DNA of 64,000 nucleotides from Bacteroidaceae bacterium (GTDB lineage: Bacteria; Bacillota; Clostridia; Lachnospirales; Lachnospiraceae): assembly GCA_963639875.1 (NCBI GenBank), contig CAVHWP010000004.1, forward strand, positions 33,168 to 97,167, given 5' to 3'. Below, in pieces: positions 1 to 64,000 of this stretch. The notes under the pieces were generated by a model that did not search any database, was not told the origin of the DNA, and saw only the letters and a program-made list of their open reading frames with translations. The number at the start of each line of letters is the position of its first letter. The first letter of the stretch is position 1. Position numbers and translations under genes: made by a program.

Positions 1-490
1 AAAAGCACAGGACAAACATCTTTGCCCAGTAGGGACCGTCAATAAAATCCACGGAGGGACCGCCGAACCAGTTGATAAGCAGGTTGATGAGGCCTTCCGA
101 ATAGGCTGTTTTCTTGAACAAAATCATAAATACCAGACCGACTGCCAGGGTGTTTGTCACATAGGGCAGGAAGTAAATGGTCTGGAACAGCTCCCGCAGC
201 TTCTTAATGGAGCTCAATGCCGCCGAAATGAGCAGGGCAAACAGAGTGGAGAGGGGAACCGTAATGATAACTAAAAGGAACGTATTTTTCAGCGCCTGCA
301 GAAAATACGGGTCATGCAGCACGTAGGAATAGTTGTAGGTGCCGGTGCCGAAAAAGGTCTGGGACGCCGAATTGTAGCCCTCTTCAAAAGAATATACAAA
401 TACGTCAATCAAAGGATAAATCATAAATACGCCGAGAAACAGAAATGCCGGCAGAAGATAGAGCCATCCTTTTCCATTTTGTTTTTCCAT
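1..490 (-). CDS. Carbohydrate ABC transporter permease (5' part; runs off the window edge)
   Basis: Manual translation from ATG at 490: MEKQNGKGWLYLLPAFLFLGVFMIYPLI...ALKNTFLLVIITVPLS...TIYFLPYVT, typical of MalF/UgpA-type permeases; directly downstream of the ATPase. Confidence 0.85.
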   Translation of the reverse strand, partial: MEKQNGKGWLYLLPAFLFLGVFMIYPLIDVFVYSFEEGYNSASQTFFGTGTYNYSYVLHDPYFLQALKNTFLLVIITVPLSTLFALLISAALSSIKKLRELFQTIYFLPYVTNTLAVGLVFMILFKKTAYSEGLINLLINWFGGPSVDFIDGPYWAKMFVLCF

Positions 491-496
491 AGATAA

Positions 497-1585
497 CTAT
501 ACCAGCCTTTCTCCGCTTTCCTTCTCGAATAAATAAACCTTGTGGGGCTTTAAGGAGAAGCTGACGGTGGGGGAAGTGACGTCGATTTTCACATCCGAAC
601 CGATAATGGAGCGGATAACGGCATTCTCGCAGTCCTCATGGGTGGAAACCACGCTGACGTCCCTGCCCATGACTTCCACACGGGAGAGATTGCAGACTAA
701 TTTGCCGTCCGGGTCGGGAATAAATCCTTCGGGACGGATGCCTACGGAAACCTCCCTGTCGGAAATTCCTTTGGCGGGAAGAACCGCATCCTTTCCTATA
801 TAAAGTGTTTCGTCCTTCACATGACCGGTAAATACATTGATGGGCGGTGTGCCTAAGAATTTGGCAACAAACAGGTTGACCGGGTTGTCGTAGACATCCT
901 GCGGCTTGCCAATCTGCTGCACCAGACCGTCCTTCATGACGACGATGAAATCGGAAATGCTCATGGCTTCGTCCTGGTCGTGGGTAACGAAAACCGTGGT
1001 AATGCCGGTCTGCTTCTGGATACGGCGGATTTCCTCACGGGTCTGCAGACGAAGTCTGGCATCCAGGTTGGAAAGGGGCTCGTCAAGGAGAAGCACCTTG
1101 GGCATTTTAACCAGTGCTCTGGCAATGGCGACACGCTGCTGCTGTCCGCCGGAAAGCTCACTGGGCTTACGGTCCATAAGACCTTCAATCTGGACTAACT
1201 TCGCGGCCTCCAGAGCACGCTTTTCCATTTCCTCCCGGGAGAGCTTGTCCGCACCTCTTAAATTTTCCAGAGGGAAGGTGATGTTTTTTAAGACGGTCAG
1301 ATGGGGATAGAGGGCGTAGTTCTGGAAAACCAGTCCCACACCGCGCTTCTCGGGCGGAAGGTTTGTGACATCTCCTTCGCCGAAGAAAATCTGTCCGTCC
1401 GTGGGCTTTAACAGACCGCAGATTAAATTTAAGGTAGTACTTTTTCCACAGCCGGAAGGTCCCAAAAGACCGATGAGCTTGCCGTCGGGGATTTCAAAAT
1501 CAAAATCGTTTACGGCAATGACATCTTCGCTTTTTTTGCCCCTGCCGGGGAATTTTTTGGTAAGATTTTTTAAAATGATTTTCAT
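497..1585 (-). CDS. Sugar ABC transporter ATP-binding protein (MalK/UgpC-like)
   Basis: Walker [10 protein letters not shown], signature LSGGQQQ, Walker B LLLDEPLSNLD; start MKIILK preceded by AAGGAG. Confidence 0.92.
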   Translation of the reverse strand: MKIILKNLTKKFPGRGKKSEDVIAVNDFDFEIPDGKLIGLLGPSGCGKSTTLNLICGLLKPTDGQIFFGEGDVTNLPPEKRGVGLVFQNYALYPHLTVLKNITFPLENLRGADKLSREEMEKRALEAAKLVQIEGLMDRKPSELSGGQQQRVAIARALVKMPKVLLLDEPLSNLDARLRLQTREEIRRIQKQTGITTVFVTHDQDEAMSISDFIVVMKDGLVQQIGKPQDVYDNPVNLFVAKFLGTPPINVFTGHVKDETLYIGKDAVLPAKGISDREVSVGIRPEGFIPDPDGKLVCNLSRVEVMGRDVSVVSTHEDCENAVIRSIIGSDVKIDVTSPTVSFSLKPHKVYLFEKESGERLV

Positions 1586-1635
1586 GCGTTTCTCCTTGCA
1601 AAAAGGTATTCCGTAAGAAAGATACCCCACGGCGG

Positions 1636-2385
1636 TTACAGACCGTAAGAGTTTTTCAAATCGCTGGATATATGGTCAAGGTCGGGATAGATGAAGCCCT
1701 CCGTCATGCCGAATACGCGAAGGCTGTTGATGAAGTAGTCCTTCCGGTAGCCGGGAATGATGATTTTATACAGGGTGTTTTCATCGCAGATATCCTCTAA
1801 GCGGCGCAGGGAATTGTGGATGGTAAAGCTTGCCTGCTGGTAGTACATACGCAGGTTTTTCTCCGTGGAGTGGCAGGCAAGAATTTTGTCCACCAGAGCC
1901 GGATTGTGGTGCGTGTGTTTGAAAGCGGGAAGCAGCATTTCCTGGCTGGTATCCGCATCTATGGGGAAAATGCATCGGCCGAAGCCTTCCTGCTCGTTTA
2001 AGATATCCGGCGCCAAAATCCAGATGCCGGCGTCCATGTCGTAGGTGGTCTGGTAGGTTTCCGATGCAAAGAAGGATGCAATCAGGGGTGACTGGCTCCA
2101 GTCTAACATCCGGGTGGGCAGACCGTAGTGCTGCATGATGGAAACCCAGGCAGCGTAGTTATGCTTTTCCGGCGGATTGTTCAAAATCTGCTTGGCGCGG
2201 ATGTAAAAATCGTTGGTAATGTAACGTTCCTTTTCCAGACGCTTTTCGCTCCGCTGGATGGAAGGAACCAAAGACAGGGAAGCATCGTCCACACCGCGGT
2301 ACCAAAGCCGCAGACCGTGCTTCTGATACAGGCCGTTGACAAACTGCAGAAGCTCATCAATGGTACGAATTTCTTCAATAATCAT
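1636..2385 (-). CDS. FRG domain-containing protein
   Basis: WYRG...LVPSIQR and MQHYGLPTRMLDWS motifs; start at MIIEE is my choice. Confidence 0.85.
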   Translation of the reverse strand: MIIEEIRTIDELLQFVNGLYQKHGLRLWYRGVDDASLSLVPSIQRSEKRLEKERYITNDFYIRAKQILNNPPEKHNYAAWVSIMQHYGLPTRMLDWSQSPLIASFFASETYQTTYDMDAGIWILAPDILNEQEGFGRCIFPIDADTSQEMLLPAFKHTHHNPALVDKILACHSTEKNLRMYYQQASFTIHNSLRRLEDICDENTLYKIIIPGYRKDYFINSLRVFGMTEGFIYPDLDHISSDLKNSYGL

Positions 2386-2561
2386 TTCAGTATGCCTTTC
2401 TGTATTGATGTTACTTATTATAGAAGATTTTTTCACAGGGTACAAGCTAAGGATAGCGATTTCAAAAAAAATATGCTACAATGCCTTTGAGAGAATGTGC
2501 ACGCAAAAGAGAAACCACGGGTTTTCATTTTGCAGTTTTATGGAAAGGATTGGTGACAAAC

Positions 2562-3668
2562 GTGGAAAACATCAAAAAGAATTTCGGCTTCGGCTGTATG
2601 CGTCTGCCCATGAACGGCAGTGAAGTGGACACCGAAGAAACCTGCCGTATGGTGGATGCCTTTTTAGAGGCGGGATTTCATTATTTTGATACGGCGCACG
2701 GCTATATACAGGGAAAGAGTGAGCTGGCGTTAAAGGAATGTCTGACCAGCCGTTACCCGAGAGACCGCTACATCCTGACGGATAAGCTGACCGATTTTTA
2801 TTTTAAAAAGGAAGAGGATATCCGCCCCTTCTTTGAAAGCCAGTTGCAGGCATGCGGCGTGGACTATTTTGACTTTTATCTGATGCATGCCCAGAATGCG
2901 GAAAATTATAAATTTTTCAAATCCTGCCATGCCTATGAAAATGCATTTGCCTTAAAGAAAGAAGGAAAAATCCGCCATGTGGGCATTTCCTTCCACGATA
3001 CCGCAGAAGTGCTTGACCGCATTCTGACCGAGTATCCGGAAGTGGAAGTGGTGCAGATTCAGTTCAATTACTTAGATTACGACGACCCTGCCGTACAGAG
3101 CAGACTCTGCTACGAGGTGTGCCGCAAACACAACAAGCCGGTGCTGGTTATGGAGCCGGTAAAGGGCGGCAATTTAGTCAACCTGCCGGAGAAAGCCAAA
3201 GCCGTATTGGACGAGCTTCACGGCGGCAGCCCCGCCAGCTATGCTCTTCGTTTTGCAGCCGGTTTTCCGGGCATGATGATGGTGCTTTCCGGCATGAGCA
3301 ATATGGAGCAGATGCAGGACAACATCAGCTTTATGAAGGACTTTAAGCCCTTAAACGAAGAGGAAATGGAAGCCGTGAAAAAGGTGCAGCAGATTTTCAA
3401 GGAAAAGGATTTAATTCCCTGTACCGCCTGCCGTTACTGTACGGAGGGCTGCCCGAAGCACATTGCCATTCCCGATTTGTTTGCGGTTATGAATGCCAAG
3501 ATGCTGCATCACGACTGGAATGCGGATTATTACTACAACCAGGTACATACAAGCGAAGGCAGAAAAGCTTCCGACTGCATCAAATGCGGTAAGTGTGAAA
3601 AAGCCTGTCCCCAGCATCTTCCCATCCGGGAGCTGCTTGTCAGCGTAGCAAAAGAATTTGAAAAGTAA
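2562..3668 (+). CDS. Aldo/keto reductase with C-terminal 4Fe-4S ferredoxin-like domain
   Basis: GFGCMRLP, FDTAHGY; C-terminal CTACRYC and CIKCGKCEKACP; GTG start inferred from the RBS. Confidence 0.9.
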   Translation: MENIKKNFGFGCMRLPMNGSEVDTEETCRMVDAFLEAGFHYFDTAHGYIQGKSELALKECLTSRYPRDRYILTDKLTDFYFKKEEDIRPFFESQLQACGVDYFDFYLMHAQNAENYKFFKSCHAYENAFALKKEGKIRHVGISFHDTAEVLDRILTEYPEVEVVQIQFNYLDYDDPAVQSRLCYEVCRKHNKPVLVMEPVKGGNLVNLPEKAKAVLDELHGGSPASYALRFAAGFPGMMMVLSGMSNMEQMQDNISFMKDFKPLNEEEMEAVKKVQQIFKEKDLIPCTACRYCTEGCPKHIAIPDLFAVMNAKMLHHDWNADYYYNQVHTSEGRKASDCIKCGKCEKACPQHLPIRELLVSVAKEFEK

Positions 3669-3682
3669 GTGAGGTAAGAAAC

Positions 3683-4237
3683 ATGATACAGACGATTGCA
3701 AAGAAAAAGATTTCCGTAAAGGCACAGACATTTGCGGCAATAGGCGCTATGGCGGCAGCCGTGGCACTTCCGCAGGTACTTCATCTTTTAGGCAGATATT
3801 CCGGCATCGGCACGGCACTGGGAGAGGTATTTCTTCCCATGCATCTGCCCATCCTGTTAGTAGGATTTTTAGCAGGTCCTTATGCCGGTATGGCAGCGGG
3901 ACTTTTAAGCCCCCTTATCAGCTTTGGACTGACCGCCATGCCCGGTTCCGCCATGTTGCCCTTCATGATGCTGGAGCTTTTCTCCTACGGTCTTCTGGCG
4001 GGACTTCTTAAGGATGTGAAGCTGCCTTCCGTTGTAAAGGTGCTTGCCGTACAGGTGGGCGGACGCGCCATCCGTGCACTGGCTATTTTATTTGCCGTAT
4101 ATGTTATCGGTTCCAACCGCATTCCGGCAGCCGTTATTATAAACAGCATCAAGACCGGCATGATTGGCATTGTGCTTCAGTGGGCGCTCATTCCGTTAAT
4201 TCTTTACCGCGTAAACAGTGTTTCCCAAGAGCAGTAA
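3683..4237 (+). CDS. ECF transporter S component
   Basis: Hydrophobic 184 aa with LPMHLPILLVGFLAGP motif. Confidence 0.8.
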   Translation: MIQTIAKKKISVKAQTFAAIGAMAAAVALPQVLHLLGRYSGIGTALGEVFLPMHLPILLVGFLAGPYAGMAAGLLSPLISFGLTAMPGSAMLPFMMLELFSYGLLAGLLKDVKLPSVVKVLAVQVGGRAIRALAILFAVYVIGSNRIPAAVIINSIKTGMIGIVLQWALIPLILYRVNSVSQEQ

Positions 4238-4250
4238 AGGGAGTTTTACC

Positions 4251-4673
4251 ATGCATTATTACACAAAATTAGCGAAAAAGCTCATGGAAGAAGACCGGTA
4301 TACCTGCGTCATCTGCGGGGACGGCATCACCTATTTTTCCGAAGAAAACGGTGTGCGTCCCCTGATGCAGTGGACGGCGGAAAAAACCAATGTGAAGGGG
4401 TGCTGCGCTGCCGATAAAATCGTGGGAAAAGCGGCAGCCCTTCTCTACGTGGGACTCGGCGTAAAGGAAGTGTATGCTTCCGTTATGAGCAGACGGGGAG
4501 AAGAAACCCTGAAAAACCACGGCATAGAAGCCTTTTACGGGGAGCTGTGCGAAGACATCCGCAACCGCACGGATACGGACATCTGTCCTATGGAAAAAGC
4601 GGTGCGGGAGGCGGAAATACCTGCGGAAGCGGTGGAGGCCATCAAGGCTGCCATCAAAGCCATGCGGATATAA
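4251..4673 (+). CDS. DUF1893 (TM1506-like) protein
   Basis: DKIVGKAAA and NRTDTDICPME motifs. Confidence 0.8.
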   Translation: MHYYTKLAKKLMEEDRYTCVICGDGITYFSEENGVRPLMQWTAEKTNVKGCCAADKIVGKAAALLYVGLGVKEVYASVMSRRGEETLKNHGIEAFYGELCEDIRNRTDTDICPMEKAVREAEIPAEAVEAIKAAIKAMRI

Positions 4674-4772
4674 TTTTCGAAAAAGTATGCAAATTATGCA
4701 AAAAATGTTTCAATATACGCAAAAATAGTGTAAAATAAGCGCAAAGCAAAAGAAAAAAATGAGGAACAGCAT

Positions 4773-6407
4773 ATGTATGTTTTCTTTCTTACCGTTCAGT
4801 ATGTGGGAATCGCAGTACTGATTACGGAGATGATATATATATTAAATAAGCCGGCATCCAGACTGCAGATTACTCTGCTTGCCATGGTGATGGCAACTCT
4901 GCTGAATTTTATCGGTTATCTGATGGAGATTACTTCAAATTCCATGGATACGGCTCTTATGGGGCTGAAGGTGGAATATATTGGCAAGCCGTTTATTATG
5001 CTTAGCGTTTTTTTCTTTGTGATGCACTATTGCCACATAGAACTGCCAAAGCTGATATCCGGGTTTTTAATGATATTGCACATCGGTGTTACCATGCTGG
5101 TTTTTACCTGCGACGACAACAATCTCTTTTTTAACAGTATCAGTTTTACCACAGAAGGCACTTTTCCCCACCTTATAAGAGGGCAGGGGATTATATGTAC
5201 TGCTTATATGGTGATGACATGCTGCCTTGCAACAATCTGTATCTTTTATGCCGTGAAAGAGTGGCATATGGCAGAGACCAGACTTGTCAGAAAGCATGCA
5301 GTTTACATTTTACTTATGATTGTGACCCAGGCAGTAGGACTTTCCCTGTATTTAAGCGGCATCACCGGTGGTTACGACACCATGAATATTGCCTATCTTA
5401 TTGATGTAATCCTGCTTGCGGTTTCCATCTTCCGCTATCGTCTGTTTGAAGTGCTGACTCTTGCAAAGGAAAAGGCACTGAACGATTACCAGGACGGGCT
5501 GATCGTCCTTGACAACCGGAACATGGTGATTTATTCAAATTCCCTTGCGAAAGAGATTTATCCCGAATTGAAGGGAGAGGATTACCAGAGCGTTATCGAA
5601 AGGATGGACGCTTACATAAATCTGGACGAAAAGCTTTTCTACAGGAGTAAGGTATTCCAGATTAAGCAGCAGCCCATCATGCAGGAGGGCATGGAGTACG
5701 GCAAGACCTACAAGATTATTGACATCACGGACAGCTACTATTATGCCACACGGCTGCAGAATGACGTAGAGGAAAGAACCAGGCAGATTAAATCCATGCA
5801 GAGCTCCGTTATTGAGAGCTTTGCCAACATGATTGAAGCAAGGGACGGCATTACCGGCCAGCATGTGAAACATACAAGTGCTTATGTGCGGATTCTTATT
5901 TACGGTTTGAGAGAGATGGGGCTTTACAAGGATTTGCTGACAGATGAATACATAGCCACGGTCATTGACGTGGCGCCTCTTCATGATATTGGAAAGATTG
6001 CCATTATGGATCAGATATTAAAGAAAAACGACAGACTGACCGATGAAGAGTTTGAGGCCATCAAGACACATCCGCAGGTGGGAGTTACCATTGCGGAGGA
6101 TATCCTGAGAGGTGTGGAAAGTGATTCCTACATCAAGGTTGCCCACGATATTATCCTGTACCACCATGAAAAGTGGGACGGCACGGGATACCCGGCTGGC
6201 ATAAAAGGCAATAAAATTCCGCTCTGCGCCCGTATCATGGCGGTTGCGGATGTATACGATGCCCTGCGTTCCAAGAGAAGCTACAAAGAAGGATTTTCAA
6301 AGGAGAAGTCTCGCAGGATTATTGTAGAAGGAGCAGGCATTCATTTCGATCCCGATATTGTAAGGGTATTCCAGGAGCATATAGATGAAATTGAAAGAGT
6401 CGAGTAA
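4773..6407 (+). CDS. Membrane sensor (7TM) - PAS-like - HD-GYP c-di-GMP phosphodiesterase
   Basis: About 7 TM N-terminus; LHDIGK, HHEKWDGTGYP and AVADVYDAL motifs. Confidence 0.88.
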   Translation: MYVFFLTVQYVGIAVLITEMIYILNKPASRLQITLLAMVMATLLNFIGYLMEITSNSMDTALMGLKVEYIGKPFIMLSVFFFVMHYCHIELPKLISGFLMILHIGVTMLVFTCDDNNLFFNSISFTTEGTFPHLIRGQGIICTAYMVMTCCLATICIFYAVKEWHMAETRLVRKHAVYILLMIVTQAVGLSLYLSGITGGYDTMNIAYLIDVILLAVSIFRYRLFEVLTLAKEKALNDYQDGLIVLDNRNMVIYSNSLAKEIYPELKGEDYQSVIERMDAYINLDEKLFYRSKVFQIKQQPIMQEGMEYGKTYKIIDITDSYYYATRLQNDVEERTRQIKSMQSSVIESFANMIEARDGITGQHVKHTSAYVRILIYGLREMGLYKDLLTDEYIATVIDVAPLHDIGKIAIMDQILKKNDRLTDEEFEAIKTHPQVGVTIAEDILRGVESDSYIKVAHDIILYHHEKWDGTGYPAGIKGNKIPLCARIMAVADVYDALRSKRSYKEGFSKEKSRRIIVEGAGIHFDPDIVRVFQEHIDEIERVE

Positions 6408-6423
6408 ATAAGGAATCTGAGAT

Positions 6424-6699
6424 ATGCATAAAACGAACGGGTATGGCAGTAACGGATATGAACTTAGAAAAGCGGCCGGACTATACTGGCTGCTTGCTCT
6501 GCAACAGAGCGGAGAGAAGTATAAGCCGCCCCTGGTAATGAATGGGATGGGGGCTGTGATTTTTAAGTATCGGCAGATGGGTGACAATGAAGAAGAGATT
6601 ATCAGAAAAATCAGCAGCCGTTATGATACCGATCCGGATACCCTGAGGAGGGATGTAATCTCTTTTCTAAAGAAGCTGAAAGAATACGAGACAGAGTAA
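6424..6699 (+). CDS. PqqD family / RiPP recognition element (RRE) protein
   Basis: 91 aa; pattern LVMNGMGAVIF...EEIIRKISSRYD...LRRDVISFLKKL matches the PqqD winged-helix layout. Confidence 0.75.
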   Translation: MHKTNGYGSNGYELRKAAGLYWLLALQQSGEKYKPPLVMNGMGAVIFKYRQMGDNEEEIIRKISSRYDTDPDTLRRDVISFLKKLKEYETE

Positions 6700-6717
6700 G
6701 AAAGGTGCACGGAAAAG

Positions 6718-8898
6718 ATGAATATTCTGTTAATAGGGGGATGCAGCAATGTTATCAACAACCTTATTATCAAATTAAATAAAGAAGGTCACAGAATTTA
6801 TCTTCTGACAGGTAACCGCTATGACAAGCAGCCCTACCAGAAGGTTTTTGAGAAATATTATTTTCCGTATGATGCTAGCTGCTTGAATGAAATTTTTGAA
6901 AGCATCAATCCCGACCTCACGATTTTTATGGGGGCCTGCGATACGAATTTCCATTGGGAAAACGAGGAGTCAGAGGCAGTGCGTTATTCTGCCTGTATGA
7001 TGAATATCCTGATGGCGTATGCGATGAAAAATAAGGGACGGTTTATCTATCTTTCTTCAGATGAGGTGTATCAGGGAGATTTTCCGGAAAATATTCCCGA
7101 GGAAATGCCCACTACCCCCCAGGGGTTTAAGAGCATGGTGCTTTCCCAGGCAGAGGAAATGTGTGAAAGCTATGGGAAAAGCTGCGGCAGGGATATTATA
7201 GTTCTACGTCTTGACCATCTGTATTCCATGCCGGATACTATGGCGGATGTCACCGATGTCTGCACGAAGATGTGTCTGGAGTCTTTGGACAAATATGTCA
7301 TCACAACAGATGACAACAATACGTTTTCCCTGCTATACGTTACGGACGCGGTGGAATATCTGTACAGGCTTGCCGTCTGTGAAACACATAAATACCATTT
7401 ATATAATATGTCTTCGGAAACTCCCATCACAGAACGGGAACTTGCGGAATTAGTACGTAAATATATGTGGTTCAATGTGGAAATTGTATCTGTGGGCACC
7501 AATAAGAAACGCAGGATTTTGTCTGCCTCACGCTTTGCAGAGGAATTCGAGCCTTCGTTTCTGTGTGATACCCAGCATGTGGTGGCAAGAATTGTTGCCC
7601 GGATGAAGAAGTACCGCCATATTTTCCTGTATGGAGAAAAGAGGAAGAAAACTGTCAGGGAAAGATTACTGGAACGGGCGGGCTGGCTTACCAGAACGGC
7701 TATCCCCTACATAGAAAACGGTATCTGCTTTGTCATTTTCTTTATGCTGAACAACAGGGCAGTGGGCAGTAAATATTTTCACAGTCTGGATTTTTACCTG
7801 CTGTATGTTCTTCTGTTTGCCATTGTGTACGGACAGCAGCAGGCGACCCTTTCCGCAGCACTGGCAGTGGCAGGGTATTGCTTCCGCCAGATGTATGACC
7901 GGAGTGGTTTTGAACTGATGCTTGACAGCAATACCTATGTATGGATAGCCCAGCTTTTCATTCTGGGGCTTGCGGTAGGGTACATGCGTGATTACATTAC
8001 CAAGCTGAAAAGGGAGCATAAGGAAGAAAAGGAATTTTTAAGCCAGCAGCTTCAGGACATCAAGGAAATCAATGACAGCAACGTGCGGGTAAAGGATGCG
8101 CTGGAAACCCAGATTGTGAATCAGAACGACAGTGTGGGCAAGATTTACAGCATTACTTCTTCCTTAGACCGGTACAGCCAGGAGGAAGTTCTTTTCTATG
8201 CGGCGGAAACGATTGCCAGACTGATGAAAAGCAAGGATGTGGCAATTTACACCGTATCCGGCGGCGAATATGCCAGATTGTTTTCGGCGACTTCTTCCAG
8301 GGCAAGAAGCATGGGAAATTCCATCCGCTACAGACAGCTTGGAGAAATGTATGATATGCTTAGCTCCGGAAAGGTGTTTATCAACCGGAAGTTAAATGAC
8401 AATTATCCTCTTATGGCAAATGCCATTTCCGAAGAAGATGAAATCCAGATGATTATTATGATATGGGGCATCCCGTGGGAAAGTATGACGTTGGGACAGG
8501 CAAATCAGCTTGTGGTAATCAGTGCTCTCATCCGCAATGCGGTGGTGAGGGCAAACAAATATCTGGAAGCTTTGGAAGAGGAACGTTACATTGACGGCAC
8601 CAAGATTCTGGACGAGGAGGCATTTACCACGCTTGTCAATGCCTATCTTACAGCGGAAAGGAAGGGGCTTACTGAATGTATCGTGCTGAAAGTGGAAACG
8701 GCACCGGATATTACCTACAAGGAGCTTGCCATGCGGATTTCCGCTAAATTGCGCCATCAGGATTACGTGGGACTTTTGCAGGACAACAGCCTGTACGTGC
8801 TGCTTTCCAATGCCGGAAGACAGGACGCAGCGCCGGTTATGGAACGACTGTCCGCTATTGGCTGTAAAAGTGAAATTGTGGAGGAATATGAGCGATGA
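6718..8898 (+). CDS. pelD: PelD-like protein: degenerate SDR/epimerase + TM + GAF + degenerate GGDEF
   Basis: N-terminal Rossmann-like MNILLIGG, YLSSDEVY; central TM block; C-terminal RHQD (RxxD); first gene of a pelD-E-A-F-G order. Confidence 0.7.
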   Translation: MNILLIGGCSNVINNLIIKLNKEGHRIYLLTGNRYDKQPYQKVFEKYYFPYDASCLNEIFESINPDLTIFMGACDTNFHWENEESEAVRYSACMMNILMAYAMKNKGRFIYLSSDEVYQGDFPENIPEEMPTTPQGFKSMVLSQAEEMCESYGKSCGRDIIVLRLDHLYSMPDTMADVTDVCTKMCLESLDKYVITTDDNNTFSLLYVTDAVEYLYRLAVCETHKYHLYNMSSETPITERELAELVRKYMWFNVEIVSVGTNKKRRILSASRFAEEFEPSFLCDTQHVVARIVARMKKYRHIFLYGEKRKKTVRERLLERAGWLTRTAIPYIENGICFVIFFMLNNRAVGSKYFHSLDFYLLYVLLFAIVYGQQQATLSAALAVAGYCFRQMYDRSGFELMLDSNTYVWIAQLFILGLAVGYMRDYITKLKREHKEEKEFLSQQLQDIKEINDSNVRVKDALETQIVNQNDSVGKIYSITSSLDRYSQEEVLFYAAETIARLMKSKDVAIYTVSGGEYARLFSATSSRARSMGNSIRYRQLGEMYDMLSSGKVFINRKLNDNYPLMANAISEEDEIQMIIMIWGIPWESMTLGQANQLVVISALIRNAVVRANKYLEALEEERYIDGTKILDEEAFTTLVNAYLTAERKGLTECIVLKVETAPDITYKELAMRISAKLRHQDYVGLLQDNSLYVLLSNAGRQDAAPVMERLSAIGCKSEIVEEYER

Positions 8899-9719
8899 AG
8901 AGGCGGTTGAAAAAAAGCCATATTTTTATCCTGATTGTCATGCTTATCTGTCCCGTAGTGGGATTGCTTTTTTTTCTGCTTGCTTTTTTGTGGTATAAGC
9001 TGTTCTTTTCCGAACCTGTGAACCTTGATGATGTCATTTTCAGCAAGGAAAGAGTAAAAGCTTCCGTCCGCGCCGAAGAGGAGCAGGAGAGAAACATGGT
9101 TTCCTTAGAGGAAGCCATTGAAGTTACCAACGAGTCGGATTTGAGGAATCTGATGATGAATATTGTAAAGGGCGATATCCGAGAGTCCTTAGCCTCCATT
9201 TCCCTTGCCTTAAACAGCGAGGATACGGAAACGGCGCACTATGCGGCGAGCGTGCTGCAGGATGCCCTGAACGATTTCCGCATGACGGTGGAAAAACAGA
9301 AAAAGCTGATGGAAGAGGGTGGGGCTGACAGGGCTGTTTATGCGGATATGCTCTTAAACTATATGGATGATGTACTGAAGCAGAAGGTCTTTACGGACAT
9401 GGAGCAGAAAAGCTACGTGGCAGAAATGGACTATGTGGGCGAAGTGCTGTATTCGGAAGCACCGGATGCCATGGGTATTGAACAGATGGAGGCTCTGATT
9501 TTACGGTTACTCGAAATAGAGAATTTTCCTGATTGTGAAAAATGGTGTGAACGCGCCAAAGAGAGATATCCGAATACATTGGCGAGTTATACCTGCAGGC
9601 TGAAGTTTTACTTCAGCAGCGGACAGAGGGAAAAATTCTTTGAAACCATCGAGGAGCTGAAGCATTCGCCGGTGGTGGTAGACAGAGAGACACTGGAGCT
9701 TATCAGAGTTTTCCAATGA
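8895..9719 (+). CDS. PelE-like membrane-anchored helical/TPR-like protein
   Basis: N-terminal TM, ALNSEDTETAHYAAS motif, position between pelD-like and DUF2194 genes. Confidence 0.6.
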   Translation: MKRRLKKSHIFILIVMLICPVVGLLFFLLAFLWYKLFFSEPVNLDDVIFSKERVKASVRAEEEQERNMVSLEEAIEVTNESDLRNLMMNIVKGDIRESLASISLALNSEDTETAHYAASVLQDALNDFRMTVEKQKKLMEEGGADRAVYADMLLNYMDDVLKQKVFTDMEQKSYVAEMDYVGEVLYSEAPDAMGIEQMEALILRLLEIENFPDCEKWCERAKERYPNTLASYTCRLKFYFSSGQREKFFETIEELKHSPVVVDRETLELIRVFQ

Positions 9720-9731
9720 CAGAGGTGGAAG

Positions 9732-11552
9732 ATGATATCTCGCAGAAATTTTTTAATTATCCTCCTGATGATGGGCGTGCTGTTATTTATGTTCCAGTTC
9801 TCCCAGTTAGTGAAGGAAAACGGCAATGACTACGAAACAAATGAATATTACACGACCGGACTTCTTTCCGGGGAGGATGCCTGGCAGCCGGCGCAGGAGG
9901 CTTCTGCATTTGCCTCCGCAGACGGATATGCTCTTTTTGTAGGGGATACGGAAGGCAGTATTGCCAAGACTGTGGAGGAATGGTGCTTTTATGTGAAAAA
10001 AGATCTTCTGTGTGAGGAGCATCTGACGGAAGGAAGAACGCCGGGGCTTCTTTTGGTGGATGGTGCGTCCATTGATTATGCGAAAGAGGAAACAGCCATT
10101 CTTTCCTATGCTTCGGAAGGGGTGCCTGTTGTTTTTTGTTCCCTGCCGGAAGCCTCCTGCATAGAGGAACAGGAGTCCCTGCAGACACTTTTAGGTATTA
10201 CGGAGATAAAAGACGGGAATACGGAAGTGGAGGGAATCCGCCTGTTTGACGGATTTCTTCTGGGCGGTGAGGCAGTATACAAAGCACAGGATCTTGAAGA
10301 AACCGAAAAAATGCAGGATTTTATCCTTACCATGCCCTGGTATGTGACAGGAAAGGGAACCAAGACCTATATGGTGGGACTGAAGGACGAAACTGAGGTG
10401 CAGAGGGAAGAACTTCCCCACATTCTCTGGCGTAACCGGTATGAGGATACCTTTGTGTTTGCCGTAAATGGGGACTACCTGGCGGATATAGCGGGACTTG
10501 GTATTTTAGACGGATTTCTCTATGAGATGCAGGAGATTGCCGTGTATCCGGTGGTCAATGCCCAAAGTGTCACCATAGCGGACTATCCCAGCCTCTCCAC
10601 AGAAACGGATGAGACTATGCAGGCATATTACAGCCGCAGCAGCAGAAGCTTTGTACGTGATGTTATGTGGCCGGGAATTTTAGCCATGTCCTCCCGGCAG
10701 GATTTGAAAATGACCTGCTTTCTGAATGCGGGTTATGAGGGAACCGGTCTTGGTGGGCTGCAGCCGGAGGATCTTGTTTTTTACCTGCAGCAACTGAAAG
10801 AGGCGGGAGCGGAAGCCGGACTGAGCCTGAACCGTGCAGAAGGTATTTCCGTAACGGAGCAGATTGCCGGGACAAGAGGATTGTTAAGCAGAATGGACTG
10901 TGACTATTCCTTCGGAGCGGTTTATGAGGAAAGCGTGTCGGAGGAACTTCGGGAAGACCTGGAGACAAATGCTTATTTCTCCGGTATTCACACTCTGACC
11001 TGCAGGGAAAGGGGAGAAAACTTCCTGTTATCCTATTATACGGACGATGTGACCCTACAGGGGGTGACGGGGGAGGCAGGGACATACAGCTACCGGACGG
11101 ATTTTACCAACAGGAGCCTGGCAACTGCACTTGCCTATTCCAATACGCTGATTGATATGCATCGGATTATATGGCCGGAGACGGAAGACGACCGCTGGGA
11201 AAATTATTTTAACAAGGTATTCAGCAATATCAGCACCTATTACCATACTTTTTCGTTTATGGAGGACACTGCGCTTTCGGTAAGTGACAGCCGTGTGCGA
11301 TCCATGCTTAATCTTTCTTATGAAGTGGTACAGGAGGATAAAGGCATCGCAGTATATGCCTCAGGCATCCAGCAGGAGGCATGGTTTTTGCTGCGTACCC
11401 ACGGACAGAAAATCGCAGATATTACAAACGGCGCATATGAGCAGATAGAACAGGACGCCTATCTTGTTAAAGTACAGGTGGGCGGCACTCATATCCGGCT
11501 GACACAGGCGGATGAAATATTGCAGTACAAAGAGCCTTTTACCATTCCCTGA
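9732..11552 (+). CDS. DUF2194 family PelA-deacetylase-like protein (catalytic motifs appear degenerate)
   Basis: N-terminal anchor, YPVVNAQSVTIADYPS and RDVMWPGI segments, synteny with pelF/pelG. Confidence 0.6.
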   Translation: MISRRNFLIILLMMGVLLFMFQFSQLVKENGNDYETNEYYTTGLLSGEDAWQPAQEASAFASADGYALFVGDTEGSIAKTVEEWCFYVKKDLLCEEHLTEGRTPGLLLVDGASIDYAKEETAILSYASEGVPVVFCSLPEASCIEEQESLQTLLGITEIKDGNTEVEGIRLFDGFLLGGEAVYKAQDLEETEKMQDFILTMPWYVTGKGTKTYMVGLKDETEVQREELPHILWRNRYEDTFVFAVNGDYLADIAGLGILDGFLYEMQEIAVYPVVNAQSVTIADYPSLSTETDETMQAYYSRSSRSFVRDVMWPGILAMSSRQDLKMTCFLNAGYEGTGLGGLQPEDLVFYLQQLKEAGAEAGLSLNRAEGISVTEQIAGTRGLLSRMDCDYSFGAVYEESVSEELREDLETNAYFSGIHTLTCRERGENFLLSYYTDDVTLQGVTGEAGTYSYRTDFTNRSLATALAYSNTLIDMHRIIWPETEDDRWENYFNKVFSNISTYYHTFSFMEDTALSVSDSRVRSMLNLSYEVVQEDKGIAVYASGIQQEAWFLLRTHGQKIADITNGAYEQIEQDAYLVKVQVGGTHIRLTQADEILQYKEPFTIP

Positions 11553-11585
11553 CAGAGGGAAAGGCGGCAGCAAAGGAGAAAAGTC

Positions 11586-13007
11586 ATGAAAATCTGTATG
11601 GTGGCGGAGGGCAGCTACCCATACGTGGTCGGTGGGGTATCCGGCTGGATTCACAGTATGGTTAAAGCCTTTCCGCAGCATGAATTTATCATATTGGCAA
11701 TAATCTCCGACAGGAAGCAGAGCGGAAAGTTTCAATATGAAATGCCGTCAAATGTATCGGCGGTGTATGAGGCTTATCTGAATGATGTGGACTGGTCAAA
11801 GGTAAAACACAAAAAAATAAAATTAGATAAGAAGCAGTACCGTGCATTGCGAAGCGTGATTTTGGGCTACAAAACGGATTGGGATACGTTGTTTGCCATG
11901 TGTCAGAAGAAAGATTTTTCTATTGATGCGTTCCTGATGGGAGAGGACTTTTTTCATGTGGTGGAGGAATGCTATGAAGCAAAATATTCCCAGATTGTTT
12001 TTTCGGATTTTTTGTGGACCATGCGTTCCATTTATCTGCCGTTATTCCTGATTCTGCACACTAAAATTCCCAGGGCGGATGTGTATCACTGTGTGGCTAC
12101 GGGTTACGCCGGTGTTTTAGGAGGCATGGCACAATATCTGTACAACTGCGGGCTTCTGGTATCGGAACACGGAATTTATACCAGAGAAAGGGAAGAGGAA
12201 ATTCTGAAGGCCTCCTGGGTCAGCGGTATTTACAAGGATATCTGGATTGAGCAGTTTAAGAAGATGTCCCGGCTTGCTTATGACAGTGCGGATGCCGTGA
12301 CAGCGTTGTACGGACATGCCAGAAAGCTGCAGACAGAACTGGGCTGCGACAGCTCCATCACACATGTGACGCCCAACGGTATAGACGTGGACAGTTTTGC
12401 AAATATTCCCGGCAGACAGCCGGAGGACGAGGGCTTTATCAATATCGGTGCCGTTTTACGTGTGACACCCATTAAGGATGTCAAGACCCTGATAAGGGCA
12501 TTTTCGTTTGCAGCGGAGCGTGTGCCCAATTTAAGGCTTTGGATTATGGGTCCTTGTGACGAGGATAAAGAATATGCACAGGAATGCTACGAGCTGGTAG
12601 AGGTACTGGGGCTTAAAAATGTGATATTTACCGGAAGAATACAGGTCAGGGAGTATCTGGGGAGGATGGACTTTACCATTCTTACCAGTATCAGCGAGGG
12701 GCAGCCGCTCACTATTCTGGAAAGCTTCGCTGCACGCAAACCGGTCATTGCAACGGATGTGGGAAACTGCCGGGAGCTTATTTACGGGGAAGAAGGGGAC
12801 AGTTTCGGAACTGCCGGCATTTTAACCCATATCATGAATACGGAAGAATTGGCAGAGGCAATGCGGAAGCTGGCGCTTTCTCCGGAACTGCGGCAGGAAA
12901 TGGGAGAAATCGGATGCAGGAGGGTCAATACCTATTACCGGATAGAACAGATGAGGGAGAAATTTGACAGCCTGTATAAAGAAGTGTACCCGGGTATGGA
13001 GGAATAA
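11586..13007 (+). CDS. pelF: GT4 glycosyltransferase PelF
   Basis: EGSYPYVVGGVSGW, SEHGIYTRERE, RVTPIKDVKT, SISEGQPL motifs. Confidence 0.92.
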   Translation: MKICMVAEGSYPYVVGGVSGWIHSMVKAFPQHEFIILAIISDRKQSGKFQYEMPSNVSAVYEAYLNDVDWSKVKHKKIKLDKKQYRALRSVILGYKTDWDTLFAMCQKKDFSIDAFLMGEDFFHVVEECYEAKYSQIVFSDFLWTMRSIYLPLFLILHTKIPRADVYHCVATGYAGVLGGMAQYLYNCGLLVSEHGIYTREREEEILKASWVSGIYKDIWIEQFKKMSRLAYDSADAVTALYGHARKLQTELGCDSSITHVTPNGIDVDSFANIPGRQPEDEGFINIGAVLRVTPIKDVKTLIRAFSFAAERVPNLRLWIMGPCDEDKEYAQECYELVEVLGLKNVIFTGRIQVREYLGRMDFTILTSISEGQPLTILESFAARKPVIATDVGNCRELIYGEEGDSFGTAGILTHIMNTEELAEAMRKLALSPELRQEMGEIGCRRVNTYYRIEQMREKFDSLYKEVYPGMEE

Positions 13008-13009
13008 GA

Positions 13010-14467
13010 ATGGCGGGAATTGGTGTCAAACTTAACAGAATATACAGTAAGAATACCATCGCATCCAGCCTGATGGGCTTCGGTTACAGTACGGTCATTA
13101 CCGTCGCACCGATGTTTCTGGTGATTGCGGCGGTTATGGCCATGCAGTTTTTGCTCGGCTTTTCCTCGGTTGGTTACGCACAGAGGGAACTGTATTCCTG
13201 TACGGTGCTTTACATTTTTGTGTTTGCACTGCTGACGGCATCGCCCTTTAATGCGGTGCTGTCCAAATATATGTCGGATGTGATTTACGAAGAAAAGTAT
13301 GAAAATATCCTGCCCTGCTATTATGTGGGGCTGCTTCTGAATACTCTGTTTGCCGCATTGCTCGGCATTCCCTTCTGCATTCACGAGTACACGGTGGGAA
13401 AGGTGGATATCCTCTTTGTTTTTGCAGGATACTGTGGATATATGGCTCTGGTGTTTGTTTTCTACTCTATGCTTTATCTTTCCATCTGCAAGGTGTATAA
13501 AAAGATATCAGGCTTCTTCCTGATAGGAATGGGGACGACGGTACTGCTTTCCCTTATTCTTACCAGGATTTTCCGCTTGAGCGTTATTTATTCCATGCTG
13601 CTTTCCCTGGATGTCGGATTCATGCTGATTGCCAGTCTGGAATATGCGCTGGTGCGGAGTTATTTCCGGCAAAGCAGTGACCGGTATGCGGATGTACTCC
13701 GGTATTTTAAGAAATACTGGCCTCTTGTGGTGACGAATTTTCTTTACACAATGGGACTTTATATGCATAATTTTGTATTCTGGGGTACGGAGGAGCATCT
13801 GGTGGTAGCGGACAGCTTTGTGTGCATGCCGACTTACGATATGGCGACCTGTCTTGCCATGTTTACCAATATTTCCGCCAGTGTCATTTTTATTTCCCGT
13901 GTGGAAATGCACTTTCATGACCGTTACAAGAAATATTCGGAGGCGGTTATAGGCGGCAGGGGTATGGACATCCGTATTGCCAGACAGAGGATGTTTGAAC
14001 AGCTTTCCGATGAACTCCTGAATCTGGTTCGTATCCAGTTTATTGTATCGGTAGTGGTATTTTTCCTGTGTACGGTCTTTCTTCCCCGGTTGGGACTGGG
14101 TGGCTTAATCATGCAGATATACCCATGTCTGGCAGCCGGCTACTTTATTTTATTTATTATGTATGCCGCCATTATTTTCCTGTACTATTTTAATGACCTT
14201 GTGGGTGCGGTGCTGACGGCAGCAAGCTTTACCGTGGTTACACTGTTAGGGAGTCTGTTTTCTTCCACCCTGCCGGTCATATGGTACGGCATGGGACTGG
14301 TGGCAGGCGCACTGGCGGGCTTCTGTGTGGCATATGACCGCCTGCGTACCATGGAAAAAACTATGGACATCCATATTTTCTGCAAAGGCAGTCTGATGAA
14401 GAAAGGAGAAGGCAGATGTCCTTCTAACCTTGTCTATGAAAATAAGGCTGCGGGGAGGAGGCACTGA
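13010..14467 (+). CDS. pelG: Pel exopolysaccharide transporter PelG
   Basis: N-terminal MAGIGVKL, polytopic membrane protein, follows pelF. Confidence 0.9.
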   Translation: MAGIGVKLNRIYSKNTIASSLMGFGYSTVITVAPMFLVIAAVMAMQFLLGFSSVGYAQRELYSCTVLYIFVFALLTASPFNAVLSKYMSDVIYEEKYENILPCYYVGLLLNTLFAALLGIPFCIHEYTVGKVDILFVFAGYCGYMALVFVFYSMLYLSICKVYKKISGFFLIGMGTTVLLSLILTRIFRLSVIYSMLLSLDVGFMLIASLEYALVRSYFRQSSDRYADVLRYFKKYWPLVVTNFLYTMGLYMHNFVFWGTEEHLVVADSFVCMPTYDMATCLAMFTNISASVIFISRVEMHFHDRYKKYSEAVIGGRGMDIRIARQRMFEQLSDELLNLVRIQFIVSVVVFFLCTVFLPRLGLGGLIMQIYPCLAAGYFILFIMYAAIIFLYYFNDLVGAVLTAASFTVVTLLGSLFSSTLPVIWYGMGLVAGALAGFCVAYDRLRTMEKTMDIHIFCKGSLMKKGEGRCPSNLVYENKAAGRRH

Positions 14468-14844
14468 TGGAACCCGGTTTACTGCTTCAGATTATTATGA
14501 TTCTGACGGGAGTTTTTCTCCTGATAAGAACGATTTCTTCCCTGGCAAGGCGACGGATGACAGAGCCTTTCTGCCTGACCTGGGGACTGGTTGCTATCGG
14601 CATTATTCTGGCCGGCTGCCTGCTCCGGCCGGCAGGCTGGAACCAGTACATCAGCTATACGGGCATGGTTCTTCTTATTCTGATTGGCTTCTGCCTTTTG
14701 TACGGTGCCTATTTTATAAGCTGCAGGGTATCCGAACTGATGCGCCAGAACAATGAACTGGCAATACAGGTATCTTTGTTAAAAGAGGAAGTAGGCAGAC
14801 TGCAGGAGGAAAGTAGGAAAATTCATGGCAATCAAAGTTCATAA
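14467..14844 (+). CDS. DUF2304 family small membrane protein
   Basis: 3 TM segments then VSELMRQNNELAIQVSLL coiled coil. Confidence 0.75.
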   Translation: MEPGLLLQIIMILTGVFLLIRTISSLARRRMTEPFCLTWGLVAIGIILAGCLLRPAGWNQYISYTGMVLLILIGFCLLYGAYFISCRVSELMRQNNELAIQVSLLKEEVGRLQEESRKIHGNQSS

Positions 14845-16054
14845 AATTCTTTTTGTCATCAATACGCTGGGACAGGCGGGAGCCGAAACGGCGTTGCTTT
14901 CCCTGCTGCGGACACTGACAAAAGAGGGAAGAGAAGCCCGGTATGAGATTTCGCTTTATGTGCTTACGGGACAGGGAGAAATGGTATCCCGGCTGCCGGA
15001 GGATGTGAGGCTCTTAAATAAGGAATACAGGGAAGAGTCGGTGCTGACGGCAAAGGGACGTAAGTACCTGAAAAAGAAGGCCATGAAAGCCATGTTCACC
15101 GGTGGGACGGTATGTAAGCTGTTTCCCTATCTGGTAAAAAATGCCTGTACCATGCTGAAGAAAAAGAGGTTTCTTCCCGACAAGCTGTTGTGGCGTGTTC
15201 TCTCTGACGGTGGGATGGTATTGCGTGAGGAGTACGATTTGGCGGTGTCCTATCTGGAAGGTGGGGCGGCTTATTTTGTGACTGACCATGTAAAGGCGGC
15301 GAAGAAAGCGGCTTTTATCCATGTGGACTATGAGAAAGCAGGTTACACAAGAGCCCTGGACAGGGACTGTTATCTCAAATTTGATAAAATTTTTACTGTT
15401 TCGGACGAAGTGAGGGAAGCGTTTCTTAAAGTGTACCCGGAGCTGCCGGGCAAAACGGAGGTGTTCCACAATATCCTGAACAAAGAGGAAATTGTACGGA
15501 GCGCGTGTGAGGGAGAGGGCTTTACGGACGGCTTTACCGGCATACGTCTGCTTTCAGTGGGGAGACTTACCGTACAAAAGGCATATGAGGTTTCCGTGGA
15601 GGCGATGAAACGGCTGAAGGATAAGGGCGAAAATGTAAGGTGGTATGTTTTAGGAGAAGGCGACCGGCGTAAAAAGCTGCAGAGCCAGATAGATGCCTTG
15701 GGACTGACGGAGGATTTTATCCTGTACGGTGCCGTGAACAATCCCTATCCGTTTATGAAGCAGGCAGACATTTACGTGCATGCCAGCCGGTTTGACGGAA
15801 AAAGCATTGCCATACAGGAGGCACAGATTTTGGGGAAGCCCATGGTGGTGTCGGACTGCAGTGGCAACCGCGAGCAGGTATGTCCGGGAGAGGATGGTCT
15901 GATGTGCGACCTTAATCCCGAAAGTCTGGCAGATAAAATTATGCTTCTTATAGAAGATGAGATACTGCGAAGAAAATTAGGTTCTGCGGCAGCAGAGAAA
16001 AACGCGGATGCCAAAGAGGAAATTAAAAAAATACTTTCCATGCTGAAAGGGTGA
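14825..16054 (+). CDS. GT4 family glycosyltransferase
   Basis: GQAGAET, SVGRLTVQKAY, NPYPFMKQADIYVHASRFDG...EA. Confidence 0.88.
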   Translation: MAIKVHKILFVINTLGQAGAETALLSLLRTLTKEGREARYEISLYVLTGQGEMVSRLPEDVRLLNKEYREESVLTAKGRKYLKKKAMKAMFTGGTVCKLFPYLVKNACTMLKKKRFLPDKLLWRVLSDGGMVLREEYDLAVSYLEGGAAYFVTDHVKAAKKAAFIHVDYEKAGYTRALDRDCYLKFDKIFTVSDEVREAFLKVYPELPGKTEVFHNILNKEEIVRSACEGEGFTDGFTGIRLLSVGRLTVQKAYEVSVEAMKRLKDKGENVRWYVLGEGDRRKKLQSQIDALGLTEDFILYGAVNNPYPFMKQADIYVHASRFDGKSIAIQEAQILGKPMVVSDCSGNREQVCPGEDGLMCDLNPESLADKIMLLIEDEILRRKLGSAAAEKNADAKEEIKKILSMLKG

Positions 16055-16062
16055 CTTTCGTT

Positions 16063-16833
16063 ATGAAAAAAGAACTTCTGATAATTATTCCGGCATATAA
16101 TGAAGAAAAAACGATAGGAAAACTTCTGGATGAACTACAGAAACCGGCTATTTCCGGAATCGCGGATATAATGGTCATGAATGATGCTTCTGCCGATGGA
16201 ACGGAGTGGGAAGTGAAAAAAAGACAGATACCGGTTGTGACGCATATTTACAATTTAGGCTACGGTAACGGACTGCAGTTAGGTTACAAATATGCCTTGA
16301 AGCATGGCTATCGTTATGTGATACAGATGGATGCGGACGGACAGCATGATCCTTCCAATATTCCGCTGATTTATGAAAAACTTACCACAAAGGATGCGGA
16401 TGGCCGCTGTCCGGACATTGTGCTGGGTTCCCGTTTTGCAGAAGGAGCACCGGGATATCCGGCAGGTGTCTTAAAACGGATGGCATGGGCTATCTTCCGT
16501 TTTTTTATACGATTGGGAACAGGCAGGAAGATTACGGATCCGACTACGGGACTGCAGGGTCTTGACAGGAATGCTTTTTCCTATTATGCGGGATACCGCC
16601 ATTTTGATGACAGGTATCCGGATGCCAATATGATTCTGCAGATGCTTCTTTTGGGATTCCGTATTGAAGAAGTACCGGCGCTTATGCATGTAAGAACTAC
16701 TGGGAAGAGTATGCATTCCGGCTTAAAGCCGGTGGTATATATGTTCCGCATGACCTTCTCCATGATAGCGGTATTTATCAGAATCAGATGGTTTCGGGTA
16801 GATTTGGAGGCAAGAAAGGATGAAACTGTTTAA
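16063..16833 (+). CDS. GT2 glycosyltransferase (polyprenol-phosphate glycosyltransferase / DPM1-like)
   Basis: IIPAYNEE, NDASADGT, MDADGQHDP, VLGSRF, TDPTTG. Confidence 0.88.
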   Translation: MKKELLIIIPAYNEEKTIGKLLDELQKPAISGIADIMVMNDASADGTEWEVKKRQIPVVTHIYNLGYGNGLQLGYKYALKHGYRYVIQMDADGQHDPSNIPLIYEKLTTKDADGRCPDIVLGSRFAEGAPGYPAGVLKRMAWAIFRFFIRLGTGRKITDPTTGLQGLDRNAFSYYAGYRHFDDRYPDANMILQMLLLGFRIEEVPALMHVRTTGKSMHSGLKPVVYMFRMTFSMIAVFIRIRWFRVDLEARKDETV

Positions 16834-18151
16834 TCGTAATTTTCAGAAGGGGGATTTGACAGAACAGACGTATCTGCCCGGCAATCCGGACAGAGGCTGG
16901 TATCGTTTATATACGTTTTCACTCGATCAGGGAGTGGATTTGCAGGTGTTAAAGGAAAATATCAGTGCGGATGATAGTCTGGTGCTGATAATGTTTGACA
17001 TCGGCTGCTATCGGGACAGGGATCTGGATGAATCCGCCATGCAGTATATGCATGGCGTGTTGTCCTTCTTTGTGGCAATGGGCAAAGAAATTATTCTGCG
17101 CATTGCTTACGACCACGAAGGGAGGGCACTGGAGAGGGAGCCGTCCCGGTTTACCCAGGTCCGAAATCATATTCTTCAGGTACGGGAGCTGATTGCCGGG
17201 TTTGACGGCAGCATTTTCATCTTCCAGGGTGTGCTGGCGGGGAACTGGGGCGAGATGCATTCCTCCCGTTTTCTGGAAGTCGACAGACTGCGGGAGCTGA
17301 CCGGTATTTTAACCTCCGGTATCAGGGAGGATTTGTTTTTCTCTGTGAGAAAACCGTCCCAGATAAGAAGCATTTATACGGAGGCAGCATTGTTCAGCCG
17401 GGGAAATTTTCAGGATATCCATGGGAAGGTGCGTCCGCTGGGATTGTTTGATGATGCCATTCTGGGTTCTGAAACGGATTACGGCACCTATGCAGGCAAT
17501 ACCGCCGGGGATATGGATTGGGAAAGCGCATGGAGCCGGGATAAAGAGCTTGGCTTTATCGAAAAGATAGGAAGGGAAGCACCTGTCGGAGGAGAAGTCA
17601 TCTACGGAGACGGATACATAGACAGTCTTTCACAGGAAAGACTGCTGACGGAGCTGCGCAGACTGCATGTTACCTATCTGAACAGCATGTATGACAGGAA
17701 TGTGCTGGACAGCTGGGCAAGACGGAACTACAACGGCAGGGGGCCCTGGATGGGACTTAACCTGTATGATTATATCGGAGCGCATCTGGGCTACCGTTTT
17801 CTTATCAGGGATGTGAAAATTGCGTTTCTGGGTAAATCGGAAGGGGAACGTGCCTGTGAGGTAACCGTAGAGATAGAAAACGTAGGCTTTGCCAATCTGT
17901 ACCGTGAGGCGGAGGTCTACTTAAGCTGGCTGACCGGAAACGGAGAAAAAGCAGGCAAAAAAATCAGCTGTGACCTAAGGCTTCTGGATGCCGGAAAGCG
18001 CGAAAGCTATACAGCGGTGGTCGGGTTGTTTGGCAGTGTGGGCACCAATTATGCATTTTATCTTACCATCCGCCGGAAACAGGACGGCAGGGTCATTTAT
18101 CCTGCCAACAAAATGATGGGCGAGAGCGTTTATCTGGGTTATATCAAATAA
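16820..18151 (+). CDS. DUF4874/DUF4832 putative glycoside hydrolase-like protein
   Basis: NPDRGWY, GNWGEMH, GLFDD...DYGTY, PVGGE, HLGYRF motifs; paralogue of 20658..22124. Confidence 0.7.
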   Translation: MKLFNRNFQKGDLTEQTYLPGNPDRGWYRLYTFSLDQGVDLQVLKENISADDSLVLIMFDIGCYRDRDLDESAMQYMHGVLSFFVAMGKEIILRIAYDHEGRALEREPSRFTQVRNHILQVRELIAGFDGSIFIFQGVLAGNWGEMHSSRFLEVDRLRELTGILTSGIREDLFFSVRKPSQIRSIYTEAALFSRGNFQDIHGKVRPLGLFDDAILGSETDYGTYAGNTAGDMDWESAWSRDKELGFIEKIGREAPVGGEVIYGDGYIDSLSQERLLTELRRLHVTYLNSMYDRNVLDSWARRNYNGRGPWMGLNLYDYIGAHLGYRFLIRDVKIAFLGKSEGERACEVTVEIENVGFANLYREAEVYLSWLTGNGEKAGKKISCDLRLLDAGKRESYTAVVGLFGSVGTNYAFYLTIRRKQDGRVIYPANKMMGESVYLGYIK

Positions 18152-18172
18152 AGGAAAAAAGGAGGAAACACC

Positions 18173-20644
18173 GTGACAGCTTTATACTGGGGACTGGAAT
18201 TTACAAAAGTGCTGGGCGCATATTTTGTTCTGATGATTGTGTATCCCTCTTTTCTGTGCAGAAGATTTTTAGACGGAAAATCCCTGACTTTCCGTCTCGG
18301 CTTCTGTACGACTGTATCGGTGCTGGGTATCAATACGGTGGTATTGCTGTTGGGACTCCTGCATCTCTTAAATCCATGGGTGGTGCGGATTTTGTTTTAC
18401 GGTCCGCCCGTGTATTTTCTTGTGAAAAAAATTATGGCCGGAAAAGCAGAGCTTCCCGTGCTTCTGCATGTGCTGAACGGTACCTTTGGTATCCGGCAGT
18501 TTTTCTTAAAGGCAGGGAAAAGGCTGCAGAAAAAATGCACCGGTATTTTAAGAAGAGGATTTCAGCGGATAAAGGGATATTATGCGGAATATGGGCTTCT
18601 GTCTGTACTGCTGGTATACGGCTGCCTCTATTTCAGCTATGGGGCTTTTCAGGATTATATGTATGGCTGTGGTGATGTTTATGTCCACAACCAGTGGGTG
18701 TATGCCCTGACACAGGGACAGATTTTTTCGGATGGTGTGTACCCGGAGGGAATGCACTGCTTTCTCTATGCCATGCATACATTGTTTGGCATCCGCATTT
18801 ACAGCTGTATGCTGTTTACCCAGGGCATTCATGTGATGGTGTTTCTGCTTTCGGTATATTTGTTTCTGAAAGAGGTTTTCCGGTTTCGTTTTACTCCACA
18901 TTTTGCACTGGCGTTATTTCTGACGCTGGATGTATGCTGTATAGACGGTGTGTTCGGTATATCCCGTCTGCAGTGGACAATTGCACAGGAATTCGGTATG
19001 TATGCCATGTTCCTATGTCCTGCTTTCCTGATACGGTATCTGAATACACCCAGAGAGGAGATACGGCTGCCACAGAATAAATGGGGAAAAAAACTGCGTT
19101 TTTTGAAAAAGGCATTTTATAATGAAAATTTACTGGTATTTATGCTCGCCATAGCCGTGACGCTGGCAGTGCATTTCTACCCGACTATTATGGCTTTTTT
19201 CTTATGTTTGGCATGTGTGCCGGTTCTGTTTGGCAAAATTTTCAAGTCCACCCGCTTTGTTTCACTGGTGGGAGCGGTACTGGCAGGCGTTCTGATTGCG
19301 GTGCTTCCCATGGCGGGAGCGTTGGCTGCCGGCATTCCCTTCCAGAACTCGATTGACTGGGCGGTGGGCATTATCAACGGGGAAGAGGGCAACGGCTCTG
19401 ACGGGGGGATATTGAATGAGAAAACCGGTTCGGATGGACAGGACAGTGGCGGTCTTAGCAGCAGCGGTACAGACAGAAATACAGTGGGTACAGCAGAAGC
19501 AGATATACAGGGCAGCAGTGACACGGGCAGCACCGGCACAGACAATGCAGACGGGCAGGGCAGTGCAGGTGGAAAGACATCGCAGACGCCAGGAGAACCA
19601 TTGCTTACCCGGCTGAAGACATTTATCCTGAAAGAGGCAGATGCCCTGTACCGGTCGGGATATGTGATTCTTTATAAAGAACAGCGGGCAAATGGTTTCT
19701 TGAAAATGACAGCACTTGCGCTGGCAGTTTTTGTAAGCTGCCGGCTGACCGCCATGATTCTGCGCTATATTTTCCACAGAAAAGACATGGAGGCGTGCAT
19801 GTTTGACCATTATCTGTCCCTGACGTTTTCTTCTGTCCTTTTTATGGGAATGTACTGTGCGGAGGAACTGGGGCTGCCGGCACTTATTGCGGGACCGCGG
19901 CTTACTTCCTCGATACATCTGCTTCTGACAGCTATGTGTATGATTCCGGCAGACGCAGTTTTTACGCTGCTGGCAGTATTCCTGCCTAAGGCGGTTATGA
20001 AAACAGCGGCACTTCTTTTTACCTCCGCCATATATATTTATACCAACATGGCAGGAGTGTTTCACGGATATCTGTATTACGAGCTGACCCGCTTTAACGG
20101 AGCGGTCATGAGTACCTACCGGATTACGGAAACCCTGCCGCAGGACAGTTATACTATTGTATCACCGGTAGATGAACTGTATCAGGTTATCGAGTACGGC
20201 CAGCATGAAGAGGCGGTTAATTTTGTGAATGAATGTACCGGAGACGATTACATCCTTCCTACGGAATATGTATTCTTATTTGTAGAGAAACATCCCCTTG
20301 ACTATGGCCAGAGCCATTACTTCGGAGGACCGTCCTGGCTGGCAGCTGAAAAATATACGGCTCTGTATGAAAGTGATGTAAGCCAGTGTCCGGAGATAAT
20401 TAAGGCAACCATTTCCCCGGAACTGGCTGAACCACCCTTTTATTCATTTCCGATTTCCTCCAATGCTTATTCGGACTGGTTGTCCCGTATTGTGGTGGAA
20501 TCCCGTCTGAAAAAATGGTGTGAGTCCTTTGAACACCTTTATCCGGGCGAATTGAAAACCTATTATGAAGATGAAGATTTTGTATGTTATTATTTTCGAC
20601 AGAATCCGGCATGTCTGTATCAGCTGGCAATAGAGGGAGAATGA
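18173..20644 (+). CDS. Large polytopic membrane protein, possible GT-C fold glycosyltransferase
   Basis: Many TM segments, loop motif GDVYVH...GVYPEGMH, Gly/Ser/Thr-rich extracellular linker; GT-C call is inference. Confidence 0.5.
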   Translation: MTALYWGLEFTKVLGAYFVLMIVYPSFLCRRFLDGKSLTFRLGFCTTVSVLGINTVVLLLGLLHLLNPWVVRILFYGPPVYFLVKKIMAGKAELPVLLHVLNGTFGIRQFFLKAGKRLQKKCTGILRRGFQRIKGYYAEYGLLSVLLVYGCLYFSYGAFQDYMYGCGDVYVHNQWVYALTQGQIFSDGVYPEGMHCFLYAMHTLFGIRIYSCMLFTQGIHVMVFLLSVYLFLKEVFRFRFTPHFALALFLTLDVCCIDGVFGISRLQWTIAQEFGMYAMFLCPAFLIRYLNTPREEIRLPQNKWGKKLRFLKKAFYNENLLVFMLAIAVTLAVHFYPTIMAFFLCLACVPVLFGKIFKSTRFVSLVGAVLAGVLIAVLPMAGALAAGIPFQNSIDWAVGIINGEEGNGSDGGILNEKTGSDGQDSGGLSSSGTDRNTVGTAEADIQGSSDTGSTGTDNADGQGSAGGKTSQTPGEPLLTRLKTFILKEADALYRSGYVILYKEQRANGFLKMTALALAVFVSCRLTAMILRYIFHRKDMEACMFDHYLSLTFSSVLFMGMYCAEELGLPALIAGPRLTSSIHLLLTAMCMIPADAVFTLLAVFLPKAVMKTAALLFTSAIYIYTNMAGVFHGYLYYELTRFNGAVMSTYRITETLPQDSYTIVSPVDELYQVIEYGQHEEAVNFVNECTGDDYILPTEYVFLFVEKHPLDYGQSHYFGGPSWLAAEKYTALYESDVSQCPEIIKATISPELAEPPFYSFPISSNAYSDWLSRIVVESRLKKWCESFEHLYPGELKTYYEDEDFVCYYFRQNPACLYQLAIEGE

Positions 20645-20657
20645 AAGGAAAAAAAGC

Positions 20658-22124
20658 TTGGCAGAACAGGTGAAACGCAGGCAAAACAGAATAAGGAGGG
20701 CACTGCGTTTTTCTGCCGTGATGCTTTCTTTTGTCATTCTTTTTACAGGTCTGTTCATTGCCTGGGGCAGAAAGAGAGGGCATGGCAGAGTAACATTTTC
20801 AGCGGAACAGTTTACGGAGTCCTCCCGGTATTTGTCCAATCCTAACCGGGGTTTTTATCATATATATGGTTTTATGATTACGGATACAGCTGTGGCGTGG
20901 AGTGAAACGGAGGCAGATCAGTTTCAGGAGGATACCGGAACCAATCTGACCATGCTCCAGATAAATCTTTGCAATTACCGGGACAGGGAACTGACAGAGC
21001 AGGGGCTTGACAATATCCGCAGTCTGTTTCAGGCATTCCGGGGAACGGGCAGGCAGCTCATTGTGCGTTTCCTGTATGACTGGTCGGGAGAAAATATGAA
21101 AACGGAGCCGGAAGATATCTCCATTATTCTGCGGCATATGGAACAGGTCGGCTCCATTGTGGCAGAAAATGGGGACATCATTTTTACCCTGCAGGGGCTG
21201 TTTACCGGTAACTGGGGGGAAATGAACGGTACCCGTTACAACACGGCAGAGGACTGGCATAATCTGTACGAAGCCTTAAGGACGGCAACCGGTGACAGTG
21301 TGTTTCTTGCGGTACGGATGCCCATGCAGTGGCGGAATGCCACCGGTTTTACGAAAATTCCCGAGGCACTTGAGGACGGCTGCCGGCTGGGACTTTTTAA
21401 TGACGGTATTCTGGGGAATTACAGCGATTACGGCACGTATGGGGATGCCTCCCACAGGGAGGCGGGGGATTTTTCCTGCTGGAACCGGGAAGAAGAACTG
21501 GCTTTTCAAGAGGAACTTTGTGGATATGTTCCCAACGGTGGCGAAGTGATTGTGGATAATTCTTACAATGACTGGGAAACAGCTATGGAAGACCTTGCCA
21601 TTATGCATATCAGCTATCTGAATGCGGACTATGACAGAGAGGTTCTGAAAAAGTGGGCAGCTGCCACGGCAGAGGAAGAAGGCTGCTACCTGGGAATGGA
21701 TGGTCTGTCTTATGCAGAAAGACATCTGGGCTACCGGCTGCTGATAAAACAGGCACGCGGGGAATATCATTTCTGGAAGGACGTACTTTCCGTACAGATA
21801 GATTTACAGAATGTGGGTTTTGCGCCGATTTTAAAAGAGGCAGTCCCGGAGGTTCTTGTTGTGAACGAATATACTGGGGAATGCCGGAAAATCCGGTTGG
21901 ATGCGGATTTGACCTTTTTGACGGGCGGAAGAAAAGCAGAGCGGACAGCAACAGGTACGGCGGACATTTCCCTGACCGGCTGGCAGCCCGGTTTTTTACG
22001 GGTATACTTCCGCCTTACCGATAAAGCCAGTGGCAGACAGATATCTTTTGGCAATGAGCAGAATCCGACAGAATACGGTTACTATCTGGGCACTGTAGAG
22101 CTGAAAAGCCTGAAATGGCGGTGA
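20658..22124 (+). CDS. Membrane-anchored DUF4874/DUF4832 putative glycoside hydrolase-like protein
   Basis: N-terminal TM; NPNRGFY, GNWGEMN, GLFND...DYGTY, PNGGE, HLGYRL. Confidence 0.7.
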   Translation: MAEQVKRRQNRIRRALRFSAVMLSFVILFTGLFIAWGRKRGHGRVTFSAEQFTESSRYLSNPNRGFYHIYGFMITDTAVAWSETEADQFQEDTGTNLTMLQINLCNYRDRELTEQGLDNIRSLFQAFRGTGRQLIVRFLYDWSGENMKTEPEDISIILRHMEQVGSIVAENGDIIFTLQGLFTGNWGEMNGTRYNTAEDWHNLYEALRTATGDSVFLAVRMPMQWRNATGFTKIPEALEDGCRLGLFNDGILGNYSDYGTYGDASHREAGDFSCWNREEELAFQEELCGYVPNGGEVIVDNSYNDWETAMEDLAIMHISYLNADYDREVLKKWAAATAEEEGCYLGMDGLSYAERHLGYRLLIKQARGEYHFWKDVLSVQIDLQNVGFAPILKEAVPEVLVVNEYTGECRKIRLDADLTFLTGGRKAERTATGTADISLTGWQPGFLRVYFRLTDKASGRQISFGNEQNPTEYGYYLGTVELKSLKWR

Positions 22125-23509
22125 ACTCCTACAGTGCCGGAAGCAGGTGCTCCGGAAACGATGATGGTGGGAAAGTTGTGACAGAAAGGCAGATTTTTAT
22201 GGAAAGGGCAGATAAAGAGGCAGCCTGTCCCAATAGGGAAGAGCAGGAACTGCTCCGGCTGCTGAAAGCGGCATTGACAGAAAATCCGAACCGGGAAAGT
22301 ATAAACAGTTCAAGGCAGTCGGACGATATAGATTATGAAAAGGTGTTTGCCATGGCACAGGCACATCAGGTACTTCCGCTTCTGTATGATACACTGGAGA
22401 ACGCACCGGAAATTGATTTGTACGAAGAAAATGGGAAAGCATACGGCACATTCCGGACAATCTGGCAGCAGGCAGCCAGACAGACGGTGAGCCAGAATTA
22501 TCATCTTCTGTTTACCGGCAAATTTCTCACAGGGCTTTTGCGGGAGGCAGGCATTCCGGTAACACTGTTAAAGGGAACGGCAACCGCAGCTTATTATCCG
22601 GTACCTGAACTGCGTAAATCAAGTGATGTTGATTTATATCTGCTGGAGGAAGGGGATCTGCCCACAGCCAGGACGCTCTTTTTAATGCACGGCATGACGG
22701 TAAAGGAAGAACAGCATTCCCTGCACCATCTGGTGATGCAGACTGCGGAAGGAATTATTGTGGAGCTTCATACCCTGATAACGGAGCCGTTTGACAGTTC
22801 CGCCGTGAATGCCCATCTTGAGGGGTGCCGGGACATTTTCGCCGCCCACACGGAGGAGAAGGAAATCATGGGGGTCGCACTGCCGGTGCTGACAGGCGCC
22901 TGCCACGCATACGAGCTGCTTCTTCACATGCTGCAGCATTTTCTGCGGGCCGGATTTGGCTTAAAACTGCTCTGTGACTGGGTGGTTTTCTGGAAGGCGG
23001 GATTATCAGAGGAAGAACAGACGCTATATGAAAGGCTCATAACGGAAAGCGGCATCAAGGGCTTTTCTGATGTAGTAACGGGTGTCTGTGTGGAATATCT
23101 GGGTCTGCCGGAAGAAAAAGTAAGCTTCATGCAGGCTGGCTGCGGCAGAAAAACGACAGTAGGACACGATACAGGAAACAGAGCGGCAGAATGTATCCTG
23201 CGGGAGGATTTTTTGCGGGATGTTCTGGAAAGCGAGGAATTCGGCAATACCTCAGCGGACAGAATGGTAGCAATGAGAGGCAGCGGACTCGGCGCATACA
23301 TACGGGAGTTTCACCACCAGATGCATTTGAATTTTCCGAAAGCCGGAAAATGCCTTCTGCTCTGGCCCCTGTTCTGGTGCATTACGCTGCTGCGTTTTCT
23401 TAGGAATAACCGGAAAATCAGGCATACTTCCGCTGTGGCGGTGTTTAAGAATGCCGGAAAAAGAGGCAGACTGGTAAAGAAACTCTCCCTGTTTGAAGAC
23501 AGAGGATGA
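22115..23509 (+). CDS. Nucleotidyltransferase family protein (NTP_transf_5-like); true start may be at 22199
   Basis: LLKG...YYPVPELRKSSDVDL, VELH, HF..GFGLKLLCDW motifs. Confidence 0.85.
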   Translation: MAVNSYSAGSRCSGNDDGGKVVTERQIFMERADKEAACPNREEQELLRLLKAALTENPNRESINSSRQSDDIDYEKVFAMAQAHQVLPLLYDTLENAPEIDLYEENGKAYGTFRTIWQQAARQTVSQNYHLLFTGKFLTGLLREAGIPVTLLKGTATAAYYPVPELRKSSDVDLYLLEEGDLPTARTLFLMHGMTVKEEQHSLHHLVMQTAEGIIVELHTLITEPFDSSAVNAHLEGCRDIFAAHTEEKEIMGVALPVLTGACHAYELLLHMLQHFLRAGFGLKLLCDWVVFWKAGLSEEEQTLYERLITESGIKGFSDVVTGVCVEYLGLPEEKVSFMQAGCGRKTTVGHDTGNRAAECILREDFLRDVLESEEFGNTSADRMVAMRGSGLGAYIREFHHQMHLNFPKAGKCLLLWPLFWCITLLRFLRNNRKIRHTSAVAVFKNAGKRGRLVKKLSLFEDRG

Positions 23510-23548
23510 TCGTATTTAAAAAAATACAAATTTGTGAAAATTATCGTC

Positions 23549-23577
23549 TTGACACAGGGTAAATCATATTTTAGAAT
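23549..23577 (+). promoter_or_regulatory. Sigma-A promoter for the 148-aa leader-bearing gene
   Basis: TTGACA (23549-54), 17 bp, TAGAAT (23572-77). Confidence 0.75.
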
Positions 23578-23657
23578 TAAGGTAACTGGGGGGCTGTTTT
23601 TAGATAGGATACGGAAACGGATAAAAACAGGTAATGCTTACGAAAGGAGTTAAAATT

Positions 23658-24104
23658 ATGAAAAAGTATGAAAGTCCCATTATTATTGAAAATGAAGATT
23701 TGGCAGAAGGCATTTATGCCAACAGTGGAGTAAATCCTGACAATGTGGATGAACCGCAGTGTTGGACGCTTGCTATCACAAAGGATCAGGTGGTTGCACA
23801 TGAGAAGTGGGCAAACTACCGCATTCATGCAACACATATCGGAACGGTACATATTTCCACAGCATCCATGGTAACGATTGTTTTCAGCCAGGAAATTACC
23901 AGTGCTAATTTTGAAGGATTTGGTGTCAGCATAAACGGCTGCACCGTTACTCTTACCAGAGAGCAGCACGGCAATGCATATTCCTGTAATGATGATTACA
24001 ATTCACTGCTGAAGGTTTATTGTAATGATCCGGAAAGTCTCTATGTTGTTTCTTCCACCATTTCCTGTACAAAGACGAAAAATGTGCAGGGCGGCGAAGA
24101 CTGA
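23658..24104 (+). CDS. 148-aa hypothetical protein with RRE-type leader (MKKYESPIII...EDLAEGIYANSG); candidate substrate/precursor
   Basis: RBS AAAGGAG 8 nt upstream of the ATG; YxxP plus hydrophobic motif; no hydrophobic Sec h-region; 5 Cys in a beta-rich body. Confidence 0.7.
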   Translation: MKKYESPIIIENEDLAEGIYANSGVNPDNVDEPQCWTLAITKDQVVAHEKWANYRIHATHIGTVHISTASMVTIVFSQEITSANFEGFGVSINGCTVTLTREQHGNAYSCNDDYNSLLKVYCNDPESLYVVSSTISCTKTKNVQGGED

Positions 24105-24182
24105 GGAAGATAAGGAAAGCGATTTGGACAGCATCGTCTGGAACAGGCGGTGCTGTTTGTACGTTAAAGGGTTTGCAAGGGA

Positions 24183-25901
24183 GTGAATATGCAGCAGACG
24201 TGGAAACGAATTAAATGGATTGGCAGCTATGCCGGACGACATATCTGGGCAATTGCAATATATACGCTTTTGGGACTTGCCGGTACCGGCATTTCCCTTT
24301 TGGGAAGCCTTGTATCCAAGGATCTGGTTGATATTATCACTGGACATGAGACTGGACAGGTTATTATGACATTCTGTATCATGATGGGTATGAATTTGGG
24401 AAGTGTGTTCCTGAGCCAGATTTCCGGTTATATTTCCGTCAAAATCAGTATGCGTGTGGATGCCGGTATTAAGGCAGATATTTTTTCCAAGATTTTAGTA
24501 ACGGACTGGGAGTCTCTGACAGAGTATCATACCGGTGATTTACTGACCCGTTGGAATGGGGATGCTTCCAATATTGCTTCGGGTGTTCTGAGTTTTATTC
24601 CTAATTTAATCATCTATATTTTTCGTTTTGGAAGCGCCTTATGGATGGTGCTTTATTATGATGCATCATTTGCCGTGTTTGCCCTTGTAAGTATGCCGCT
24701 TTCTTTTTTTATGTCCCGGTATCTGACGAAAAAAATGCAGAAAAACAATAACCGGAGTGCGGCTATGAGTGCGAAAATGTCCGGCTTTAATCAGGAGGCA
24801 TTTTCCAATATCCAGACCATTAAGGCTTTTGATATGATTTCCCTATATATAGAAAGACTGAAAAATCTGCAGACGGAATACATTGCCATGCGTATGAGTT
24901 ACCAGAAAATGAGTATCGTTATTTCTGTTATGATGACATTAATCGGCATGGCAGTTTCCTATGCTTCTTACGGATGGGGAATTTACCGGGTATGGAGCGG
25001 AGCTATCAGCTACGGTACCATGACAATGTTTCTGAGCCTGTCAGGTACACTTACAAGCACTCTGAACAATCTGATTTCCCTAATTCCTACCTCTGTTTCT
25101 CTGATGACTTCAGCGGGCAGGCTGATGGATATTGTGGAGATGCCGAGAGAGGACTACAGCAAAAAGAAAGAAGTGAAGGCTTTCTGGGATCGGCATAAAG
25201 AGGAAGGTGTGGGACTTTCCGTTCAGGATGTTTCCTATGCATACCGGAACGGCACTGTAGTCTTTGAACATGCTTTTATGGAGGCTCATCCGCACGAAGT
25301 GGTTGCTCTTATCGGTCCCTCCGGCGAAGGAAAGACCACTATGTTAAGACTTTTGCTTTCCTTAATTTTATCACAGGAAGGCACTGCACAGCTTTGTACA
25401 CGGGAGGAAAATATGCCCCTCAATGCTTCCGCCAGACAGTTGATATCCTATGTACCGCAGGGAAACACCATGTTTTCCGGTACCATTGCGGAAAATATGA
25501 GAAATGTAAAAGAGGATGCTACGGACGAAGAAATCCGGGATGCTTTGGAAATTGCCTGTGCGTGGGATTTTGTAGAGAAACTGCCGGACGGTATCAACAG
25601 CCCGATACAGGAACGAGGCGGCGGATTTTCCGAAGGGCAGGCGCAGCGGCTTTCCATTGCCCGTGCCATCCTCCGTAAGTCTCCCATTTTACTGTTGGAT
25701 GAGGCAACCTCAGCTTTGGATGTGGCAACGGAACGAAAGCTCTTAAAGAACCTGATGAAGGATGAATACCCGCGTACCTGTCTGGTAACCACCCACCGTC
25801 CGACGGTTTTAGAGGTCTGCACCAGAGTGTATGCAATCCGGGACAAACATCTCGAAGTCCTCACGGAAGAGGAGATACAGAAAGAAGAGCAGATGTTTTA
25901 G
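24183..25901 (+). CDS. ABC exporter, fused TMD-NBD
   Basis: TM domain; GPSGEGKTT, FSEGQAQR, LLLDEATSALD; no N-terminal C39 peptidase. Confidence 0.9.
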   Translation: MNMQQTWKRIKWIGSYAGRHIWAIAIYTLLGLAGTGISLLGSLVSKDLVDIITGHETGQVIMTFCIMMGMNLGSVFLSQISGYISVKISMRVDAGIKADIFSKILVTDWESLTEYHTGDLLTRWNGDASNIASGVLSFIPNLIIYIFRFGSALWMVLYYDASFAVFALVSMPLSFFMSRYLTKKMQKNNNRSAAMSAKMSGFNQEAFSNIQTIKAFDMISLYIERLKNLQTEYIAMRMSYQKMSIVISVMMTLIGMAVSYASYGWGIYRVWSGAISYGTMTMFLSLSGTLTSTLNNLISLIPTSVSLMTSAGRLMDIVEMPREDYSKKKEVKAFWDRHKEEGVGLSVQDVSYAYRNGTVVFEHAFMEAHPHEVVALIGPSGEGKTTMLRLLLSLILSQEGTAQLCTREENMPLNASARQLISYVPQGNTMFSGTIAENMRNVKEDATDEEIRDALEIACAWDFVEKLPDGINSPIQERGGGFSEGQAQRLSIARAILRKSPILLLDEATSALDVATERKLLKNLMKDEYPRTCLVTTHRPTVLEVCTRVYAIRDKHLEVLTEEEIQKEEQMF

Positions 25902-25925
25902 GCAGAAACAAACAGTGTTTCAAAA

Positions 25926-26528
25926 TCATTTCCGGCTATAGCGGAAGTCACAGTGATCGGCACCGTCAGCGATGGTGCCGGTTCTTTCTAATTTCATGTT
26001 CATGATATCTGCCAGCACGAAATCCATACGGCACAGGTAGGAAGCCAGTTCCGGACAGCCCTCGTCCTGACAGATCTTGCAGACGCCGCATTCATGATAA
26101 TCGTAACCGAGGTCGTATTCCCTGTTTCCCGGCAGAATATCCACAACCCAGTCGTTTTCATACTGATGCTTATGGCTGTCCGCCGACCACTGCAGACGTC
26201 CCGGCATCTTCTTTTCATCAAGGTAACTGTCGGCGTTTCCGAGCATCTTATGGAACAGACCGGATGCGCAAAGTCCTTCCTTAAATATGGAATAATTTTC
26301 CTCCGCCGTTTTACCGGTGCTCCGGTTTAAGGCAATGAAATAAATACCCATGATGTAGGAACTTAACAGTCTGGAAGGACCGATGTCCTTGGCACGTCCT
26401 GCAATTTCCCTATATTCCTTTTTGATTTTCTGCGCGGTATCCTTTGCAAATCCCCTTTTCTTCAATTCCGCCTTAACAGCACTGTGATAAAACTGAAATA
26501 AAATTTTAGCATTAAATGTATTTTTCAT
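25926..26528 (-). CDS. L-2-amino-thiazoline-4-carboxylate hydrolase-like family protein
   Basis: YHECGVCK...LCRMDF...RTGTIADGADHCDFRY; real start MKNTF follows AAGGAGG; the longer ORF reads through tandem repeats. Confidence 0.75.
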   Translation of the reverse strand: MKNTFNAKILFQFYHSAVKAELKKRGFAKDTAQKIKKEYREIAGRAKDIGPSRLLSSYIMGIYFIALNRSTGKTAEENYSIFKEGLCASGLFHKMLGNADSYLDEKKMPGRLQWSADSHKHQYENDWVVDILPGNREYDLGYDYHECGVCKICQDEGCPELASYLCRMDFVLADIMNMKLERTGTIADGADHCDFRYSRK

Positions 26529-26533
26529 ATAAT

Positions 26534-26671
26534 CCTCCTTGTTTTTGCGAAGCAAAAATCCGAGCCTCATGCGAGGAGAGGATTTAGCCTCCTTGTTTTT
26601 GCGAAGCAAAAATCCGAGCCTCATGCGAGGAGAGGATTTAGCCTCCTTGTTTTTGCGAAGCAAAAATCCGA
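26534..26671. repeat. Exact 54-bp tandem repeat, 2.5 copies, each containing an SD sequence (minus strand) and hairpins
   Basis: cctccttgtttttgcgaagcaaaaatccgagcctcatgcgaggagaggatttag starting at 26534, 26588 and 26642 (partial). Confidence 0.97.
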
Positions 26672-26959
26672 ACTCTGGGTACATTCTAACACAATGGAAA
26701 GGGATGGAAAAGTGTACTTTAACGATAAAACGTCAAATAAATTAAAAAAGTATTAAATTACGAATAAACTCTTGCATCTGCTTTGCAGTCTATGTTATCA
26801 TGATTGCAAAGCAGATTTTCTTTTGTCGAAATAACATTCTAAATGCAAATCTTTTTGTGAGGAACTTCATTCATCGGAAAATTTCTTCCATGGTTCCCAC
26901 AGGTCGGAAATTCCTGCTTTATTCTCAACTATCAATCAGGCAGGAAGCCGGAAAACTTG

Positions 26960-27615
26960 TGCAGAAAGCAAAAAGAGGAGATACGTCAGTGTGTTTTCCC
27001 TGATGATGCAGGACAAAGTAAAAGCACTGAATGTTTATAATGTGCTGGGGAACAGCCATTTTGACAATCCGGATTTGGAGCTTTCCTGTACGGTGTATAA
27101 CTTAAATGCACCGGAGAATAGGAAACTTCTGGAGAAGTCGGAAGTTTTGTATGGCTATACCTTTTTTTGTAAACAGGGTGAATGCCAACAAAGAAAACGG
27201 GATGGAACTGGAACAGGCGATTGATGAAGCCATTGATGCGTGTACGAGAGAAAATATCTTACAGGATTTCTTTCGGACATATAAGAATGAGGTGAGAAGG
27301 ATTATGGCACTTGATTTTACTTTTGAAAGACAGATTGAATTGACGAAGATGGAGTATTATCAGGATGGATTTGCGGATGGAGAAGTTCGTGGTGAAACCA
27401 GAGGTATGGCACGTGGAGAAAAGAATGGGCAGTTACAGAATATGATTTCCCTAATAGTCCGGAAACTTCGTAAAGGAAAAAGTGTAGAACAGATTGCGGA
27501 CGAATTGGAAGAAGATAGGGCAATGATTGCGCCTATCTGTAAAGTAGCGGAAGAATTTGCTCCGGAATATGATGAGGAGAAGATATTCCGGAAGTTAATT
27601 TCAGAAGAAGTATAA
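26960..27615 (+). pseudogene. Degraded Rpn/PD-(D/E)XK transposase-like gene (internal deletion plus frameshift)
   Basis: ALNVYNVLGNS.FDNP joined directly to LELSCTVYNLN; frameshift at the T7 run 27162-27168; C-terminal AIDEAIDAC..ENIL, RGETRG repeats and KGKSVEQIADELE. Confidence 0.6.
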
Positions 27616-27641
27616 GGTACATAAAGTTTTACACCAATATG

Positions 27642-28097
27642 CTATTCTGCAATCATGTGATAAAACACACCATCTCCGATAGAAGTTGTTTGTGTTATTT
27701 CACTTCCTACAATGTGGAAACCGGCCTTTTCATAGCAATGGACAGCACGGGTATTCCAGGTTCTTACTTCGAGATAGAGAGGCTTGGCAGGAAATAATGT
27801 ATGCGATATGATACGGGCTGTTTTGGTCATTTGCTGTCCGTAGCCTTTATTGCAAAACTCAGGATTTACACCAATGCCAAAGAAAATTTCGGTGTCTTCT
27901 TCATATAAATTAATAAATCCTATGAGGTTTTCATTTTCATAAAAGGAAAAGAAATTATTTTTGGGGTTGGCAAAACCGTAATGGTTTCTTTTATGTTCCT
28001 CGTAGGGTTTCTCGTTATAAATACTGTACTTTCCTTCGTATTTCCAACTTGTAATGCTATATTTTTCTTCTTCCGTTGTTCTATGATATGTAAGCAT
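27642..28097 (-). CDS. GNAT N-acetyltransferase
   Basis: GIGVNPEFCNKGYG, WNTRAVHCYEKAGF. Confidence 0.85.
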   Translation of the reverse strand: MLTYHRTTEEEKYSITSWKYEGKYSIYNEKPYEEHKRNHYGFANPKNNFFSFYENENLIGFINLYEEDTEIFFGIGVNPEFCNKGYGQQMTKTARIISHTLFPAKPLYLEVRTWNTRAVHCYEKAGFHIVGSEITQTTSIGDGVFYHMIAE

Positions 28098-28275
28098 CTG
28101 GGTTCTCCTAAAATATACAACACAATAAAGTTTTTATCATTTTAACATAAATTTGCTCATAAGTGTAAAAATTATGAAAGTAAGTAAATGAAGCATATTC
28201 GCATGTTAATAAGCATGTAAATATACTTGCATATACATTGACATAATGGTGGTATTAAGAAAAGGAGATGTTTAT

Positions 28276-28542
28276 ATGCCTAATATTAAACCTATTTCTG
28301 ATTTAAGAAATTATACAGATGTACTTAAGGAAGTTGATTTATCCAATCGTGTGTATTTGACGAGAAACGGACATGGAGAATATGCAATACTTACCATGGA
28401 TGAAGTAGATGAACTTGATAGGATAAAAGCAGCATACCTGTTACTCTCTAAGCTGCAAAATGCCGAGAAAAAAGCTGATAAAGAAGGCTGGGTAGATGCA
28501 GATGCGCTTGAAAAGGAATTGGGAGTTAATTCGCACATCTGA
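28276..28542 (+). CDS. Phd/YefM family antitoxin (no cognate toxin downstream)
   Basis: MPNIKPISDLRNY...VYLTRNG; RBS AAAGGAG. Confidence 0.85.
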   Translation: MPNIKPISDLRNYTDVLKEVDLSNRVYLTRNGHGEYAILTMDEVDELDRIKAAYLLLSKLQNAEKKADKEGWVDADALEKELGVNSHI

Positions 28543-28675
28543 AAGTCTTGAATTCTGGGGCGAATAAAATAATTTTCCATTATCACTTCTTAATTATTAT
28601 CTACCGTTATCAAAGTCAACACATTACTTAAACAGACACTTATACCTAAAAGTACTACAACTATTTTTTATTTCC

Positions 28676-29902
28676 TTATTCCCCTATCCACTCATCCACA
28701 TATTCTTTCATAACCTCCGCCGCATGATTTGTGGGTGTACAGTGTAGACGGCACAAGGACGTCAGAGAAGTCAGTTTTTCAGCAAAGAAAAGATTTTTCT
28801 CAAAAAGCGCAGGTGTCCAGGAGGGCGTAATCATGCGGTTTGCCAGGGACAAAATCTGCTCGTCCGGGGTGAGCTCTTCCACAAAGTCGGAAGCATCCTG
28901 CTTCAGGAATACAATACCGCCCAGAGGATGGGAAGAGGTGGTGGAAATGCCGGAGGTACCGCACCAGGGAATACCGTGCACCACAGGCGTGTTTTCGGAA
29001 AAAGAGAGCAAATTCAAGTCACCGTTTAACAGGGGTGTACCGAAAGCTTCCTGCCACAAACGGGTATGTGTGGATTTACCGGTGCCGGAAGGACCGGAAA
29101 ACAGGTAAGCCTTGTTTTTATAAAGCAGGGAAGCGGAGTGCAGTACCGTCATTCCTCTTTGCTGTGCAAGGTATAAAAAGCCCAACCGGAGGACATGGAA
29201 AAGAACATCCTGCAAAGAGCCTTTTTCCGAAGGGATGCAGTAGATGCAGAAAAAAGAAGCATCTTTCTTTAAGATTGCTTCGACAAGCAAAGGCTGGTCG
29301 GGGAAAAGAAACAGGTATTCATCCGCCCGATCCATTACGATAAGTTCTTTGTTATGAAGCAGGAGCCTGCCGTTTCCGGCGGAGGCAGGCTTTCCGGCTA
29401 AAACAAGCACGGTCTGGTCAGGAACATTTTGCCGTGATGTGCCGCAGTCCGCCGCTTTTATAGGAGCGGCATTGTCCGGAAAAGCAAACATAGTATCTGT
29501 TGCAAAGGGCAGCAGCGCCGGAGAGAAAAAGGTATTTTCTCCGTATAAAGAAAAGGTCAGTCCTGCAATGGAGAGCGTGTGCCACAGACCGTCCGGACCG
29601 GTGGGAACCGCCATATCGCAAAGAAGCATGCCGCCATTTACTAATTTTTGCAAAAAAGAAAGGGTCTCTTTTTTTATGGTTTCGGCTTCCTGACCGGAGG
29701 CACCGTAGCGGAGCAGAAGGTGGTTTACCACTTCCATAGAGGAATGTTCCGTCTTCAGAAACTCCCAGATGCAGATACCGGTGTTGTTCAGTCTAATCCC
29801 CCTTTTGAGGTCGGCAATACTCTGACCGGTGGGGAGCAGATAGGAAGAGCCGCTTATGGTTTTCAGGATAAAATCGGAATTCTGAATCATGGAATACCTC
29901 AT
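28676..29902 (-). CDS. PqqD/RRE domain fused to an HprK-like P-loop kinase domain
   Basis: N-terminal IRLNNTGICIWEFL...FLQKLVNGGML (PqqD-like); C-terminal LHSAS...LFSGPSGTGKSTH, LNGD, GIPWCG. Confidence 0.8.
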   Translation of the reverse strand: MRYSMIQNSDFILKTISGSSYLLPTGQSIADLKRGIRLNNTGICIWEFLKTEHSSMEVVNHLLLRYGASGQEAETIKKETLSFLQKLVNGGMLLCDMAVPTGPDGLWHTLSIAGLTFSLYGENTFFSPALLPFATDTMFAFPDNAAPIKAADCGTSRQNVPDQTVLVLAGKPASAGNGRLLLHNKELIVMDRADEYLFLFPDQPLLVEAILKKDASFFCIYCIPSEKGSLQDVLFHVLRLGFLYLAQQRGMTVLHSASLLYKNKAYLFSGPSGTGKSTHTRLWQEAFGTPLLNGDLNLLSFSENTPVVHGIPWCGTSGISTTSSHPLGGIVFLKQDASDFVEELTPDEQILSLANRMITPSWTPALFEKNLFFAEKLTSLTSLCRLHCTPTNHAAEVMKEYVDEWIGE

Positions 29903-29994
29903 CTTTCTTGCAGTTATGTACAGTATTTATTATAGCATTAGGACGATAAAAATGCTACAATAACCATAAAAGACAGAAAGTTGAGGAGAAAGCT

Positions 29995-30510
29995 TTGCAG
30001 ACAGAGGCAAAAATAAGCCCGGAGGAGCTGCTTGCGGAGGGCAGAACCATTCAAATAAAGCCTCAGGGTTACAGTATGTATCCATTATTTGTTCCGGGCA
30101 GGGACAGTGCAGTGATAGCACCGCCGGAGAAATGCGGCGGGCAAAGTGCAAATCTACGGTACCGCAAGGGGGATGTGGTGCTATACCGGGGAGAAGGACA
30201 GAAGCTGATTTTACATCGGATATGCCGTCTGAAAAAAGAGAAAAACGGAAGCACGGCTTATTATATGGCGGGAGATAATCAGAGCAGGCTGGAGGGTCCT
30301 ATTTATCAGGAACAGATAAAGGGAGTGCTTGTGGCAGTTATCCGGAATGGAAAAACATTTACCGTAAACAATCTGATTTACAGGGCGGTTTTTACTGTGT
30401 GGCGCTGGCTGCGGCCTGTCCGCCCACAGATAGCGGGAACGGCAGCAAAAATAAAAAGGAGCAGAATAAAAACAGATGCAGGGGATGAATATGGGAAACG
30501 TACAGAGTGA
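29995..30510 (+). CDS. S24/S26 family serine peptidase-like protein
   Basis: GYSMYP, KGDVVLY, LHRI, GDN motifs. Confidence 0.8.
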   Translation: MQTEAKISPEELLAEGRTIQIKPQGYSMYPLFVPGRDSAVIAPPEKCGGQSANLRYRKGDVVLYRGEGQKLILHRICRLKKEKNGSTAYYMAGDNQSRLEGPIYQEQIKGVLVAVIRNGKTFTVNNLIYRAVFTVWRWLRPVRPQIAGTAAKIKRSRIKTDAGDEYGKRTE

Positions 30511-30945
30511 GGACAACAAAAAATGGCAGATAAGGTGGGAAATGGAGGCAAAAGAGGCGGATTTTGAAACCAAAGTGTCTGGGTATACCTGATTTTGTTC
30601 ATCGTGCTGTTGGTGCGCACCAGGGTGCAGATATCGGGAGAAAACATGGTAAAACAGTTAATTCCCGGCTTTTCCATGCAGGATTTTCTGCAAAATCTGG
30701 AGTACCAGTTGAAGAATATTCATCTGACGGACAAAGCGGAGGCTGTGCAGCCCTTTGCCCATTGTCCGCTGCAGGGAATTGTGGAGGATTACCGGGATGT
30801 GGTGGACTGCATTTTGTGTAATCTGACCTTTACTTCGGCGGCGCGGACGACGGGGGTACGGGTGGATGTAACGGTAAAAATGAGACTTTCCTGTGTCAAT
30901 ACCGCGAAAGACGATATCGACCGTTACCTTTTCCATGACGGATGA
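30491..30945 (+). pseudogene. Probable fragmented hypothetical gene
   Basis: Short ATG-started frame at 30491 stops at about 30592; a different frame continues for 116 aa (30595..30945); no recognisable family. Confidence 0.3.
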
Positions 30946-31048
30946 AATAGGGGAGTAGGGATACGAATATCAGTTTGACAATCCCACAGAACCTTTTATA
31001 ATGGTAGTTAATGAATTTCAGGAAACAAATGGATTGGAGGAATTTAAA

Positions 31049-31546
31049 ATGGCATTTTGTTCAAAATGTGGCGCACCGATTAATGGAGAAAAATTCTGCC
31101 CCGCATGCGGAGCGCAACAGCAGTACCAGCAGACAGGAGCCCCTCAGGGAGGAGCACAGAACAGCTTTGACAAATTTATGGATACACCCAATACCACGGG
31201 GGAATTTGACCCCAACGATATTTCCCAGAACAAGGCAATGGCAGTTCTTTCCTATCTTGCCATTCTGGTACTCATTCCCATTCTGGCAGCACCGGAATCC
31301 AAGTTTGCCAGATACCATGCCAATCAGGGACTGACCCTGTTTATTACGGAGATTGCATATGTTATTGTGGAGTCCGTACTGGGTCTTATCTTCGGACTGA
31401 TTCCCGTTGTGGGCGGCATCTTAAACGGCATCCTGGGTCTGGTACATATCGTATTTCTGGTATGGGCAGTACTTGGTATCATCAATGCGGCAAACGGCGA
31501 AGCCAAGGAGCTTCCGTTAATCGGCAAGTTTAAGCTTCTGAAATAA
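31049..31546 (+). CDS. Zinc-ribbon plus DUF4870-like membrane protein
   Basis: FCSKCG...FCPACG; NKAMAVLSY...ARYHANQG...ELPLIG. Confidence 0.8.
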   Translation: MAFCSKCGAPINGEKFCPACGAQQQYQQTGAPQGGAQNSFDKFMDTPNTTGEFDPNDISQNKAMAVLSYLAILVLIPILAAPESKFARYHANQGLTLFITEIAYVIVESVLGLIFGLIPVVGGILNGILGLVHIVFLVWAVLGIINAANGEAKELPLIGKFKLLK

Positions 31547-31567
31547 TCAGGTTTTGCGGTCTCCAAA

Positions 31568-34291
31568 TTACACACTCCGGAACGCCTTCGCGCGGAGCCT
31601 TGCGTGCCAGTAAAGAAATTCGTGGGCAAGCAGGGGCATGGCGGCAAGCAGAAGCAGCATTTTCCAGTCGGAAAAGCTTAAAGGAACGGTGCCGAATGCC
31701 TTGATAAAGTAAGGAACCGTGGTAACAAGAGCCTGCAGAGCGATACCTAAAACCACGGCAAGCATCATCAGTTTATTGGTAAAGTGCTTCATGCGAAACA
31801 GGGAGCAGTCAACATCCCGCATGCCGATGGCATGAAAAAGCTGGGACATGCCGAGAACGGTAAACGCATAGGTCTGGGAGCGGGTCAGAATATCCGGCAG
31901 CAAAAGAAGCTCGCGGATATGGGACGGCGTAATGGCAATGCCGCTCGCCCTGAGGGTCTGGATAGGCAGATAAAGGAAAGCACTGATGCTGATAAAACCA
32001 ATCAGCAGACCGTAAAAGACCGTGCAGGAAAGTCCGCCGTCCGCAAAGAGATTTTCGTCCTTGGGACGGGGAGGGCGTTTCATAAAGTGGGAAGTATCGC
32101 TGCAGTCCACACCTAAGGAAAGGGCGGGCAGAGAGTCCGTAATCAGATTTATCCATAAAATATGGCTGGGCTTTAACGGAGAGGCAAAACCGAACAGAAT
32201 AGCCGTCAGCATGGTAATGATTTCCCCGAAATTGGAGGAAAGTAAAAAGAGGACGGACTTTTTGATATTGGCATAAATGCTTCTGCCCTGTTCGATTGCC
32301 TTTACGATGGTGGCAAAATTATCATCGGTGAGAATGATGTCGGACGCATTTTTTGCCACATCCGTTCCGGCTTTTCCCATGGCAATTCCCACATCTGCGG
32401 ATTTTAAGGACGGGGCGTCGTTGACGCCGTCCCCGGTCATGGCAACCACATTGCCGGTTTCTTTTAAGGCTTTCACAATCTTGGTCTTGTGGGAAGGAGA
32501 AACCTGGGCAAAGACACGGATGTTTCGGACGGCTTTCTTGAATTCCGCATCCGGCAGATGGTCCAACCGGCTTCCGGTCATGCACTGGCTCATGGAGTCG
32601 GCAATGGAAAGCTCACCGGCAATGGCGCAGGCGGTATCCACTCTGTCTCCGGTAATCATAACCACTTTCACACCGGCTTCCTGACAGCTTGCCACCGCTT
32701 CGGCAACACCCGGGCGGATGGGGTCCTTCATGCCGGCAAGACCGATAAAAATGAGTTCCTTTTCTGTGGCTTTCCGGTCGCCCGTCCGCATGGCAAGAGC
32801 CAGTACACGCAGAGCCCGGGAGGACATTTCCTTTATGGCATTCTGGATGCTTTGTTTGTGGGAGGGCGTAAACGGCACCACCTTGCCGTCTAAGCGGATG
32901 TGGGTGCAGCGTTTTAAGATTTCATCGGGAGAGCCTTTGGTATAGGAAACGGAACTGCTTCCCATGCGGTGCAGGGTGGTCATCATTTTCCGGTCGGAGT
33001 CAAAAGGAATTTCGTCCATGCGGGGCAGGCGGGTTTCCAGAACCGGACGGTAGACATGCAGACCGGCAGCCATATCCAGAAGGGCTAATTCCGTAGGGTC
33101 GCCGATGCGGACGGAGGCATCATTTTGGACGGCAGCACTGCTTGCAACAGCCTGTGTACGGGCAGAAGATGCAGTGGGTTTCCGAAAAAGGACAGGACCA
33201 CCTTCGGCTGCACGAAGTTCCTTGGAGGCGGAGGAGCCGGTGCGGGAGAAAGAGCCTGCCGGGGAGTCCCCGCCCAGAGAGGCATCGTTACAGAGGGCAA
33301 AGCCTTCCACAAAGGAACGGTGTGCCTCCCGGGACAGTTCCTCCGGCGGCAGCAGTCTGCCGTCCGTGTAACAGGCGGTGACGGACATTTTATTCTGGGT
33401 CAGCGTACCGGTTTTGTCGGAACAGACCACACTGACGCAGCCCAGGGTTTCCACGCTGGGCAGTTTTTTCACAATGGTATTGACCTTTACCATGCGGGAC
33501 ACACTTAAGGCAAGCACCATGGTGACGATGGCAGCCAGACCTTCCGGTACGGCGGCAACGGCAAGGGAAATGGCGGTGATTAACATTTCCATGACATTGC
33601 GGTGCTGGATAATGGCAATGAGAAACAGCAGGGCGCACAGAGCAATGGAGAGTATGCTCAGAAGCTTTCCCAGGTCGGAGAGGCGCTTCTGGAGAGGCGT
33701 GCTTTCCGCCGGAGCCTCGTTTATGAGAGAAGCGATTTTCCCGATTTCCGTATCCATGCCGATGGCGGTGACGGTGCCTTTTCCTCTGCCGTAGGTGACA
33801 TTGGTGGAAAGATAGGCACGGTTATGGGTGTGGGTATCCTTTTCCACCGGAAGGGACTCTCCGGTGAGAGCCGACTCTTCTATTTTCAGACAGTTTGACT
33901 CGGTGATAAGCAGGTCGGCGGGAACCTGTCTGCCGGCATCCAAAAGGACTTCATCGCCGGGGATAAGGTCGGCAGCGGGGATTTCCGTAGTGTTTCCGTC
34001 CTTTATAAGAAGCGCTTTGGGGCTGCTCATTTCCTTCAGGGCATGGAGCGCCCGCTGGGCTTTTCCTTCCTGAATGACACCGACGAGCGCATTGACTAAA
34101 ATGACGGAAAGAATAATCAGGGTATCGCTGTATTCCCCGAGCAGCATGGAAATGGAAGCGGCGACGAACAAAATAAAAATCAGAGGATCGTTCAGTTGGG
34201 CTAAAAAGCGCTGCAGGGCGTTTTTTTCGGGAGCCTCTTTTAAGACGTTGTGCCCGCGTTCGGTTTCCTGACTGGATAATGGCTGGTTCAT
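31568..34291 (-). CDS. Cation (Ca2+-type) P-type ATPase
   Basis: TGES, PEGL, DKTGTLT, GDGVNDAP motifs. Confidence 0.95.
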   Translation of the reverse strand: MNQPLSSQETERGHNVLKEAPEKNALQRFLAQLNDPLIFILFVAASISMLLGEYSDTLIILSVILVNALVGVIQEGKAQRALHALKEMSSPKALLIKDGNTTEIPAADLIPGDEVLLDAGRQVPADLLITESNCLKIEESALTGESLPVEKDTHTHNRAYLSTNVTYGRGKGTVTAIGMDTEIGKIASLINEAPAESTPLQKRLSDLGKLLSILSIALCALLFLIAIIQHRNVMEMLITAISLAVAAVPEGLAAIVTMVLALSVSRMVKVNTIVKKLPSVETLGCVSVVCSDKTGTLTQNKMSVTACYTDGRLLPPEELSREAHRSFVEGFALCNDASLGGDSPAGSFSRTGSSASKELRAAEGGPVLFRKPTASSARTQAVASSAAVQNDASVRIGDPTELALLDMAAGLHVYRPVLETRLPRMDEIPFDSDRKMMTTLHRMGSSSVSYTKGSPDEILKRCTHIRLDGKVVPFTPSHKQSIQNAIKEMSSRALRVLALAMRTGDRKATEKELIFIGLAGMKDPIRPGVAEAVASCQEAGVKVVMITGDRVDTACAIAGELSIADSMSQCMTGSRLDHLPDAEFKKAVRNIRVFAQVSPSHKTKIVKALKETGNVVAMTGDGVNDAPSLKSADVGIAMGKAGTDVAKNASDIILTDDNFATIVKAIEQGRSIYANIKKSVLFLLSSNFGEIITMLTAILFGFASPLKPSHILWINLITDSLPALSLGVDCSDTSHFMKRPPRPKDENLFADGGLSCTVFYGLLIGFISISAFLYLPIQTLRASGIAITPSHIRELLLLPDILTRSQTYAFTVLGMSQLFHAIGMRDVDCSLFRMKHFTNKLMMLAVVLGIALQALVTTVPYFIKAFGTVPLSFSDWKMLLLLAAMPLLAHEFLYWHARLRAKAFRSV

Positions 34292-34381
34292 AAAAAAATC
34301 CCCCTGTTTCATACTTGAATTAGACAACCTGTGCCTAAAAGCAAGATATGAGACAGGGGGACAAAATATACTTGTCGAAAT

Positions 34382-34525
34382 TTATTTCATAATGGGAATT
34401 TTCTTCACAATGCGACGGTATATTTTCCAGATAATGACTGCGGGGAAACTGATGGTCAGGTACAGGGTCACAAGACCGCCGAAACCGCCCGCAACAATAA
34501 CAAACGCAAGAAGAAAAGGATTCAT
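34382..34525 (-). CDS. 47-aa small membrane protein
   Basis: RBS AGGAGG; MNPFLLAFVIVAGGFGG... hydrophobic segment with basic tail. Confidence 0.6.
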   Translation of the reverse strand: MNPFLLAFVIVAGGFGGLVTLYLTISFPAVIIWKIYRRIVKKIPIMK

Positions 34526-34772
34526 AAGAAAGACCTCCTGATATGTAATATATAGTATGGTATCACTTACCAAAGAAAAGATAGCACATCCTGCCCTTTC
34601 AAAAAACGGATGTTAAGAGGAATTAACGGAAGCAGGCAAAATCTTAACGCGGTTTTAACAGCATTTTTTGCGGACATTAAAGCAAGAATGCGTGTTGCAT
34701 AAATGTCTTTTTCCCGATATACTTGAACTTATAACAGACAGAGGCTTGAGCCTTAAAAAATAAAAAGGGGCA

Positions 34773-36005
34773 GTGAATATGAATTTTACACAGGCACAGG
34801 AAAAGTTAAAAAGCTACGGACAGGAACAGGTTCTTAAGTACTTTGATGAGTTGAATGATGCGGAAAAGGAAGAACTCTTAAACCAGATAGCCGAAACGGA
34901 TTTTTCCGTTACCGAAATGTGCACACATAAAGAAAAGGCAGCCGAAAGAGGCGTGATTACACCCTTAAAGGCAATGGAGCTGCCGGAAATCGAGGCAGAA
35001 AAAGAGTCTTACCGGAAGACCGGACTGGAAGCTATTAAGGCAGGAAAAGTAGGCGCGGTTCTTTTGGCGGGCGGCATGGGCACCAGACTGGGCTCCGATG
35101 CACCCAAGGGCATGTATAACATCGGCATTACCAAGGATGTTTATATTTTTGAAAGGTTAATCTGCAACCTGATGAAGGTGGTGGAGGAGGCAGGCAGCTA
35201 CGTGCCCCTGTTTGTCATGACCAGCGAAAAAAATCATGAGGCAACCGTGGGATTTTTCAAGGAACACGATTTCTTCGGCTACGATAAGACAAATGTATTT
35301 TTCTTTAAGCAGGATATGGCTCCGGCAGCGGACTACGAGGGAAAGATTTACATGGAAAGCAAATCCAGAATGTCCACTTCCCCCAACGGAAACGGCGGCT
35401 GGTACGTTTCCCTCTGCCATGCGGGACTCCGGGATGTCATTCTCGAAAAGGGCATTGAATGGCTGAACGTGTTTGCCGTGGACAATGTGCTGCAGCAGAT
35501 TGCCGACCCCGTTTTTGTAGGCGCCGTTATCCAAAAGGACTGTGCCGTAGGCTCCAAGGTAGTGCGCAAGAACGCACCGGATGAAAAGGTGGGCGTTATG
35601 TGCTTAGAGGACGGCAGACCCTCCATCGTGGAATATTATGAGCTGTCGGAAAAGATGCGGGACGCAAAGGATGAAAAGGGCGACCCGGCGTACAACTTCG
35701 GCGTTATCTTAAACTACCTGTTTAAGGAAAGCGAGCTGCACAAAATCATGAACCGCAAGCTTCCCCTGCATATTGTGGAGAAGAAAATTCCCTACTTAAA
35801 CGAGGCGGGAGAACTGGTAAATCCCGAAGCGCCCAACGGCTATAAATTTGAGCAGCTTGTACTGGATATGATTCATGAAATGGAAAGCTGTCTGCCCTTT
35901 GAAGTGGTCCGGGAAAAGGAATTTGCCCCCATTAAGAACAAAACCGGTGTGGATTCTGTGGAAAGTGCACGGGAACTCTTAAAAAAGAACGGTATAATTC
36001 TATAA
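34773..36005 (+). CDS. UDPGP type 1 family (UDP-N-acetylhexosamine/UDP-sugar pyrophosphorylase)
   Basis: LLAGGMGTRLG..PKG, SPNGNGG, VDN, IVEYYE, HIVEKKIPY, KFEQ, EFAPIKN. Confidence 0.88.
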   Translation: MNMNFTQAQEKLKSYGQEQVLKYFDELNDAEKEELLNQIAETDFSVTEMCTHKEKAAERGVITPLKAMELPEIEAEKESYRKTGLEAIKAGKVGAVLLAGGMGTRLGSDAPKGMYNIGITKDVYIFERLICNLMKVVEEAGSYVPLFVMTSEKNHEATVGFFKEHDFFGYDKTNVFFFKQDMAPAADYEGKIYMESKSRMSTSPNGNGGWYVSLCHAGLRDVILEKGIEWLNVFAVDNVLQQIADPVFVGAVIQKDCAVGSKVVRKNAPDEKVGVMCLEDGRPSIVEYYELSEKMRDAKDEKGDPAYNFGVILNYLFKESELHKIMNRKLPLHIVEKKIPYLNEAGELVNPEAPNGYKFEQLVLDMIHEMESCLPFEVVREKEFAPIKNKTGVDSVESARELLKKNGIIL

Positions 36006-36126
36006 AATTTAAAGTTGTTAAGGCGTGTAAAATCAGCTACACTTAATGTATACAAAACAAGTATGATTTCACACGCACCCTTGTCGGTACCGGGGATTTG
36101 CAGGTGAGGAAAGGCAGGAATTTACT

Positions 36127-37137
36127 ATGGCAATTTTGGTAACAGGCGGCGCCGGTTATATCGGCAGCCATACCGTAATAGAATTACAGAATGCAGGCTA
36201 TGACGTAGTGGTTATGGATAACCTGAGCAATTCCAGCGAAGTGGCACTGGAAAGAGTACAGGAGATTACCGGAAAGCCCCTTACTTTTTATAAGGCAGAC
36301 ATTCTGGACAGAGAAGCAACGGAAGAAATTTTCTCCAAAGAAAAGATTGAAGCGGTCATTCACTTCGCAGGCTTAAAGGCAGTCGGAGAGTCCGTACAGA
36401 AGCCCTGGGAATACTACAACAACAATATCACGGGCACCCTGATTTTACTGGATGTGATGAGAAAACACAATGTAAAGAACATCATTTTCTCCTCCTCCGC
36501 AACCGTTTACGGCGAGCCGGAAAAAGTACCCGTTACGGAAGAAACTCCGAAAGGAAGCTGCACCAACCCTTACGGCTGGACGAAGTCCATGCTGGAGCAG
36601 ATTTTAACCGATATCCAGAAAGCGGACCCCGCATGGAATGTCATCCTGCTCCGTTACTTTAACCCCATCGGTGCGCACAAGAGCGGAAAGATTGGTGAAA
36701 ATCCCAACGGCATTCCCAACAATCTGATGCCTTATATTACCCAGGTAGCGGTTGGAAAGCTGCCGAAGTTAGGCGTGTTCGGCAACGATTATCCCACGCC
36801 GGACGGCACCTGCATCCGCGACTACATTCATGTACTCGACCTGGCAACCGGCCATGTAAAGGCGCTGGAAAGACTGAAAAAAAATGCCGGCCTCGATATT
36901 TACAATCTGGGAACCGGCATTGGATACAGTGTTCTGGATGTAATTCATAATTTTGAAGCAGCCACGGGCATTACCATTCCCTTTGAATTCAAGCCCAGAC
37001 GTGCGGGCGATATTCCGGTAAACTATTCCAATGCCGATAAGGCTTGGAAGGAACTGGGCTGGAAAGCACAGTACGGAATTAAGGAAATGTGCGAGGACTC
37101 CTGGAGATGGCAGAGCAGCAACCCCAATGGTTATTAA
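36127..37137 (+). CDS. galE: UDP-glucose 4-epimerase
   Basis: [43 protein letters not shown]. Confidence 0.95.
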
Positions 37138-37143
37138 GGGGAA

Positions 37144-38802
37144 TTACTTTTCCGTGGGGAATGAAACCGTAATGGTGGTTCCCTTTCCCAAGGTGCTCTC
37201 TAAGGAAATGCTTCCTTTTAAGTAGGCTACGGCATGCTTTACAATGGAAAGACCGAGGCCGGTGCCGCCGCTTTCACGGGAGTGGCTTTTGTCCACCCGG
37301 TAGAAGCGCTCGAATACGCGGGACTGGTCGGCGGGAGCAATTCCCACACCGTTGTCGCTGACGGCAACCTGTACTTTGCCACCGGCAGTTTTGACATTTA
37401 CTTTGACAAAGCCGCCTTCTTTGTTGTACTTTACGGCATTGTCGCACAGATTATAAATGATATCATAGAGGAGCTTGTGAACGCTTGTGAGCGGGGCAGG
37501 CTCCCCTTCTATTGTCAGGGAAATATTGCGGCTTTCCGCAATGGATCCCACCATTTCCAGCGCCTCTTTCGCAACGGAGAGGGCGTCCACATTTTCCCAG
37601 TTCATTTCCGTATTTTCATCAAGCTGGGACAGGCGGATGATGTCGCTGACCAAGGACACCAGTCGTGCCGCATCCGTCTTGATATGACCGATAAAACGGG
37701 GCATATCCTCCGGTTTCACAAGACCGCTTTCGATTAAGTCGGCACTGCCGATAATGGATTGGAGCGGAGTTTTCAGTTCGTGGGAAACATTGGCGGTAAA
37801 CTCTCTGCGGTTCTGTTCCGCCTGTATCTTTTCGGTATTGTCGATGGCGAGTAAAAGCACACCGATAACCTCGTCCTTTTCCACAATCTTGTTGATGCAC
37901 AAATCGTAATTTCTGCCGTTCTTTTCGTATTCTAATTCCTGCTTCTTGCCGGACAGGGTTTCCTTGATGGCGCGGCTGATTTCGGGTGTGCGGTCTATGG
38001 TAAGAAAATCTTTGCCGATGCTGTCTTCTTCGGCTTCAAAAATCTTTCGGGCAGCGGTATTCAGGCTGACTACCACACCGTCCTTATTTAAGACGATTAA
38101 GCCTTCGCTCATGTTGGAAGTAATGGCGTTAAATTCGTTCTGGCTCCGGGAAAGTTCATCCATCTGCAGGGCAATCTGTTTATTCTGTTGTGCCATATGG
38201 CGGAGAAGCGGGCTCAATTCCTCGTACACATCATTGGATAGTGGGTCGTTCAAATCCAGATTGTTTAAGGGCTTTACCAGGTTCCGGGAAGCGCGTTTTG
38301 CCAGGAAAACGGAAAGCAGGATGGCAAGGAACGCAATGACCAAAAGCGGCTGCAGCATACCAAGCAGGAGAGAAACAATGGTTACCTGACTGGTGGAAAT
38401 ACGGAGCACCTTGTCATCGGAGAGCTTCTCTGCAAAATAATAGGTCTGCTCCGTCAGGGTGCGGGAATAGCGGTGGGACTCTCCGTAGCCGGAGAGGAAA
38501 GCCTCCTGAAATTCCCTTCTGTCGCTGTGGTTTTCCATGGCAGCGGCATCTGCATTGGTATCGTAAAGGACGGTGCCATCCGTATCAATGAGAGTAAGGC
38601 GGTATTCGCCACATTCCACGTTTTTCAGATATTCGATACCCTCGTCCTCCACGGCGGTCGAGGCAAAGCTTAACTGGGTTTTCAACTGGGATTTCCTTAA
38701 AGAGGTGAAATAATCGTTTAAGGAAGTCAGTATGACAAGGTAGCAGGCAAGGAGCACCGTGCAGGCTACCAAAAGGATGGAATGAAATATTTTCTTTGTC
38801 AT
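37144..38802 (-). CDS. phoR: PhoR-like sensor histidine kinase
   Basis: NVSHELKTPL, NAVKYN, DNGVGI, GGTGLGL; in the pst operon. Confidence 0.85.
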   Translation of the reverse strand: MTKKIFHSILLVACTVLLACYLVILTSLNDYFTSLRKSQLKTQLSFASTAVEDEGIEYLKNVECGEYRLTLIDTDGTVLYDTNADAAAMENHSDRREFQEAFLSGYGESHRYSRTLTEQTYYFAEKLSDDKVLRISTSQVTIVSLLLGMLQPLLVIAFLAILLSVFLAKRASRNLVKPLNNLDLNDPLSNDVYEELSPLLRHMAQQNKQIALQMDELSRSQNEFNAITSNMSEGLIVLNKDGVVVSLNTAARKIFEAEEDSIGKDFLTIDRTPEISRAIKETLSGKKQELEYEKNGRNYDLCINKIVEKDEVIGVLLLAIDNTEKIQAEQNRREFTANVSHELKTPLQSIIGSADLIESGLVKPEDMPRFIGHIKTDAARLVSLVSDIIRLSQLDENTEMNWENVDALSVAKEALEMVGSIAESRNISLTIEGEPAPLTSVHKLLYDIIYNLCDNAVKYNKEGGFVKVNVKTAGGKVQVAVSDNGVGIAPADQSRVFERFYRVDKSHSRESGGTGLGLSIVKHAVAYLKGSISLESTLGKGTTITVSFPTEK

Positions 38803-39473
38803 AAAGATGCCTCCATTCTGTATCCGACACTGATTACGGTTTTAATCAGTGAGCCGTATTTTCCGAGTTTTTTTCGTAAGGTTTTGATGTGCATATCCAC
38901 GGTACGGGTTTCGCCGTAGTAGTCCACGCCCCATACGGCATTCAGCAGTTTTTCACGGGAGAAAACCACGCCGATGTGGGATAAAAACAGGTGCAGCAGT
39001 TCAAATTCCTTGTAGGTGAGGGCAACCGTTTCGCCGTCCACGGTTACCACGCGGTTGTCAACCTGCATGGAAATGCCTGACAGGGAAAGCGTCTGGGTGG
39101 GCACGGTATCCTCACAGCGCCGAAGAACGGCTTTCACACGGGAAACCAGTTCCATAACGCCGAAGGGCTTTACCAGATAATCGTCGGCACCTAAGTCCAG
39201 ACTCTGGATTTTGTCGTATTCCATGCCCTTGGCGGTTGCCATGATAACGGGAATTTTCTGCGTTTCCGGCATGGTGCGAATTCTTTTCAACACTTCCACG
39301 CCGTCTAATTCCGGCATCATGATATCCAGGATAATAAGCTGCGGTTTTTCCTCGGAAAGGGCATGCAGCATGGAAACTCCTTCCGCAAAGCCCTTTGCTT
39401 CAAATCCTGTGGCATTTAAGGTATACACTTCAATGTCTCTGATGGCACTGTCGTCGTCCACACACCAAATCAT
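38799..39473 (-). CDS. PhoB/PhoP-like OmpR-family response regulator
   Basis: LDIMMP, GADDYLVKPF, RTVDMHIKTLRKKL. Confidence 0.9.
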   Translation of the reverse strand: MIWCVDDDSAIRDIEVYTLNATGFEAKGFAEGVSMLHALSEEKPQLIILDIMMPELDGVEVLKRIRTMPETQKIPVIMATAKGMEYDKIQSLDLGADDYLVKPFGVMELVSRVKAVLRRCEDTVPTQTLSLSGISMQVDNRVVTVDGETVALTYKEFELLHLFLSHIGVVFSREKLLNAVWGVDYYGETRTVDMHIKTLRKKLGKYGSLIKTVISVGYRMEASL

Positions 39474-40123
39474 AATTCTGCTTCTCCTTTATGCACACCG
39501 GTGACGGAGAACTGCACCCATTCGGCAATGTTTACCGCATGGTCGCCGATTCGTTCAAAATACTTGGCAATCATCAGTAAATCCATGGCGTATTCCCCGT
39601 CAGCCGTGTTCTGGCTAATCATATCAATCAAGAAATTCTTGGTCTTGGAAAAATCGTCGTCCACAATATCGTCATCCACGATGACCTTCTGGGCAAGCAA
39701 CAGGTCCTGCTTTACATAGGCATCGATACTGTCCGTTACCATCTGGATGGTGGATTTCGCCATATGCTGGATGTAGGAGCATTCCTCGCCGGTTCTGCCG
39801 TTTAAGAATGTAATGATGTCGGCAATGTCGGCTGCCTGCACACCGATTCTGTCCATGTCTGTAATCATTTTAAGCGCTGCGGAGATTTGACGCAAGTCCC
39901 TTGCTACCGGTTGCTGCTGTAAAAGCATTTTTAAGCAGATGGATTCGATGCTCCGCTCCATATGGTCGATTTCTTCGGTAATGGGAATGACCTTTTTGCA
40001 TTTTTCGGGCTTTCCCTCCATCAGTGCCAGTGCGGATAAAGAAATGGATTCCTGGCACAGAGAGCCCATTTCGATAAGATTTTTGTTTAACAGCTTTAAC
40101 TGTTCGTCGAATTTGTTGCGCAT
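39470..40123 (-). CDS. phoU: Phosphate signalling protein PhoU
   Basis: QQPVARDLR, ERIGDHAVNIAE. Confidence 0.95.
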   Translation of the reverse strand: MRNKFDEQLKLLNKNLIEMGSLCQESISLSALALMEGKPEKCKKVIPITEEIDHMERSIESICLKMLLQQQPVARDLRQISAALKMITDMDRIGVQAADIADIITFLNGRTGEECSYIQHMAKSTIQMVTDSIDAYVKQDLLLAQKVIVDDDIVDDDFSKTKNFLIDMISQNTADGEYAMDLLMIAKYFERIGDHAVNIAEWVQFSVTGVHKGEAEL

Positions 40124-40878
40124 CAGCCAAACCTCCCTGTGATATAGTCTTCCGTCCGTTTGTCGTTCGGATTTGCAAAAAGTTTTTCGGTGTCATTGTA
40201 CTCAATCAGATTTCCCAGAAGGAAGAAAGCGGTCTGGTCGGAAATACGGGCAGCCTGCTGCATGTTATGGGTAACAATGACAATCGTGTATTTCTTCTTT
40301 AATTCCATGGCAAGGTCTTCGATTTTGGAAGTGGAAATGGGGTCCAGCGCACTGGTGGGCTCATCCATGAGAAGTACCTTGGGGCTGACAGCCAGCGCTC
40401 TTGCGATACAGAGTCTCTGCTGCTGACCGCCGGAAAGACCGAGCGCGGATTTCTTTAAGCGGTCCTTTAATTCATCCCAGATAGCGGCGTCCTTTAAGGA
40501 CTCCTCCACGATTTCATCTAACTTTGCCTTATTTTTGATGCCGTGGATACGGGGGCCGTAGGCGATGTTGTCATAGACGCTCATGGGAAAAGGATTGGGC
40601 TTCTGGAACACCATGCCGATGTCGCGGCGCAGCTCGTTGACATCCACGTTCGGAGCAAAAATGTCCTTGCCGTCGTATTCCACCTTTCCGGTGATTTTCA
40701 CATCGGGAACCAGGTCGTTCATGCGGTTCAAGGTCTTTAAGAAAGTGGATTTGCCGCAGCCGGAAGGGCCGATTAAAGCGGTAATGGCATTTTCCTTAAT
40801 GCCGATTTCAATGTTTTTCAGTGCCTGGGTATTTCCATACCAGAGGCAGAGGTCTTTAACGGTAATAATGTCTTTCAT
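40123..40878 (-). CDS. pstB: Phosphate ABC transporter ATPase
   Basis: [33 protein letters not shown]. Confidence 0.95.
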
Positions 40879-40947
40879 AGGAAATCTCCTTTTGTACCGG
40901 GAAATGCCCCGGTTTCTGTTTGAAAATCTGTTTCTTATACCCAGGCG

Positions 40948-41811
40948 TCAGCCGGCGTTCTTTTTCTTGAAGTATCTGCCTGCAAAATCTGCCAGCAGAT
41001 TGATAATCAGTGTCATAATCATCAGAATGGCGGCAATGGCAAAGGCGGTATCGAAATCACCCTGCTCCTTGGCATACACGTAAAGAGCAACGGTAAGCGT
41101 GGCGCCGGAACTGGTAAGCCCGTGGAAAATATTGTTTAAGGCATGGGCAAAACCTGCCGTGAAAAGCAGGGCAGCCGACTCGCCGATGATACGTCCTACG
41201 GAGAGGATAAGACCGGTTACCACACCGTCGATACAGCCGGGGAGCACCACCGTGCGGATGACACGCCATTTACCGGCTCCCAGTCCGAAGGCGCCTTCCC
41301 GGTAACTCTGGGGAACGGTCTTTAAGCTTTCCTGCGTGGTTCGCATGACGGTGGGAAGGTTCATGATAACCAGTGTCATGGCGCCCGCTAACAGGGATGT
41401 TTTCATGGATAAAAACTGACAGAAGAAAAGCATGCCCACCAGACCGTAAATAATGGAAGGGATGCCGGAAAGGGTTTCGGCGGCATATTCAATCAGGGTT
41501 ACAATCTTTTTATTCCTGGCATATTCCGTCAGGTATACGGCAGCGCCGACTCCCAAGGGGAGTACCAGAAGAAGCGTTGCCAGTATGATGTAAATCGTAT
41601 TCAAAATATCGGGCAGGATGCCGATTTCATCTGTAAGGTAGCTGGGCTTTGTGGTGAGGAATTTCCAGGTAATGTGGGGAAATCCCTTAAAGAGTACATA
41701 GATAATCAGGAAAAGAACCAGCGCACAGGTGAAAAGCACGGAAATCCACATGAGGGCTTTCATGATGCCGATATAGATTTTTCTGCTTGTGGAAAGAGAG
41801 TTTTTCTTCAT
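40948..41811 (-). CDS. pstA: Phosphate ABC transporter permease PstA
   Basis: GIPSIIYG, GRIIGESAAL; operon order. Confidence 0.9.
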   Translation of the reverse strand: MKKNSLSTSRKIYIGIMKALMWISVLFTCALVLFLIIYVLFKGFPHITWKFLTTKPSYLTDEIGILPDILNTIYIILATLLLVLPLGVGAAVYLTEYARNKKIVTLIEYAAETLSGIPSIIYGLVGMLFFCQFLSMKTSLLAGAMTLVIMNLPTVMRTTQESLKTVPQSYREGAFGLGAGKWRVIRTVVLPGCIDGVVTGLILSVGRIIGESAALLFTAGFAHALNNIFHGLTSSGATLTVALYVYAKEQGDFDTAFAIAAILMIMTLIINLLADFAGRYFKKKNAG

Positions 41812-41864
41812 AGAAATCTCCAGACCTTTCTGTTTTCTGCCTGTCGGGAAAGACAGGCATTTGG

Positions 41865-42728
41865 TTAGTCTTTTTTCCGTTTCAGGAAAAAGTTTAAGGT
41901 TGCGTTAATCAGCATAATAAAGAAGAACAATACCAGAGCGATGGAGAACAGTGCCTGTCTCTGCAGACCGGAGGAGTAGGACATTTCGCTGGCTACCGCA
42001 GTTGTTAAGAAACGGACGCTCTGGAAAAGGGAAGGCATATTGGGTACGTTGCCGGATACCATCATGACCGCCATGGCTTCGCCGATGGCACGGCCAACAC
42101 CTAAAACGATGGCTGCGGCAATACCGCTTTTGGCTGCCGGAACGGATACCTTAAAGTAGGTTTCCACCGGCGTGGCTCCCAATGCAAGGGAAGCTTCTTC
42201 GTATTCTTTTGGTACGGCGTCCAGGGCATTTAAGGAAACCTTGATGATGGACGGCAGTACCATGATTGCCAGTACAACGATGGCAGCAAGGAGGCTGGCA
42301 CCGTCGGGGATATGAAACAGATTACGGATGGCAGGCACCAAAATCAGCATACCCACCAGACCATATACAACGGAAGGAATTCCGGCTAACAGACTGACAG
42401 CGGTTTCTACGGCGCGACGCAGATTGTAAGGAGCCATCTTGGAAAGAAACACGGCTGTTAAAAATCCAATAGGGGCTCCCAGTATTACGGCACAGACCGT
42501 ACCGTAAATACTGGTTAAAATAAAAGGGAGGATGCCGAACTCAGGGGTCGCAGCCGTAGAATGCCATTCTTTTCCGAATAAAAAGGAAATCAGTCCGATT
42601 TTGCGGATAGCCGGAACCCCGGCTATCACTAAGTATATGGTAATCAGAAGTACGGATACTACGGTAATCATTCCCAGAATTAAGAAGATACCGGCTACAA
42701 TTCGTTCAAAAGCTCGTTGTTTTTTCAT
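41865..42728 (-). CDS. pstC: Phosphate ABC transporter permease PstC
   Basis: LAGIPSVVYG, GRAIGEAMAV. Confidence 0.9.
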   Translation of the reverse strand: MKKQRAFERIVAGIFLILGMITVVSVLLITIYLVIAGVPAIRKIGLISFLFGKEWHSTAATPEFGILPFILTSIYGTVCAVILGAPIGFLTAVFLSKMAPYNLRRAVETAVSLLAGIPSVVYGLVGMLILVPAIRNLFHIPDGASLLAAIVVLAIMVLPSIIKVSLNALDAVPKEYEEASLALGATPVETYFKVSVPAAKSGIAAAIVLGVGRAIGEAMAVMMVSGNVPNMPSLFQSVRFLTTAVASEMSYSSGLQRQALFSIALVLFFFIMLINATLNFFLKRKKD

Positions 42729-42777
42729 ACAAATCCTCATACCTTTCTTTTTTTGTTTCAGAGAATTTCAGAAACGG

Positions 42778-43593
42778 TTATTTTACAGGTACAACACCGG
42801 CGCCGGTAATGATGTCGGCAACCTTGTCACTGGTTACATAGTCAAAGAATGCCTGTGCTGCATCGGAGAGCTTTACACCGTCCTTGGTTACTAAAACGAA
42901 GGGACGCTGGATTGCATAGCTGCCGTCTTTTACGGTTTCTTCGGAAGGAGCTACACCGCCGACGCTGAGAGCTTTTACGCTGTCCTTTACTGCGGAAAGG
43001 GAGGTGTAACCGATGGCATCCGGGTTCTGGCTTACGGTTGTGATAACATCACCGGTAGAAGTAAGTTCCTGACGGTACTGGCATTTTTCAGAGGTCTTGG
43101 TAATGGACTCGAAACCGTCTCTGGTACCGCTTCCTGCTTCACGGCCGATTACTACGATTTCTGCATCGGCACCGCCGACTTCGCTCCAGTTGGTAATTTC
43201 ACCGGTGTAAATGGAAGCAATCTGTTCAATGCTTAAGTCATTTACCTGGTTTTCGGGATTTACAACTACGGCAATACCGTCCAGTGCAAGTACGGTTTCG
43301 GTAAGACCCTGTGCTTTTTCTTCATCCTTTAAGGAACGGCTGGAAAGACCGATGTCGCATCTGCCTTCAGCTACGGCTGTGATACCGGAACCGGAACCGG
43401 TGGGATTGTAAGTAAACTGGATACCGTCGTTTTCATTCATGAAGGACTCGCCCAGAGCACCGATTACTTTTTCCATGGAAGTGGAACCGTCGGTTGCTAC
43501 GGTACCGGAAAGCTTGCTGTTTCCGCATCCGGTTAAGGAGGTTAAAGCAAGGATAGTTGCAACTGCTAAACTGACTACTGTTTTCTTTTTCAT
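42778..43593 (-). CDS. pstS: Phosphate-binding lipoprotein PstS
   Basis: Lipobox LTGC, GSTS, GSGSG, REAGSGTR. Confidence 0.92.
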   Translation of the reverse strand: MKKKTVVSLAVATILALTSLTGCGNSKLSGTVATDGSTSMEKVIGALGESFMNENDGIQFTYNPTGSGSGITAVAEGRCDIGLSSRSLKDEEKAQGLTETVLALDGIAVVVNPENQVNDLSIEQIASIYTGEITNWSEVGGADAEIVVIGREAGSGTRDGFESITKTSEKCQYRQELTSTGDVITTVSQNPDAIGYTSLSAVKDSVKALSVGGVAPSEETVKDGSYAIQRPFVLVTKDGVKLSDAAQAFFDYVTSDKVADIITGAGVVPVK

Positions 43594-43664
43594 AATGTAA
43601 TTCCTCTTTTCTTTTTATGGCGCAATGCCTTTTTTTGTTTACAAGAAAAGAGTAGCATCGGTTT

Positions 43665-43711
43665 GTAAAGTCAAAAAGCAGGCCGGTGTAAAATCGGCGT
43701 AAAGTGGTAAA
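43665..43711 (-). promoter_or_regulatory. Putative Pho box upstream of pstS
   Basis: TTTAC repeats on the minus strand (gtaaa at 43665, 43688, 43699, 43707), including an 11-bp-spaced pair. Confidence 0.5.
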
Positions 43712-43766
43712 ATACGTGAAAAAAGGCACCCGACCTTACATCGGATGCCTTTCACTTAACAAGTTT

Positions 43767-44417
43767 TTATGCCACGTAGCAGTACATGAAGATGAAGTGG
43801 CAGATGCTGCCCGCCATGACAAACAGGTGGAAAATTTCATGGGAGCCGAAGTTTGCATGTTTCGCATTGAAAATAGGAAGCTTTAAGGCATAAATAATGC
43901 CGCCCGCGGTGTAAATAATACCACCTGCCAGAAGCCAGCAGAAAGCCGGAACGGAAAGCGTATGGATGAGTTCACGGAATACAAAGATGCAGACCCAGCC
44001 CATGGCGATATAGATTACGGAAGAAAACCATTTCGGACAGGTAATCCAGAACGCCTTAATCAGCATGCCGGCAATGGCGATGCTCCATACAATGGTCAGC
44101 ATGGTGACACCCTCTTTGCCGCCTAAAACAATGAGGCATACCGGGGTGTAGGAACCGGCAATCAGCACGAAAATCATCATATGGTCAATTTTCCGGAAAA
44201 TCCGGAGAGGTCTTCCGCTTAAATTTACGGAATGATAGGTGGCACTTGCGCCATATAATAAAACCATGCTGAGCATGAAAATAAGCATTGCGGTAAATGT
44301 CTGGCCTCCTGCGGAAACGCCGGCTTTGATAAGCAGGGGGACGGAAGCGAAAAGGGCCATCATACAGCCGATAAAATGAGTAATGGCACTGCCGGGTTCA
44401 CGAATAGTAATCTGCAT
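43767..44417 (-). CDS. Hemolysin III / PAQR family membrane protein
   Basis: SATYH, DHMMIFVLIAGSYTP, HEIFHLFV. Confidence 0.92.
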   Translation of the reverse strand: MQITIREPGSAITHFIGCMMALFASVPLLIKAGVSAGGQTFTAMLIFMLSMVLLYGASATYHSVNLSGRPLRIFRKIDHMMIFVLIAGSYTPVCLIVLGGKEGVTMLTIVWSIAIAGMLIKAFWITCPKWFSSVIYIAMGWVCIFVFRELIHTLSVPAFCWLLAGGIIYTAGGIIYALKLPIFNAKHANFGSHEIFHLFVMAGSICHFIFMYCYVA

Positions 44418-44492
44418 AAAACTTCATTCCTTTCCATAGCCTGAAAATACAGGCACATATTTTCATAATAAATCTTTTACATGTTAGTGATT

Positions 44493-44559
44493 ACGACATG
44501 TAGTAATCAATACTACATGTCGTTGAATAAATACTACTACATGAGTAAGGATATGTCAA
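44493..44559 (-). promoter_or_regulatory. Sigma-A promoter with perfect 13-bp inverted-repeat operator upstream of the hemolysin III gene
   Basis: Minus strand TTGACA (44554-59), 17 bp, TAGTAT (44531-36); ACGACATGTAGTA-N5-TACTACATGTCGT at 44493-44523. Confidence 0.7.
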
Positions 44560-44579
44560 GAAGAAAAATTTATGCATAA

Positions 44580-44606
44580 AAAAAGAGGATGCAACATCCT
44601 CTTTTT
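44580..44606 (-). terminator. Intrinsic terminator (potentially bidirectional)
   Basis: AAAAAGAGGATG-CAA-CATCCTCTTTTT. Confidence 0.8.
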
Positions 44607-44728
44607 GTGTCGGAAAATTAGTTTGCTTCCATAATTTGTAACCTGCAAGTCCCGCAAAGTATGGCATTCCCGATAATCTGCAAGTCCGTGGAGTCCATCA
44701 CTCCGGATAATCCGCAAAGTACGGAAAC

Positions 44729-44995
44729 TCAGTCTTCTTCAATGACCTGTATTTCCAGATAATCGAAGGGAATGGTTTCGGTGAAATTGTCCTGGGTAAA
44801 GCGGGTTTTGCTGTGAAGCTGGAAATCCCGCACCGTGGAGTCCAGCCAGATGGGGTGCCCCAGGTCAAATTTCGTGCAGATTTCATCAATGGCATGAAAA
44901 ATTTTATGGGTGCGGGTATCGGTTCCGGCATCCTCCACAACCATATCGTTTAACATTCTGTTGTTCTTAAAAGTTTTGGCCCATAATCGAAACAT
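44729..44995 (-). CDS. Conserved clostridial-type hypothetical protein
   Basis: 88 aa, RBS AAAGGA, FDLGHPIWL...FTQDNF...FDYLEI. Confidence 0.75.
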   Translation of the reverse strand: MFRLWAKTFKNNRMLNDMVVEDAGTDTRTHKIFHAIDEICTKFDLGHPIWLDSTVRDFQLHSKTRFTQDNFTETIPFDYLEIQVIEED

Positions 44996-45192
44996 AAGAA
45001 TTCCTTTCTGTATAGCAATATCTTAAGATGCCAGGAGCAAAAGCCCTCGACATCATCTTAACAGATTACGCGGAAGAAAAATACACAGAAAATATTAAAA
45101 TTTTCATAAATCTTTATACAAAATATACAAAAGTGAGAAACGATGTGATATAATAAAAATAGTTTTTATTTTGTAAAAGGAGTATGTAAAAT

Positions 45193-45837
45193 ATGGATGT
45201 AAGGGAATACCGGGATGACGGAATAGACAGTTGGGAAGAAGTCAATCTGATTTACAATGCGGCGCTCAAGCAGGTGCAGACCAAAATGGAGATTTTAAAT
45301 GACGAGTTCCAGAGAGTGCACCGTTACAATCCCATTGAGCATATCAAGGCGCGTATCAAGAGCTCGGAAAGTATTGTGAAAAAGTTAAAGCGCTATGGCT
45401 ACGAGTCCACCATTGAAAATATGATTACCTATGTGAATGACATTGCCGGTATCCGCATTATCTGCTCATTTACTTCGGATATTTACCGGATTGCGGATAT
45501 GGTGGCAAACCAGAAGGACATCAAGGTTCTTTCCATTAAGGACTACATTACATATCCCAAGGCAAGCGGCTACAAGAGCTACCACATGATTTTATCCGTG
45601 CCGGTGTACCTTTCCGACCGTATCGAGGAAACCAAGGTGGAAATGCAGATACGCACCGTTGCCATGGATTTCTGGGCAAGCTTGGAGCACAAGATGCATT
45701 ATAAATTTGAAGGGGATGCACCGCAGCATATTAAAGACGAGCTGGTGGAGTGTGCACACATGGTGTCCGACCTGGATGCCCGGATGCTTTCCTTAAATGA
45801 AGAAATACTTGCCATGAGTGAGGAGAAGACGAATTAG
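45193..45837 (+). CDS. Small alarmone (p)ppGpp synthetase (RelA/SpoT synthetase domain)
   Basis: RIKSSESI..K, DIAGIRI, KASGYKSYH, EMQIRTVAMDFWASLEH. Confidence 0.92.
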   Translation: MDVREYRDDGIDSWEEVNLIYNAALKQVQTKMEILNDEFQRVHRYNPIEHIKARIKSSESIVKKLKRYGYESTIENMITYVNDIAGIRIICSFTSDIYRIADMVANQKDIKVLSIKDYITYPKASGYKSYHMILSVPVYLSDRIEETKVEMQIRTVAMDFWASLEHKMHYKFEGDAPQHIKDELVECAHMVSDLDARMLSLNEEILAMSEEKTN

Positions 45838-45838
45838 C

Positions 45839-46780
45839 ATGGAAAAATGGGATTTATATACAAAATACCGGGAGAAAACCGGGAAAGAGCATATCCGCGG
45901 GGAGGAAATCCCCGAGGGACTGTATCATCTGGTGGTGCATGTCTGGATACGGAACAGCAGGGGAGAATACCTGCTATCCAGACGTGCGGCGGACCGCCCT
46001 GCCTATCCTTTTTTCTGGGAAACGGTGGGCGGTTCTGTTTTGCAGGGAGAAACCAGCATAGAAGGGGCTGTCCGTGAGGTGAAAGAGGAGGTTGGCATTA
46101 CCCTTTCCCCGGAAAGCGGGCAGCTTGCCTTTACCAAAATAAGGGATACCATGAACGGAGAAAAATTCCGGGATATTCTGGATGTATGGGTGTTTTACTA
46201 TGACGGGGAGGCGGACTTGACTGCGGCAACCACCAAAGAAGTGGCGGAATGTAAATGGCTGCGCAGCGACCAGATTTATGATTTGTTTCAGGAACAGAAG
46301 CTGGTGCCTACACTGGATTATTTTTTCAGCGCCTTTTCCGGTCCCATTCCCCATTACTGCGACATCATCGGCAAATGGGTCAGCGGCAAAGTGGACAGAC
46401 CTCTTGGCATGCACCGGGCGGATGCGGCAGCAACTGCAGAAAAGGCGGATATGGCGGATGCAGCAGCACCTGCAGAAAAGACGGATAGGGAGGATGTCGC
46501 TGTACCCGCCCAAAAGGCGGATATGGTTTATGCCGTAAATTACGGCTACATAGACGGCGTGAAAGCGGCGGACGGAGAGGAACAGGACGCCTACATTTTC
46601 GGGACGGAGGAACCGCTTACAACCTTTGAGGGAAAGGTTATTAAAGTGTACCACCGCTTCAATGATATTGAGGACAAGTGGATTGTTTCTCTGACCGGCG
46701 AAGACATTCCCGATGAAAAAATACTGGGCGATATTGCCTTTCAGGAGCAGTATTTTTACGGGAAACTATATGACAGATAA
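45839..46780 (+). CDS. NUDIX hydrolase fused to an inorganic pyrophosphatase-like domain
   Basis: Nudix box GGSVLQGETSIEGAVREVKEEVG; C-terminal DRPLG...NYGYIDG...DGEEQDAY...EDKW. Confidence 0.85.
   Translation: MEKWDLYTKYREKTGKEHIRGEEIPEGLYHLVVHVWIRNSRGEYLLSRRAADRPAYPFFWETVGGSVLQGETSIEGAVREVKEEVGITLSPESGQLAFTKIRDTMNGEKFRDILDVWVFYYDGEADLTAATTKEVAECKWLRSDQIYDLFQEQKLVPTLDYFFSAFSGPIPHYCDIIGKWVSGKVDRPLGMHRADAAATAEKADMADAAAPAEKTDREDVAVPAQKADMVYAVNYGYIDGVKAADGEEQDAYIFGTEEPLTTFEGKVIKVYHRFNDIEDKWIVSLTGEDIPDEKILGDIAFQEQYFYGKLYDR
46418..46525 (+). repeat. Three degenerate 36-bp in-frame repeats inside the pyrophosphatase-like domain
   Basis: ADAAATAEKADM / ADAAAPAEKTDR / EDVAVPAQKADM. Confidence 0.85.
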
Positions 46781-46832
46781 TATTTTACCGGGATTTTACA
46801 TGGGACACTGACTGATTTTATCTTCCTGGCTT

Positions 46833-47627
46833 ATGGTTACTTCAAAAGAAGACAGGAAAGAAGACGGTTGTATGAGGCATTTTATTTCCGACCACACGCC
46901 TATGGACGATTACCAAAGGATACTGCAGCAGGCGTATTACACAATAGAAAGTAACGAAGAGTATATCTGGGAGAAGGATGACAACGAAGAAAAACTAAAA
47001 AAAAGAGGGGCATACAGGGGTATTGACGGTGCGGTAAAAGCTCTGTTATGGTTGGCAGGAATTCTGTTTTTAATCTCGGTGAGTATGCTTGTCATCCGTA
47101 ATAAAACAGGAGCATATGATATTCTGGGGAGGCTGTCCAAAGCAGGACTGCTTTTCGGAGTAGGCGCTTTTGGACTTGGCATTCTCCTGGCGGCAGCAGG
47201 TGCATGGATGGAGTCCTATTATGCAAAAGCGGATAAAAAGGTACAGGACGACCGAAAACGCAGAACACTGCTTCTTAAAAACGGGGATATAGCGGTTGTC
47301 TACCTGTACGGAGGCAAAGGGGCGCAGATGAGTTCACGCTTTTCTTACGGGAACGAAGAAAATATGGTGGAGCTTCCGTTTTCTAAGATATATCGGATAT
47401 CGAAGGTATATTCGGCGGACAGGAAAAACGGCAGGATTGTTGCTTCGGTAAAATGCCTTGAGTACATGATGATACACCCGTATGTGAATGAATACAGCGA
47501 CAGTTGTGTAGAACATTTCTTCCGGTATTATACGAGAAAAGTACGCAGAACCATCCAATGGACCGATAAGCTGCTGAATGCCGATAAACTTTTGGACGCA
47601 CTGCAGGTACTGGAAAAACGAAAGTAA
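46833..47627 (+). CDS. Hypothetical protein with two TM segments
   Basis: 264-aa ORF, two hydrophobic stretches; start uncertain. Confidence 0.6.
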   Translation: MVTSKEDRKEDGCMRHFISDHTPMDDYQRILQQAYYTIESNEEYIWEKDDNEEKLKKRGAYRGIDGAVKALLWLAGILFLISVSMLVIRNKTGAYDILGRLSKAGLLFGVGAFGLGILLAAAGAWMESYYAKADKKVQDDRKRRTLLLKNGDIAVVYLYGGKGAQMSSRFSYGNEENMVELPFSKIYRISKVYSADRKNGRIVASVKCLEYMMIHPYVNEYSDSCVEHFFRYYTRKVRRTIQWTDKLLNADKLLDALQVLEKRK

Positions 47628-47630
47628 TTT

Positions 47631-48104
47631 CTACTTGTTTAACAAATACACACCGAAATTCAGGTAGCCGGCGAAGCTCACCCACAAAAGATAGGGCAGG
47701 AGCAGATAGCCGGCTGTTTTTGACAGCTTGAAAAATTCCTTCATGGTCAGGAGAATGAGTACCCAGAGGGCAATCAGCCAGGCAAAGGAAAACAGATACC
47801 ACTGCATGTTGAAAAAGAAAACGGACCACAGAAAATTGAACACAAGCTGTATGCCGTACAGCGAAAGCGCCGGAAGTCCGTCCTGCCCCGACTTGTAAAT
47901 CAGGTAGGAGGCAATCCCCATTAACACATACAGAATGCCCCATGCAATGGGAAAGAGCCAGTCCGGGGGTGTGAGGGGCGGCTTTGCCACCTGAGCAAAG
48001 GCTTCCATGCCGCTTTTGGTGATAAGCGCAGACAGACCGCCTACCGCAAGCGGGATGGCGATGCTTATGAGTAACGGTTTCCAGTTGATTTCTTTTATAT
48101 TCAT
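47631..48104 (-). CDS. tspO: TspO/MBR tryptophan-rich sensory protein
   Basis: KPPLTPPDWLFPIAW, QLVFNFLWS, LLPYLLWVSFA.YLN. Confidence 0.92.
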   Translation of the reverse strand: MNIKEINWKPLLISIAIPLAVGGLSALITKSGMEAFAQVAKPPLTPPDWLFPIAWGILYVLMGIASYLIYKSGQDGLPALSLYGIQLVFNFLWSVFFFNMQWYLFSFAWLIALWVLILLTMKEFFKLSKTAGYLLLPYLLWVSFAGYLNFGVYLLNK

Positions 48105-48203
48105 GGTTTGCGGCTCCTTTTGGTTCGGGTTTTATTGTATCTTTTCTATATTATATAGAAGAAAAGCTGTTTTATACGTGGAAACGGGAGCGAAAGAAGT
48201 AAA

Positions 48204-48555
48204 TTTGACCCAACTGTTACATATCCATGACAGAGTCAAAGGATTTACTATGCTCTTCGTTACTTTTTTGACCCTAATTGTACTATCCTCCATCAGAGTC
48301 AAAGGTAAGCGAGCATCATTTCTTATTACTTTGACCTATTAAGGAGAAAACTCTCATAGAGTCAACCCAAAGGTACCATGAAAAACTGTCTGATTTGACT
48401 CTGTGAAGACTTTTTGCTGACAAAGTCAAAAAGTCTTTCAAAATAAATTCCATATGTTTGACTCTGCAGCGATGTTTCTCTCTGAAAGTCAAAAGTCTTT
48501 CCTTTTAATGGAGTTCGAGGTTGACTCTGTTGGCGTTTTTTATTTTAGAGTCAAA
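48204..48555. repeat. Phased array of six TTGAC-N25-GTCAA inverted-repeat units, about 63-bp period
   Basis: TTGAC at 48205, 48268, 48331, 48395, 48458, 48521; GTCAA at 48235, 48298, 48361, 48425, 48488, 48550. Confidence 0.9.
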
Positions 48556-48580
48556 TTTCAAAAAAACTTGTCCCAACCCC

Positions 48581-48611
48581 TTGACTTGGAGTGAACTCCA
48601 AAGAATATAAT
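48581..48611 (+). promoter_or_regulatory. MerR-family-type promoter/operator
   Basis: TTGACT, 19 bp, TATAAT, with dyad TTGGAGT-GA-ACTCCAA (48586-48601) in the spacer. Confidence 0.8.
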
Positions 48612-48634
48612 GACCTTAGTGAGCAACAAAAGAG

Positions 48635-48725
48635 GCAAAACAAGGAGGAAAATCCTCTGCTCCTGCAAAGGCGCATGCTATGCGGGCATAGCAGGATTTT
48701 ACTCCGTAAAACAAGGAGGATTAAT
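48635..48725 (+). repeat. Dispersed RBS-bearing structured repeat, copy upstream of the first AKR gene
   Basis: 38 bp (48635-48672) identical to 49620-49657; 30 bp (48696-48725) near-identical to 49664-49693; related to the reverse complement of 26534-26671. Confidence 0.9.
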
Positions 48726-49613
48726 ATGGATTACGTTACTTTGGCGAATGGTGTTAAGATGCCCCAGCTGGGTTATGGGGTGTATCAGGTGACAAAGGAG
48801 GAATGTGAGCGCTGTGTATTGGATGCACTGGCAGTCGGCTACCGGAGCATTGATACGGCACAGGCATATTTTAATGAAGAAGAAGTGGGAAATGCCATTG
48901 TGAAATCCGGTGTGCCCCGTGAGGAAATCTTTTTGACCTCCAAGGTATGGCTGGAACATTTTGGATATGAAGAGTGTAAGGCATCCCTGGATGCTTCTTT
49001 GGAAAAATTAAAAACCGATTATGTGGATTTGATGCTTTTACATCAGCCGTTCGGAGATGCTTACGGCGCATGGAGAGCACTGGAAGAGTATTACGAAGCA
49101 GGTAAGATTAAAGCCATCGGCATTTCCAATTTCTATGCGGACAGAATGGTGGAATTTGCCAACTTTAACCACATCAGACCCATGGTAAACCAGGTGGAGG
49201 TACATCCTTTCAACCAGCAGAAAGAACTGAAAAAGTGGGCGGATAAGTACAATATTCAGGTAGAAGCATGGGCACCCTTCGGAGAAGGCAGAAAGGGCTT
49301 ATTTGACAACGAAATCTTAAAGGAAATCGGTGCCAAATACGGAAAGACCACAGCACAGGTTATACTTCGCTGGCACTTGCAGAGAGGCATCGTAGTAATT
49401 CCGAAATCCACGCACAAAGAGAGAATGGAAGAAAACTTCCGGGTATTTGATTTCACTCTTTCCGAAGAGGATATGAACAAAATAGCAGACATGGATACGG
49501 CAACCAGCTCCTTTTTCTCCCATCAGGACCCTGCCATGGTAGAGTGGTTCGTACAGATGGTGGAGGAGCGTAAAAAGAACCGGGACTGCACCAAAGAAAA
49601 GAAGAACTGGTAA
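48726..49613 (+). CDS. Aldo/keto reductase (2,5-DKG reductase-like)
   Basis: GYRSIDTAQAYFNE, TSKVW, LLHQP, VIPKS; start MDYVTL after AAGGAGG. Confidence 0.92.
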   Translation: MDYVTLANGVKMPQLGYGVYQVTKEECERCVLDALAVGYRSIDTAQAYFNEEEVGNAIVKSGVPREEIFLTSKVWLEHFGYEECKASLDASLEKLKTDYVDLMLLHQPFGDAYGAWRALEEYYEAGKIKAIGISNFYADRMVEFANFNHIRPMVNQVEVHPFNQQKELKKWADKYNIQVEAWAPFGEGRKGLFDNEILKEIGAKYGKTTAQVILRWHLQRGIVVIPKSTHKERMEENFRVFDFTLSEEDMNKIADMDTATSSFFSHQDPAMVEWFVQMVEERKKNRDCTKEKKNW

Positions 49614-49619
49614 AAAGAA

Positions 49620-49693
49620 GCAAAACAAGGAGGAAAATCCTCTGCTCCTGCAAAGGCAGTCGCATTTTACTTCGTAAAACAAGGAGGATTAAT
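49620..49693 (+). repeat. Dispersed RBS-bearing structured repeat, copy upstream of the CMD-cupin gene
   Basis: gcaaaacaaggaggaaaatcctctgctcctgcaaaggc...attttacttcgtaaaacaaggaggattaat. Confidence 0.9.
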
Positions 49694-49696
49694 AAT

Positions 49697-50533
49697 ATGG
49701 AAAAGATAGTACAGACAGCAGGCAGAAACGCACTGGGAGAATTTGCTCCCGAATTTGCACATTATAATGATGATGTTTTATTTGGAGAAAACTGGAACAA
49801 TCAGGACATTGATGTAAAGACCAGAAGCATTATTACCGTGGTAGCCCTGATGGCATCCGGTATTACGGACTCTTCTCTGAAGTTCCACCTTATGAATGCA
49901 AAAAATCATGGGGTAACCCAGAAGGAAATTGCAGCCATTATTACCCATGTTGCTTTTTATGCAGGATGGCCCAAGGGCTGGGCAGTCTTCAATCTGGCAA
50001 AGGAAGTATGGCAGGTAGGCGAAGGCGATGCGCAGGCAAACAATGCACAGGAAAACAGTGCACAGACAAACAATGAGCAGGGAAACAGCGCACAGGGCGC
50101 AGATGACAAAGAAGCAGCCAAGGCACGTCATGCAGCATCCATGATTTTCCCTGTCGGCGAGCCGAATGTGGCATACGCCCAATATTTTATCGGACAGAGC
50201 TATTTGGCACCGGTTTCCACCAGTCAGGTAGGTGTGCACAATGTTACCTTTGAGCCGGGCTGCCGCAACAACTGGCATGTGCATCATGCAAAAGAAGGCG
50301 GCGGACAGATTTTAATCTGTGTGGCAGGACGCGGTTATTATCAGGAATGGGGCAAGGACGCCGTAGAAATGAAACCCGGCGACTGCATCAATATTCCCGC
50401 CGGTGTAAAGCACTGGCACGGTGCAGCTCCCGATAGCTGGTTCTCCCATCTGGCAGTGGAAGTGCCCGGCACAGAAGCTTCCAATGAGTGGCTGGAGCCG
50501 GTAACGGACGAGCAGTACGGCAAACTCAAATAA
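49697..50533 (+). CDS. Carboxymuconolactone decarboxylase family domain fused to a cupin domain
   Basis: NDDVLFGE...HVAFYAGWPK; VTFEPGCRNNWHVH, KHWHGA; low-complexity repeat linker. Confidence 0.88.
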   Translation: MEKIVQTAGRNALGEFAPEFAHYNDDVLFGENWNNQDIDVKTRSIITVVALMASGITDSSLKFHLMNAKNHGVTQKEIAAIITHVAFYAGWPKGWAVFNLAKEVWQVGEGDAQANNAQENSAQTNNEQGNSAQGADDKEAAKARHAASMIFPVGEPNVAYAQYFIGQSYLAPVSTSQVGVHNVTFEPGCRNNWHVHHAKEGGGQILICVAGRGYYQEWGKDAVEMKPGDCINIPAGVKHWHGAAPDSWFSHLAVEVPGTEASNEWLEPVTDEQYGKLK

Positions 50534-50606
50534 AGCCGAAAGACGGAAGCCGAAGCAAAACGATGCAAGGCGGAAGTCGGAAACCAAGAAAGACGAGGAA
50601 ACAGAA

Positions 50607-51473
50607 ATGATGACAGAAAAAATGATGACCTTAAACAATGGTGTGGAAATCCCGCAGCTTGCGCTGGGTACCTGGCTGATACCCGATGACAAGGTGGCAG
50701 ATGTGGTAGTGAATGCCGTGAAAATGGGATACCGCCATATTGATACCGCACAGGCATACGGCAACGAAAGAGGAGTCGGCGAAGGCATCCGCAGAAGCGG
50801 TGTCAGCCGGAAAGAAATCTTTATTACCTCTAAGGTAGCGGCAGAACATAAAAGTTACGAGTCTGCTGCAAAGAGCATTGACGAGACACTGGCTAAAATG
50901 GAACTGGACTACATTGATATGATGATTATCCATTCTCCCCAGCCCTGGGCAGAAGTAAATCAGTCCGAAAACCGTTATTATGCGGAAAACAAGGAAGTGT
51001 GGAGAGCCATGGAGGATGCTTACAAGGCAAAGAAAATCCGCGCCATCGGCATTTCCAATTTCTTAGTGGGCGATGTGAAAAATATTCTGGACGGCTGCGA
51101 GGTAAAGCCTGCGGTCAACCAGGTGCTGGCACACATTTCCAACACACCGCTGGAACTCATTGCTTATTGTCAGAGTATGGGAATTGCCGTAGAAGCTTAC
51201 TCTCCTGTAGCACACGGCGAAGCCCTGAAAAATCCGGTTATTGTGAAAATGGCAGAAAAATACGGTGTTACACCGGCACAGCTTTGCATTCGTTACTGTC
51301 TGCAGCTTGACCTGATTACCCTGCCGAAAGCAAGCAGCGAAGAGCATCTCAAAGAAAACAGGGATGTGGATTTTGTGATTTCCGCGGAAGACATGGAGAT
51401 TTTGAAGAACTGTGAAAGAATTAAAGATTACGGCGATGCTTCTTTCTTCCCGGTTTACGGAGGAAAACTGTAA
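50607..51473 (+). CDS. Aldo/keto reductase
   Basis: GYRHIDTAQAYGNE, TSKV, IIHSP, LPKAS. Confidence 0.92.
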   Translation: MMTEKMMTLNNGVEIPQLALGTWLIPDDKVADVVVNAVKMGYRHIDTAQAYGNERGVGEGIRRSGVSRKEIFITSKVAAEHKSYESAAKSIDETLAKMELDYIDMMIIHSPQPWAEVNQSENRYYAENKEVWRAMEDAYKAKKIRAIGISNFLVGDVKNILDGCEVKPAVNQVLAHISNTPLELIAYCQSMGIAVEAYSPVAHGEALKNPVIVKMAEKYGVTPAQLCIRYCLQLDLITLPKASSEEHLKENRDVDFVISAEDMEILKNCERIKDYGDASFFPVYGGKL

Positions 51474-51474
51474 T

Positions 51475-52152
51475 ATGAAAAAGCCTTATATTATTTGTCA
51501 TATGATGATATCCCTTGACGGCAGAATCGACTGTGCCATGACATCCAAACTGCCGGGCGTTGCAGATTACTATACCACTCTGGATGCTATCCGGGTACCC
51601 ACTACCGTGAGCGGCAGGGTTACGGCGGAGCTGGAAATGGCAGAACCGGGAAAATTTGTTCCTACCGACAATGTGGCATACGGACAGGAAGGATTTTCTA
51701 AAAAAGCGGAAGCGGAAGGTTATGAGGTAATAGTCGATACCAAAGGAACCCTGTTGTGGCCGGATGCTTCTTCCATGGAGAAGCCGTACCTGATTGTAAC
51801 AAGCGAGGCAGTGACGGAAGAATATCTTGCGTATCTGGACAGCCGGAATATTTCCTGGATTGCCTGCGGAAAAGACAGGATTGACCTGAAACGTGCGAGC
51901 GAAATTCTGACAGAGCAGTTCCATGTAGAAAGAATGGGCATTGTCGGCGGTGCTAAAATCAATACCGCTTTTTTGGAGGCAGGACTTTTAGATGAAATCA
52001 GTATCCTCGTTGGTGCGGGAATTGACGGAAGGGGCGGCATGCCGGCGGTGTTTGACGGGCTTGCCCTGGAGCATGATGTGACGGCACTGAAGCTTCTTGA
52101 TGTGCAGAAATTTGACAGCGGCGCCGTATGGCTGCGGTATTCCTGCAAATAA
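51475..52152 (+). CDS. RibD C-terminal / dihydrofolate reductase-like protein
   Basis: CHMMISLDGRI, VGGAKIN..FLEAGLLDE. Confidence 0.85.
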   Translation: MKKPYIICHMMISLDGRIDCAMTSKLPGVADYYTTLDAIRVPTTVSGRVTAELEMAEPGKFVPTDNVAYGQEGFSKKAEAEGYEVIVDTKGTLLWPDASSMEKPYLIVTSEAVTEEYLAYLDSRNISWIACGKDRIDLKRASEILTEQFHVERMGIVGGAKINTAFLEAGLLDEISILVGAGIDGRGGMPAVFDGLALEHDVTALKLLDVQKFDSGAVWLRYSCK

Positions 52153-52207
52153 AGTATAGCCGACAAAAACTAAAATATAGCGGCAGAGAGTAAAGAACGG
52201 CAGTGGT

Positions 52208-53623
52208 TTATTCCCCACTGCCGCTTTTTTCTTTCAGTTCTTCGTATAATTTTTCTATGGCGCCGTCTTCGGGCAGGTTAAAAAATACCGTTGTCTTATC
52301 AGTCTGTATCATCAGGATGGGCATCGTGTCGCCGCACAGATACAGGCTGCAGTTTCCATAGGTACGGCCGCGGAAATGACCGACGGAATAGGAATCGGTT
52401 GCGGCACCGTTTGTCCGCCAGAAATCATCATGGGGGAGCTTCGGCAGCAAAGTAAGATTTTCGATATCGGCGAGGGGCACCCTTGTTTTATAGCCGCCAG
52501 CGGAAACAGTAAAGATTTCTTCGGAAAAGGAAGTTTTTACCTCAACATGGGAAAGCGGAAGCAGAGCACAAAGGGTAAAAACCGCGCAGCCAATGAGAAA
52601 AACTGTCAGGAAAACCGTGCATGCCCGGGCTTTTTTGTTGGCATAATTAAATGCATAGTTGCCGCTCTGGAGTCTGTTGGGAACCAGCATATGCTTATCG
52701 CCGGGATTATAGTAAAAACCGGTTTTCCAGTATTCGTCATCATCCACATAAAGAGGGACAGGGTCACCGCCCAGCAGTTCTTTCTTACGTTCTTTCCCAA
52801 AATACAGGGGAATTAAAAGACCGGCTGCCGAAAAAATCTGCAGGAACAGATAAAGGTAAAAACCGGTAACGGAAAAATTCCCGGAATGAAGCGTTGCCAG
52901 CGCCAGTGTTACAAAGGAGATGCCGTTGCACAGGCTTAAAAGCCAGAGACCGAGACCCTTATAGAATTTCATGGTATGGTTGACTTTTTGATTTAAGTCG
53001 GAGTCCTTACTGTAAACCGGACGCTCCGAGCGGTTTATATACAGATGGAAAAGGTAAGCTCCGACAGATAAAAGGAGAGAGCCGGCAAAAATGATGAGAA
53101 GCGTCATAAAATAGGGTTCTTCTCTTTTTCCCAGGAAAGGAAGGAAGCAGACCACTTCTGCAAGCAGGACCGGAATATGCAATCCTAACGAAAAAGGATT
53201 TCGGGCAGCTTTCGCAGAAAGAGCGGTATCAATATAAACCTTCTTCTGATTTTCTACAATCCAGCCGTTTTTCAGTTTCAGGGCATACATTTTTCTATGG
53301 TGTAAAATCAAAAGAAATTCCACACCGGCGCAGTATTCCACAATCCACAGAGCGTAAATCATAAAAAAGAGAAACCAACTGTAGAAGAGGAGCGGGCAGC
53401 TTAAAATGCCTGCCAGAGTATTCCATTTCAGAAAACGCTTCATGGTTTTATGCGACCCTTCTTTTAAGGAAACCACTTCGTCATCCGTAAGATGCTCCTT
53501 GGGAATGTGAACACCTAAGAGCATGCCGTTTGCATACTGATAAGAGGATGACAGGGCAAAGTAAAAACAGCCGCACATAAATAAATTTGTAACAAGAAAA
53601 ATAATAAACATAGCAATATTCAT
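52208..53623 (-). CDS. Membrane protein with DUF5808-like motif and C-terminal bacterial PH-like domain
   Basis: DDDEYWKTGFYYNPGD...VPNR; RTNG...GHF. Confidence 0.7.
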   Translation of the reverse strand: MNIAMFIIFLVTNLFMCGCFYFALSSSYQYANGMLLGVHIPKEHLTDDEVVSLKEGSHKTMKRFLKWNTLAGILSCPLLFYSWFLFFMIYALWIVEYCAGVEFLLILHHRKMYALKLKNGWIVENQKKVYIDTALSAKAARNPFSLGLHIPVLLAEVVCFLPFLGKREEPYFMTLLIIFAGSLLLSVGAYLFHLYINRSERPVYSKDSDLNQKVNHTMKFYKGLGLWLLSLCNGISFVTLALATLHSGNFSVTGFYLYLFLQIFSAAGLLIPLYFGKERKKELLGGDPVPLYVDDDEYWKTGFYYNPGDKHMLVPNRLQSGNYAFNYANKKARACTVFLTVFLIGCAVFTLCALLPLSHVEVKTSFSEEIFTVSAGGYKTRVPLADIENLTLLPKLPHDDFWRTNGAATDSYSVGHFRGRTYGNCSLYLCGDTMPILMIQTDKTTVFFNLPEDGAIEKLYEELKEKSGSGE

Positions 53624-53700
53624 AATCGTTTCCGTTCCTTTCCGAAATCTGCAAACAGTATGCTTTCATACCGAACAGGTGCTCTTCTGCGGAAATATTT

Positions 53701-54084
53701 TCATACCGAGCAGGGACTCATGCGGGCATACTTTTTTTCACACATGGCAAGAAAAGCCTCCTTATCCATGCCGGTGATGCTGGCTTCGGCGGACAGAAGC
53801 TCTAACTCCGACTCTAATTTTTCCTGAAAGCGGGTATCGGGAGAAAGGTTGTCGGCAACAAAGGCACCCAGCCGTCTGTCTGTGCGGATAAATCCTTCCG
53901 CTTTCAAAATCTGATAGGTTTTGTTGACAGTCATGGTGTTGACGCCGGCGTCCATGGCAAGTTGCCTTACGGTGGGCAGCTTTTCGTTTTTCTTAAGCTC
54001 ACCCTTACCGATGCCCTTGACAATCTGGTTCCGGAGCTGCACATAAATGGGAATGTCGCTGTTCATATCCAGTTCAATAATCAT
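53701..54084 (-). CDS. GntR family (YtrA-like) transcriptional regulator
   Basis: PIYVQL, LPTVRQLA...VNTMTVNKTY; short C-terminus. Confidence 0.92.
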   Translation of the reverse strand: MIIELDMNSDIPIYVQLRNQIVKGIGKGELKKNEKLPTVRQLAMDAGVNTMTVNKTYQILKAEGFIRTDRRLGAFVADNLSPDTRFQEKLESELELLSAEASITGMDKEAFLAMCEKKYARMSPCSV

Positions 54085-54164
54085 AAAAATCGCCCCTTTC
54101 TAAAAAATAAGTGAAAATGGGTAAATACATGAAGACCATACAGGCAAGCTAAAAATGCAACTTC

Positions 54165-54212
54165 TGTATTATCTGTATTACAAATACTAATACAAAAGAC
54201 GAAAAAAGTCAA
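54165..54212 (-). promoter_or_regulatory. Promoter and putative autoregulatory GntR operator
   Basis: Minus strand TTGACT (54207-12), 17 bp, TAGTAT (54184-89); TGTATTA-N7-TAATACA (54174-54194) plus an extra TGTATTA at 54165. Confidence 0.65.
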
Positions 54213-54289
54213 CTGCAATCAAAATCAGAAATCATACACTTTTTTATAAAAATCAGAAATCGTCTCTTTTCTTACAAAAACAGAAGCAA

Positions 54290-54685
54290 TCAGGCATTAT
54301 CGTCTTCTTTTTCGGGCACCCAGCCGTGCTTCTGCGCGAGGGCATACATTTTATCGTGATGGGAATAAAACAGGCAATATCCATATACGCAGTACAGGAA
54401 AATCCAGAGAATATAAAGAAGAACAAAGAAAATCATGGAAAGGAAAACAATAAAAAGATAGCCGAAGATACAGACAACGGTGTTCAGCCCCAGAAAATTC
54501 TGCATGTTGTTTTTACAGGTGTTCGTCAGATGAACTACATCCCCGTCGATGAGGTGCTCATTGGGAATGGGCACGCCGAGCAGCAAGCCGTTTGCGTATT
54601 GATAGCCGGACAAAAGGGCATAGGAAAGACAACGGGAGAGAAAAAAGTTGGCTGTCCAGAAAATAATCAAAAAAGTAATGGACAT
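54290..54685 (-). CDS. 131-aa membrane protein, paralogue of the N-terminal part of 52208..53623
   Basis: YQYANGLLLGVPIPNEHL vs YQYANGMLLGVHIPKEHL; HHDKMYAL..KHGW vs HHRKMYAL..KNGW; RBS AAGGAG. Confidence 0.8.
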   Translation of the reverse strand: MSITFLIIFWTANFFLSRCLSYALLSGYQYANGLLLGVPIPNEHLIDGDVVHLTNTCKNNMQNFLGLNTVVCIFGYLFIVFLSMIFFVLLYILWIFLYCVYGYCLFYSHHDKMYALAQKHGWVPEKEDDNA

Positions 54686-54839
54686 GTGATTTTTCTCCTT
54701 TCGGAAATCAAACAAAACACGGTTATTTTTACCTATATTATAATAGTGATATATAGAAAACAAAAAGTCAACCTTTTGAATAGGAAAATATTTTTTATCC
54801 ATAATAACAGTGTAAATATTCTGGAAAGGAAGTAGAACT

Positions 54840-55298
54840 ATGATATTAAAGGAAAAAGAACGTACCACCATTGAAGACCTGCAGACACAGGAAAAAAGCT
54901 GCGTGGAAAAATACGGAAAGTATGCCGAGCAGGCTAAGGACCCGGAATTAAAAAGCCTGTTTCAGACCCTGCAGAAAAAAGAGCAGGAGCATTACGACTC
55001 TTTGAGCCAGGTGCTTTCCGGCACCGTGCCCCAGTGCAACTGCAACGACTCCGACGGCAAAAATTATGAGCCCAAGGCAACCTATTCCGCCATGGAAAAC
55101 ACGGATGACAAGCTGCATGATGCGTTTCTGGCAACCGACTGTATCGGTACAGAGAAGCTGGTATCCGGCGAATACAACACTGACGTGTTCAACTTCGGGG
55201 ACAGCAGCGTGAGAAAGCTTCTTGCCGATATTCAGGTGGAGGAGCAGAACCATGCGGAAATGCTTTACAAATATAAAACCGTCAACGGTATGAAATAA
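54840..55298 (+). CDS. Ferritin-like / spore coat domain protein
   Basis: Paired ExxH motifs (EQEHY, EQNHA), four-helix pattern. Confidence 0.7.
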   Translation: MILKEKERTTIEDLQTQEKSCVEKYGKYAEQAKDPELKSLFQTLQKKEQEHYDSLSQVLSGTVPQCNCNDSDGKNYEPKATYSAMENTDDKLHDAFLATDCIGTEKLVSGEYNTDVFNFGDSSVRKLLADIQVEEQNHAEMLYKYKTVNGMK

Positions 55299-55422
55299 AC
55301 CTTTGGGGCTGCGGCGTCTGCAAATATTTCCGGCAGGGCTGCAGCCCCTCTTGACTTCTCTTTTCAAATAGGGGTATGATTGTTTTTTAGAGTGGAACAA
55401 CAAGGAAGGACATCGTATACAA

Positions 55423-56025
55423 ATGAAGAAAATTTGGAAAGCCGTTACCGGGTTAGCCCTGTTTGCACTGGTGCTCGGAGGATGCGGAAAAGCAGAACCT
55501 TTTTCCTATAAGCAGTTTGCCGACGTACAGTTTACCTATATTCCGGACAGTGATGCCGGGCAGGATATTGCGGCTGGCGGACAAACGGGCATGCGGATAC
55601 AGGAGGACGGTTCTTTCAGCGCCAGTTATTATGCCATGGATATGGAGGATACGGGAGAGGAGTATCTGGGCGGCACCATGTATTACGGTTCCGGCTTCGG
55701 TCAAATCGGGGAACCGGTCCGCGTGGATGACTATACCTACAAGGCAAAAGTGGAGAGCATTACCTGGTCGGAAGCGGACGGCGAAAGCATTCAGGGCGGC
55801 ATGCGTATGGTATACACAGAGGTTTACGGGCTGGAAGAAGCAGAGGAATTTATGATTTATCTGCCCGGAAAAAAGGTGGCGCAGCTGCCGGAGGATTACA
55901 TAGAGAGTGTAAAGGACCGGCTCTGCGATGAAAACGGAAATCTGCCGGAAACCCTTCCGTTCTACGGAATTTTCAACGAGTCAACCCAGACGGGCTTTGT
56001 CGGTGAGGAGATTGACGGTCCGTAA
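55423..56025 (+). CDS. Hypothetical lipoprotein
   Basis: Signal peptide with lipobox LGGC. Confidence 0.75.
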   Translation: MKKIWKAVTGLALFALVLGGCGKAEPFSYKQFADVQFTYIPDSDAGQDIAAGGQTGMRIQEDGSFSASYYAMDMEDTGEEYLGGTMYYGSGFGQIGEPVRVDDYTYKAKVESITWSEADGESIQGGMRMVYTEVYGLEEAEEFMIYLPGKKVAQLPEDYIESVKDRLCDENGNLPETLPFYGIFNESTQTGFVGEEIDGP

Positions 56026-56121
56026 AGAGGTGAGCCACGCAAGCGCTGCTTGCATCAAGTACTGCTTGCTTGGAAAACAAAACATAACCGGTTACGATGA
56101 ATGTAAAGGAGAAAAGTTTTT

Positions 56122-56607
56122 ATGAAGAAATCAATTGGTTTTTCGGTTGCGGCGATTATTCTTACGGTTCTGTATGGGATGCTGTGTGTAGGCATTTTTA
56201 CAAACACCGGGCTGGTTTATAACCTCTATGGAGTAGTTATTCGGGATTTGCATGCGGATGCGTCCGTTTACATAAGCCTGTATGTGCAGACATTCCTGAA
56301 TGCGGCTCTGGTGCTTTTGTTTGCGGTGGGAGCGCTGCTTAGCAATCCCGGCACGGAGAAAAATACCACAGAGTTTATACTCCTTGTGCTTGCCGTGATA
56401 TTCCAGTGCCTGCTGCCGGTGTGCAACACATGGGGCGGCAGTTTTGAAACGGTTGTGATTGCCAGAAAGTACGGACAGGAAAGTCTTGCCGCTTACAGCA
56501 CCATGAGAAGCATGCTGAGTCTGGCAGGAGTTCTTCTGACCATAGCCAATGCCATGGCATTGTTACAGATAGGAATTAATTACGGAAGAAAGAAGAAAAA
56601 CCAATGA
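56122..56607 (+). CDS. Hypothetical membrane protein
   Basis: 161 aa, about 4 TM segments, RBS AAAGGAG. Confidence 0.7.
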   Translation: MKKSIGFSVAAIILTVLYGMLCVGIFTNTGLVYNLYGVVIRDLHADASVYISLYVQTFLNAALVLLFAVGALLSNPGTEKNTTEFILLVLAVIFQCLLPVCNTWGGSFETVVIARKYGQESLAAYSTMRSMLSLAGVLLTIANAMALLQIGINYGRKKKNQ

Positions 56608-57085
56608 AGATTTCAGTAAGAGCTTATGAAGAAAAAGATTTACCCGAAATGATAAGAATTTGGAATGAAGTGGTGGAAGACGGGGTAGCCTTTCCGCAGG
56701 AAGAGCTTCTGAACGCGGAAACGGGAAAAGAATTTTTTGCCGGGCAGACCTACAGCGCCGTGGCGGAGGATACGGAAACCGGAAAAGTGTATGGTCTTTA
56801 CATTCTGCATCCCAACAACGTGGGACGCTGCGGTCATATCTGCAACGCCAGCTATGCGGTGAGCCGGGACAGCATATCGGTGAAAAGCTGGTATCGGACT
56901 GCCTGGTACAGGGCAAATCCCACGGCTACGGAGTGCTGCAGTTCAATGCGGTTGTGGCAAGCAATGTGCATGCCAGACATCTGTATGAGAGGCTGGGATT
57001 TGTGCAGCTTGGCGTCATTCCGAAGGGCTTCCGCATGAAGGACGGCAGCTATGAGGACATCTGCCCCTATTATCACGAACTGTAA
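56604..57085 (+). pseudogene. Frameshifted GNAT acetyltransferase
   Basis: First frame to ...HICNASYAVSRDS; a second frame continues HIGEKLVSDCL...QFNAVVASNVHARHLYERLGF...YYHEL-stop at 57083-85. Confidence 0.85.
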
Positions 57086-57163
57086 ACGGTACGGTCGGGA
57101 GTTGTAAAGGCAGGGTGAAAAATCCCCGGCATTTGCAGTCCACGGAAAGGAAAAGCAAGAATT

Positions 57164-57535
57164 ATGGAAAAACTTCTGCTCATTCACAGCACGAAAGAAA
57201 TACAACTGCAGGTGAAGAACGTGGCATCCCGCCTGAAGCTGGCGCTGGACATTATCCCGGAAGAATACTGCGGCTGCCGTCTTAAGGAGCTGGCGGCAGG
57301 TAAATATGCACAAAACCCGCCGGACGCAGCAACGGAACCGGCTGCACAGACGCCGCCAAGTCTTCTTATTTTGTGCGGTCTTCGGGACAAGCGTCTGGAC
57401 AAGGTGCTGTTTGAATTAAGGAGAGCGGACATACCGGTGGATTATAAGGCAATTTTAACACCATCAAATAAAGAGTGGACGGTGCCGGAACTTATGAAAG
57501 AACTGCAGAGAGAAAGACAGGCTATGGGAAGATAA
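57164..57535 (+). CDS. DUF3783 family protein
   Basis: KAILTPSNKEW...ELMKELQRE. Confidence 0.75.
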   Translation: MEKLLLIHSTKEIQLQVKNVASRLKLALDIIPEEYCGCRLKELAAGKYAQNPPDAATEPAAQTPPSLLILCGLRDKRLDKVLFELRRADIPVDYKAILTPSNKEWTVPELMKELQRERQAMGR

Positions 57536-57700
57536 GCCTGTCTTTCCTTTTTTGCGGCAGATGCCTATGCCCGGGCATTTGCCCTTTATATTTGCCCTGT
57601 AACTTTATTTATATTTTCCCTTTAAAATGAGGAGTGCCCCGATACATCTCTGCACCGGGGCTATTATGAAAAAAATTATCTCAATTCGTTTCTTAAGATA
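57510..57700 (-). ncRNA. Candidate small RNA (csRNA-like architecture); 3' end uncertain
   Basis: -10 TATACT (57706-11), 5' hairpin, unpaired UUUUUUUCAUAAU and ACUCCUC flanking a GC hairpin; no ORF. Confidence 0.45.
57512..57553 (+). terminator. Intrinsic terminator overlapping the DUF3783 stop codon
   Basis: GAAAGACAGGCT-N11-AGCCTGTCTTTC followed by a T run. Confidence 0.75.
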
Positions 57701-57904
57701 GTTTTAGTATAGCAATTATTTATGAACAAACTATGAACAAGATGTAAATAAAAGGTAAATGTTACAAAGAAACGAAAAAACGAAAATAATTTATATACAA
57801 GTTGCACAAAAAAGTGCTTCTTGTTGTTTTTTCGATGAAGAGATGATAAAATAGGTATATTATATGTGGTGAAAAATTACCCTATTACTCCGGGAGGAAG
57901 AAAT

Positions 57905-58894
57905 ATGGATACTTTTATTGATAAATTGGCACAGAAGCTGACTGCACAGGAGATGATAAATGCCAACTCGGCAGCCGATGCCGCAGAGCTTACCATGCTG
58001 CGGGAGCAGATGGCGGAATACGAGGATTTGCTGAAGGACATTCAGGAGGAAAACGAAAAGGGAAAGGACAGCACGGCACGCATGGAAAGAAGCGTATCTG
58101 CGATTGACCAGAGCACGGCGGGACTGACCCAGAGCGCCTCCCTGATGGAAGAGCAGGTTGCACAGGTAAAGGAGCAGATTGGCAGAATGAGCGCCGGTGC
58201 GGACCGTCTGGAAGAGGAAATCAGACGTCTTTCCGAAACAAACGGCAGCAGTGCTTCCTTTGAAGAAGAAGTCACCAAGCTGAACATGGGCATGACAAGC
58301 CTCGGCGACAGCATCAACCGACTGAACGAGAGCGCTACCAATATCAGCGACGGCGTTATCAGCTTAAGCGAAGGCACCTTCCATTTAGGAGAGGGACTTT
58401 CCCAGATGGACAAAGGCTTAGAGCGCTTAAATGAAAGCAACACCCGCTTGGAGCAGGTTGTGGAACGCAACGAAAAGAGCGTATCCATGGCGGCACAGAC
58501 CGTGGTACGCGCGGAGCAGAGCGTTACCAAGGCAGAACAGGGCGCCGCAAAGACGGACGAGCTCATCCGCACCGCCATGGCAAAGATTGAGCAGATGCAG
58601 GCAGGAAACGGCAATACGGAAGAAGTAAAGGCCCTGCTTGCCGAATTGCAGAAAGTACAGAACGACCAGTTCGCACAGCTTACCGACCACGTACACAAGG
58701 AAAACGTAAAGGTATACCGCAATGTGCAGGCGGTTGTTATTGATGAAAACGACAAACAGAATGAGAACAGCGGAAAGAGCTTCGGTTATCTGTCCGTAAG
58801 AACCAACGCCATTTTGGTAGTATCCCTGGTATCTTTGCTGGCATCCTGTGCCGGACTGGTATTCCAAATTTTGGTATATCTTCACATTCTGTAA
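57905..58894 (+). CDS. Coiled-coil hypothetical protein with C-terminal TM
   Basis: Heptad repeats, HKENVKVYRNVQA motif, RBS GGAGG. Confidence 0.75.
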   Translation: MDTFIDKLAQKLTAQEMINANSAADAAELTMLREQMAEYEDLLKDIQEENEKGKDSTARMERSVSAIDQSTAGLTQSASLMEEQVAQVKEQIGRMSAGADRLEEEIRRLSETNGSSASFEEEVTKLNMGMTSLGDSINRLNESATNISDGVISLSEGTFHLGEGLSQMDKGLERLNESNTRLEQVVERNEKSVSMAAQTVVRAEQSVTKAEQGAAKTDELIRTAMAKIEQMQAGNGNTEEVKALLAELQKVQNDQFAQLTDHVHKENVKVYRNVQAVVIDENDKQNENSGKSFGYLSVRTNAILVVSLVSLLASCAGLVFQILVYLHIL

Positions 58895-58942
58895 ATTGCT
58901 GACAGAAAATATTCATTACATATCCATAAACACGGAGGCAGC

Positions 58943-59509
58943 ATGAGCAAGCAAATCTGGAAACCCGGCAATATGCTTTATCCCTTACCGGTTGTTATGG
59001 TCAGCGTGGCTGACAAAGAAGGAAAGCAGAATATCATTACGATTGCGTGGACAGGCACTATCTGCAGCGACCCGCCCATGGTTTCCATATCCGTACGGCC
59101 GGAGAGATATTCCTATCATATGATAAAAGAAACCGGCGAATTTGTGATTAACCTGACCACGAAGGAGCTGGCTTTTGCCACGGATTACTGCGGCGTGAAA
59201 AGCGGCAGGGATGTGGACAAATTTGCAGCCATGCATCTGACACCCATGCAGGGAGAAAAGGTAAAAGCACCGTTAATTGCCGAAAGCCCTGTGAATTTAG
59301 AGTGCAAAGTTACCGAAGTGAAGCATTTGGGTACACACGATATGTTTATGGCAGAGGTGGTCTGCGTCCATGCGGATGAAAAATACATGGATGAGCAGAA
59401 CCGTTTCCATCTGGAAATGGCAGACCCCATTGTATATTCCCACGGCACTTATATGACCACGGGAGAAAAGATTGGCACATTTGGTTACAGTGTAAGGAAA
59501 AAGAATTAA
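58943..59509 (+). CDS. Flavin reductase family protein
   Basis: YPLPVVMVS, GEFVINL, SGRDVDKF, ESPVNLEC, GTHDMF. Confidence 0.9.
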   Translation: MSKQIWKPGNMLYPLPVVMVSVADKEGKQNIITIAWTGTICSDPPMVSISVRPERYSYHMIKETGEFVINLTTKELAFATDYCGVKSGRDVDKFAAMHLTPMQGEKVKAPLIAESPVNLECKVTEVKHLGTHDMFMAEVVCVHADEKYMDEQNRFHLEMADPIVYSHGTYMTTGEKIGTFGYSVRKKN

Positions 59510-59510
59510 C

Positions 59511-61097
59511 ATGAAAATTACCCGGTATCACAAAAGGTTAAAATACACATACATGAAAGTGGCAGGCGGCATACTTGTTGTCGCCGCTCTCTTTTTTCCG
59601 TCCTATGTAAAATGGGAAGCTCCCACGGAAAATATGTTTACCGTTTCCTTAAACGGTGAAGAAGTGGGCGTGGTTGCGGAAAAGGAAACTGCCGAAAAAC
59701 TGCTTCAGGAAGCCCGCAGGGAATTGGTTTCCAACAGGGACGGGCTGGTATTTATGGACGTGGATATGGATTTGCAGGGACAGGCAGTGCTGGTCGGCAA
59801 AATCGATGACGAAGACTCCATCCGCACCAATATGAAGCAGGTGCTTGAGCGCAATATCAAAGAAACCACCCACCGCTCCTATGCCGTGAAAATCAACAAT
59901 TACATGGTAAACTTAGGCAGCAGGGAGGACGTGCTGTCCCTTTTGCAGCAGGCGGTGGACAAATACGACACGGAAGGTCGTTATCAGGTAAACCTGACCC
60001 ATGCCAAGGGCAGGGAATTTAACGTGCTGACCGCGCAGATTGAAGACACTGCTGACGAAGAAACAACCGCTCAGGACAGCGGCACCGTCCAGGTAAGCGA
60101 CAAGGGCGGCTTTGAACTGGTGGCGGAAAACATGCTTACGGACACGGAGCCCACGGGAGAAAAGGATTTCTCCGACTATGAGCTGGGCACAGTGGACATC
60201 CGTTTTGCGGAAGAAGTGGAAATTGTGGAAGTGTATCTGGATGACTCCCAGCTTACGGATGTGGCGCAGGCGGCGGAAGAGGTCATCAAGGAGCAGGCGG
60301 TAAACTCCGTTTACGAAGTCGTTTCCGGTGATACCCTTTCCGAAATTGCCATCAAGACCAACATCCCCATGGAACAACTGGTTGCCATGAATGACTCCTT
60401 AGAGGATACCAATTCCGTAATCCGCGTGGGACAGGAACTGATTATTACCATTCCGGAGCCCGAGCTTTCCGTGGAACACGAAGAAGAAATGTACTATGAG
60501 GAGATTTACGATGCTCCCATCCAGTATGTATACAATGATAACTGGTACACCAACCAGACCAAGACTCTGCAGGAGCCTTCGGCAGGTTTCCGAAAAGTAG
60601 TGGCAGTTGTTTCCTATAAGAATGATACCGAAACAAACCGGGAAATACTAAAAGAAGAAGTGGTCATGGAAGCGGTTCCGAAGATTGTGGAAAAAGGAAC
60701 CAAGATTCCGCCTACTTATATCAAACCGATTTCCGGCGGCCGTCTGACATCCAGCTTCGGCAAGAGAACGGCACCGAAGAAAGGCGCCAGCACCTATCAC
60801 AAGGGCATTGACTGGGCAACCCCGAAAGGCACTACGGTTGTAGCCTCCTGCGGCGGTACGGTAGCCAAAGCCGGATGGGGCAGCGGTTACGGTTACGTGG
60901 TTTACATTAACCATGAGGACGGCAGACAGACCCGTTACGGACACTTGAGCAAAGTTCTGGTAACGGCGGGACAGAAGGTTTCCCAGGGTGATAAGATTGC
61001 CTTAAGCGGCAACACCGGTGTAAGTACGGGACCCCACCTGCACTTTGAAATCCTGATAAACGGCAAGCAGGTCAACCCCTTAAATTATCTGAATTAG
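59511..61097 (+). CDS. LysM - G5 - M23 peptidoglycan endopeptidase
   Basis: YEVVSGDTLSEIA (LysM); HKGID, YGHL, STGPHLHFE (M23). Confidence 0.92.
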   Translation: MKITRYHKRLKYTYMKVAGGILVVAALFFPSYVKWEAPTENMFTVSLNGEEVGVVAEKETAEKLLQEARRELVSNRDGLVFMDVDMDLQGQAVLVGKIDDEDSIRTNMKQVLERNIKETTHRSYAVKINNYMVNLGSREDVLSLLQQAVDKYDTEGRYQVNLTHAKGREFNVLTAQIEDTADEETTAQDSGTVQVSDKGGFELVAENMLTDTEPTGEKDFSDYELGTVDIRFAEEVEIVEVYLDDSQLTDVAQAAEEVIKEQAVNSVYEVVSGDTLSEIAIKTNIPMEQLVAMNDSLEDTNSVIRVGQELIITIPEPELSVEHEEEMYYEEIYDAPIQYVYNDNWYTNQTKTLQEPSAGFRKVVAVVSYKNDTETNREILKEEVVMEAVPKIVEKGTKIPPTYIKPISGGRLTSSFGKRTAPKKGASTYHKGIDWATPKGTTVVASCGGTVAKAGWGSGYGYVVYINHEDGRQTRYGHLSKVLVTAGQKVSQGDKIALSGNTGVSTGPHLHFEILINGKQVNPLNYLN

Positions 61098-61194
61098 CCG
61101 GAAAAAGTCACGAACACATATTCACGTTTACAAAAACGGCGTATGGATATATAATAAAGTGATATGAAATTTTAAAATGGATAGAGGTATGAAA

Positions 61195-62487
61195 ATGGAA
61201 CAATACGCAATCAAAGGCGGTAATCCATTAGTTGGTGAAGTGGAAATCGGCGGTGCCAAGAATGCCGCTCTTCCCATCATAGCAGCAGCCCTTATGTCAG
61301 AAGAGACAGTGCATATAGATAATTTACCCGATGTCAGGGACACCAATGTATTATTGGAGGCCATGCAGAGCATCGGCGTTATGATTAAAAGAGAAGGACG
61401 TCACAGAGTGACGATTTACCCTTCCCAGATAAACAATCTGGTAGTGGACGGCGAAGGCGTCCGCCGCATCCGTGCGTCCTACTATTTTATCGGGGCACTG
61501 CTTGCCCGCTACAAAAAAGCAGAAGTAGCGCTTCCGGGCGGCTGCGATATCGGCTGCAGAGCCATTGACCAGCATATCAAGGGCTTCCGCGCACTCGGCG
61601 CAGACGTCAACATTGAGTACGGACTGATTAAGGCAGAAGCGGAACGCTTAAAGGGCAGCCATATTTACATGGACGTGGTTTCCGTAGGCGCCACCATCAA
61701 CATCATGATGGTAGCGGCACTGGCAGAAGGCCAGACGATTATTGAAAATGCGGCAAAGGAGCCTCATGTAGTAGACCTTGCCAATTTCTTGAACAGCATG
61801 GGTGCCAACATCAAGGGCGCCGGTACGGACGTTATCCGTATCAAGGGTGTTTCCCACCTGCACGGTACCGATTATGCGATTATTCCCGACCAGATTGAAG
61901 CCGGAACGTTTATGTTTGCGGCAGCGGTCACCAAGGGAGATGTTACCGTAAAAAATGTCATTCCGAAGCACTTGGAGTCCATTACCGCAAAGCTTCTGGA
62001 AATCGGCTGTGAAATCGAGGAGTCCGATGATGCGGTGCGTGTTGTGGCAGCAAAGCCCTTACGTCATACGCAGGTAAAGACGCTTCCCTATCCCGGTTTC
62101 CCCACGGATATGCAGCCCCAGATTACGGTGGCGCTGGCATTGTCCCAGGGTACCAGTATTGTAACCGAAAGCATTTTTGAAAACCGTTTTAAATATGTGG
62201 ATGAACTGACACGCATGGGTGCCAACATCAAAGTAGAAGGCAATACCGCTATCGTCGATGGCGTAAGCAAATATACCGGAGCCAAGATTTCGGCTCCCGA
62301 CCTCCGTGCAGGCGCGGCGCTTGTGCTGGCGGCACTGGCAGCGGACGGTTATTCCGTTGTGGAGGATATTCACTATATCCAGCGCGGATACGAGGATTTC
62401 CATTTGAAACTGCAGTCTTTGGGCGCACAGATTGACAAAGTGGATTCCGAAAGAGAATTACAGAAATTCAAGCTTAAAATAGGCTGA
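61195..62487 (+). CDS. murA: UDP-N-acetylglucosamine 1-carboxyvinyltransferase
   Basis: [33 protein letters not shown]; start could be 61177. Confidence 0.95.
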
Positions 62488-62534
62488 TGACGGGAGAAAC
62501 CCGCATACAGAACGCAAAAGAAAAGGAGATTAAA

Positions 62535-63743
62535 ATGGAACAGGAAAAGTTATTGTTTACTTCCGAGTCTGTTACAGAAGGACATCCCGACAAAATGTGC
62601 GATGCCATTTCTGATGCAATTTTGGACGCTCTCATGGAGCAGGACCCGATGAGCCGTGTTGCCTGCGAAACAGCAAGCTGCACCGGTTTCGTACTCGTTA
62701 CCGGAGAAATCACCACAGAAGCTTATGTGGATATTCAGAAAATCGTCAGAGAAACCGTAAAGGAAATCGGTTATGACAAATCCGAATACGGCTTTGACGG
62801 CAATACCTGTGCCGTTATGGTAGCCATTGACGAGCAGTCCCCCGACATTGCCATGGGCGTTGACAAATCCTTAGAGGCAAAGAAGGAAGCTGCCGAAAAC
62901 AACATGACCGAAGAAGAGCTGGATGCCATCGGCGCCGGCGACCAGGGTATGATGTTCGGCTATGCCACCAATGAAACAGAAGAATATATGCCTTATCCCA
63001 TTTATCTGGCACACAAGCTGACCAAGCAGCTTACCAAGGTTCGTAAGGACGGAACCCTTCCTTACCTTCGTCCCGATGGAAAGAGCCAGGTTTCCGTACA
63101 GTATGATGAAGCCGGAAAGCCCATCAGACTGGAAGCAGTTGTACTTTCCACCCAGCACGACCCGGATGTTACTCAGGAGCAGATTCACGAAGACATTAAG
63201 AAATATGTATTTGCCCCCATCCTTCCCAAGGAAATGCTGGATGAGGATACCAAGTACTTCATTAACCCCACCGGACGTTTCGTTATCGGCGGACCTCACG
63301 GAGATGCAGGTCTGACCGGCAGAAAGATTATCGTAGACACCTACGGTGGATATGCCCGTCACGGCGGCGGTGCTTTTTCCGGTAAGGACTGCACCAAGGT
63401 AGACCGTTCCGCAGCATACGCTTCCCGTTATGTGGCAAAGAACATTGTGGCAGCAGGACTGGCTGACAAGTGCGAAATTCAGTTATCCTACGCAATCGGT
63501 GTGGCACATCCCACCTCCATCCGCGTGGATACCTTCGGCACAGGCAAGCTTTCCAACGCCAAGCTGGTAGAAATTATCCGCGACAATTTTGATTTACGTC
63601 CCGCAGGTATTATCAAGATGTTGGATTTACGCCGTCCTATTTACAAGCAGACCGCTGCTTACGGACATTTCGGTCGCAACGACCTTGACCTTCCCTGGGA
63701 GAAATTAGACAAAGTAGACGACTTAAAGAAATATTTAGCATGA
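62535..63743 (+). CDS. metK: S-adenosylmethionine synthetase
   Basis: [28 protein letters not shown]. Confidence 0.97.
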
Positions 63744-64000
63744 GAACAGGCGAACTGATAAAACGATTTATTCCTTATTATAAAAGTCACAAAGGAGTGC
63801 TGGCGGCAGATTTATTCTGCGCCAGCCTTACTACTATATGCGAGTTGATTTTGCCGATGATAATGCGTTTCATCACCAATACCGGGTTGAACGACATTGC
63901 ATCGCTTTCCGCAGCGCTCATCGGCAGACTGGCATTGCTGTATCTGGTGCTCCGCATCATTGACTGCGCAGCCAACTACTACATGTCCGATATGGGGCAT
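63740..64000 (+). CDS. ABC exporter (fused TMD-NBD type), N-terminal part only
   Basis: ATG overlaps the metK stop (ATGA); [43 protein letters not shown]... open to the window edge. Confidence 0.65.

Follow-up and report, generated by a model that had tools for sequence, protein, structure and literature searches.

In a window of 64,000 nucleotides, which is the whole stretch of DNA analyzed here, a Pel-type polysaccharide locus is associated with two RREs, a kinase, an S26 peptidase, a nucleotidyltransferase, an ABC exporter and a single precursor, a complement matching the full enzyme set of the linear polyphosphorylated peptides (LPP). We consider it reasonably probable that this set tags one serine (Ser23) of the precursor, trims the leader, adds a sugar and exports a small protein with a predicted fold. 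The LPP family, described as lppA-K-B-S-D-N in Paenibacillus alginolyticus (Popov et al. 2026; PMC13381572), is the closest known system. The original prediction had instead taken the accessory set of paeninodin-type lasso peptide clusters as the nearest parallel, a view superseded by the finding that the same five enzymes already constitute a cyclase-less family; in LPP, phosphorylation and RRE-dependent SpI cleavage have been demonstrated, and the clusters are reported within capsular polysaccharide loci, with precursors of up to 200 aa (PMC13381572).

The six genes originally singled out are real and begin where they had been placed; family scores of the kinase and peptidase fall under cut-off. 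All cassette reading frames are intact and their catalytic residues conserved. Both predicted RREs were confirmed by HMM. The stand-alone, LppB-like RRE (6424-6699, plus strand; PF05402, E = 9e-10 in a profile scan of window ORFs) lies immediately 5' of pelD and matches the LppB profile 9x8z_B (E = 1.1e-6); its residues N40, D77 and F81 correspond to LppB N33, D70 and F74, with D77 present in 10/10 aligned sequences and N40 and F81 in at least 9/10. The second (PF05402, residues 33-93) is fused to an HprK-like P-loop kinase (28676-29902, minus strand) that keeps its P-loop and His motif (H255, Walker A to K276, D295), its HprK-type assignment resting under cut-off with both ScmC (E = 0.002) and HprK_rel_A (E = 0.03). 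The soluble SipW/Sec11-type S26 peptidase, LppS-like (29995-30510, plus strand; TIGR02228, E = 3e-7, under cut-off), has a triad, S27/H74/D94, that is invariant in 11/11 proteins and comparable to S29/H68/D93 of LppS. The LppN/PsmN-like nucleotidyltransferase (22115-23509, plus strand; PF14907, E = 5e-34), the sole copy in the genome, carries the motif D171-x-D173, likewise invariant in 11/11 (compare PsmN D134/D136). An MsbA-type, LppD-like ABC exporter (24183-25901, plus strand), in which the family scan detected no peptidase domain, follows the 148-aa precursor (23658-24104, plus strand).

These genes had been proposed to share an operon with the pel genes, which is only partly the case. 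A tightly packed run at 4773-23509, with gaps of -20 to +33 nt, includes just the stand-alone RRE and the nucleotidyltransferase among cassette genes. The precursor comes after a 124-nt gap containing a sigma-70-like promoter site matching at 11/12 positions (23549-23577, plus strand), a consensus match only and one of 18 such sites in the region, which show no excess over shuffled sequence. The RRE-kinase is divergent from the peptidase, and the pair lies outside the run, 2.8 kb past the exporter with four unrelated ORFs between.

As originally noted, no lasso cyclase, B2 protease or radical SAM protein occurs among the 61 window ORFs scanned. Paeninodin and pseudomycoidin lasso clusters (PadeK/PsmK, PsmN; PMC8498205, PMC6993621) do resemble the cassette in having an RRE, an HprK-like kinase, a PsmN-like DxD enzyme and an ABC exporter, whereas here there is no cyclase, no B2 and no WxxP leader (Tyr occupies the position in 41/41 distinct precursors), a C-terminal Ser is found in just 1/41, and the leader peptidase is of the serine type. 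These shared accessory genes, and the proximity of some relatives to lasso cyclases, might suggest a lasso-cluster remnant, or a helper for a cyclase and B2 encoded elsewhere. We regard this as exceedingly improbable: profile searches of the genome (100% complete) retrieved no B2 protease and two PqqD domains in total, both at this locus; both genomic Asn synthases have a glutaminase domain and neither has an RRE nearby; the frames and catalytic residues are preserved; and in related loci L081 and L087 the lasso neighbors own a separate RRE, kinase and W-type precursor.

Likeness to LPP is more extensive, comprising the SpI-type Ser-His-Asp peptidase, RRE, a putative HprK-like kinase (family call here weak, E = 0.002-0.03), NTP transferase and MsbA-like exporter, the lack of a cyclase, a YxxP leader, a constant leader joined to a variable C-terminus (35-200 aa in LPP) with Ser soon after the leader, and adjoining polysaccharide genes. 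Differences are equally evident. The LPP leader motif YxxPxVLxHQxIxFETxxS is not matched, HQxIxFET being replaced by EGV(Y/F) while YxxP and the terminal Ser are common to both, and the span from Tyr to Ser is 20 residues rather than 19. The kinase has its own RRE besides the discrete RRE gene heading the pel block; the cargo is predicted to be folded and disulfide-closed, whereas LppA has as its core a peptide of 45 residues rich in Gly, Asn and Pro; and the setting is a Pel-type locus in a Lachnospiraceae host. By eye, the peptidase is closer to the small cluster 4 of the LPP study, whose precursor is given as "not determined", than to LppS, and PelG, PF16933, Roseburia, Eubacterium and Butyrivibrio were not found in the supplements of that study (PMC13381572). 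New with respect to LPP are the EGVYxASG leader end, an RRE-kinase fusion alongside another RRE at the head of the pel operon, the swappable cargo, and the association with a Pel clade having a motif-less deacetylase and a GT-C module.

The precursor consists of a 24-residue leader and a mature region of ~110 residues, predicted to form a CBM2-like beta-sandwich. Y4, P7, E17, S23 and G24 are present at fixed spacing in 41/41 distinct precursors, the second half of the leader reads EGV(Y/F)xASG, and no hydrophobic signal stretch was found. Ser23, the sole Ser common to every precursor, is the likely modification target. By similarity, 40 distinct mature regions form 8 groups with no connection between them, marking the leader as the signal common to the cassettes, and exporters of cassettes with unrelated cargo are 53-68% identical; from these comparisons the cargo appears to be swappable behind one conserved leader, the version in this locus being CBM2-like. 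A structure model was made for this cargo, other types being Cys-rich. Residues 31-140 were modeled with pLDDT mostly >70, and CBM2 or chitin-binding domains were the best fold matches (Foldseek E = 2e-4; VIA Z = 9.1, rmsd 2.5, 96 residues aligned). The first six VIA places go to chitinases and CBM2/chitin-binding domains (Z = 8.6-9.1), with sandwiches from mu-adaptin, integrin and adhesins (7-15% identity) tied within 1 Z unit (other sandwiches, Z = 8.2-8.6), and no Pfam CBM family matches the precursor. C35 and C137 are invariant in relatives, and a terminal disulfide is a CBM2 trait; W36 is the only invariant Trp of the mature part, others occurring in some relatives without being conserved. 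We describe the cargo as a small domain whose predicted fold resembles that of a carbohydrate-binding module, a beta-sandwich that a C35-C137 bond would close. The earlier proposal that RiPP logic acts on a folded protein stands insofar as the system is cyclase-less and leader-bearing, the fold itself being a prediction.

In the pathway we favor, an RRE would hold YxxP as LppB does, its contact residues being kept; the RRE-fused kinase would phosphorylate Ser23; and the RRE would hand the leader to the S26 peptidase for cleavage just upstream, after either Y20 (Ser at +3, LppA-like) or N22 (aromatic at -3, as F-3 of LppA), so as to leave phospho-Ser close to the new N-terminus. The PsmN-like enzyme might then place a hexose on the phosphate, the weakest step, after which the ABC exporter would free the protein independently of Sec, the C35-C137 disulfide closing outside, to give what is likely a matrix or surface protein associated with the polymer of the neighboring genes. 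Signal peptidases follow a small-x-small rule, and the leader offers A-E-G and A-x-S in conformity with it, so that cleavage could instead occur after Gly18 or Ser23, with the kinase acting on another target such as a sugar or Pel subunit and the protein leaving unmodified. Its kinase motif, G-D in 14/14 close but 1/6 distant motif-captured kinases (D-D in most distant ones), would be compatible with another target. The fusion to an RRE nevertheless aims the kinase at the leader, Ser23 is invariant (41/41), and the variant leader in genome G039 retains the aromatic-to-Ser spacing; moreover, unphosphorylated LPP precursor is poorly cleaved (PMC13381572), and we judge this alternative improbable. 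As for the sugar, nucleotidylation (+NMP) had been anticipated for the nucleotidyltransferase; hexose is the likelier added group, since PsmN, the characterized enzyme of this kind, is needed to put hexose on phosphate (PMC6993621). LppN was inactive in a foreign host (PMC13381572).

The designation of the locus as Pel-like holds for the D-E-A-F-G gene order and for PelF and PelG, with the reservation that this is not a canonical Pel system. PelF, a GT4 polymerizing glycosyltransferase (11586-13007; NF038011, over cut-off), and the PelG exporter of a divergent "extended" clade (13010-14467; PF16933, E = 2.5e-150; tree) are certain as sequence-based identities. All genes of this block are on the plus strand. 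Domain content, order and similarity to same-place genes in canonical loci suggest PelD (6718-8898), with a degenerate epimerase domain, a membrane part and a degenerate GGDEF domain with RxxD; PelE (8895-9719), which has no Pfam match; and PelA-DA (9732-11552; DUF2194), predicted to be inactive through loss of the DD and HxxxH deacetylase motifs. Gram-positive pelDEA-DA-FG operons (Whitfield et al., 10.1101/768473) share the gene order, the epimerase-extended PelD with RxxD, DUF4832 hydrolases and a nearby GalE; the Fig. S7 legend of that study describes larger Roseburia pel loci that also encode GTs together with a phosphotransferase and nucleotidyltransferase, product unclear, and the passages considered here mention no RRE or precursor. 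By comparison, PelA-DA here lacks the equivalents of D262/D263 and H350/H354 (structure, PMC13254593), these motifs being missing in 19/19 extended-clade proteins and kept in 10/10 canonical ones; PelG falls in a separate clade; and a GT2-DUF2304-GT-C module is added. The operon opens with a 7TM-HD-GYP c-di-GMP phosphodiesterase-like gene (4773-6407; PF16927 and PF13487, HD and GYP motifs) that ends 16 nt 5' of the RRE; none of the relatives inspected showed it in this position. Together with the PelD RxxD, a putative c-di-GMP-binding motif kept in almost all aligned homologs (the genome has 10 GGDEF matches), it bears on polymer synthesis, c-di-GMP control of the cassette itself being hypothetical.

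Added genes comprise a DUF2304 protein (14467-14844; PF10066), like the GacJ/Rv3632 activator of a polyprenyl-phosphate sugar synthase (10.1101/180810); a GT4 glycosyltransferase (14825-16054; domain scan); a GT2 resembling the polyprenyl-phosphate HexNAc synthases PpgS and GacI (16051-16833; NF058614, E = 9e-20, under cut-off); two DUF4874-DUF4832 putative glycoside hydrolases from the domain scan (16820-18151; 10.1101/2024.04.20.589940; and 20658-22124, with an N-terminal membrane anchor); and an 823-aa membrane protein of predicted GT-C fold (18173-20644). The last falls with Atlas DUF6541/DUF6077 clusters (0.97-0.98), and its model (pLDDT 74) retrieves GT-C enzymes at all Foldseek ranks 1-26 (STT3, E = 1.6e-5; DPY19, E = 9e-4; TM ~0.35); the first outer loop of the fold carries an invariant acidic residue, D168, and Pfam gives no support in 13/13 members. 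GT2 synthase, DUF2304 and GT-C protein recall GacI-GacJ-GacL of the group A carbohydrate and PpgS-Rv3632 (10.1101/180810), with the difference that the acceptor here would be a Pel-like polymer or protein and that the window has no Wzx flippase. The polysaccharide is probably a form of Pel that bears side chains and is not deacetylated.

Placement of the nucleotidyltransferase and one RRE within the pel transcription unit could signify covalent coupling, with a Ser23 phospho-sugar serving as primer or linker to polysaccharide, or the GT-C enzyme glycosylating the exported protein, for display independent of Sec and sortase. Stealth hexose-1-phosphate transferases flank 9/31 close cassettes and Wzx flippases 15/31, the best matches of the GT-C model are the protein-acting STT3, DPY19 and PglB, and LppN is suggested to require a partner beyond the core cluster (PMC13381572). 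Stealth and Wzx are both absent from the window, however; the GT-C gene also occurs in extended-Pel loci without a cassette close by (G021, G067, G062, G098, G014, G079), consistent with a GacL-like action on polysaccharide; TM-scores are just ~0.35; and the chemistry is deduced from genes. Such coupling is, in our estimation, unlikely. More broadly, one may speculate, at rather long odds, that a leader route converts small folded proteins into polysaccharide-linked surface glycoproteins, an interchangeable cargo receiving phospho-Ser at its start from the RRE-kinase and a sugar cap from the PsmN-like enzyme, leaving through the ABC exporter free of Sec and sortase, and being joined to or priming a neutral, GT-C-decorated Pel in which decoration replaces deacetylation for matrix adhesiveness.

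The recommended neighborhood survey bore out co-occurrence of the cassette with pel. Among 200 genomes of the family Lachnospiraceae, the leader was found in 12, all of which also carry a strong RRE-kinase match and pelG, and in 0 of the other 188; 4 of the 12 had contributed nothing to the leader profile. Although pelG occurs in 30/200 genomes, it is present in 12/13 with a strong RRE-kinase, the exception (G111) also lacking peptidase and leader. The association is above chance, with the caveat of shared descent: all 13 cassette-plus-leader PelG entries lie inside one 17-member subgroup of the tree (3 of its members have no linked cassette), indicating about one origin of the linkage. That single origin, cassette losses in G021 and G067, and the occurrence of cassettes without pel nearby would also fit ordinary LPP neighbors, secreted effectors or signals carried beside pel on one mobile polysaccharide island with no tie to the polymer. 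Related cassettes L081, L087 and L083 adjoin lasso clusters or polysaccharide genes of other kinds, and no pel marker lies closer to them than 10 kb; a pel-block marker is in the flanks of 15/31 close loci (many flanks being incomplete), and precursors in some genomes are on contigs separate from the cassette. The cargo is hypervariable, partly Cys-rich and effector-like, and LPPs of Bacilli adjoin capsule loci with a patchy history (PMC13381572). Against this, linkage is kept over 12 genomes bearing 12 genus labels even though the genes have changed order and orientation, the stand-alone RRE is still directly 5' of pelD in 8/10 relatives with a readable position, G111 lacks peptidase and leader as well as pelG, and the best-matching folds for the modeled cargo are glycan binders; we hold an incidental neighborhood to be rather unlikely.

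As to the final products and roles of LPP and phosphorylated lasso peptides, a part in biofilm is speculation on the side of the LPP authors (PMC13381572). Here the substrate is predicted to be folded, with one clear candidate Ser, part of the machinery lies within a polysaccharide operon, and cassettes are present in the cultured gut species Fusicatenibacter saccharivorans (L072) and Jutongia hominis (L079), which makes a link between RiPPs and polysaccharide directly testable. That a whole Pel clade is predicted to have an inactive deacetylase conflicts with what was shown to be required in B. cereus, pointing to another kind of polymer. A 24-residue tag borne by at least 8 unrelated cargo types would offer a transferable means of phosphorylating and glycosylating proteins at a defined site and of secreting them without Sec, and an LPP-like set beside Pel would, if true, extend peptide-tailoring chemistry to folded proteins.

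Family and profile searches confirmed all six genes that the original prediction had assigned to a modification and export system (stand-alone RRE, PF14907 nucleotidyltransferase, leader-bearing precursor, ABC exporter, RRE-kinase fusion and S26 peptidase), while the proposal that they share an operon with the pel genes held for two of them. The RRE and the nucleotidyltransferase belong to a tightly packed run at 4773-23509 (13 ORFs, gaps of -20 to +33 nt), in the order HD-GYP, RRE, pelD, pelE, pelA-DA, pelF, pelG, DUF2304, GT4, GT2, DUF4832, an 823-aa membrane protein, a second DUF4832 and PF14907. The precursor (23658-24104) and then the exporter lie downstream of the run, beyond a 124-nt gap with an 11/12 promoter-like site, and the RRE-kinase, on the minus strand and divergent from the peptidase, is parted from the exporter by four unrelated ORFs; because of these gaps, orientations and intervening ORFs the six genes divide two, two and two. 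The variable insertion between exporter and kinase (25926-28542) encodes a PF14196 protein, a 169-aa ORF without family, a GNAT protein and a lone Phd-like antitoxin; its length is 2.8 kb here, against roughly 7 kb in L058, the nearest relative, and most other loci lack it. A perfect 54-bp tandem repeat (2.6 copies, 26534-26671) inflates the apparent N-terminus of the PF14196 ORF (25926-26684, minus strand). Four kb past the peptidase, a UDP-sugar pyrophosphorylase-like gene and galE (34773-37137) likely supply UDP-HexNAc. No Rfam family matched within the window at gathering scores, so that known c-di-GMP riboswitch families are unrepresented there.

The source genome (100% complete, 50 contigs) allowed these parts to be inventoried genome-wide. 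Only two PqqD matches occur, both at the locus, along with one match to PF14907 and, in a motif scan, a single precursor, that at 23658. The lack of a B2 protease, first noted for the window, extends to the whole genome, PF13471 having no match anywhere. Of the two asparagine synthases encoded, one belongs to a different polysaccharide locus and the other has housekeeping genes around it; both retain the glutaminase domain, and a trans-acting cyclase was rejected. Also rejected were a lasso-cluster remnant and, as partners, two SPASM proteins sited on other contigs and unlinked to the locus.

The closest described system is that of the linear polyphosphorylated peptides (LPP), which combines an SpI peptidase, a discrete RRE, a kinase resembling HprK, an NTP transferase and an exporter of MsbA type, with no cyclase (PMC13381572). 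As described there, LPP loci occupy capsular polysaccharide regions and encode precursors of 35-200 aa with the motif YxxPxVLxHQxIxFETxxS; polyphosphorylation of Ser3 was demonstrated, cleavage by LppS is RRE-dependent (S29, H68, D93), and LppN had no visible activity in B. subtilis (PMC13381572). The three Lachnospirales rows of that study fall in minor clusters with the precursor "not determined" (PMC13381572). The enzyme set and the polysaccharide neighbourhood are already in print. The window system would work like LPP but lacks the published leader motif, and for that reason is an LPP-like variant rather than an LPP member. Open-licence PMC and bioRxiv texts yielded no description of a folded cargo or a pel-linked cassette; PMC7533575 covers rumen lasso clusters only.

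Among 41 distinct precursors, leader residues Y4, P7, E17, S23 and G24 are invariant and at fixed spacing, in a set found by a profile whose selection favours these positions; position 20 is Y or F. One of the 41 ends in a C-terminal Ser and none contains a hydrophobic signal stretch. This leader precedes unrelated cargo: the 40 distinct mature regions (55-138 residues) fall into eight unconnected similarity groups (19, 10, 4, 2, 2, 1, 1 and 1 members) of beta-rich and Cys-rich kinds, two kinds often occurring within one locus. The window cargo was modelled as a nine-stranded sandwich (mean pLDDT 73, leader at low confidence), with C35 and C137 invariant in 16/16. In fold comparisons it came closest to chitin-binding domains and CBM2 (Foldseek E 2e-4), and VIA gave Z 9.1 with rmsd 2.5 over 96 residues, other sandwiches being tied within 1 Z unit; the modelled domain appears to resemble CBM2. 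An Atlas search with the mature domain returned unnamed clusters only, all under 0.8, and the leader profile gave chance matches only against the PDB. Another cargo family, 73-99 residues long, has 4-5 Cys and contains CxxC (L002:4363-4710, L006:2733-3098, L017:2409-2723 and seven more); it could bind metal or form disulfides. Leader-bearing precursors on contigs apart from the cassette (L054:5209-5637, L055:4872-5643, L057:5118-5552) suggest that cargo is supplied in trans.

Catalytic residues are conserved in the peptidase (S27, H74 and D94 invariant in 11/11), in which no membrane segment was detected, and in the nucleotidyltransferase (DxD invariant in 11/11). The kinase retains the His motif and Walker A, scores weakly against its families and reads G-D at the position of the D-D signature; a single-sequence PDB search with the RRE-kinase gave nothing useful. 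The stand-alone RRE keeps N40, D77 and F81, and its profile matches LppB (9x8z) at E 1.1e-6, about equally to lasso RREs; the gene lies immediately 5' of pelD in 8/10 relatives with readable position. A phylum-wide peptidase search matched in 24/401 genomes at E 1e-9, and a quick tree built without LppS-type sequences placed 32/34 rows of the window peptidase type in one group (SH-aLRT 94).

An RRE-kinase match at E 1e-20 occurs in 20 of 200 further genomes of the family, and 13 of these reach 8e-48 or better, a cut-off we set at a score gap (next match, 3.5e-32). The cassette co-occurs with pel genes: pelG, present in 30/200, is found in 12 of the 13 strong RRE-kinase genomes and in none of the seven weaker ones. 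In 10/12 genomes kinase and pelG share a contig at a distance of 6-17 kb; in the other two, G027 and G063, the kinase sits at the end of its contig. The leader profile, built from 13 sequences, matched the same 12 genomes, eight of which had fed the profile and four had not; since it missed divergent leaders in L083, L084, L087 and G039, this 12/200 counts one leader type only. The strong-kinase genome without pelG (G111) has no peptidase or leader, and its loci L012-L013, in which RRE-kinase and exporter are left, represent a decayed copy.

A species-genome scan, with possible overlap with the family sample, gave 31 close and 49 distant loci among the best 80 of at least 600 matches. Within these 80, the close loci, nearly all titled as Lachnospiraceae or kin, include peptidase (24), exporter (25), nucleotidyltransferase (19) and leader (17), flanked by a pel-block marker (15), Wzx (15) or Stealth (9), and neither leader nor pel marker occurs in any of the 49 distant loci. 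All 13 cassette-plus-leader PelG rows fall within one 17-row subgroup of a quick tree (SH-aLRT 95), which argues that the cassette-pel linkage reflects about one gain. Within that subgroup, genomes G021, G067 and G062 have no linked cassette. Genome G039 has a variant cassette in its pel locus (L155:8646-8900, L155:11301-11585), with RRE and kinase as separate genes and two short precursors bearing a WxxP...ENIAASG leader that preserves the aromatic-to-Ser spacing.

At L081, L087 and L083, related cassettes also adjoin lasso clusters and other sets of polysaccharide genes, and no pel marker lies within 10 kb. At L087:959-13893 and L081:10001-19362 the neighbours are paeninodin-type lasso clusters with cyclase-like genes, their own RRE and kinase and W-type precursors, much as LPP in Bacilli is reported beside lasso clusters; the L087 cargo is of the folded type with a divergent leader. 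Kinase-RRE-S26 trios are widespread in gut Clostridia and Bacteroidota (L089-L137), without an EGVYxASG-type leader, close exporter or pel genes.

The PelG quick tree separates a canonical clade (11 rows) from an extended clade (20 rows, including the window; SH-aLRT 100). A DUF2194 protein from the canonical clade was matched at E 2e-63 to B. cereus PelA-DA (9zau), whose activity and biofilm function need D262/D263, H350/H354 and H488 (PMC13254593). These deacetylase motifs are present in 10/10 canonical proteins and missing from 19/19 of the extended clade, the window's among them, counts that leave out one partial and one missing gene; a single-sequence PDB search with the window DUF2194 gave nothing useful. 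Beyond the canonical genes, the extended block encodes a PpgS-like GT2, DUF2304 and the 823-aa protein with a predicted GT-C fold, for which profile searches of PDB sequences and Pfam found nothing; the side-chain module GacI-J-L has the same composition (10.1101/180810). Glycoside hydrolase activity has been predicted for DUF4874-DUF4832 proteins (10.1101/2024.04.20.589940). Loss of the deacetylase motifs together with gain of this module argues that the window polymer is likely neutral and decorated and not canonical Pel. Motif-less PelA-DA with the GT-C gene (window 9732-11552) recurs in L003, L007, L010, L014, L017, L018 and L020-L022, and in L030, L031, L039, L138, L140, L142, L149, L151 and L152; six motif-less loci have no cassette nearby, and the clade possibly makes a distinct, undescribed Pel-derived polymer. 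Whitfield et al. placed the pel genes of Roseburia within a larger cluster whose product was unclear (10.1101/768473).

PsmN is required for addition of one or two hexoses to pseudomycoidin phosphate, with D134/D136 needed (PMC6993621; also covered in PMC8498205). By analogy with LPP and PsmN, the RRE would bind the leader, the kinase would phosphorylate Ser23, the leader would be cut just upstream of that residue, a hexose would be added and the product exported; judging from its modelled fold and its position, the cargo may associate with the polymer. Popov et al. left open the LPP end product and any role in biofilms (PMC13381572); with the pel-linked variant, the role of these phospho-peptides becomes directly testable.

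Follow-up and report, generated by a model that had tools for sequence, protein, structure and literature searches.

The array of six inverted half-site pairs at 48204..48555 of the window (the whole 64,000-nucleotide stretch of DNA that was analysed) is probably an orphan set of duplex-DNA docking sites for P0001, a predicted homodimeric Vsr-like protein encoded on another contig of the same genome. We assign this reading a probability of about 0.58. The array belongs to a genome-wide family that is under strong purifying selection on 5-6-bp cores and on spacing, and genes of the P0001 family regularly carry inverted-repeat arrays upstream. We found no description of such phased arrays, or of the P0001 gene family, in the accessible part of the literature.

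Layout and surroundings of the six-unit array

Each unit of the array, to which no strand is assigned, consists of a 35-bp module (tTTGAC-N25-GTCAAa) and a linker of 28-29 nt, and no gene of the P0001 family adjoins it. The six modules described in an earlier note on this DNA were reproduced in a scan of the window. Module 1 (48205..48239; TTGACCC...AGAGTCAA), module 2 (48268..48302), module 3 (48331..48365), module 4 (48395..48429) and module 5 (48458..48492) have interiors of 25 nt, and module 6 (48521..48554) has an interior of 24 nt and is preceded by G rather than T. The sole 29-nt linker follows module 3, and the periods are 63, 63, 64, 63 and 63 bp, as had been claimed. Modules 2-6 were delimited by the pattern scan together with comparison with two relatives, G041 and G052; the orthologue of module 1 in these genomes keeps both cores, and module 5 is duplicated there. 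The pattern TTGAC-N23..27-GTCAA occurs six times in the 64-kb window, always within the array, compared with a mean of 0.25 in shuffled sequences, and none of 100 shuffles reached six matches.

Adjacent units of the array are related, as the note had remarked of neighbouring units. Its statement that this is not a plain tandem repeat is fair, given that Tandem Repeats Finder reports nothing here because the unit interiors are too diverged. A CRISPR array had also been excluded, and indeed the conserved parts are 5-9 bp long and alternate in orientation, and identical direct repeats of 23-55 nt are absent. With regard to a decayed gene for a 21-aa-repeat protein, no frame is open throughout the array, the longest ORFs inside it being 46-58 aa, and periods of 62 and 64 bp occur among the arrays of the genome, indicating indels that are not in threes. 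An open frame of 213 aa, in low-complexity sequence, is the exception at the array on contig C11. Comparison of the array DNA with phage and plasmid collections yielded zero matches, and nothing thus suggests that foreign DNA was captured in the interiors.

The TspO/MBR gene at 47631..48104 on the minus strand diverges from the array and is not part of it. On the other side, a promoter-like site with an internal dyad and MerR-type spacing, TTGACT-N19-TATAAT, is located at 48581..48611 on the plus strand and precedes an aldo/keto reductase operon (48726-49613 and onward). A seventh TTGAC, at 48581, had been recorded with the array and taken as the -35 of a MerR-type promoter. It is the -35 of this promoter-like site, but its link to the array is coincidental: we place it outside the repeat family because the orthologous array in G041 and G052 has no such promoter alongside. 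The six MerR_1 genes of the genome are all on contigs other than that of the window. The genes on either side of the array diverge, and the promoter-like site 27 bp away itself starts with TTGAC, so the array might be the local regulatory region of TspO or of the MerR-type reductase operon. We find this scarcely credible, since the orthologous array in G041 and G052 has other neighbours and lacks both TspO and the reductase operon alongside, G042 and G055 possess the promoter and operon and lack the array, and the surroundings of the six other arrays of the genome are unrelated, with convergent genes flanking three of these arrays.

A genome-wide array family under purifying selection

The pattern TTGACYY-N19..23-RRGTCAA matched the genome at 41 positions, 40 of them in seven arrays of 2-8 units and one solitary. 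A looser pattern gave 47 matches genome-wide versus 17 in the reversed control; single modules outside arrays numbered 6 versus 17 in that control and are therefore not enriched. All seven arrays are intergenic, between unrelated housekeeping genes, and no conserved neighbour gene was found among their 24 flanking proteins or beside the solitary module. The two arms have a common half-site consensus, tTTGACYCW, and the extended half-sites proposed from the window alone hold, as t-TTGAC-Y-C/T-W on both arms, across the 40 array modules. The unit interior also carries a weak polar purine motif. An apparent avoidance of half-sites outside arrays was not significant (43 observed versus 95 expected from mononucleotide composition, but 49-67 under Markov models). 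In Nostoc, Cenarchaeum, Streptomyces and similar genomes, the matches to the pattern appear to be tandem repeats with no relation to this family. The TTGAC-pattern arrays of RUI281, SUG216 and SUG220, the units of which are nearly identical, give no independent evidence of selection because it was a search with this very pattern that brought them up.

In 38 of 40 modules the right arm has the sequence RGTCAAA, which is also the heptad of CtsR, and the left arm is a -35-like TTGAC behind a T-rich stretch. Both features would suit a scaffold for some other host factor, such as a CtsR-like repressor or region 4 of sigma-A. We consider such a scaffold very unlikely. The TTGAC array type is present in only 3 of 269 genomes of the genus, whereas general factors are expected in all, and in other lineages arrays of this architecture have half-sites of unrelated sequence (TACGG, TACCCA), which go together with a nuclease-like gene. 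Unlike the -35 consensus, the half-site never has A at position 6 (0 of 80), no -10 was found at promoter distance from the TTGAC left arm, and the lack of enrichment of single modules outside arrays also argues against a general factor.

Selection was examined by comparison of the 40 units with their homologues in syntenic arrays of the sister species G052. The cores (ten bases per module) differed at 0 of 400 positions, whereas interiors plus linkers differed at 136 of 1679 (8%; interiors 73/757, linkers 63/922), with p = 1.6e-13 in Fisher's test. The flanking T/A differed at 3 of 80 positions and half-site positions 6-8 at 27 of 240. For the window array alone, differences amounted to 0/60 in cores, 11/113 in interiors and 6/142 in linkers. 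The interior is N25 in 35 of 40 modules, and the period is 63 bp in 27 of 33 steps. The earlier inference that the short inverted ends and their spacing are under selection is thus borne out, and orthologous loci were found to retain both half-sites and spacing.

Unit number, for which a comparison between strains had been suggested, differs between species (6 versus 7, 5 versus 8 and 8 versus 3), with the window array corresponding to seven units in G041 and G052. The arrays are individually dispensable: three of them are missing from the closest relative, G055, whole arrays being cleanly gone. Such turnover, together with accumulation between convergent genes (three of seven arrays), is consistent with selfish or relic repeats, that is, with footprints of a mobile array-plus-nuclease cassette that were amplified by slippage and have no present host function. 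Cutting by the nuclease followed by repair or gene conversion would then regenerate perfect ends and keep the cores intact. The gene family is indeed multi-copy, with up to 10 copies per genome that are often 100-500 bp from contig ends, and the cassette is located downstream of rpsI in three separate genera, with the array alone at that place in a fourth. Against this explanation, arrays are at syntenic places and orthologous unit by unit in species 8-11% apart, which indicates little recent movement. No gene remnants adjoin the orphan arrays, tblastn detecting three family loci in total in this genome, and no full-length family copies were found on plasmids, a partial match in a small phage-labelled contig being the one related hit. 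The kept cores and spacing of orphan arrays would also need continued selection or continued enzyme action. On balance, we regard relic status as improbable.

The probable partner gene and its predicted product

P0001 (263 aa) is encoded outside the window, at 55842-56633 of contig C11, directly behind a TTGAC-type array that ends 24 nt before its ATG. The gene is free-standing and chromosomal, between rpsI and an EamA gene, and its orthologue in G052 (91% identity) has the same upstream-array arrangement. No orthologue was found in G055, where the contig ends 250 bp downstream of rpsI, such that gene loss and non-assembly are indistinguishable. Inverted-repeat arrays were present upstream of all 11 nearest homologues, with half-sites that are lineage-specific and mostly TACGG/CCGTA. 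For the ten next-closest homologues, Tandem Repeats Finder detected upstream inverted-repeat arrays of 51-53 bp in seven cases, and in the remaining three the same half-sites were seen by inspection to recur about every 52 bp. Among rpsI loci of 30 genera, four of which have short flanks, downstream arrays occurred in exactly the three with a P0001 homologue at that position and in 0 of the 27 others.

The half-site sequence varies by lineage and by paralogue, and an array type that precedes a family gene also recurs at scattered places of its genome. In the present genome, the paralogue of P0001 on contig C8 (31% identity) has six TACCCA-N16-TGGGTA units upstream, and TACCCA arrays with units of 51-52 bp are found at seven places (25 modules versus 1 in the control). 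At least ten matches to TACGG-N25..28-CCGTA-N12..22-TACGG were present in 13 genomes of the genus, the largest control total being 9; all 13 contain a family gene, compared with 123 of 269 genomes overall, and in five of them the arrays occupy 3 to 8 separate places each. A point against the link to the gene comes from G203 (80% complete), in which 8 TACGG matches but no family match were seen. Another is that the composite TTGAC elements of Anaerovoracaceae and 'A80'/Avanaerovorax could not be linked to a gene: genomes of this and related groups with TTGAC-N25-GTCAA composite elements do possess family genes, but TTGAC modules were upstream of 0 of the 8 examined. It is by adjacency, and by analogy with its paralogues, that P0001 is the likely partner of the TTGAC arrays. 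The family comprises at least 3,569 database clusters, all annotated as hypothetical.

To P0001 itself, Pfam and NCBIfam assigned nothing, a protein atlas returned hypothetical clusters only, and a sequence profile gave 0 matches in the PDB. Residues 141-261 match the COOH-terminus of the PADLOC entry PDC-S68 (E = 1.6e-26), and the protein also matches HEAT_CxxC_PD-DEXK (E = 4e-5). In a structure model obtained with AF2 (pLDDT 89), residues 147-263 aligned with the catalytic domain of I-Bth0305I (3r3p_B; Z 8.6, rmsd 2.8, 91 residues) and with Bax1 (8gy8_B; Z 8.3). Foldseek matches in the PDB were weak (E of 7e-3 or worse), with nearly all of the top ones being PD-(D/E)xK-type nucleases. P0001 thus has a predicted Vsr/PD-(D/E)xK-like nuclease domain, on the basis of both profile and fold matches. 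Residues E160, E177, D191, E202, E206 and H207 are invariant across 33 family sequences. Invariance of such catalytic-looking residues sits uneasily with docking at about 40 chromosomal sites, which would be many for an active nuclease.

P0001 is predicted to form a symmetric homodimer. The dimer model scored 0.70, compared with 0.02 for the best of three controls; a score of 0.70 was attained by 20 of 30 proteins whose solved structure is a pair of one chain, and by 1 of 23 whose solved structure is a single chain. Contacts agreed between runs at a level of at least 97%, the pLDDT of the partner was at least 85, and the modelled interface is symmetric and formed through residues 1-120.

Probable docking on duplex DNA and comparison with known systems

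The earlier note had offered a phased protein-binding scaffold, a recombination-site or cassette array, and a multi-hairpin RNA as possibilities. The scaffold is the best supported of the three, because the arms do not covary, a cognate gene family carries the same arrays and its product is a predicted symmetric homodimer; a cassette or integron-like array is without any support, and the RNA option has been weakened. Watson-Crick combinations between the arms at positions 6, 7 and 8 were found in 24, 25 and 21 of 40 modules, respectively, with 24.8, 27.2 and 21.8 expected, indicating no covariation. Arms that vary independently under one consensus fit a two-fold reading of the duplex by protein better than they fit a hairpin. 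One P0001 dimer may thus read both inverted half-sites of a module, the centres of which are separated by 30 bp or about three helical turns. The 63-bp period corresponds to six turns of 10.5 bp, which would place successive modules on the same face of the helix, so that dimers bound one after another could cover the array or wrap it. Possible outcomes include upkeep and dispersal of the repeats in the manner of REP/RAYT systems, a change of unit number through local recombination, and chromosome or defence functions.

Several observations would instead suit a system acting at the RNA level, in which arrays transcribed as a 5' leader or by read-through form a hairpin in each unit that is bound or cut by protein. 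The array is directly upstream of the gene at every family locus examined. A promoter-like site precedes the C11 array (2 found, 1.5 expected) and terminator-like sites between this array and P0001 number 0, so that the array may form a transcribed 5' leader of P0001. All 3 informative co-directional contexts have the purine-rich array strand as sense strand, and this counts against the DNA reading; a symmetric DNA site needs neither a strand bias nor a polar purine motif. Where half-sites differ between lineages, the two arms have changed in a complementary way, and pooled TACGG arrays covary between arms at position 7 (53 versus 38.4 expected), also a point against action on DNA. This covariation, which hairpins would also explain, is confounded by subtypes. 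The window array folds better than shuffles on both strands (z = -3.45 and -4.90). A CsrA sponge, which GGA in the loops brought to mind on viewing by eye, was considered and set aside.

Other features speak against hairpins. Covariation is lacking between the TTGAC arms, positions 6-7 often show C.A mismatches, and transitions compatible with G.U pairing are missing from the cores (0 of 400). Counts at positions 6-7 on the purine strand, 20 G.U versus 11 C.A, do not decide for or against hairpins. The constant stem is only 6 bp long and A/T-rich, with a loop of about 23 nt, and minimum-energy folds join half-sites of separate units instead of giving one local hairpin after another. No Rfam 15 covariance model overlaps the window array (nearest matches E >= 1.6, far below the gathering score), eight related loci gave nothing relevant in Rfam, and the predicted fold of P0001 is that of DNA endonucleases. 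The three metatranscriptome or metagenome runs with 5-7% of the words leave positions 48244-48573 uncovered and thus bear on neither reading. Overall, action on RNA appears unlikely, although it retains appreciable weight.

Type III toxin-antitoxin systems such as ToxIN likewise have a tandem array directly upstream of a nuclease gene. Their repeats are near-identical RNA units with a terminator before the gene, whereas the interiors here are variable, unlike in known repeat-RNA antitoxins, and terminator-like sites are lacking at C11. Furthermore, ToxIN-type arrays are not known to be dispersed as orphans, whereas most of the present arrays are, and the toxin is an endoribonuclease with a fold other than that predicted for P0001. 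The neisserial dRS3/RS arrays and mycobacterial MIRU-type repeats resemble the present arrays in being intergenic, in occupying many loci with variable unit number and in having short inverted repeats that bound variable segments, but they are not known to have strict helical phasing, a fixed interior length or an array-carrying cognate gene.

A closer likeness is to the REP/BIME repeats of Proteobacteria and their RAYT proteins (REPINs), which comprise short palindromic intergenic units, often arrayed and alternating in orientation, together with a single-gene nuclease family located beside its own repeat type and paralogues that have different repeats within a genome. Dispersed intergenic copies and a cognate gene adjoining its own repeat type were both found here. 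RAYT is a Y1 HUH transposase, whereas the enzyme here has a predicted Vsr/PD-(D/E)xK-like domain, and RAYT (PF01797) gave 0 matches in the present genome and in G052, its sole occurrences being in G044 and, in fragmentary form, in G055. Moreover, only the ends of 6-9 bp are conserved here and the interior drifts, in contrast to the whole-unit palindrome of REP; the array is upstream of the gene only, unlike the RAYT gene, which is flanked on both sides; and phasing is strict, at 51-53 or 63 bp. Unlike for REP hairpins, a duplex reading is more likely for TTGAC arms without covariation. By analogy, the best reading of the data is a REP/RAYT-like nuclease-and-repeat system that would act on DNA and of which the window array would be an orphan.

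I-Bth0305I, the best structural match to the modelled COOH-terminal domain of P0001, is described in its report (PMC3239194) as an 'EDxHD' homing endonuclease, the gene of which is borne by a phage group I intron. This homodimer of multidomain chains adopts a Vsr-like nuclease fold, cuts one target in recA, and has a DNA footprint of about 60 bp and its highest specificity at a central 14-bp pseudopalindrome. The footprint, as given there, is close to the 63-bp unit of the present arrays. P0001 differs from this intron-borne enzyme in being free-standing and chromosomal and in its NH2-terminal region, and, rather than a single target, it would have dozens (about 40) of candidate bipartite sites with conserved parts 30 bp apart.

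More tentatively, gut Clostridia might harbour a large unnamed family of homodimeric Vsr-like nucleases, each paralogue of which coats or nicks its own private phased arrays, making up a new class of repeat-and-protein system that would be the duplex counterpart of REP/RAYT; we consider this generalization possible but doubtful. If true, it would imply that the system serves chromosome structure, the control of recombination or defence, and a DNA specificity that has diversified (TTGAC, TACGG, TACCCA and others) together with the arrays, a natural source of long-spacer, re-targetable DNA-binding modules. As two paralogues in the present genome each have their own type of site, swaps of specificity are directly testable.

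With conservation limited to 10 of every 63 bases, the repeats have so far been overlooked. The partnership of repeat and protein is likely common in gut Lachnospiraceae. If the link between them holds, it would account for about 40 conserved sites in this genome, for hundreds more among relatives and for many contig breaks in Lachnospiraceae assemblies, and a protein family without a Pfam domain would gain its first handle. The concept drawn from REP/RAYT systems, that of a domesticated nuclease tending its own repeats, would then apply to Gram-positive gut bacteria as well, and to a second superfamily of enzymes.

A phased repeat family and its divergence among relatives

The six TTGAC-N25-GTCAA modules of the window start at 48205, 48268, 48331, 48395, 48458 and 48521 (periods of 63, 63, 64, 63 and 63; the last module with N24). 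They are the sole matches in the 64 kb, against a shuffle mean of 0.25 and with none of 100 shuffles reaching six, which confirms the six-unit, 63/64-bp-phased array described in an earlier note on this DNA. That the array is not a plain tandem repeat was also borne out: Tandem Repeats Finder (TRF) reported nothing at the array because the unit interiors have diverged, though adjacent units are still similar to one another. With regard to a decayed repeat-protein gene, no reading frame is open through the array (longest ORFs, 46–58 aa), and Rfam 15 contains no relevant model for it. The array is flanked on one side by a TspO gene (47631–48104, minus strand) and on the other by a promoter-like TTGACT-N19-TATAAT (48581–48611) that heads an operon for an aldo/keto reductase, a CMD-cupin protein, an aldo/keto reductase and RibD_C. 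A leader-like element (48635–48730 and about 49617–49690) stands before the first gene of this operon, for an aldo/keto reductase, and again before that for the CMD-cupin protein, its two copies sharing a 22-mer (at 48644 and 49629) with a hairpin-like stretch behind it; the copy at 48635–48730 is matched by many metatranscriptome contigs of other organisms and had no Rfam match above threshold.

A scan of the 2.6-Mb genome (G000) with the extended motif TTGACYY-N19..23-RRGTCAA yielded 41 modules, 40 in seven arrays and one solitary at C14:5704. The arrays comprise five modules on contig C1, six on C4 (the array of the window, which spans C4:33168-97167), seven plus one degenerate on C11, five plus one degenerate on C14, seven on C17, two on C21 and eight on C34. 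The interior measures 25 nt in 35 of the 40 modules; of the 33 steps from unit to unit, 27 are of 63 bp and five of 62 or 64 bp, and a single half-site, t-TTGAC-Y-C/T-W, is common to both arms. Interiors and linkers are similar inside one array and different from array to array. Unrelated housekeeping genes flank the arrays, among them EPSP synthase, alanine racemase, rpe, HU and rpsI, and three arrays are situated between convergent genes. The gene immediately upstream of the C14 array (G000:C14:20991-21773; locus L152:4991-5773) encodes a DUF2726 protein (E = 2.1e-21), a family that likewise falls within the PD-(D/E)xK nuclease clan, and its ORF extends into the first array units.

The two-unit TTGAC pattern was present in three of 269 species genomes of the genus, namely G000, the sister species G052 and the closest relative G055, and in none of 16 other families sampled. 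G052 (the genome also designated G041) contains 44 modules, with syntenic arrays for all seven G000 arrays and one extra. When each of the 40 G000 units was paired with its G052 homologue, differences numbered 0/400 in the cores (TTGAC/GTCAA), 3/80 in the flanking T/A, 27/240 at positions 6–8, 73/757 in interiors and 63/922 in linkers (cores versus interiors plus linkers, Fisher's test, p = 1.6e-13); inclusion of G055 brought the core count to 0/550. For the window array alone, the values were 0/60 for cores, 11/113 for interiors and 6/142 for linkers. A repeat family exists with its cores and spacing under selection, as the earlier note had proposed for the inverted ends and their spacing, and both half-sites and spacing are kept at orthologous loci. 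The G052 orthologue of the window array (89% identity, seven units) has other genes on its flanks, with no TspO gene, reductase operon or MerR-type promoter beside it; the array is therefore independent of its present neighbours, and its proximity to the MerR-type promoter is coincidental.

Unit counts vary by species (6 versus 7, 5 versus 8, and 8 versus 8 versus 3). In G055 (also designated G042), whose flanking genes are 95–99% identical to those of G000, no array is present at the C17 and C1 loci, and just 1 and 14 bp separate the joined flanks there; at the locus of the window array, G055 carries an AbiEi/AbiEii pair of ~1.5 kb in place of the array, with flanks unchanged. Given this loss of whole arrays together with the invariant cores, the arrays are singly dispensable, yet their cores and spacing are tightly held wherever they are retained. 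At the same G055 locus (L148; G042/G055:C4:30300-32700), the AbiEii frame of the toxin-antitoxin pair is split in two, and a deletion fuses the first reductase gene to the end of the CMD-cupin gene.

Linkage of arrays to P0001-family genes

The C11 array ends 24 nt ahead of the start codon of P0001 (C11:55842-56633, minus strand), a 263-aa protein encoded downstream of rpsI-rplM. Its family comprises at least 3,569 database clusters, of which those few with a source name (Roseburia, Blautia, Frisingicoccus, Lachnospiraceae) are labelled 'hypothetical protein', and is represented in 123 of the 269 genomes of the genus, where a single genome may have as many as 10 copies. Family genes often lie 100–500 bp from a contig end, a position that suggests repeats next to them. 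A TTGAC array also precedes the G052 orthologue (91% identity), and TRF detected arrays of 51–53-bp units upstream of seven of the 10 next-closest homologues (50–56% identity), the inverted ends of these units being mostly TACGG...CCGTA; the remaining three showed the same half-sites at intervals of ~52 bp by inspection, TACGT in one locus. In a survey of 30 rpsI loci, one per genus out of 54 genomes with a match and four with short flanks, TRF placed an array of this kind behind rpsI in G000, G298 and G329; a P0001 homologue (53–54% identity) lies directly behind the array in exactly these three loci and is present in none of the 27 others. In a fourth lineage, G043, rpsI is followed by a TTGAC array and by no P0001-family gene. 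P0001-family genes and arrays are linked.

The position just past the rpsI terminator is a recurrent site of array and gene cassettes in separate genera, with differing half-sites (L188–L217). In at least 10 of the 54 genomes, the rpsI match lies within ~1.2 kb of the start of its contig, which could reflect unassembled repeats; a P0001 orthologue was not detected in G055, where it may be lost or unassembled, since the contig stops 250 bp downstream of rpsI. Upstream of more distant family genes, we observed repeated inverted-repeat units TTAGATAAA...TTTATCTAA (G043:C140; L253), TTGCGTG...CACGCAA (G352:C1:185533-189234; L257) and one TGGTGACAAA...TTTGTCACCA (G354/G355; L255/L256).

The pattern TACGG-N25..28-CCGTA-N12..22-TACGG gave 13 to 38 matches (controls, 0–2) in each of five genus genomes with a TACGG array upstream of a family gene, at three to eight separate places each and with variable interiors. 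Genus-wide, at least 10 matches were found in 13 genomes, the highest control total in any genome being 9, and all 13 contain a family gene compared with 123 of 269 overall, related genomes not being independent; G203 (80% complete) has eight matches and no P0001-family match. In G000, a paralogue of P0001 on C8 (31% identity), the contig that also holds a third, partial family match, is preceded by six 52-bp TACCCA-N16-TGGGTA units. This motif occurs with a 51–52-bp period at seven places outside the window (C8:48311-48620, C5:30856-31119, C17:38270-38612, C40:6844-7109, C4:28921-29054, C31:3483-3615 and C3:61523-61581), amounting to 25 modules versus one for the reversed control. Half-site types are lineage-specific and paralogue-specific, and what argues most strongly for the protein as the reader, in place of a general host factor, is the pairing of two paralogues with two private array families.

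TTGAC-N25-GTCAA is also found in composite elements of Anaerovoracaceae and two other Clostridia lineages, whose genomes hold 6–11 P0001-family genes each; none of eight regions examined upstream of these genes contained TTGAC modules, and thus no gene link emerged. In each composite element, four TTGAC(A)-N25-GTCAA modules keep set distances from one another, and the sequence between motifs is variable; the elements are dispersed in many copies per genome (L028, L037, L040, L052 and about 40 more loci in Anaerovoracaceae records; L024, L048 and others). The modules are spaced 83/62/83 in one type, which also has nested doublets with a 9-bp offset, and 43/64/43 in the other. A 63/78-bp repeat with nested TTGAC...GTCAA in an archaeal Cenarchaeum record (L057) and repeats in Nostoc records (L023/L137) are unrelated tandem repeats that probably meet the search pattern by chance.

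Domains and predicted dimer of P0001

Pfam, NCBIfam and PHROGs hold no family for P0001. Among PADLOC profiles, residues 141–261 match the COOH-terminus of the defence candidate PDC-S68 (E = 1.6e-26) as well as PDC-S69 and HEAT_CxxC_PD-DEXK (4e-5). This domain alone terminates large plasmid 'AAA ATPase / RecD-like helicase' genes; the plasmid search returned no full-length family copy, and the phage search one match of 79% coverage in a 4.2-kb phage-labelled contig. In the AlphaFold2 model (pLDDT 89, pTM 0.64), residues 1–132 form a helix, a beta-hairpin and a long helix, followed by an alpha/beta domain. Foldseek gave weak rows only (best E = 7e-3), the top ones nearly all nucleases of PD-(D/E)xK type (Bax1, arenavirus cap-snatching endonuclease, PspGI, DrdV, BamHI, NucS, TnsA and T7 endonuclease I). 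VIA-align placed residues 147–263 on the catalytic domain of the homing endonuclease I-Bth0305I (Z 8.6, with an rmsd of 2.8 over 91 aligned residues) and also on Bax1 (Z 8.3); matches to the NH2-terminal region were generic helical hairpins. I-Bth0305I is reported to be a homodimer of several domains that has a Vsr-like fold and covers about 60 bp in its footprint (PMC3239194). Residues E160, E177, D191, E202, E206 and H207 are invariant in 33 P0001 homologues. The homodimer model passed the test applied (score of 0.70, versus 0.02 for the best of three controls); among proteins solved as same-chain pairs, 20 of 30 attain that mark, compared with one of 23 solved as single chains. Contact agreement between runs was at least 97% and partner pLDDT at least 85. 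The predicted interface is symmetric and involves residues 1–120, with the two nuclease domains facing outward, and the modelling supports formation of a homodimer.

Proposed recognition of the arrays

The TTGAC pattern is the one expected of a protein with two-fold symmetry that reads a pair of half-sites on duplex DNA. The main rival is a role at the RNA level, with array RNA acting as a leader or, on the model of type III toxin-antitoxin systems, as a partner of the nuclease. Such a role would fit the location of an array upstream of a nuclease-like gene, the presence of a promoter-like site ahead of the C11 array and the lack of a terminator-like one behind it, and the polarity of the arrays, the purine-rich strand being the sense strand in three of three co-directional contexts. 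Three metatranscriptome or metagenome runs give no coverage of 48244–48573 and so bear on neither reading. This polarity and a weak purine motif at interior positions 12–19 count against a purely symmetric DNA site. Arms also covary in pooled TACGG arrays, though subtypes confound this. The TTGAC arms, however, do not covary: Watson–Crick pairs at positions 6–8 number 24, 25 and 21 of 40, versus 24.8, 27.2 and 21.8 expected under independence, the one degenerate consensus is followed by each arm on its own, and C.A mismatches occur often. The constant part of a hairpin would be just a 6-bp A/T-rich stem with a loop of ~23 nt; G.U pairs outnumber mismatches by only 20 to 11 on the purine-rich strand, and the cores show zero G.U-compatible transitions between G000 and G052. 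Whole arrays fold better than shuffles, as any inverted-repeat set must, and it is distant units that pair, not local hairpins.

We regard as the best reading that the window array, which has no family gene beside it, is an orphan member of a two-part system in which phased inverted repeats go with a cognate protein that has a Vsr-like nuclease domain and is probably a dimer. From one half-site centre to the other measures 30 bp within a module and 33 bp to the next module, distances that would each correspond to about three helical turns, with 63 bp equal to six turns of 10.5 bp. A P0001-family protein would bind the modules on duplex DNA, one dimer per module, and successive modules would be placed on one helix face. 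Of the options offered in the earlier note, the phased protein-binding scaffold is favoured by the arms without covariation, the linked gene and the predicted dimer, and the multi-hairpin RNA is retained only as the main rival.

The nearest known logic is that of REP/BIME elements with RAYT. The arrays are nonetheless not members of that family, since the genome lacks a RAYT gene and the units do not form hairpins of conserved sequence. Full-text literature searches found no published description of the arrays or of the gene family. We propose that the arrays and P0001 represent a family of repeats with a nuclease-like protein of its own that would tend them.
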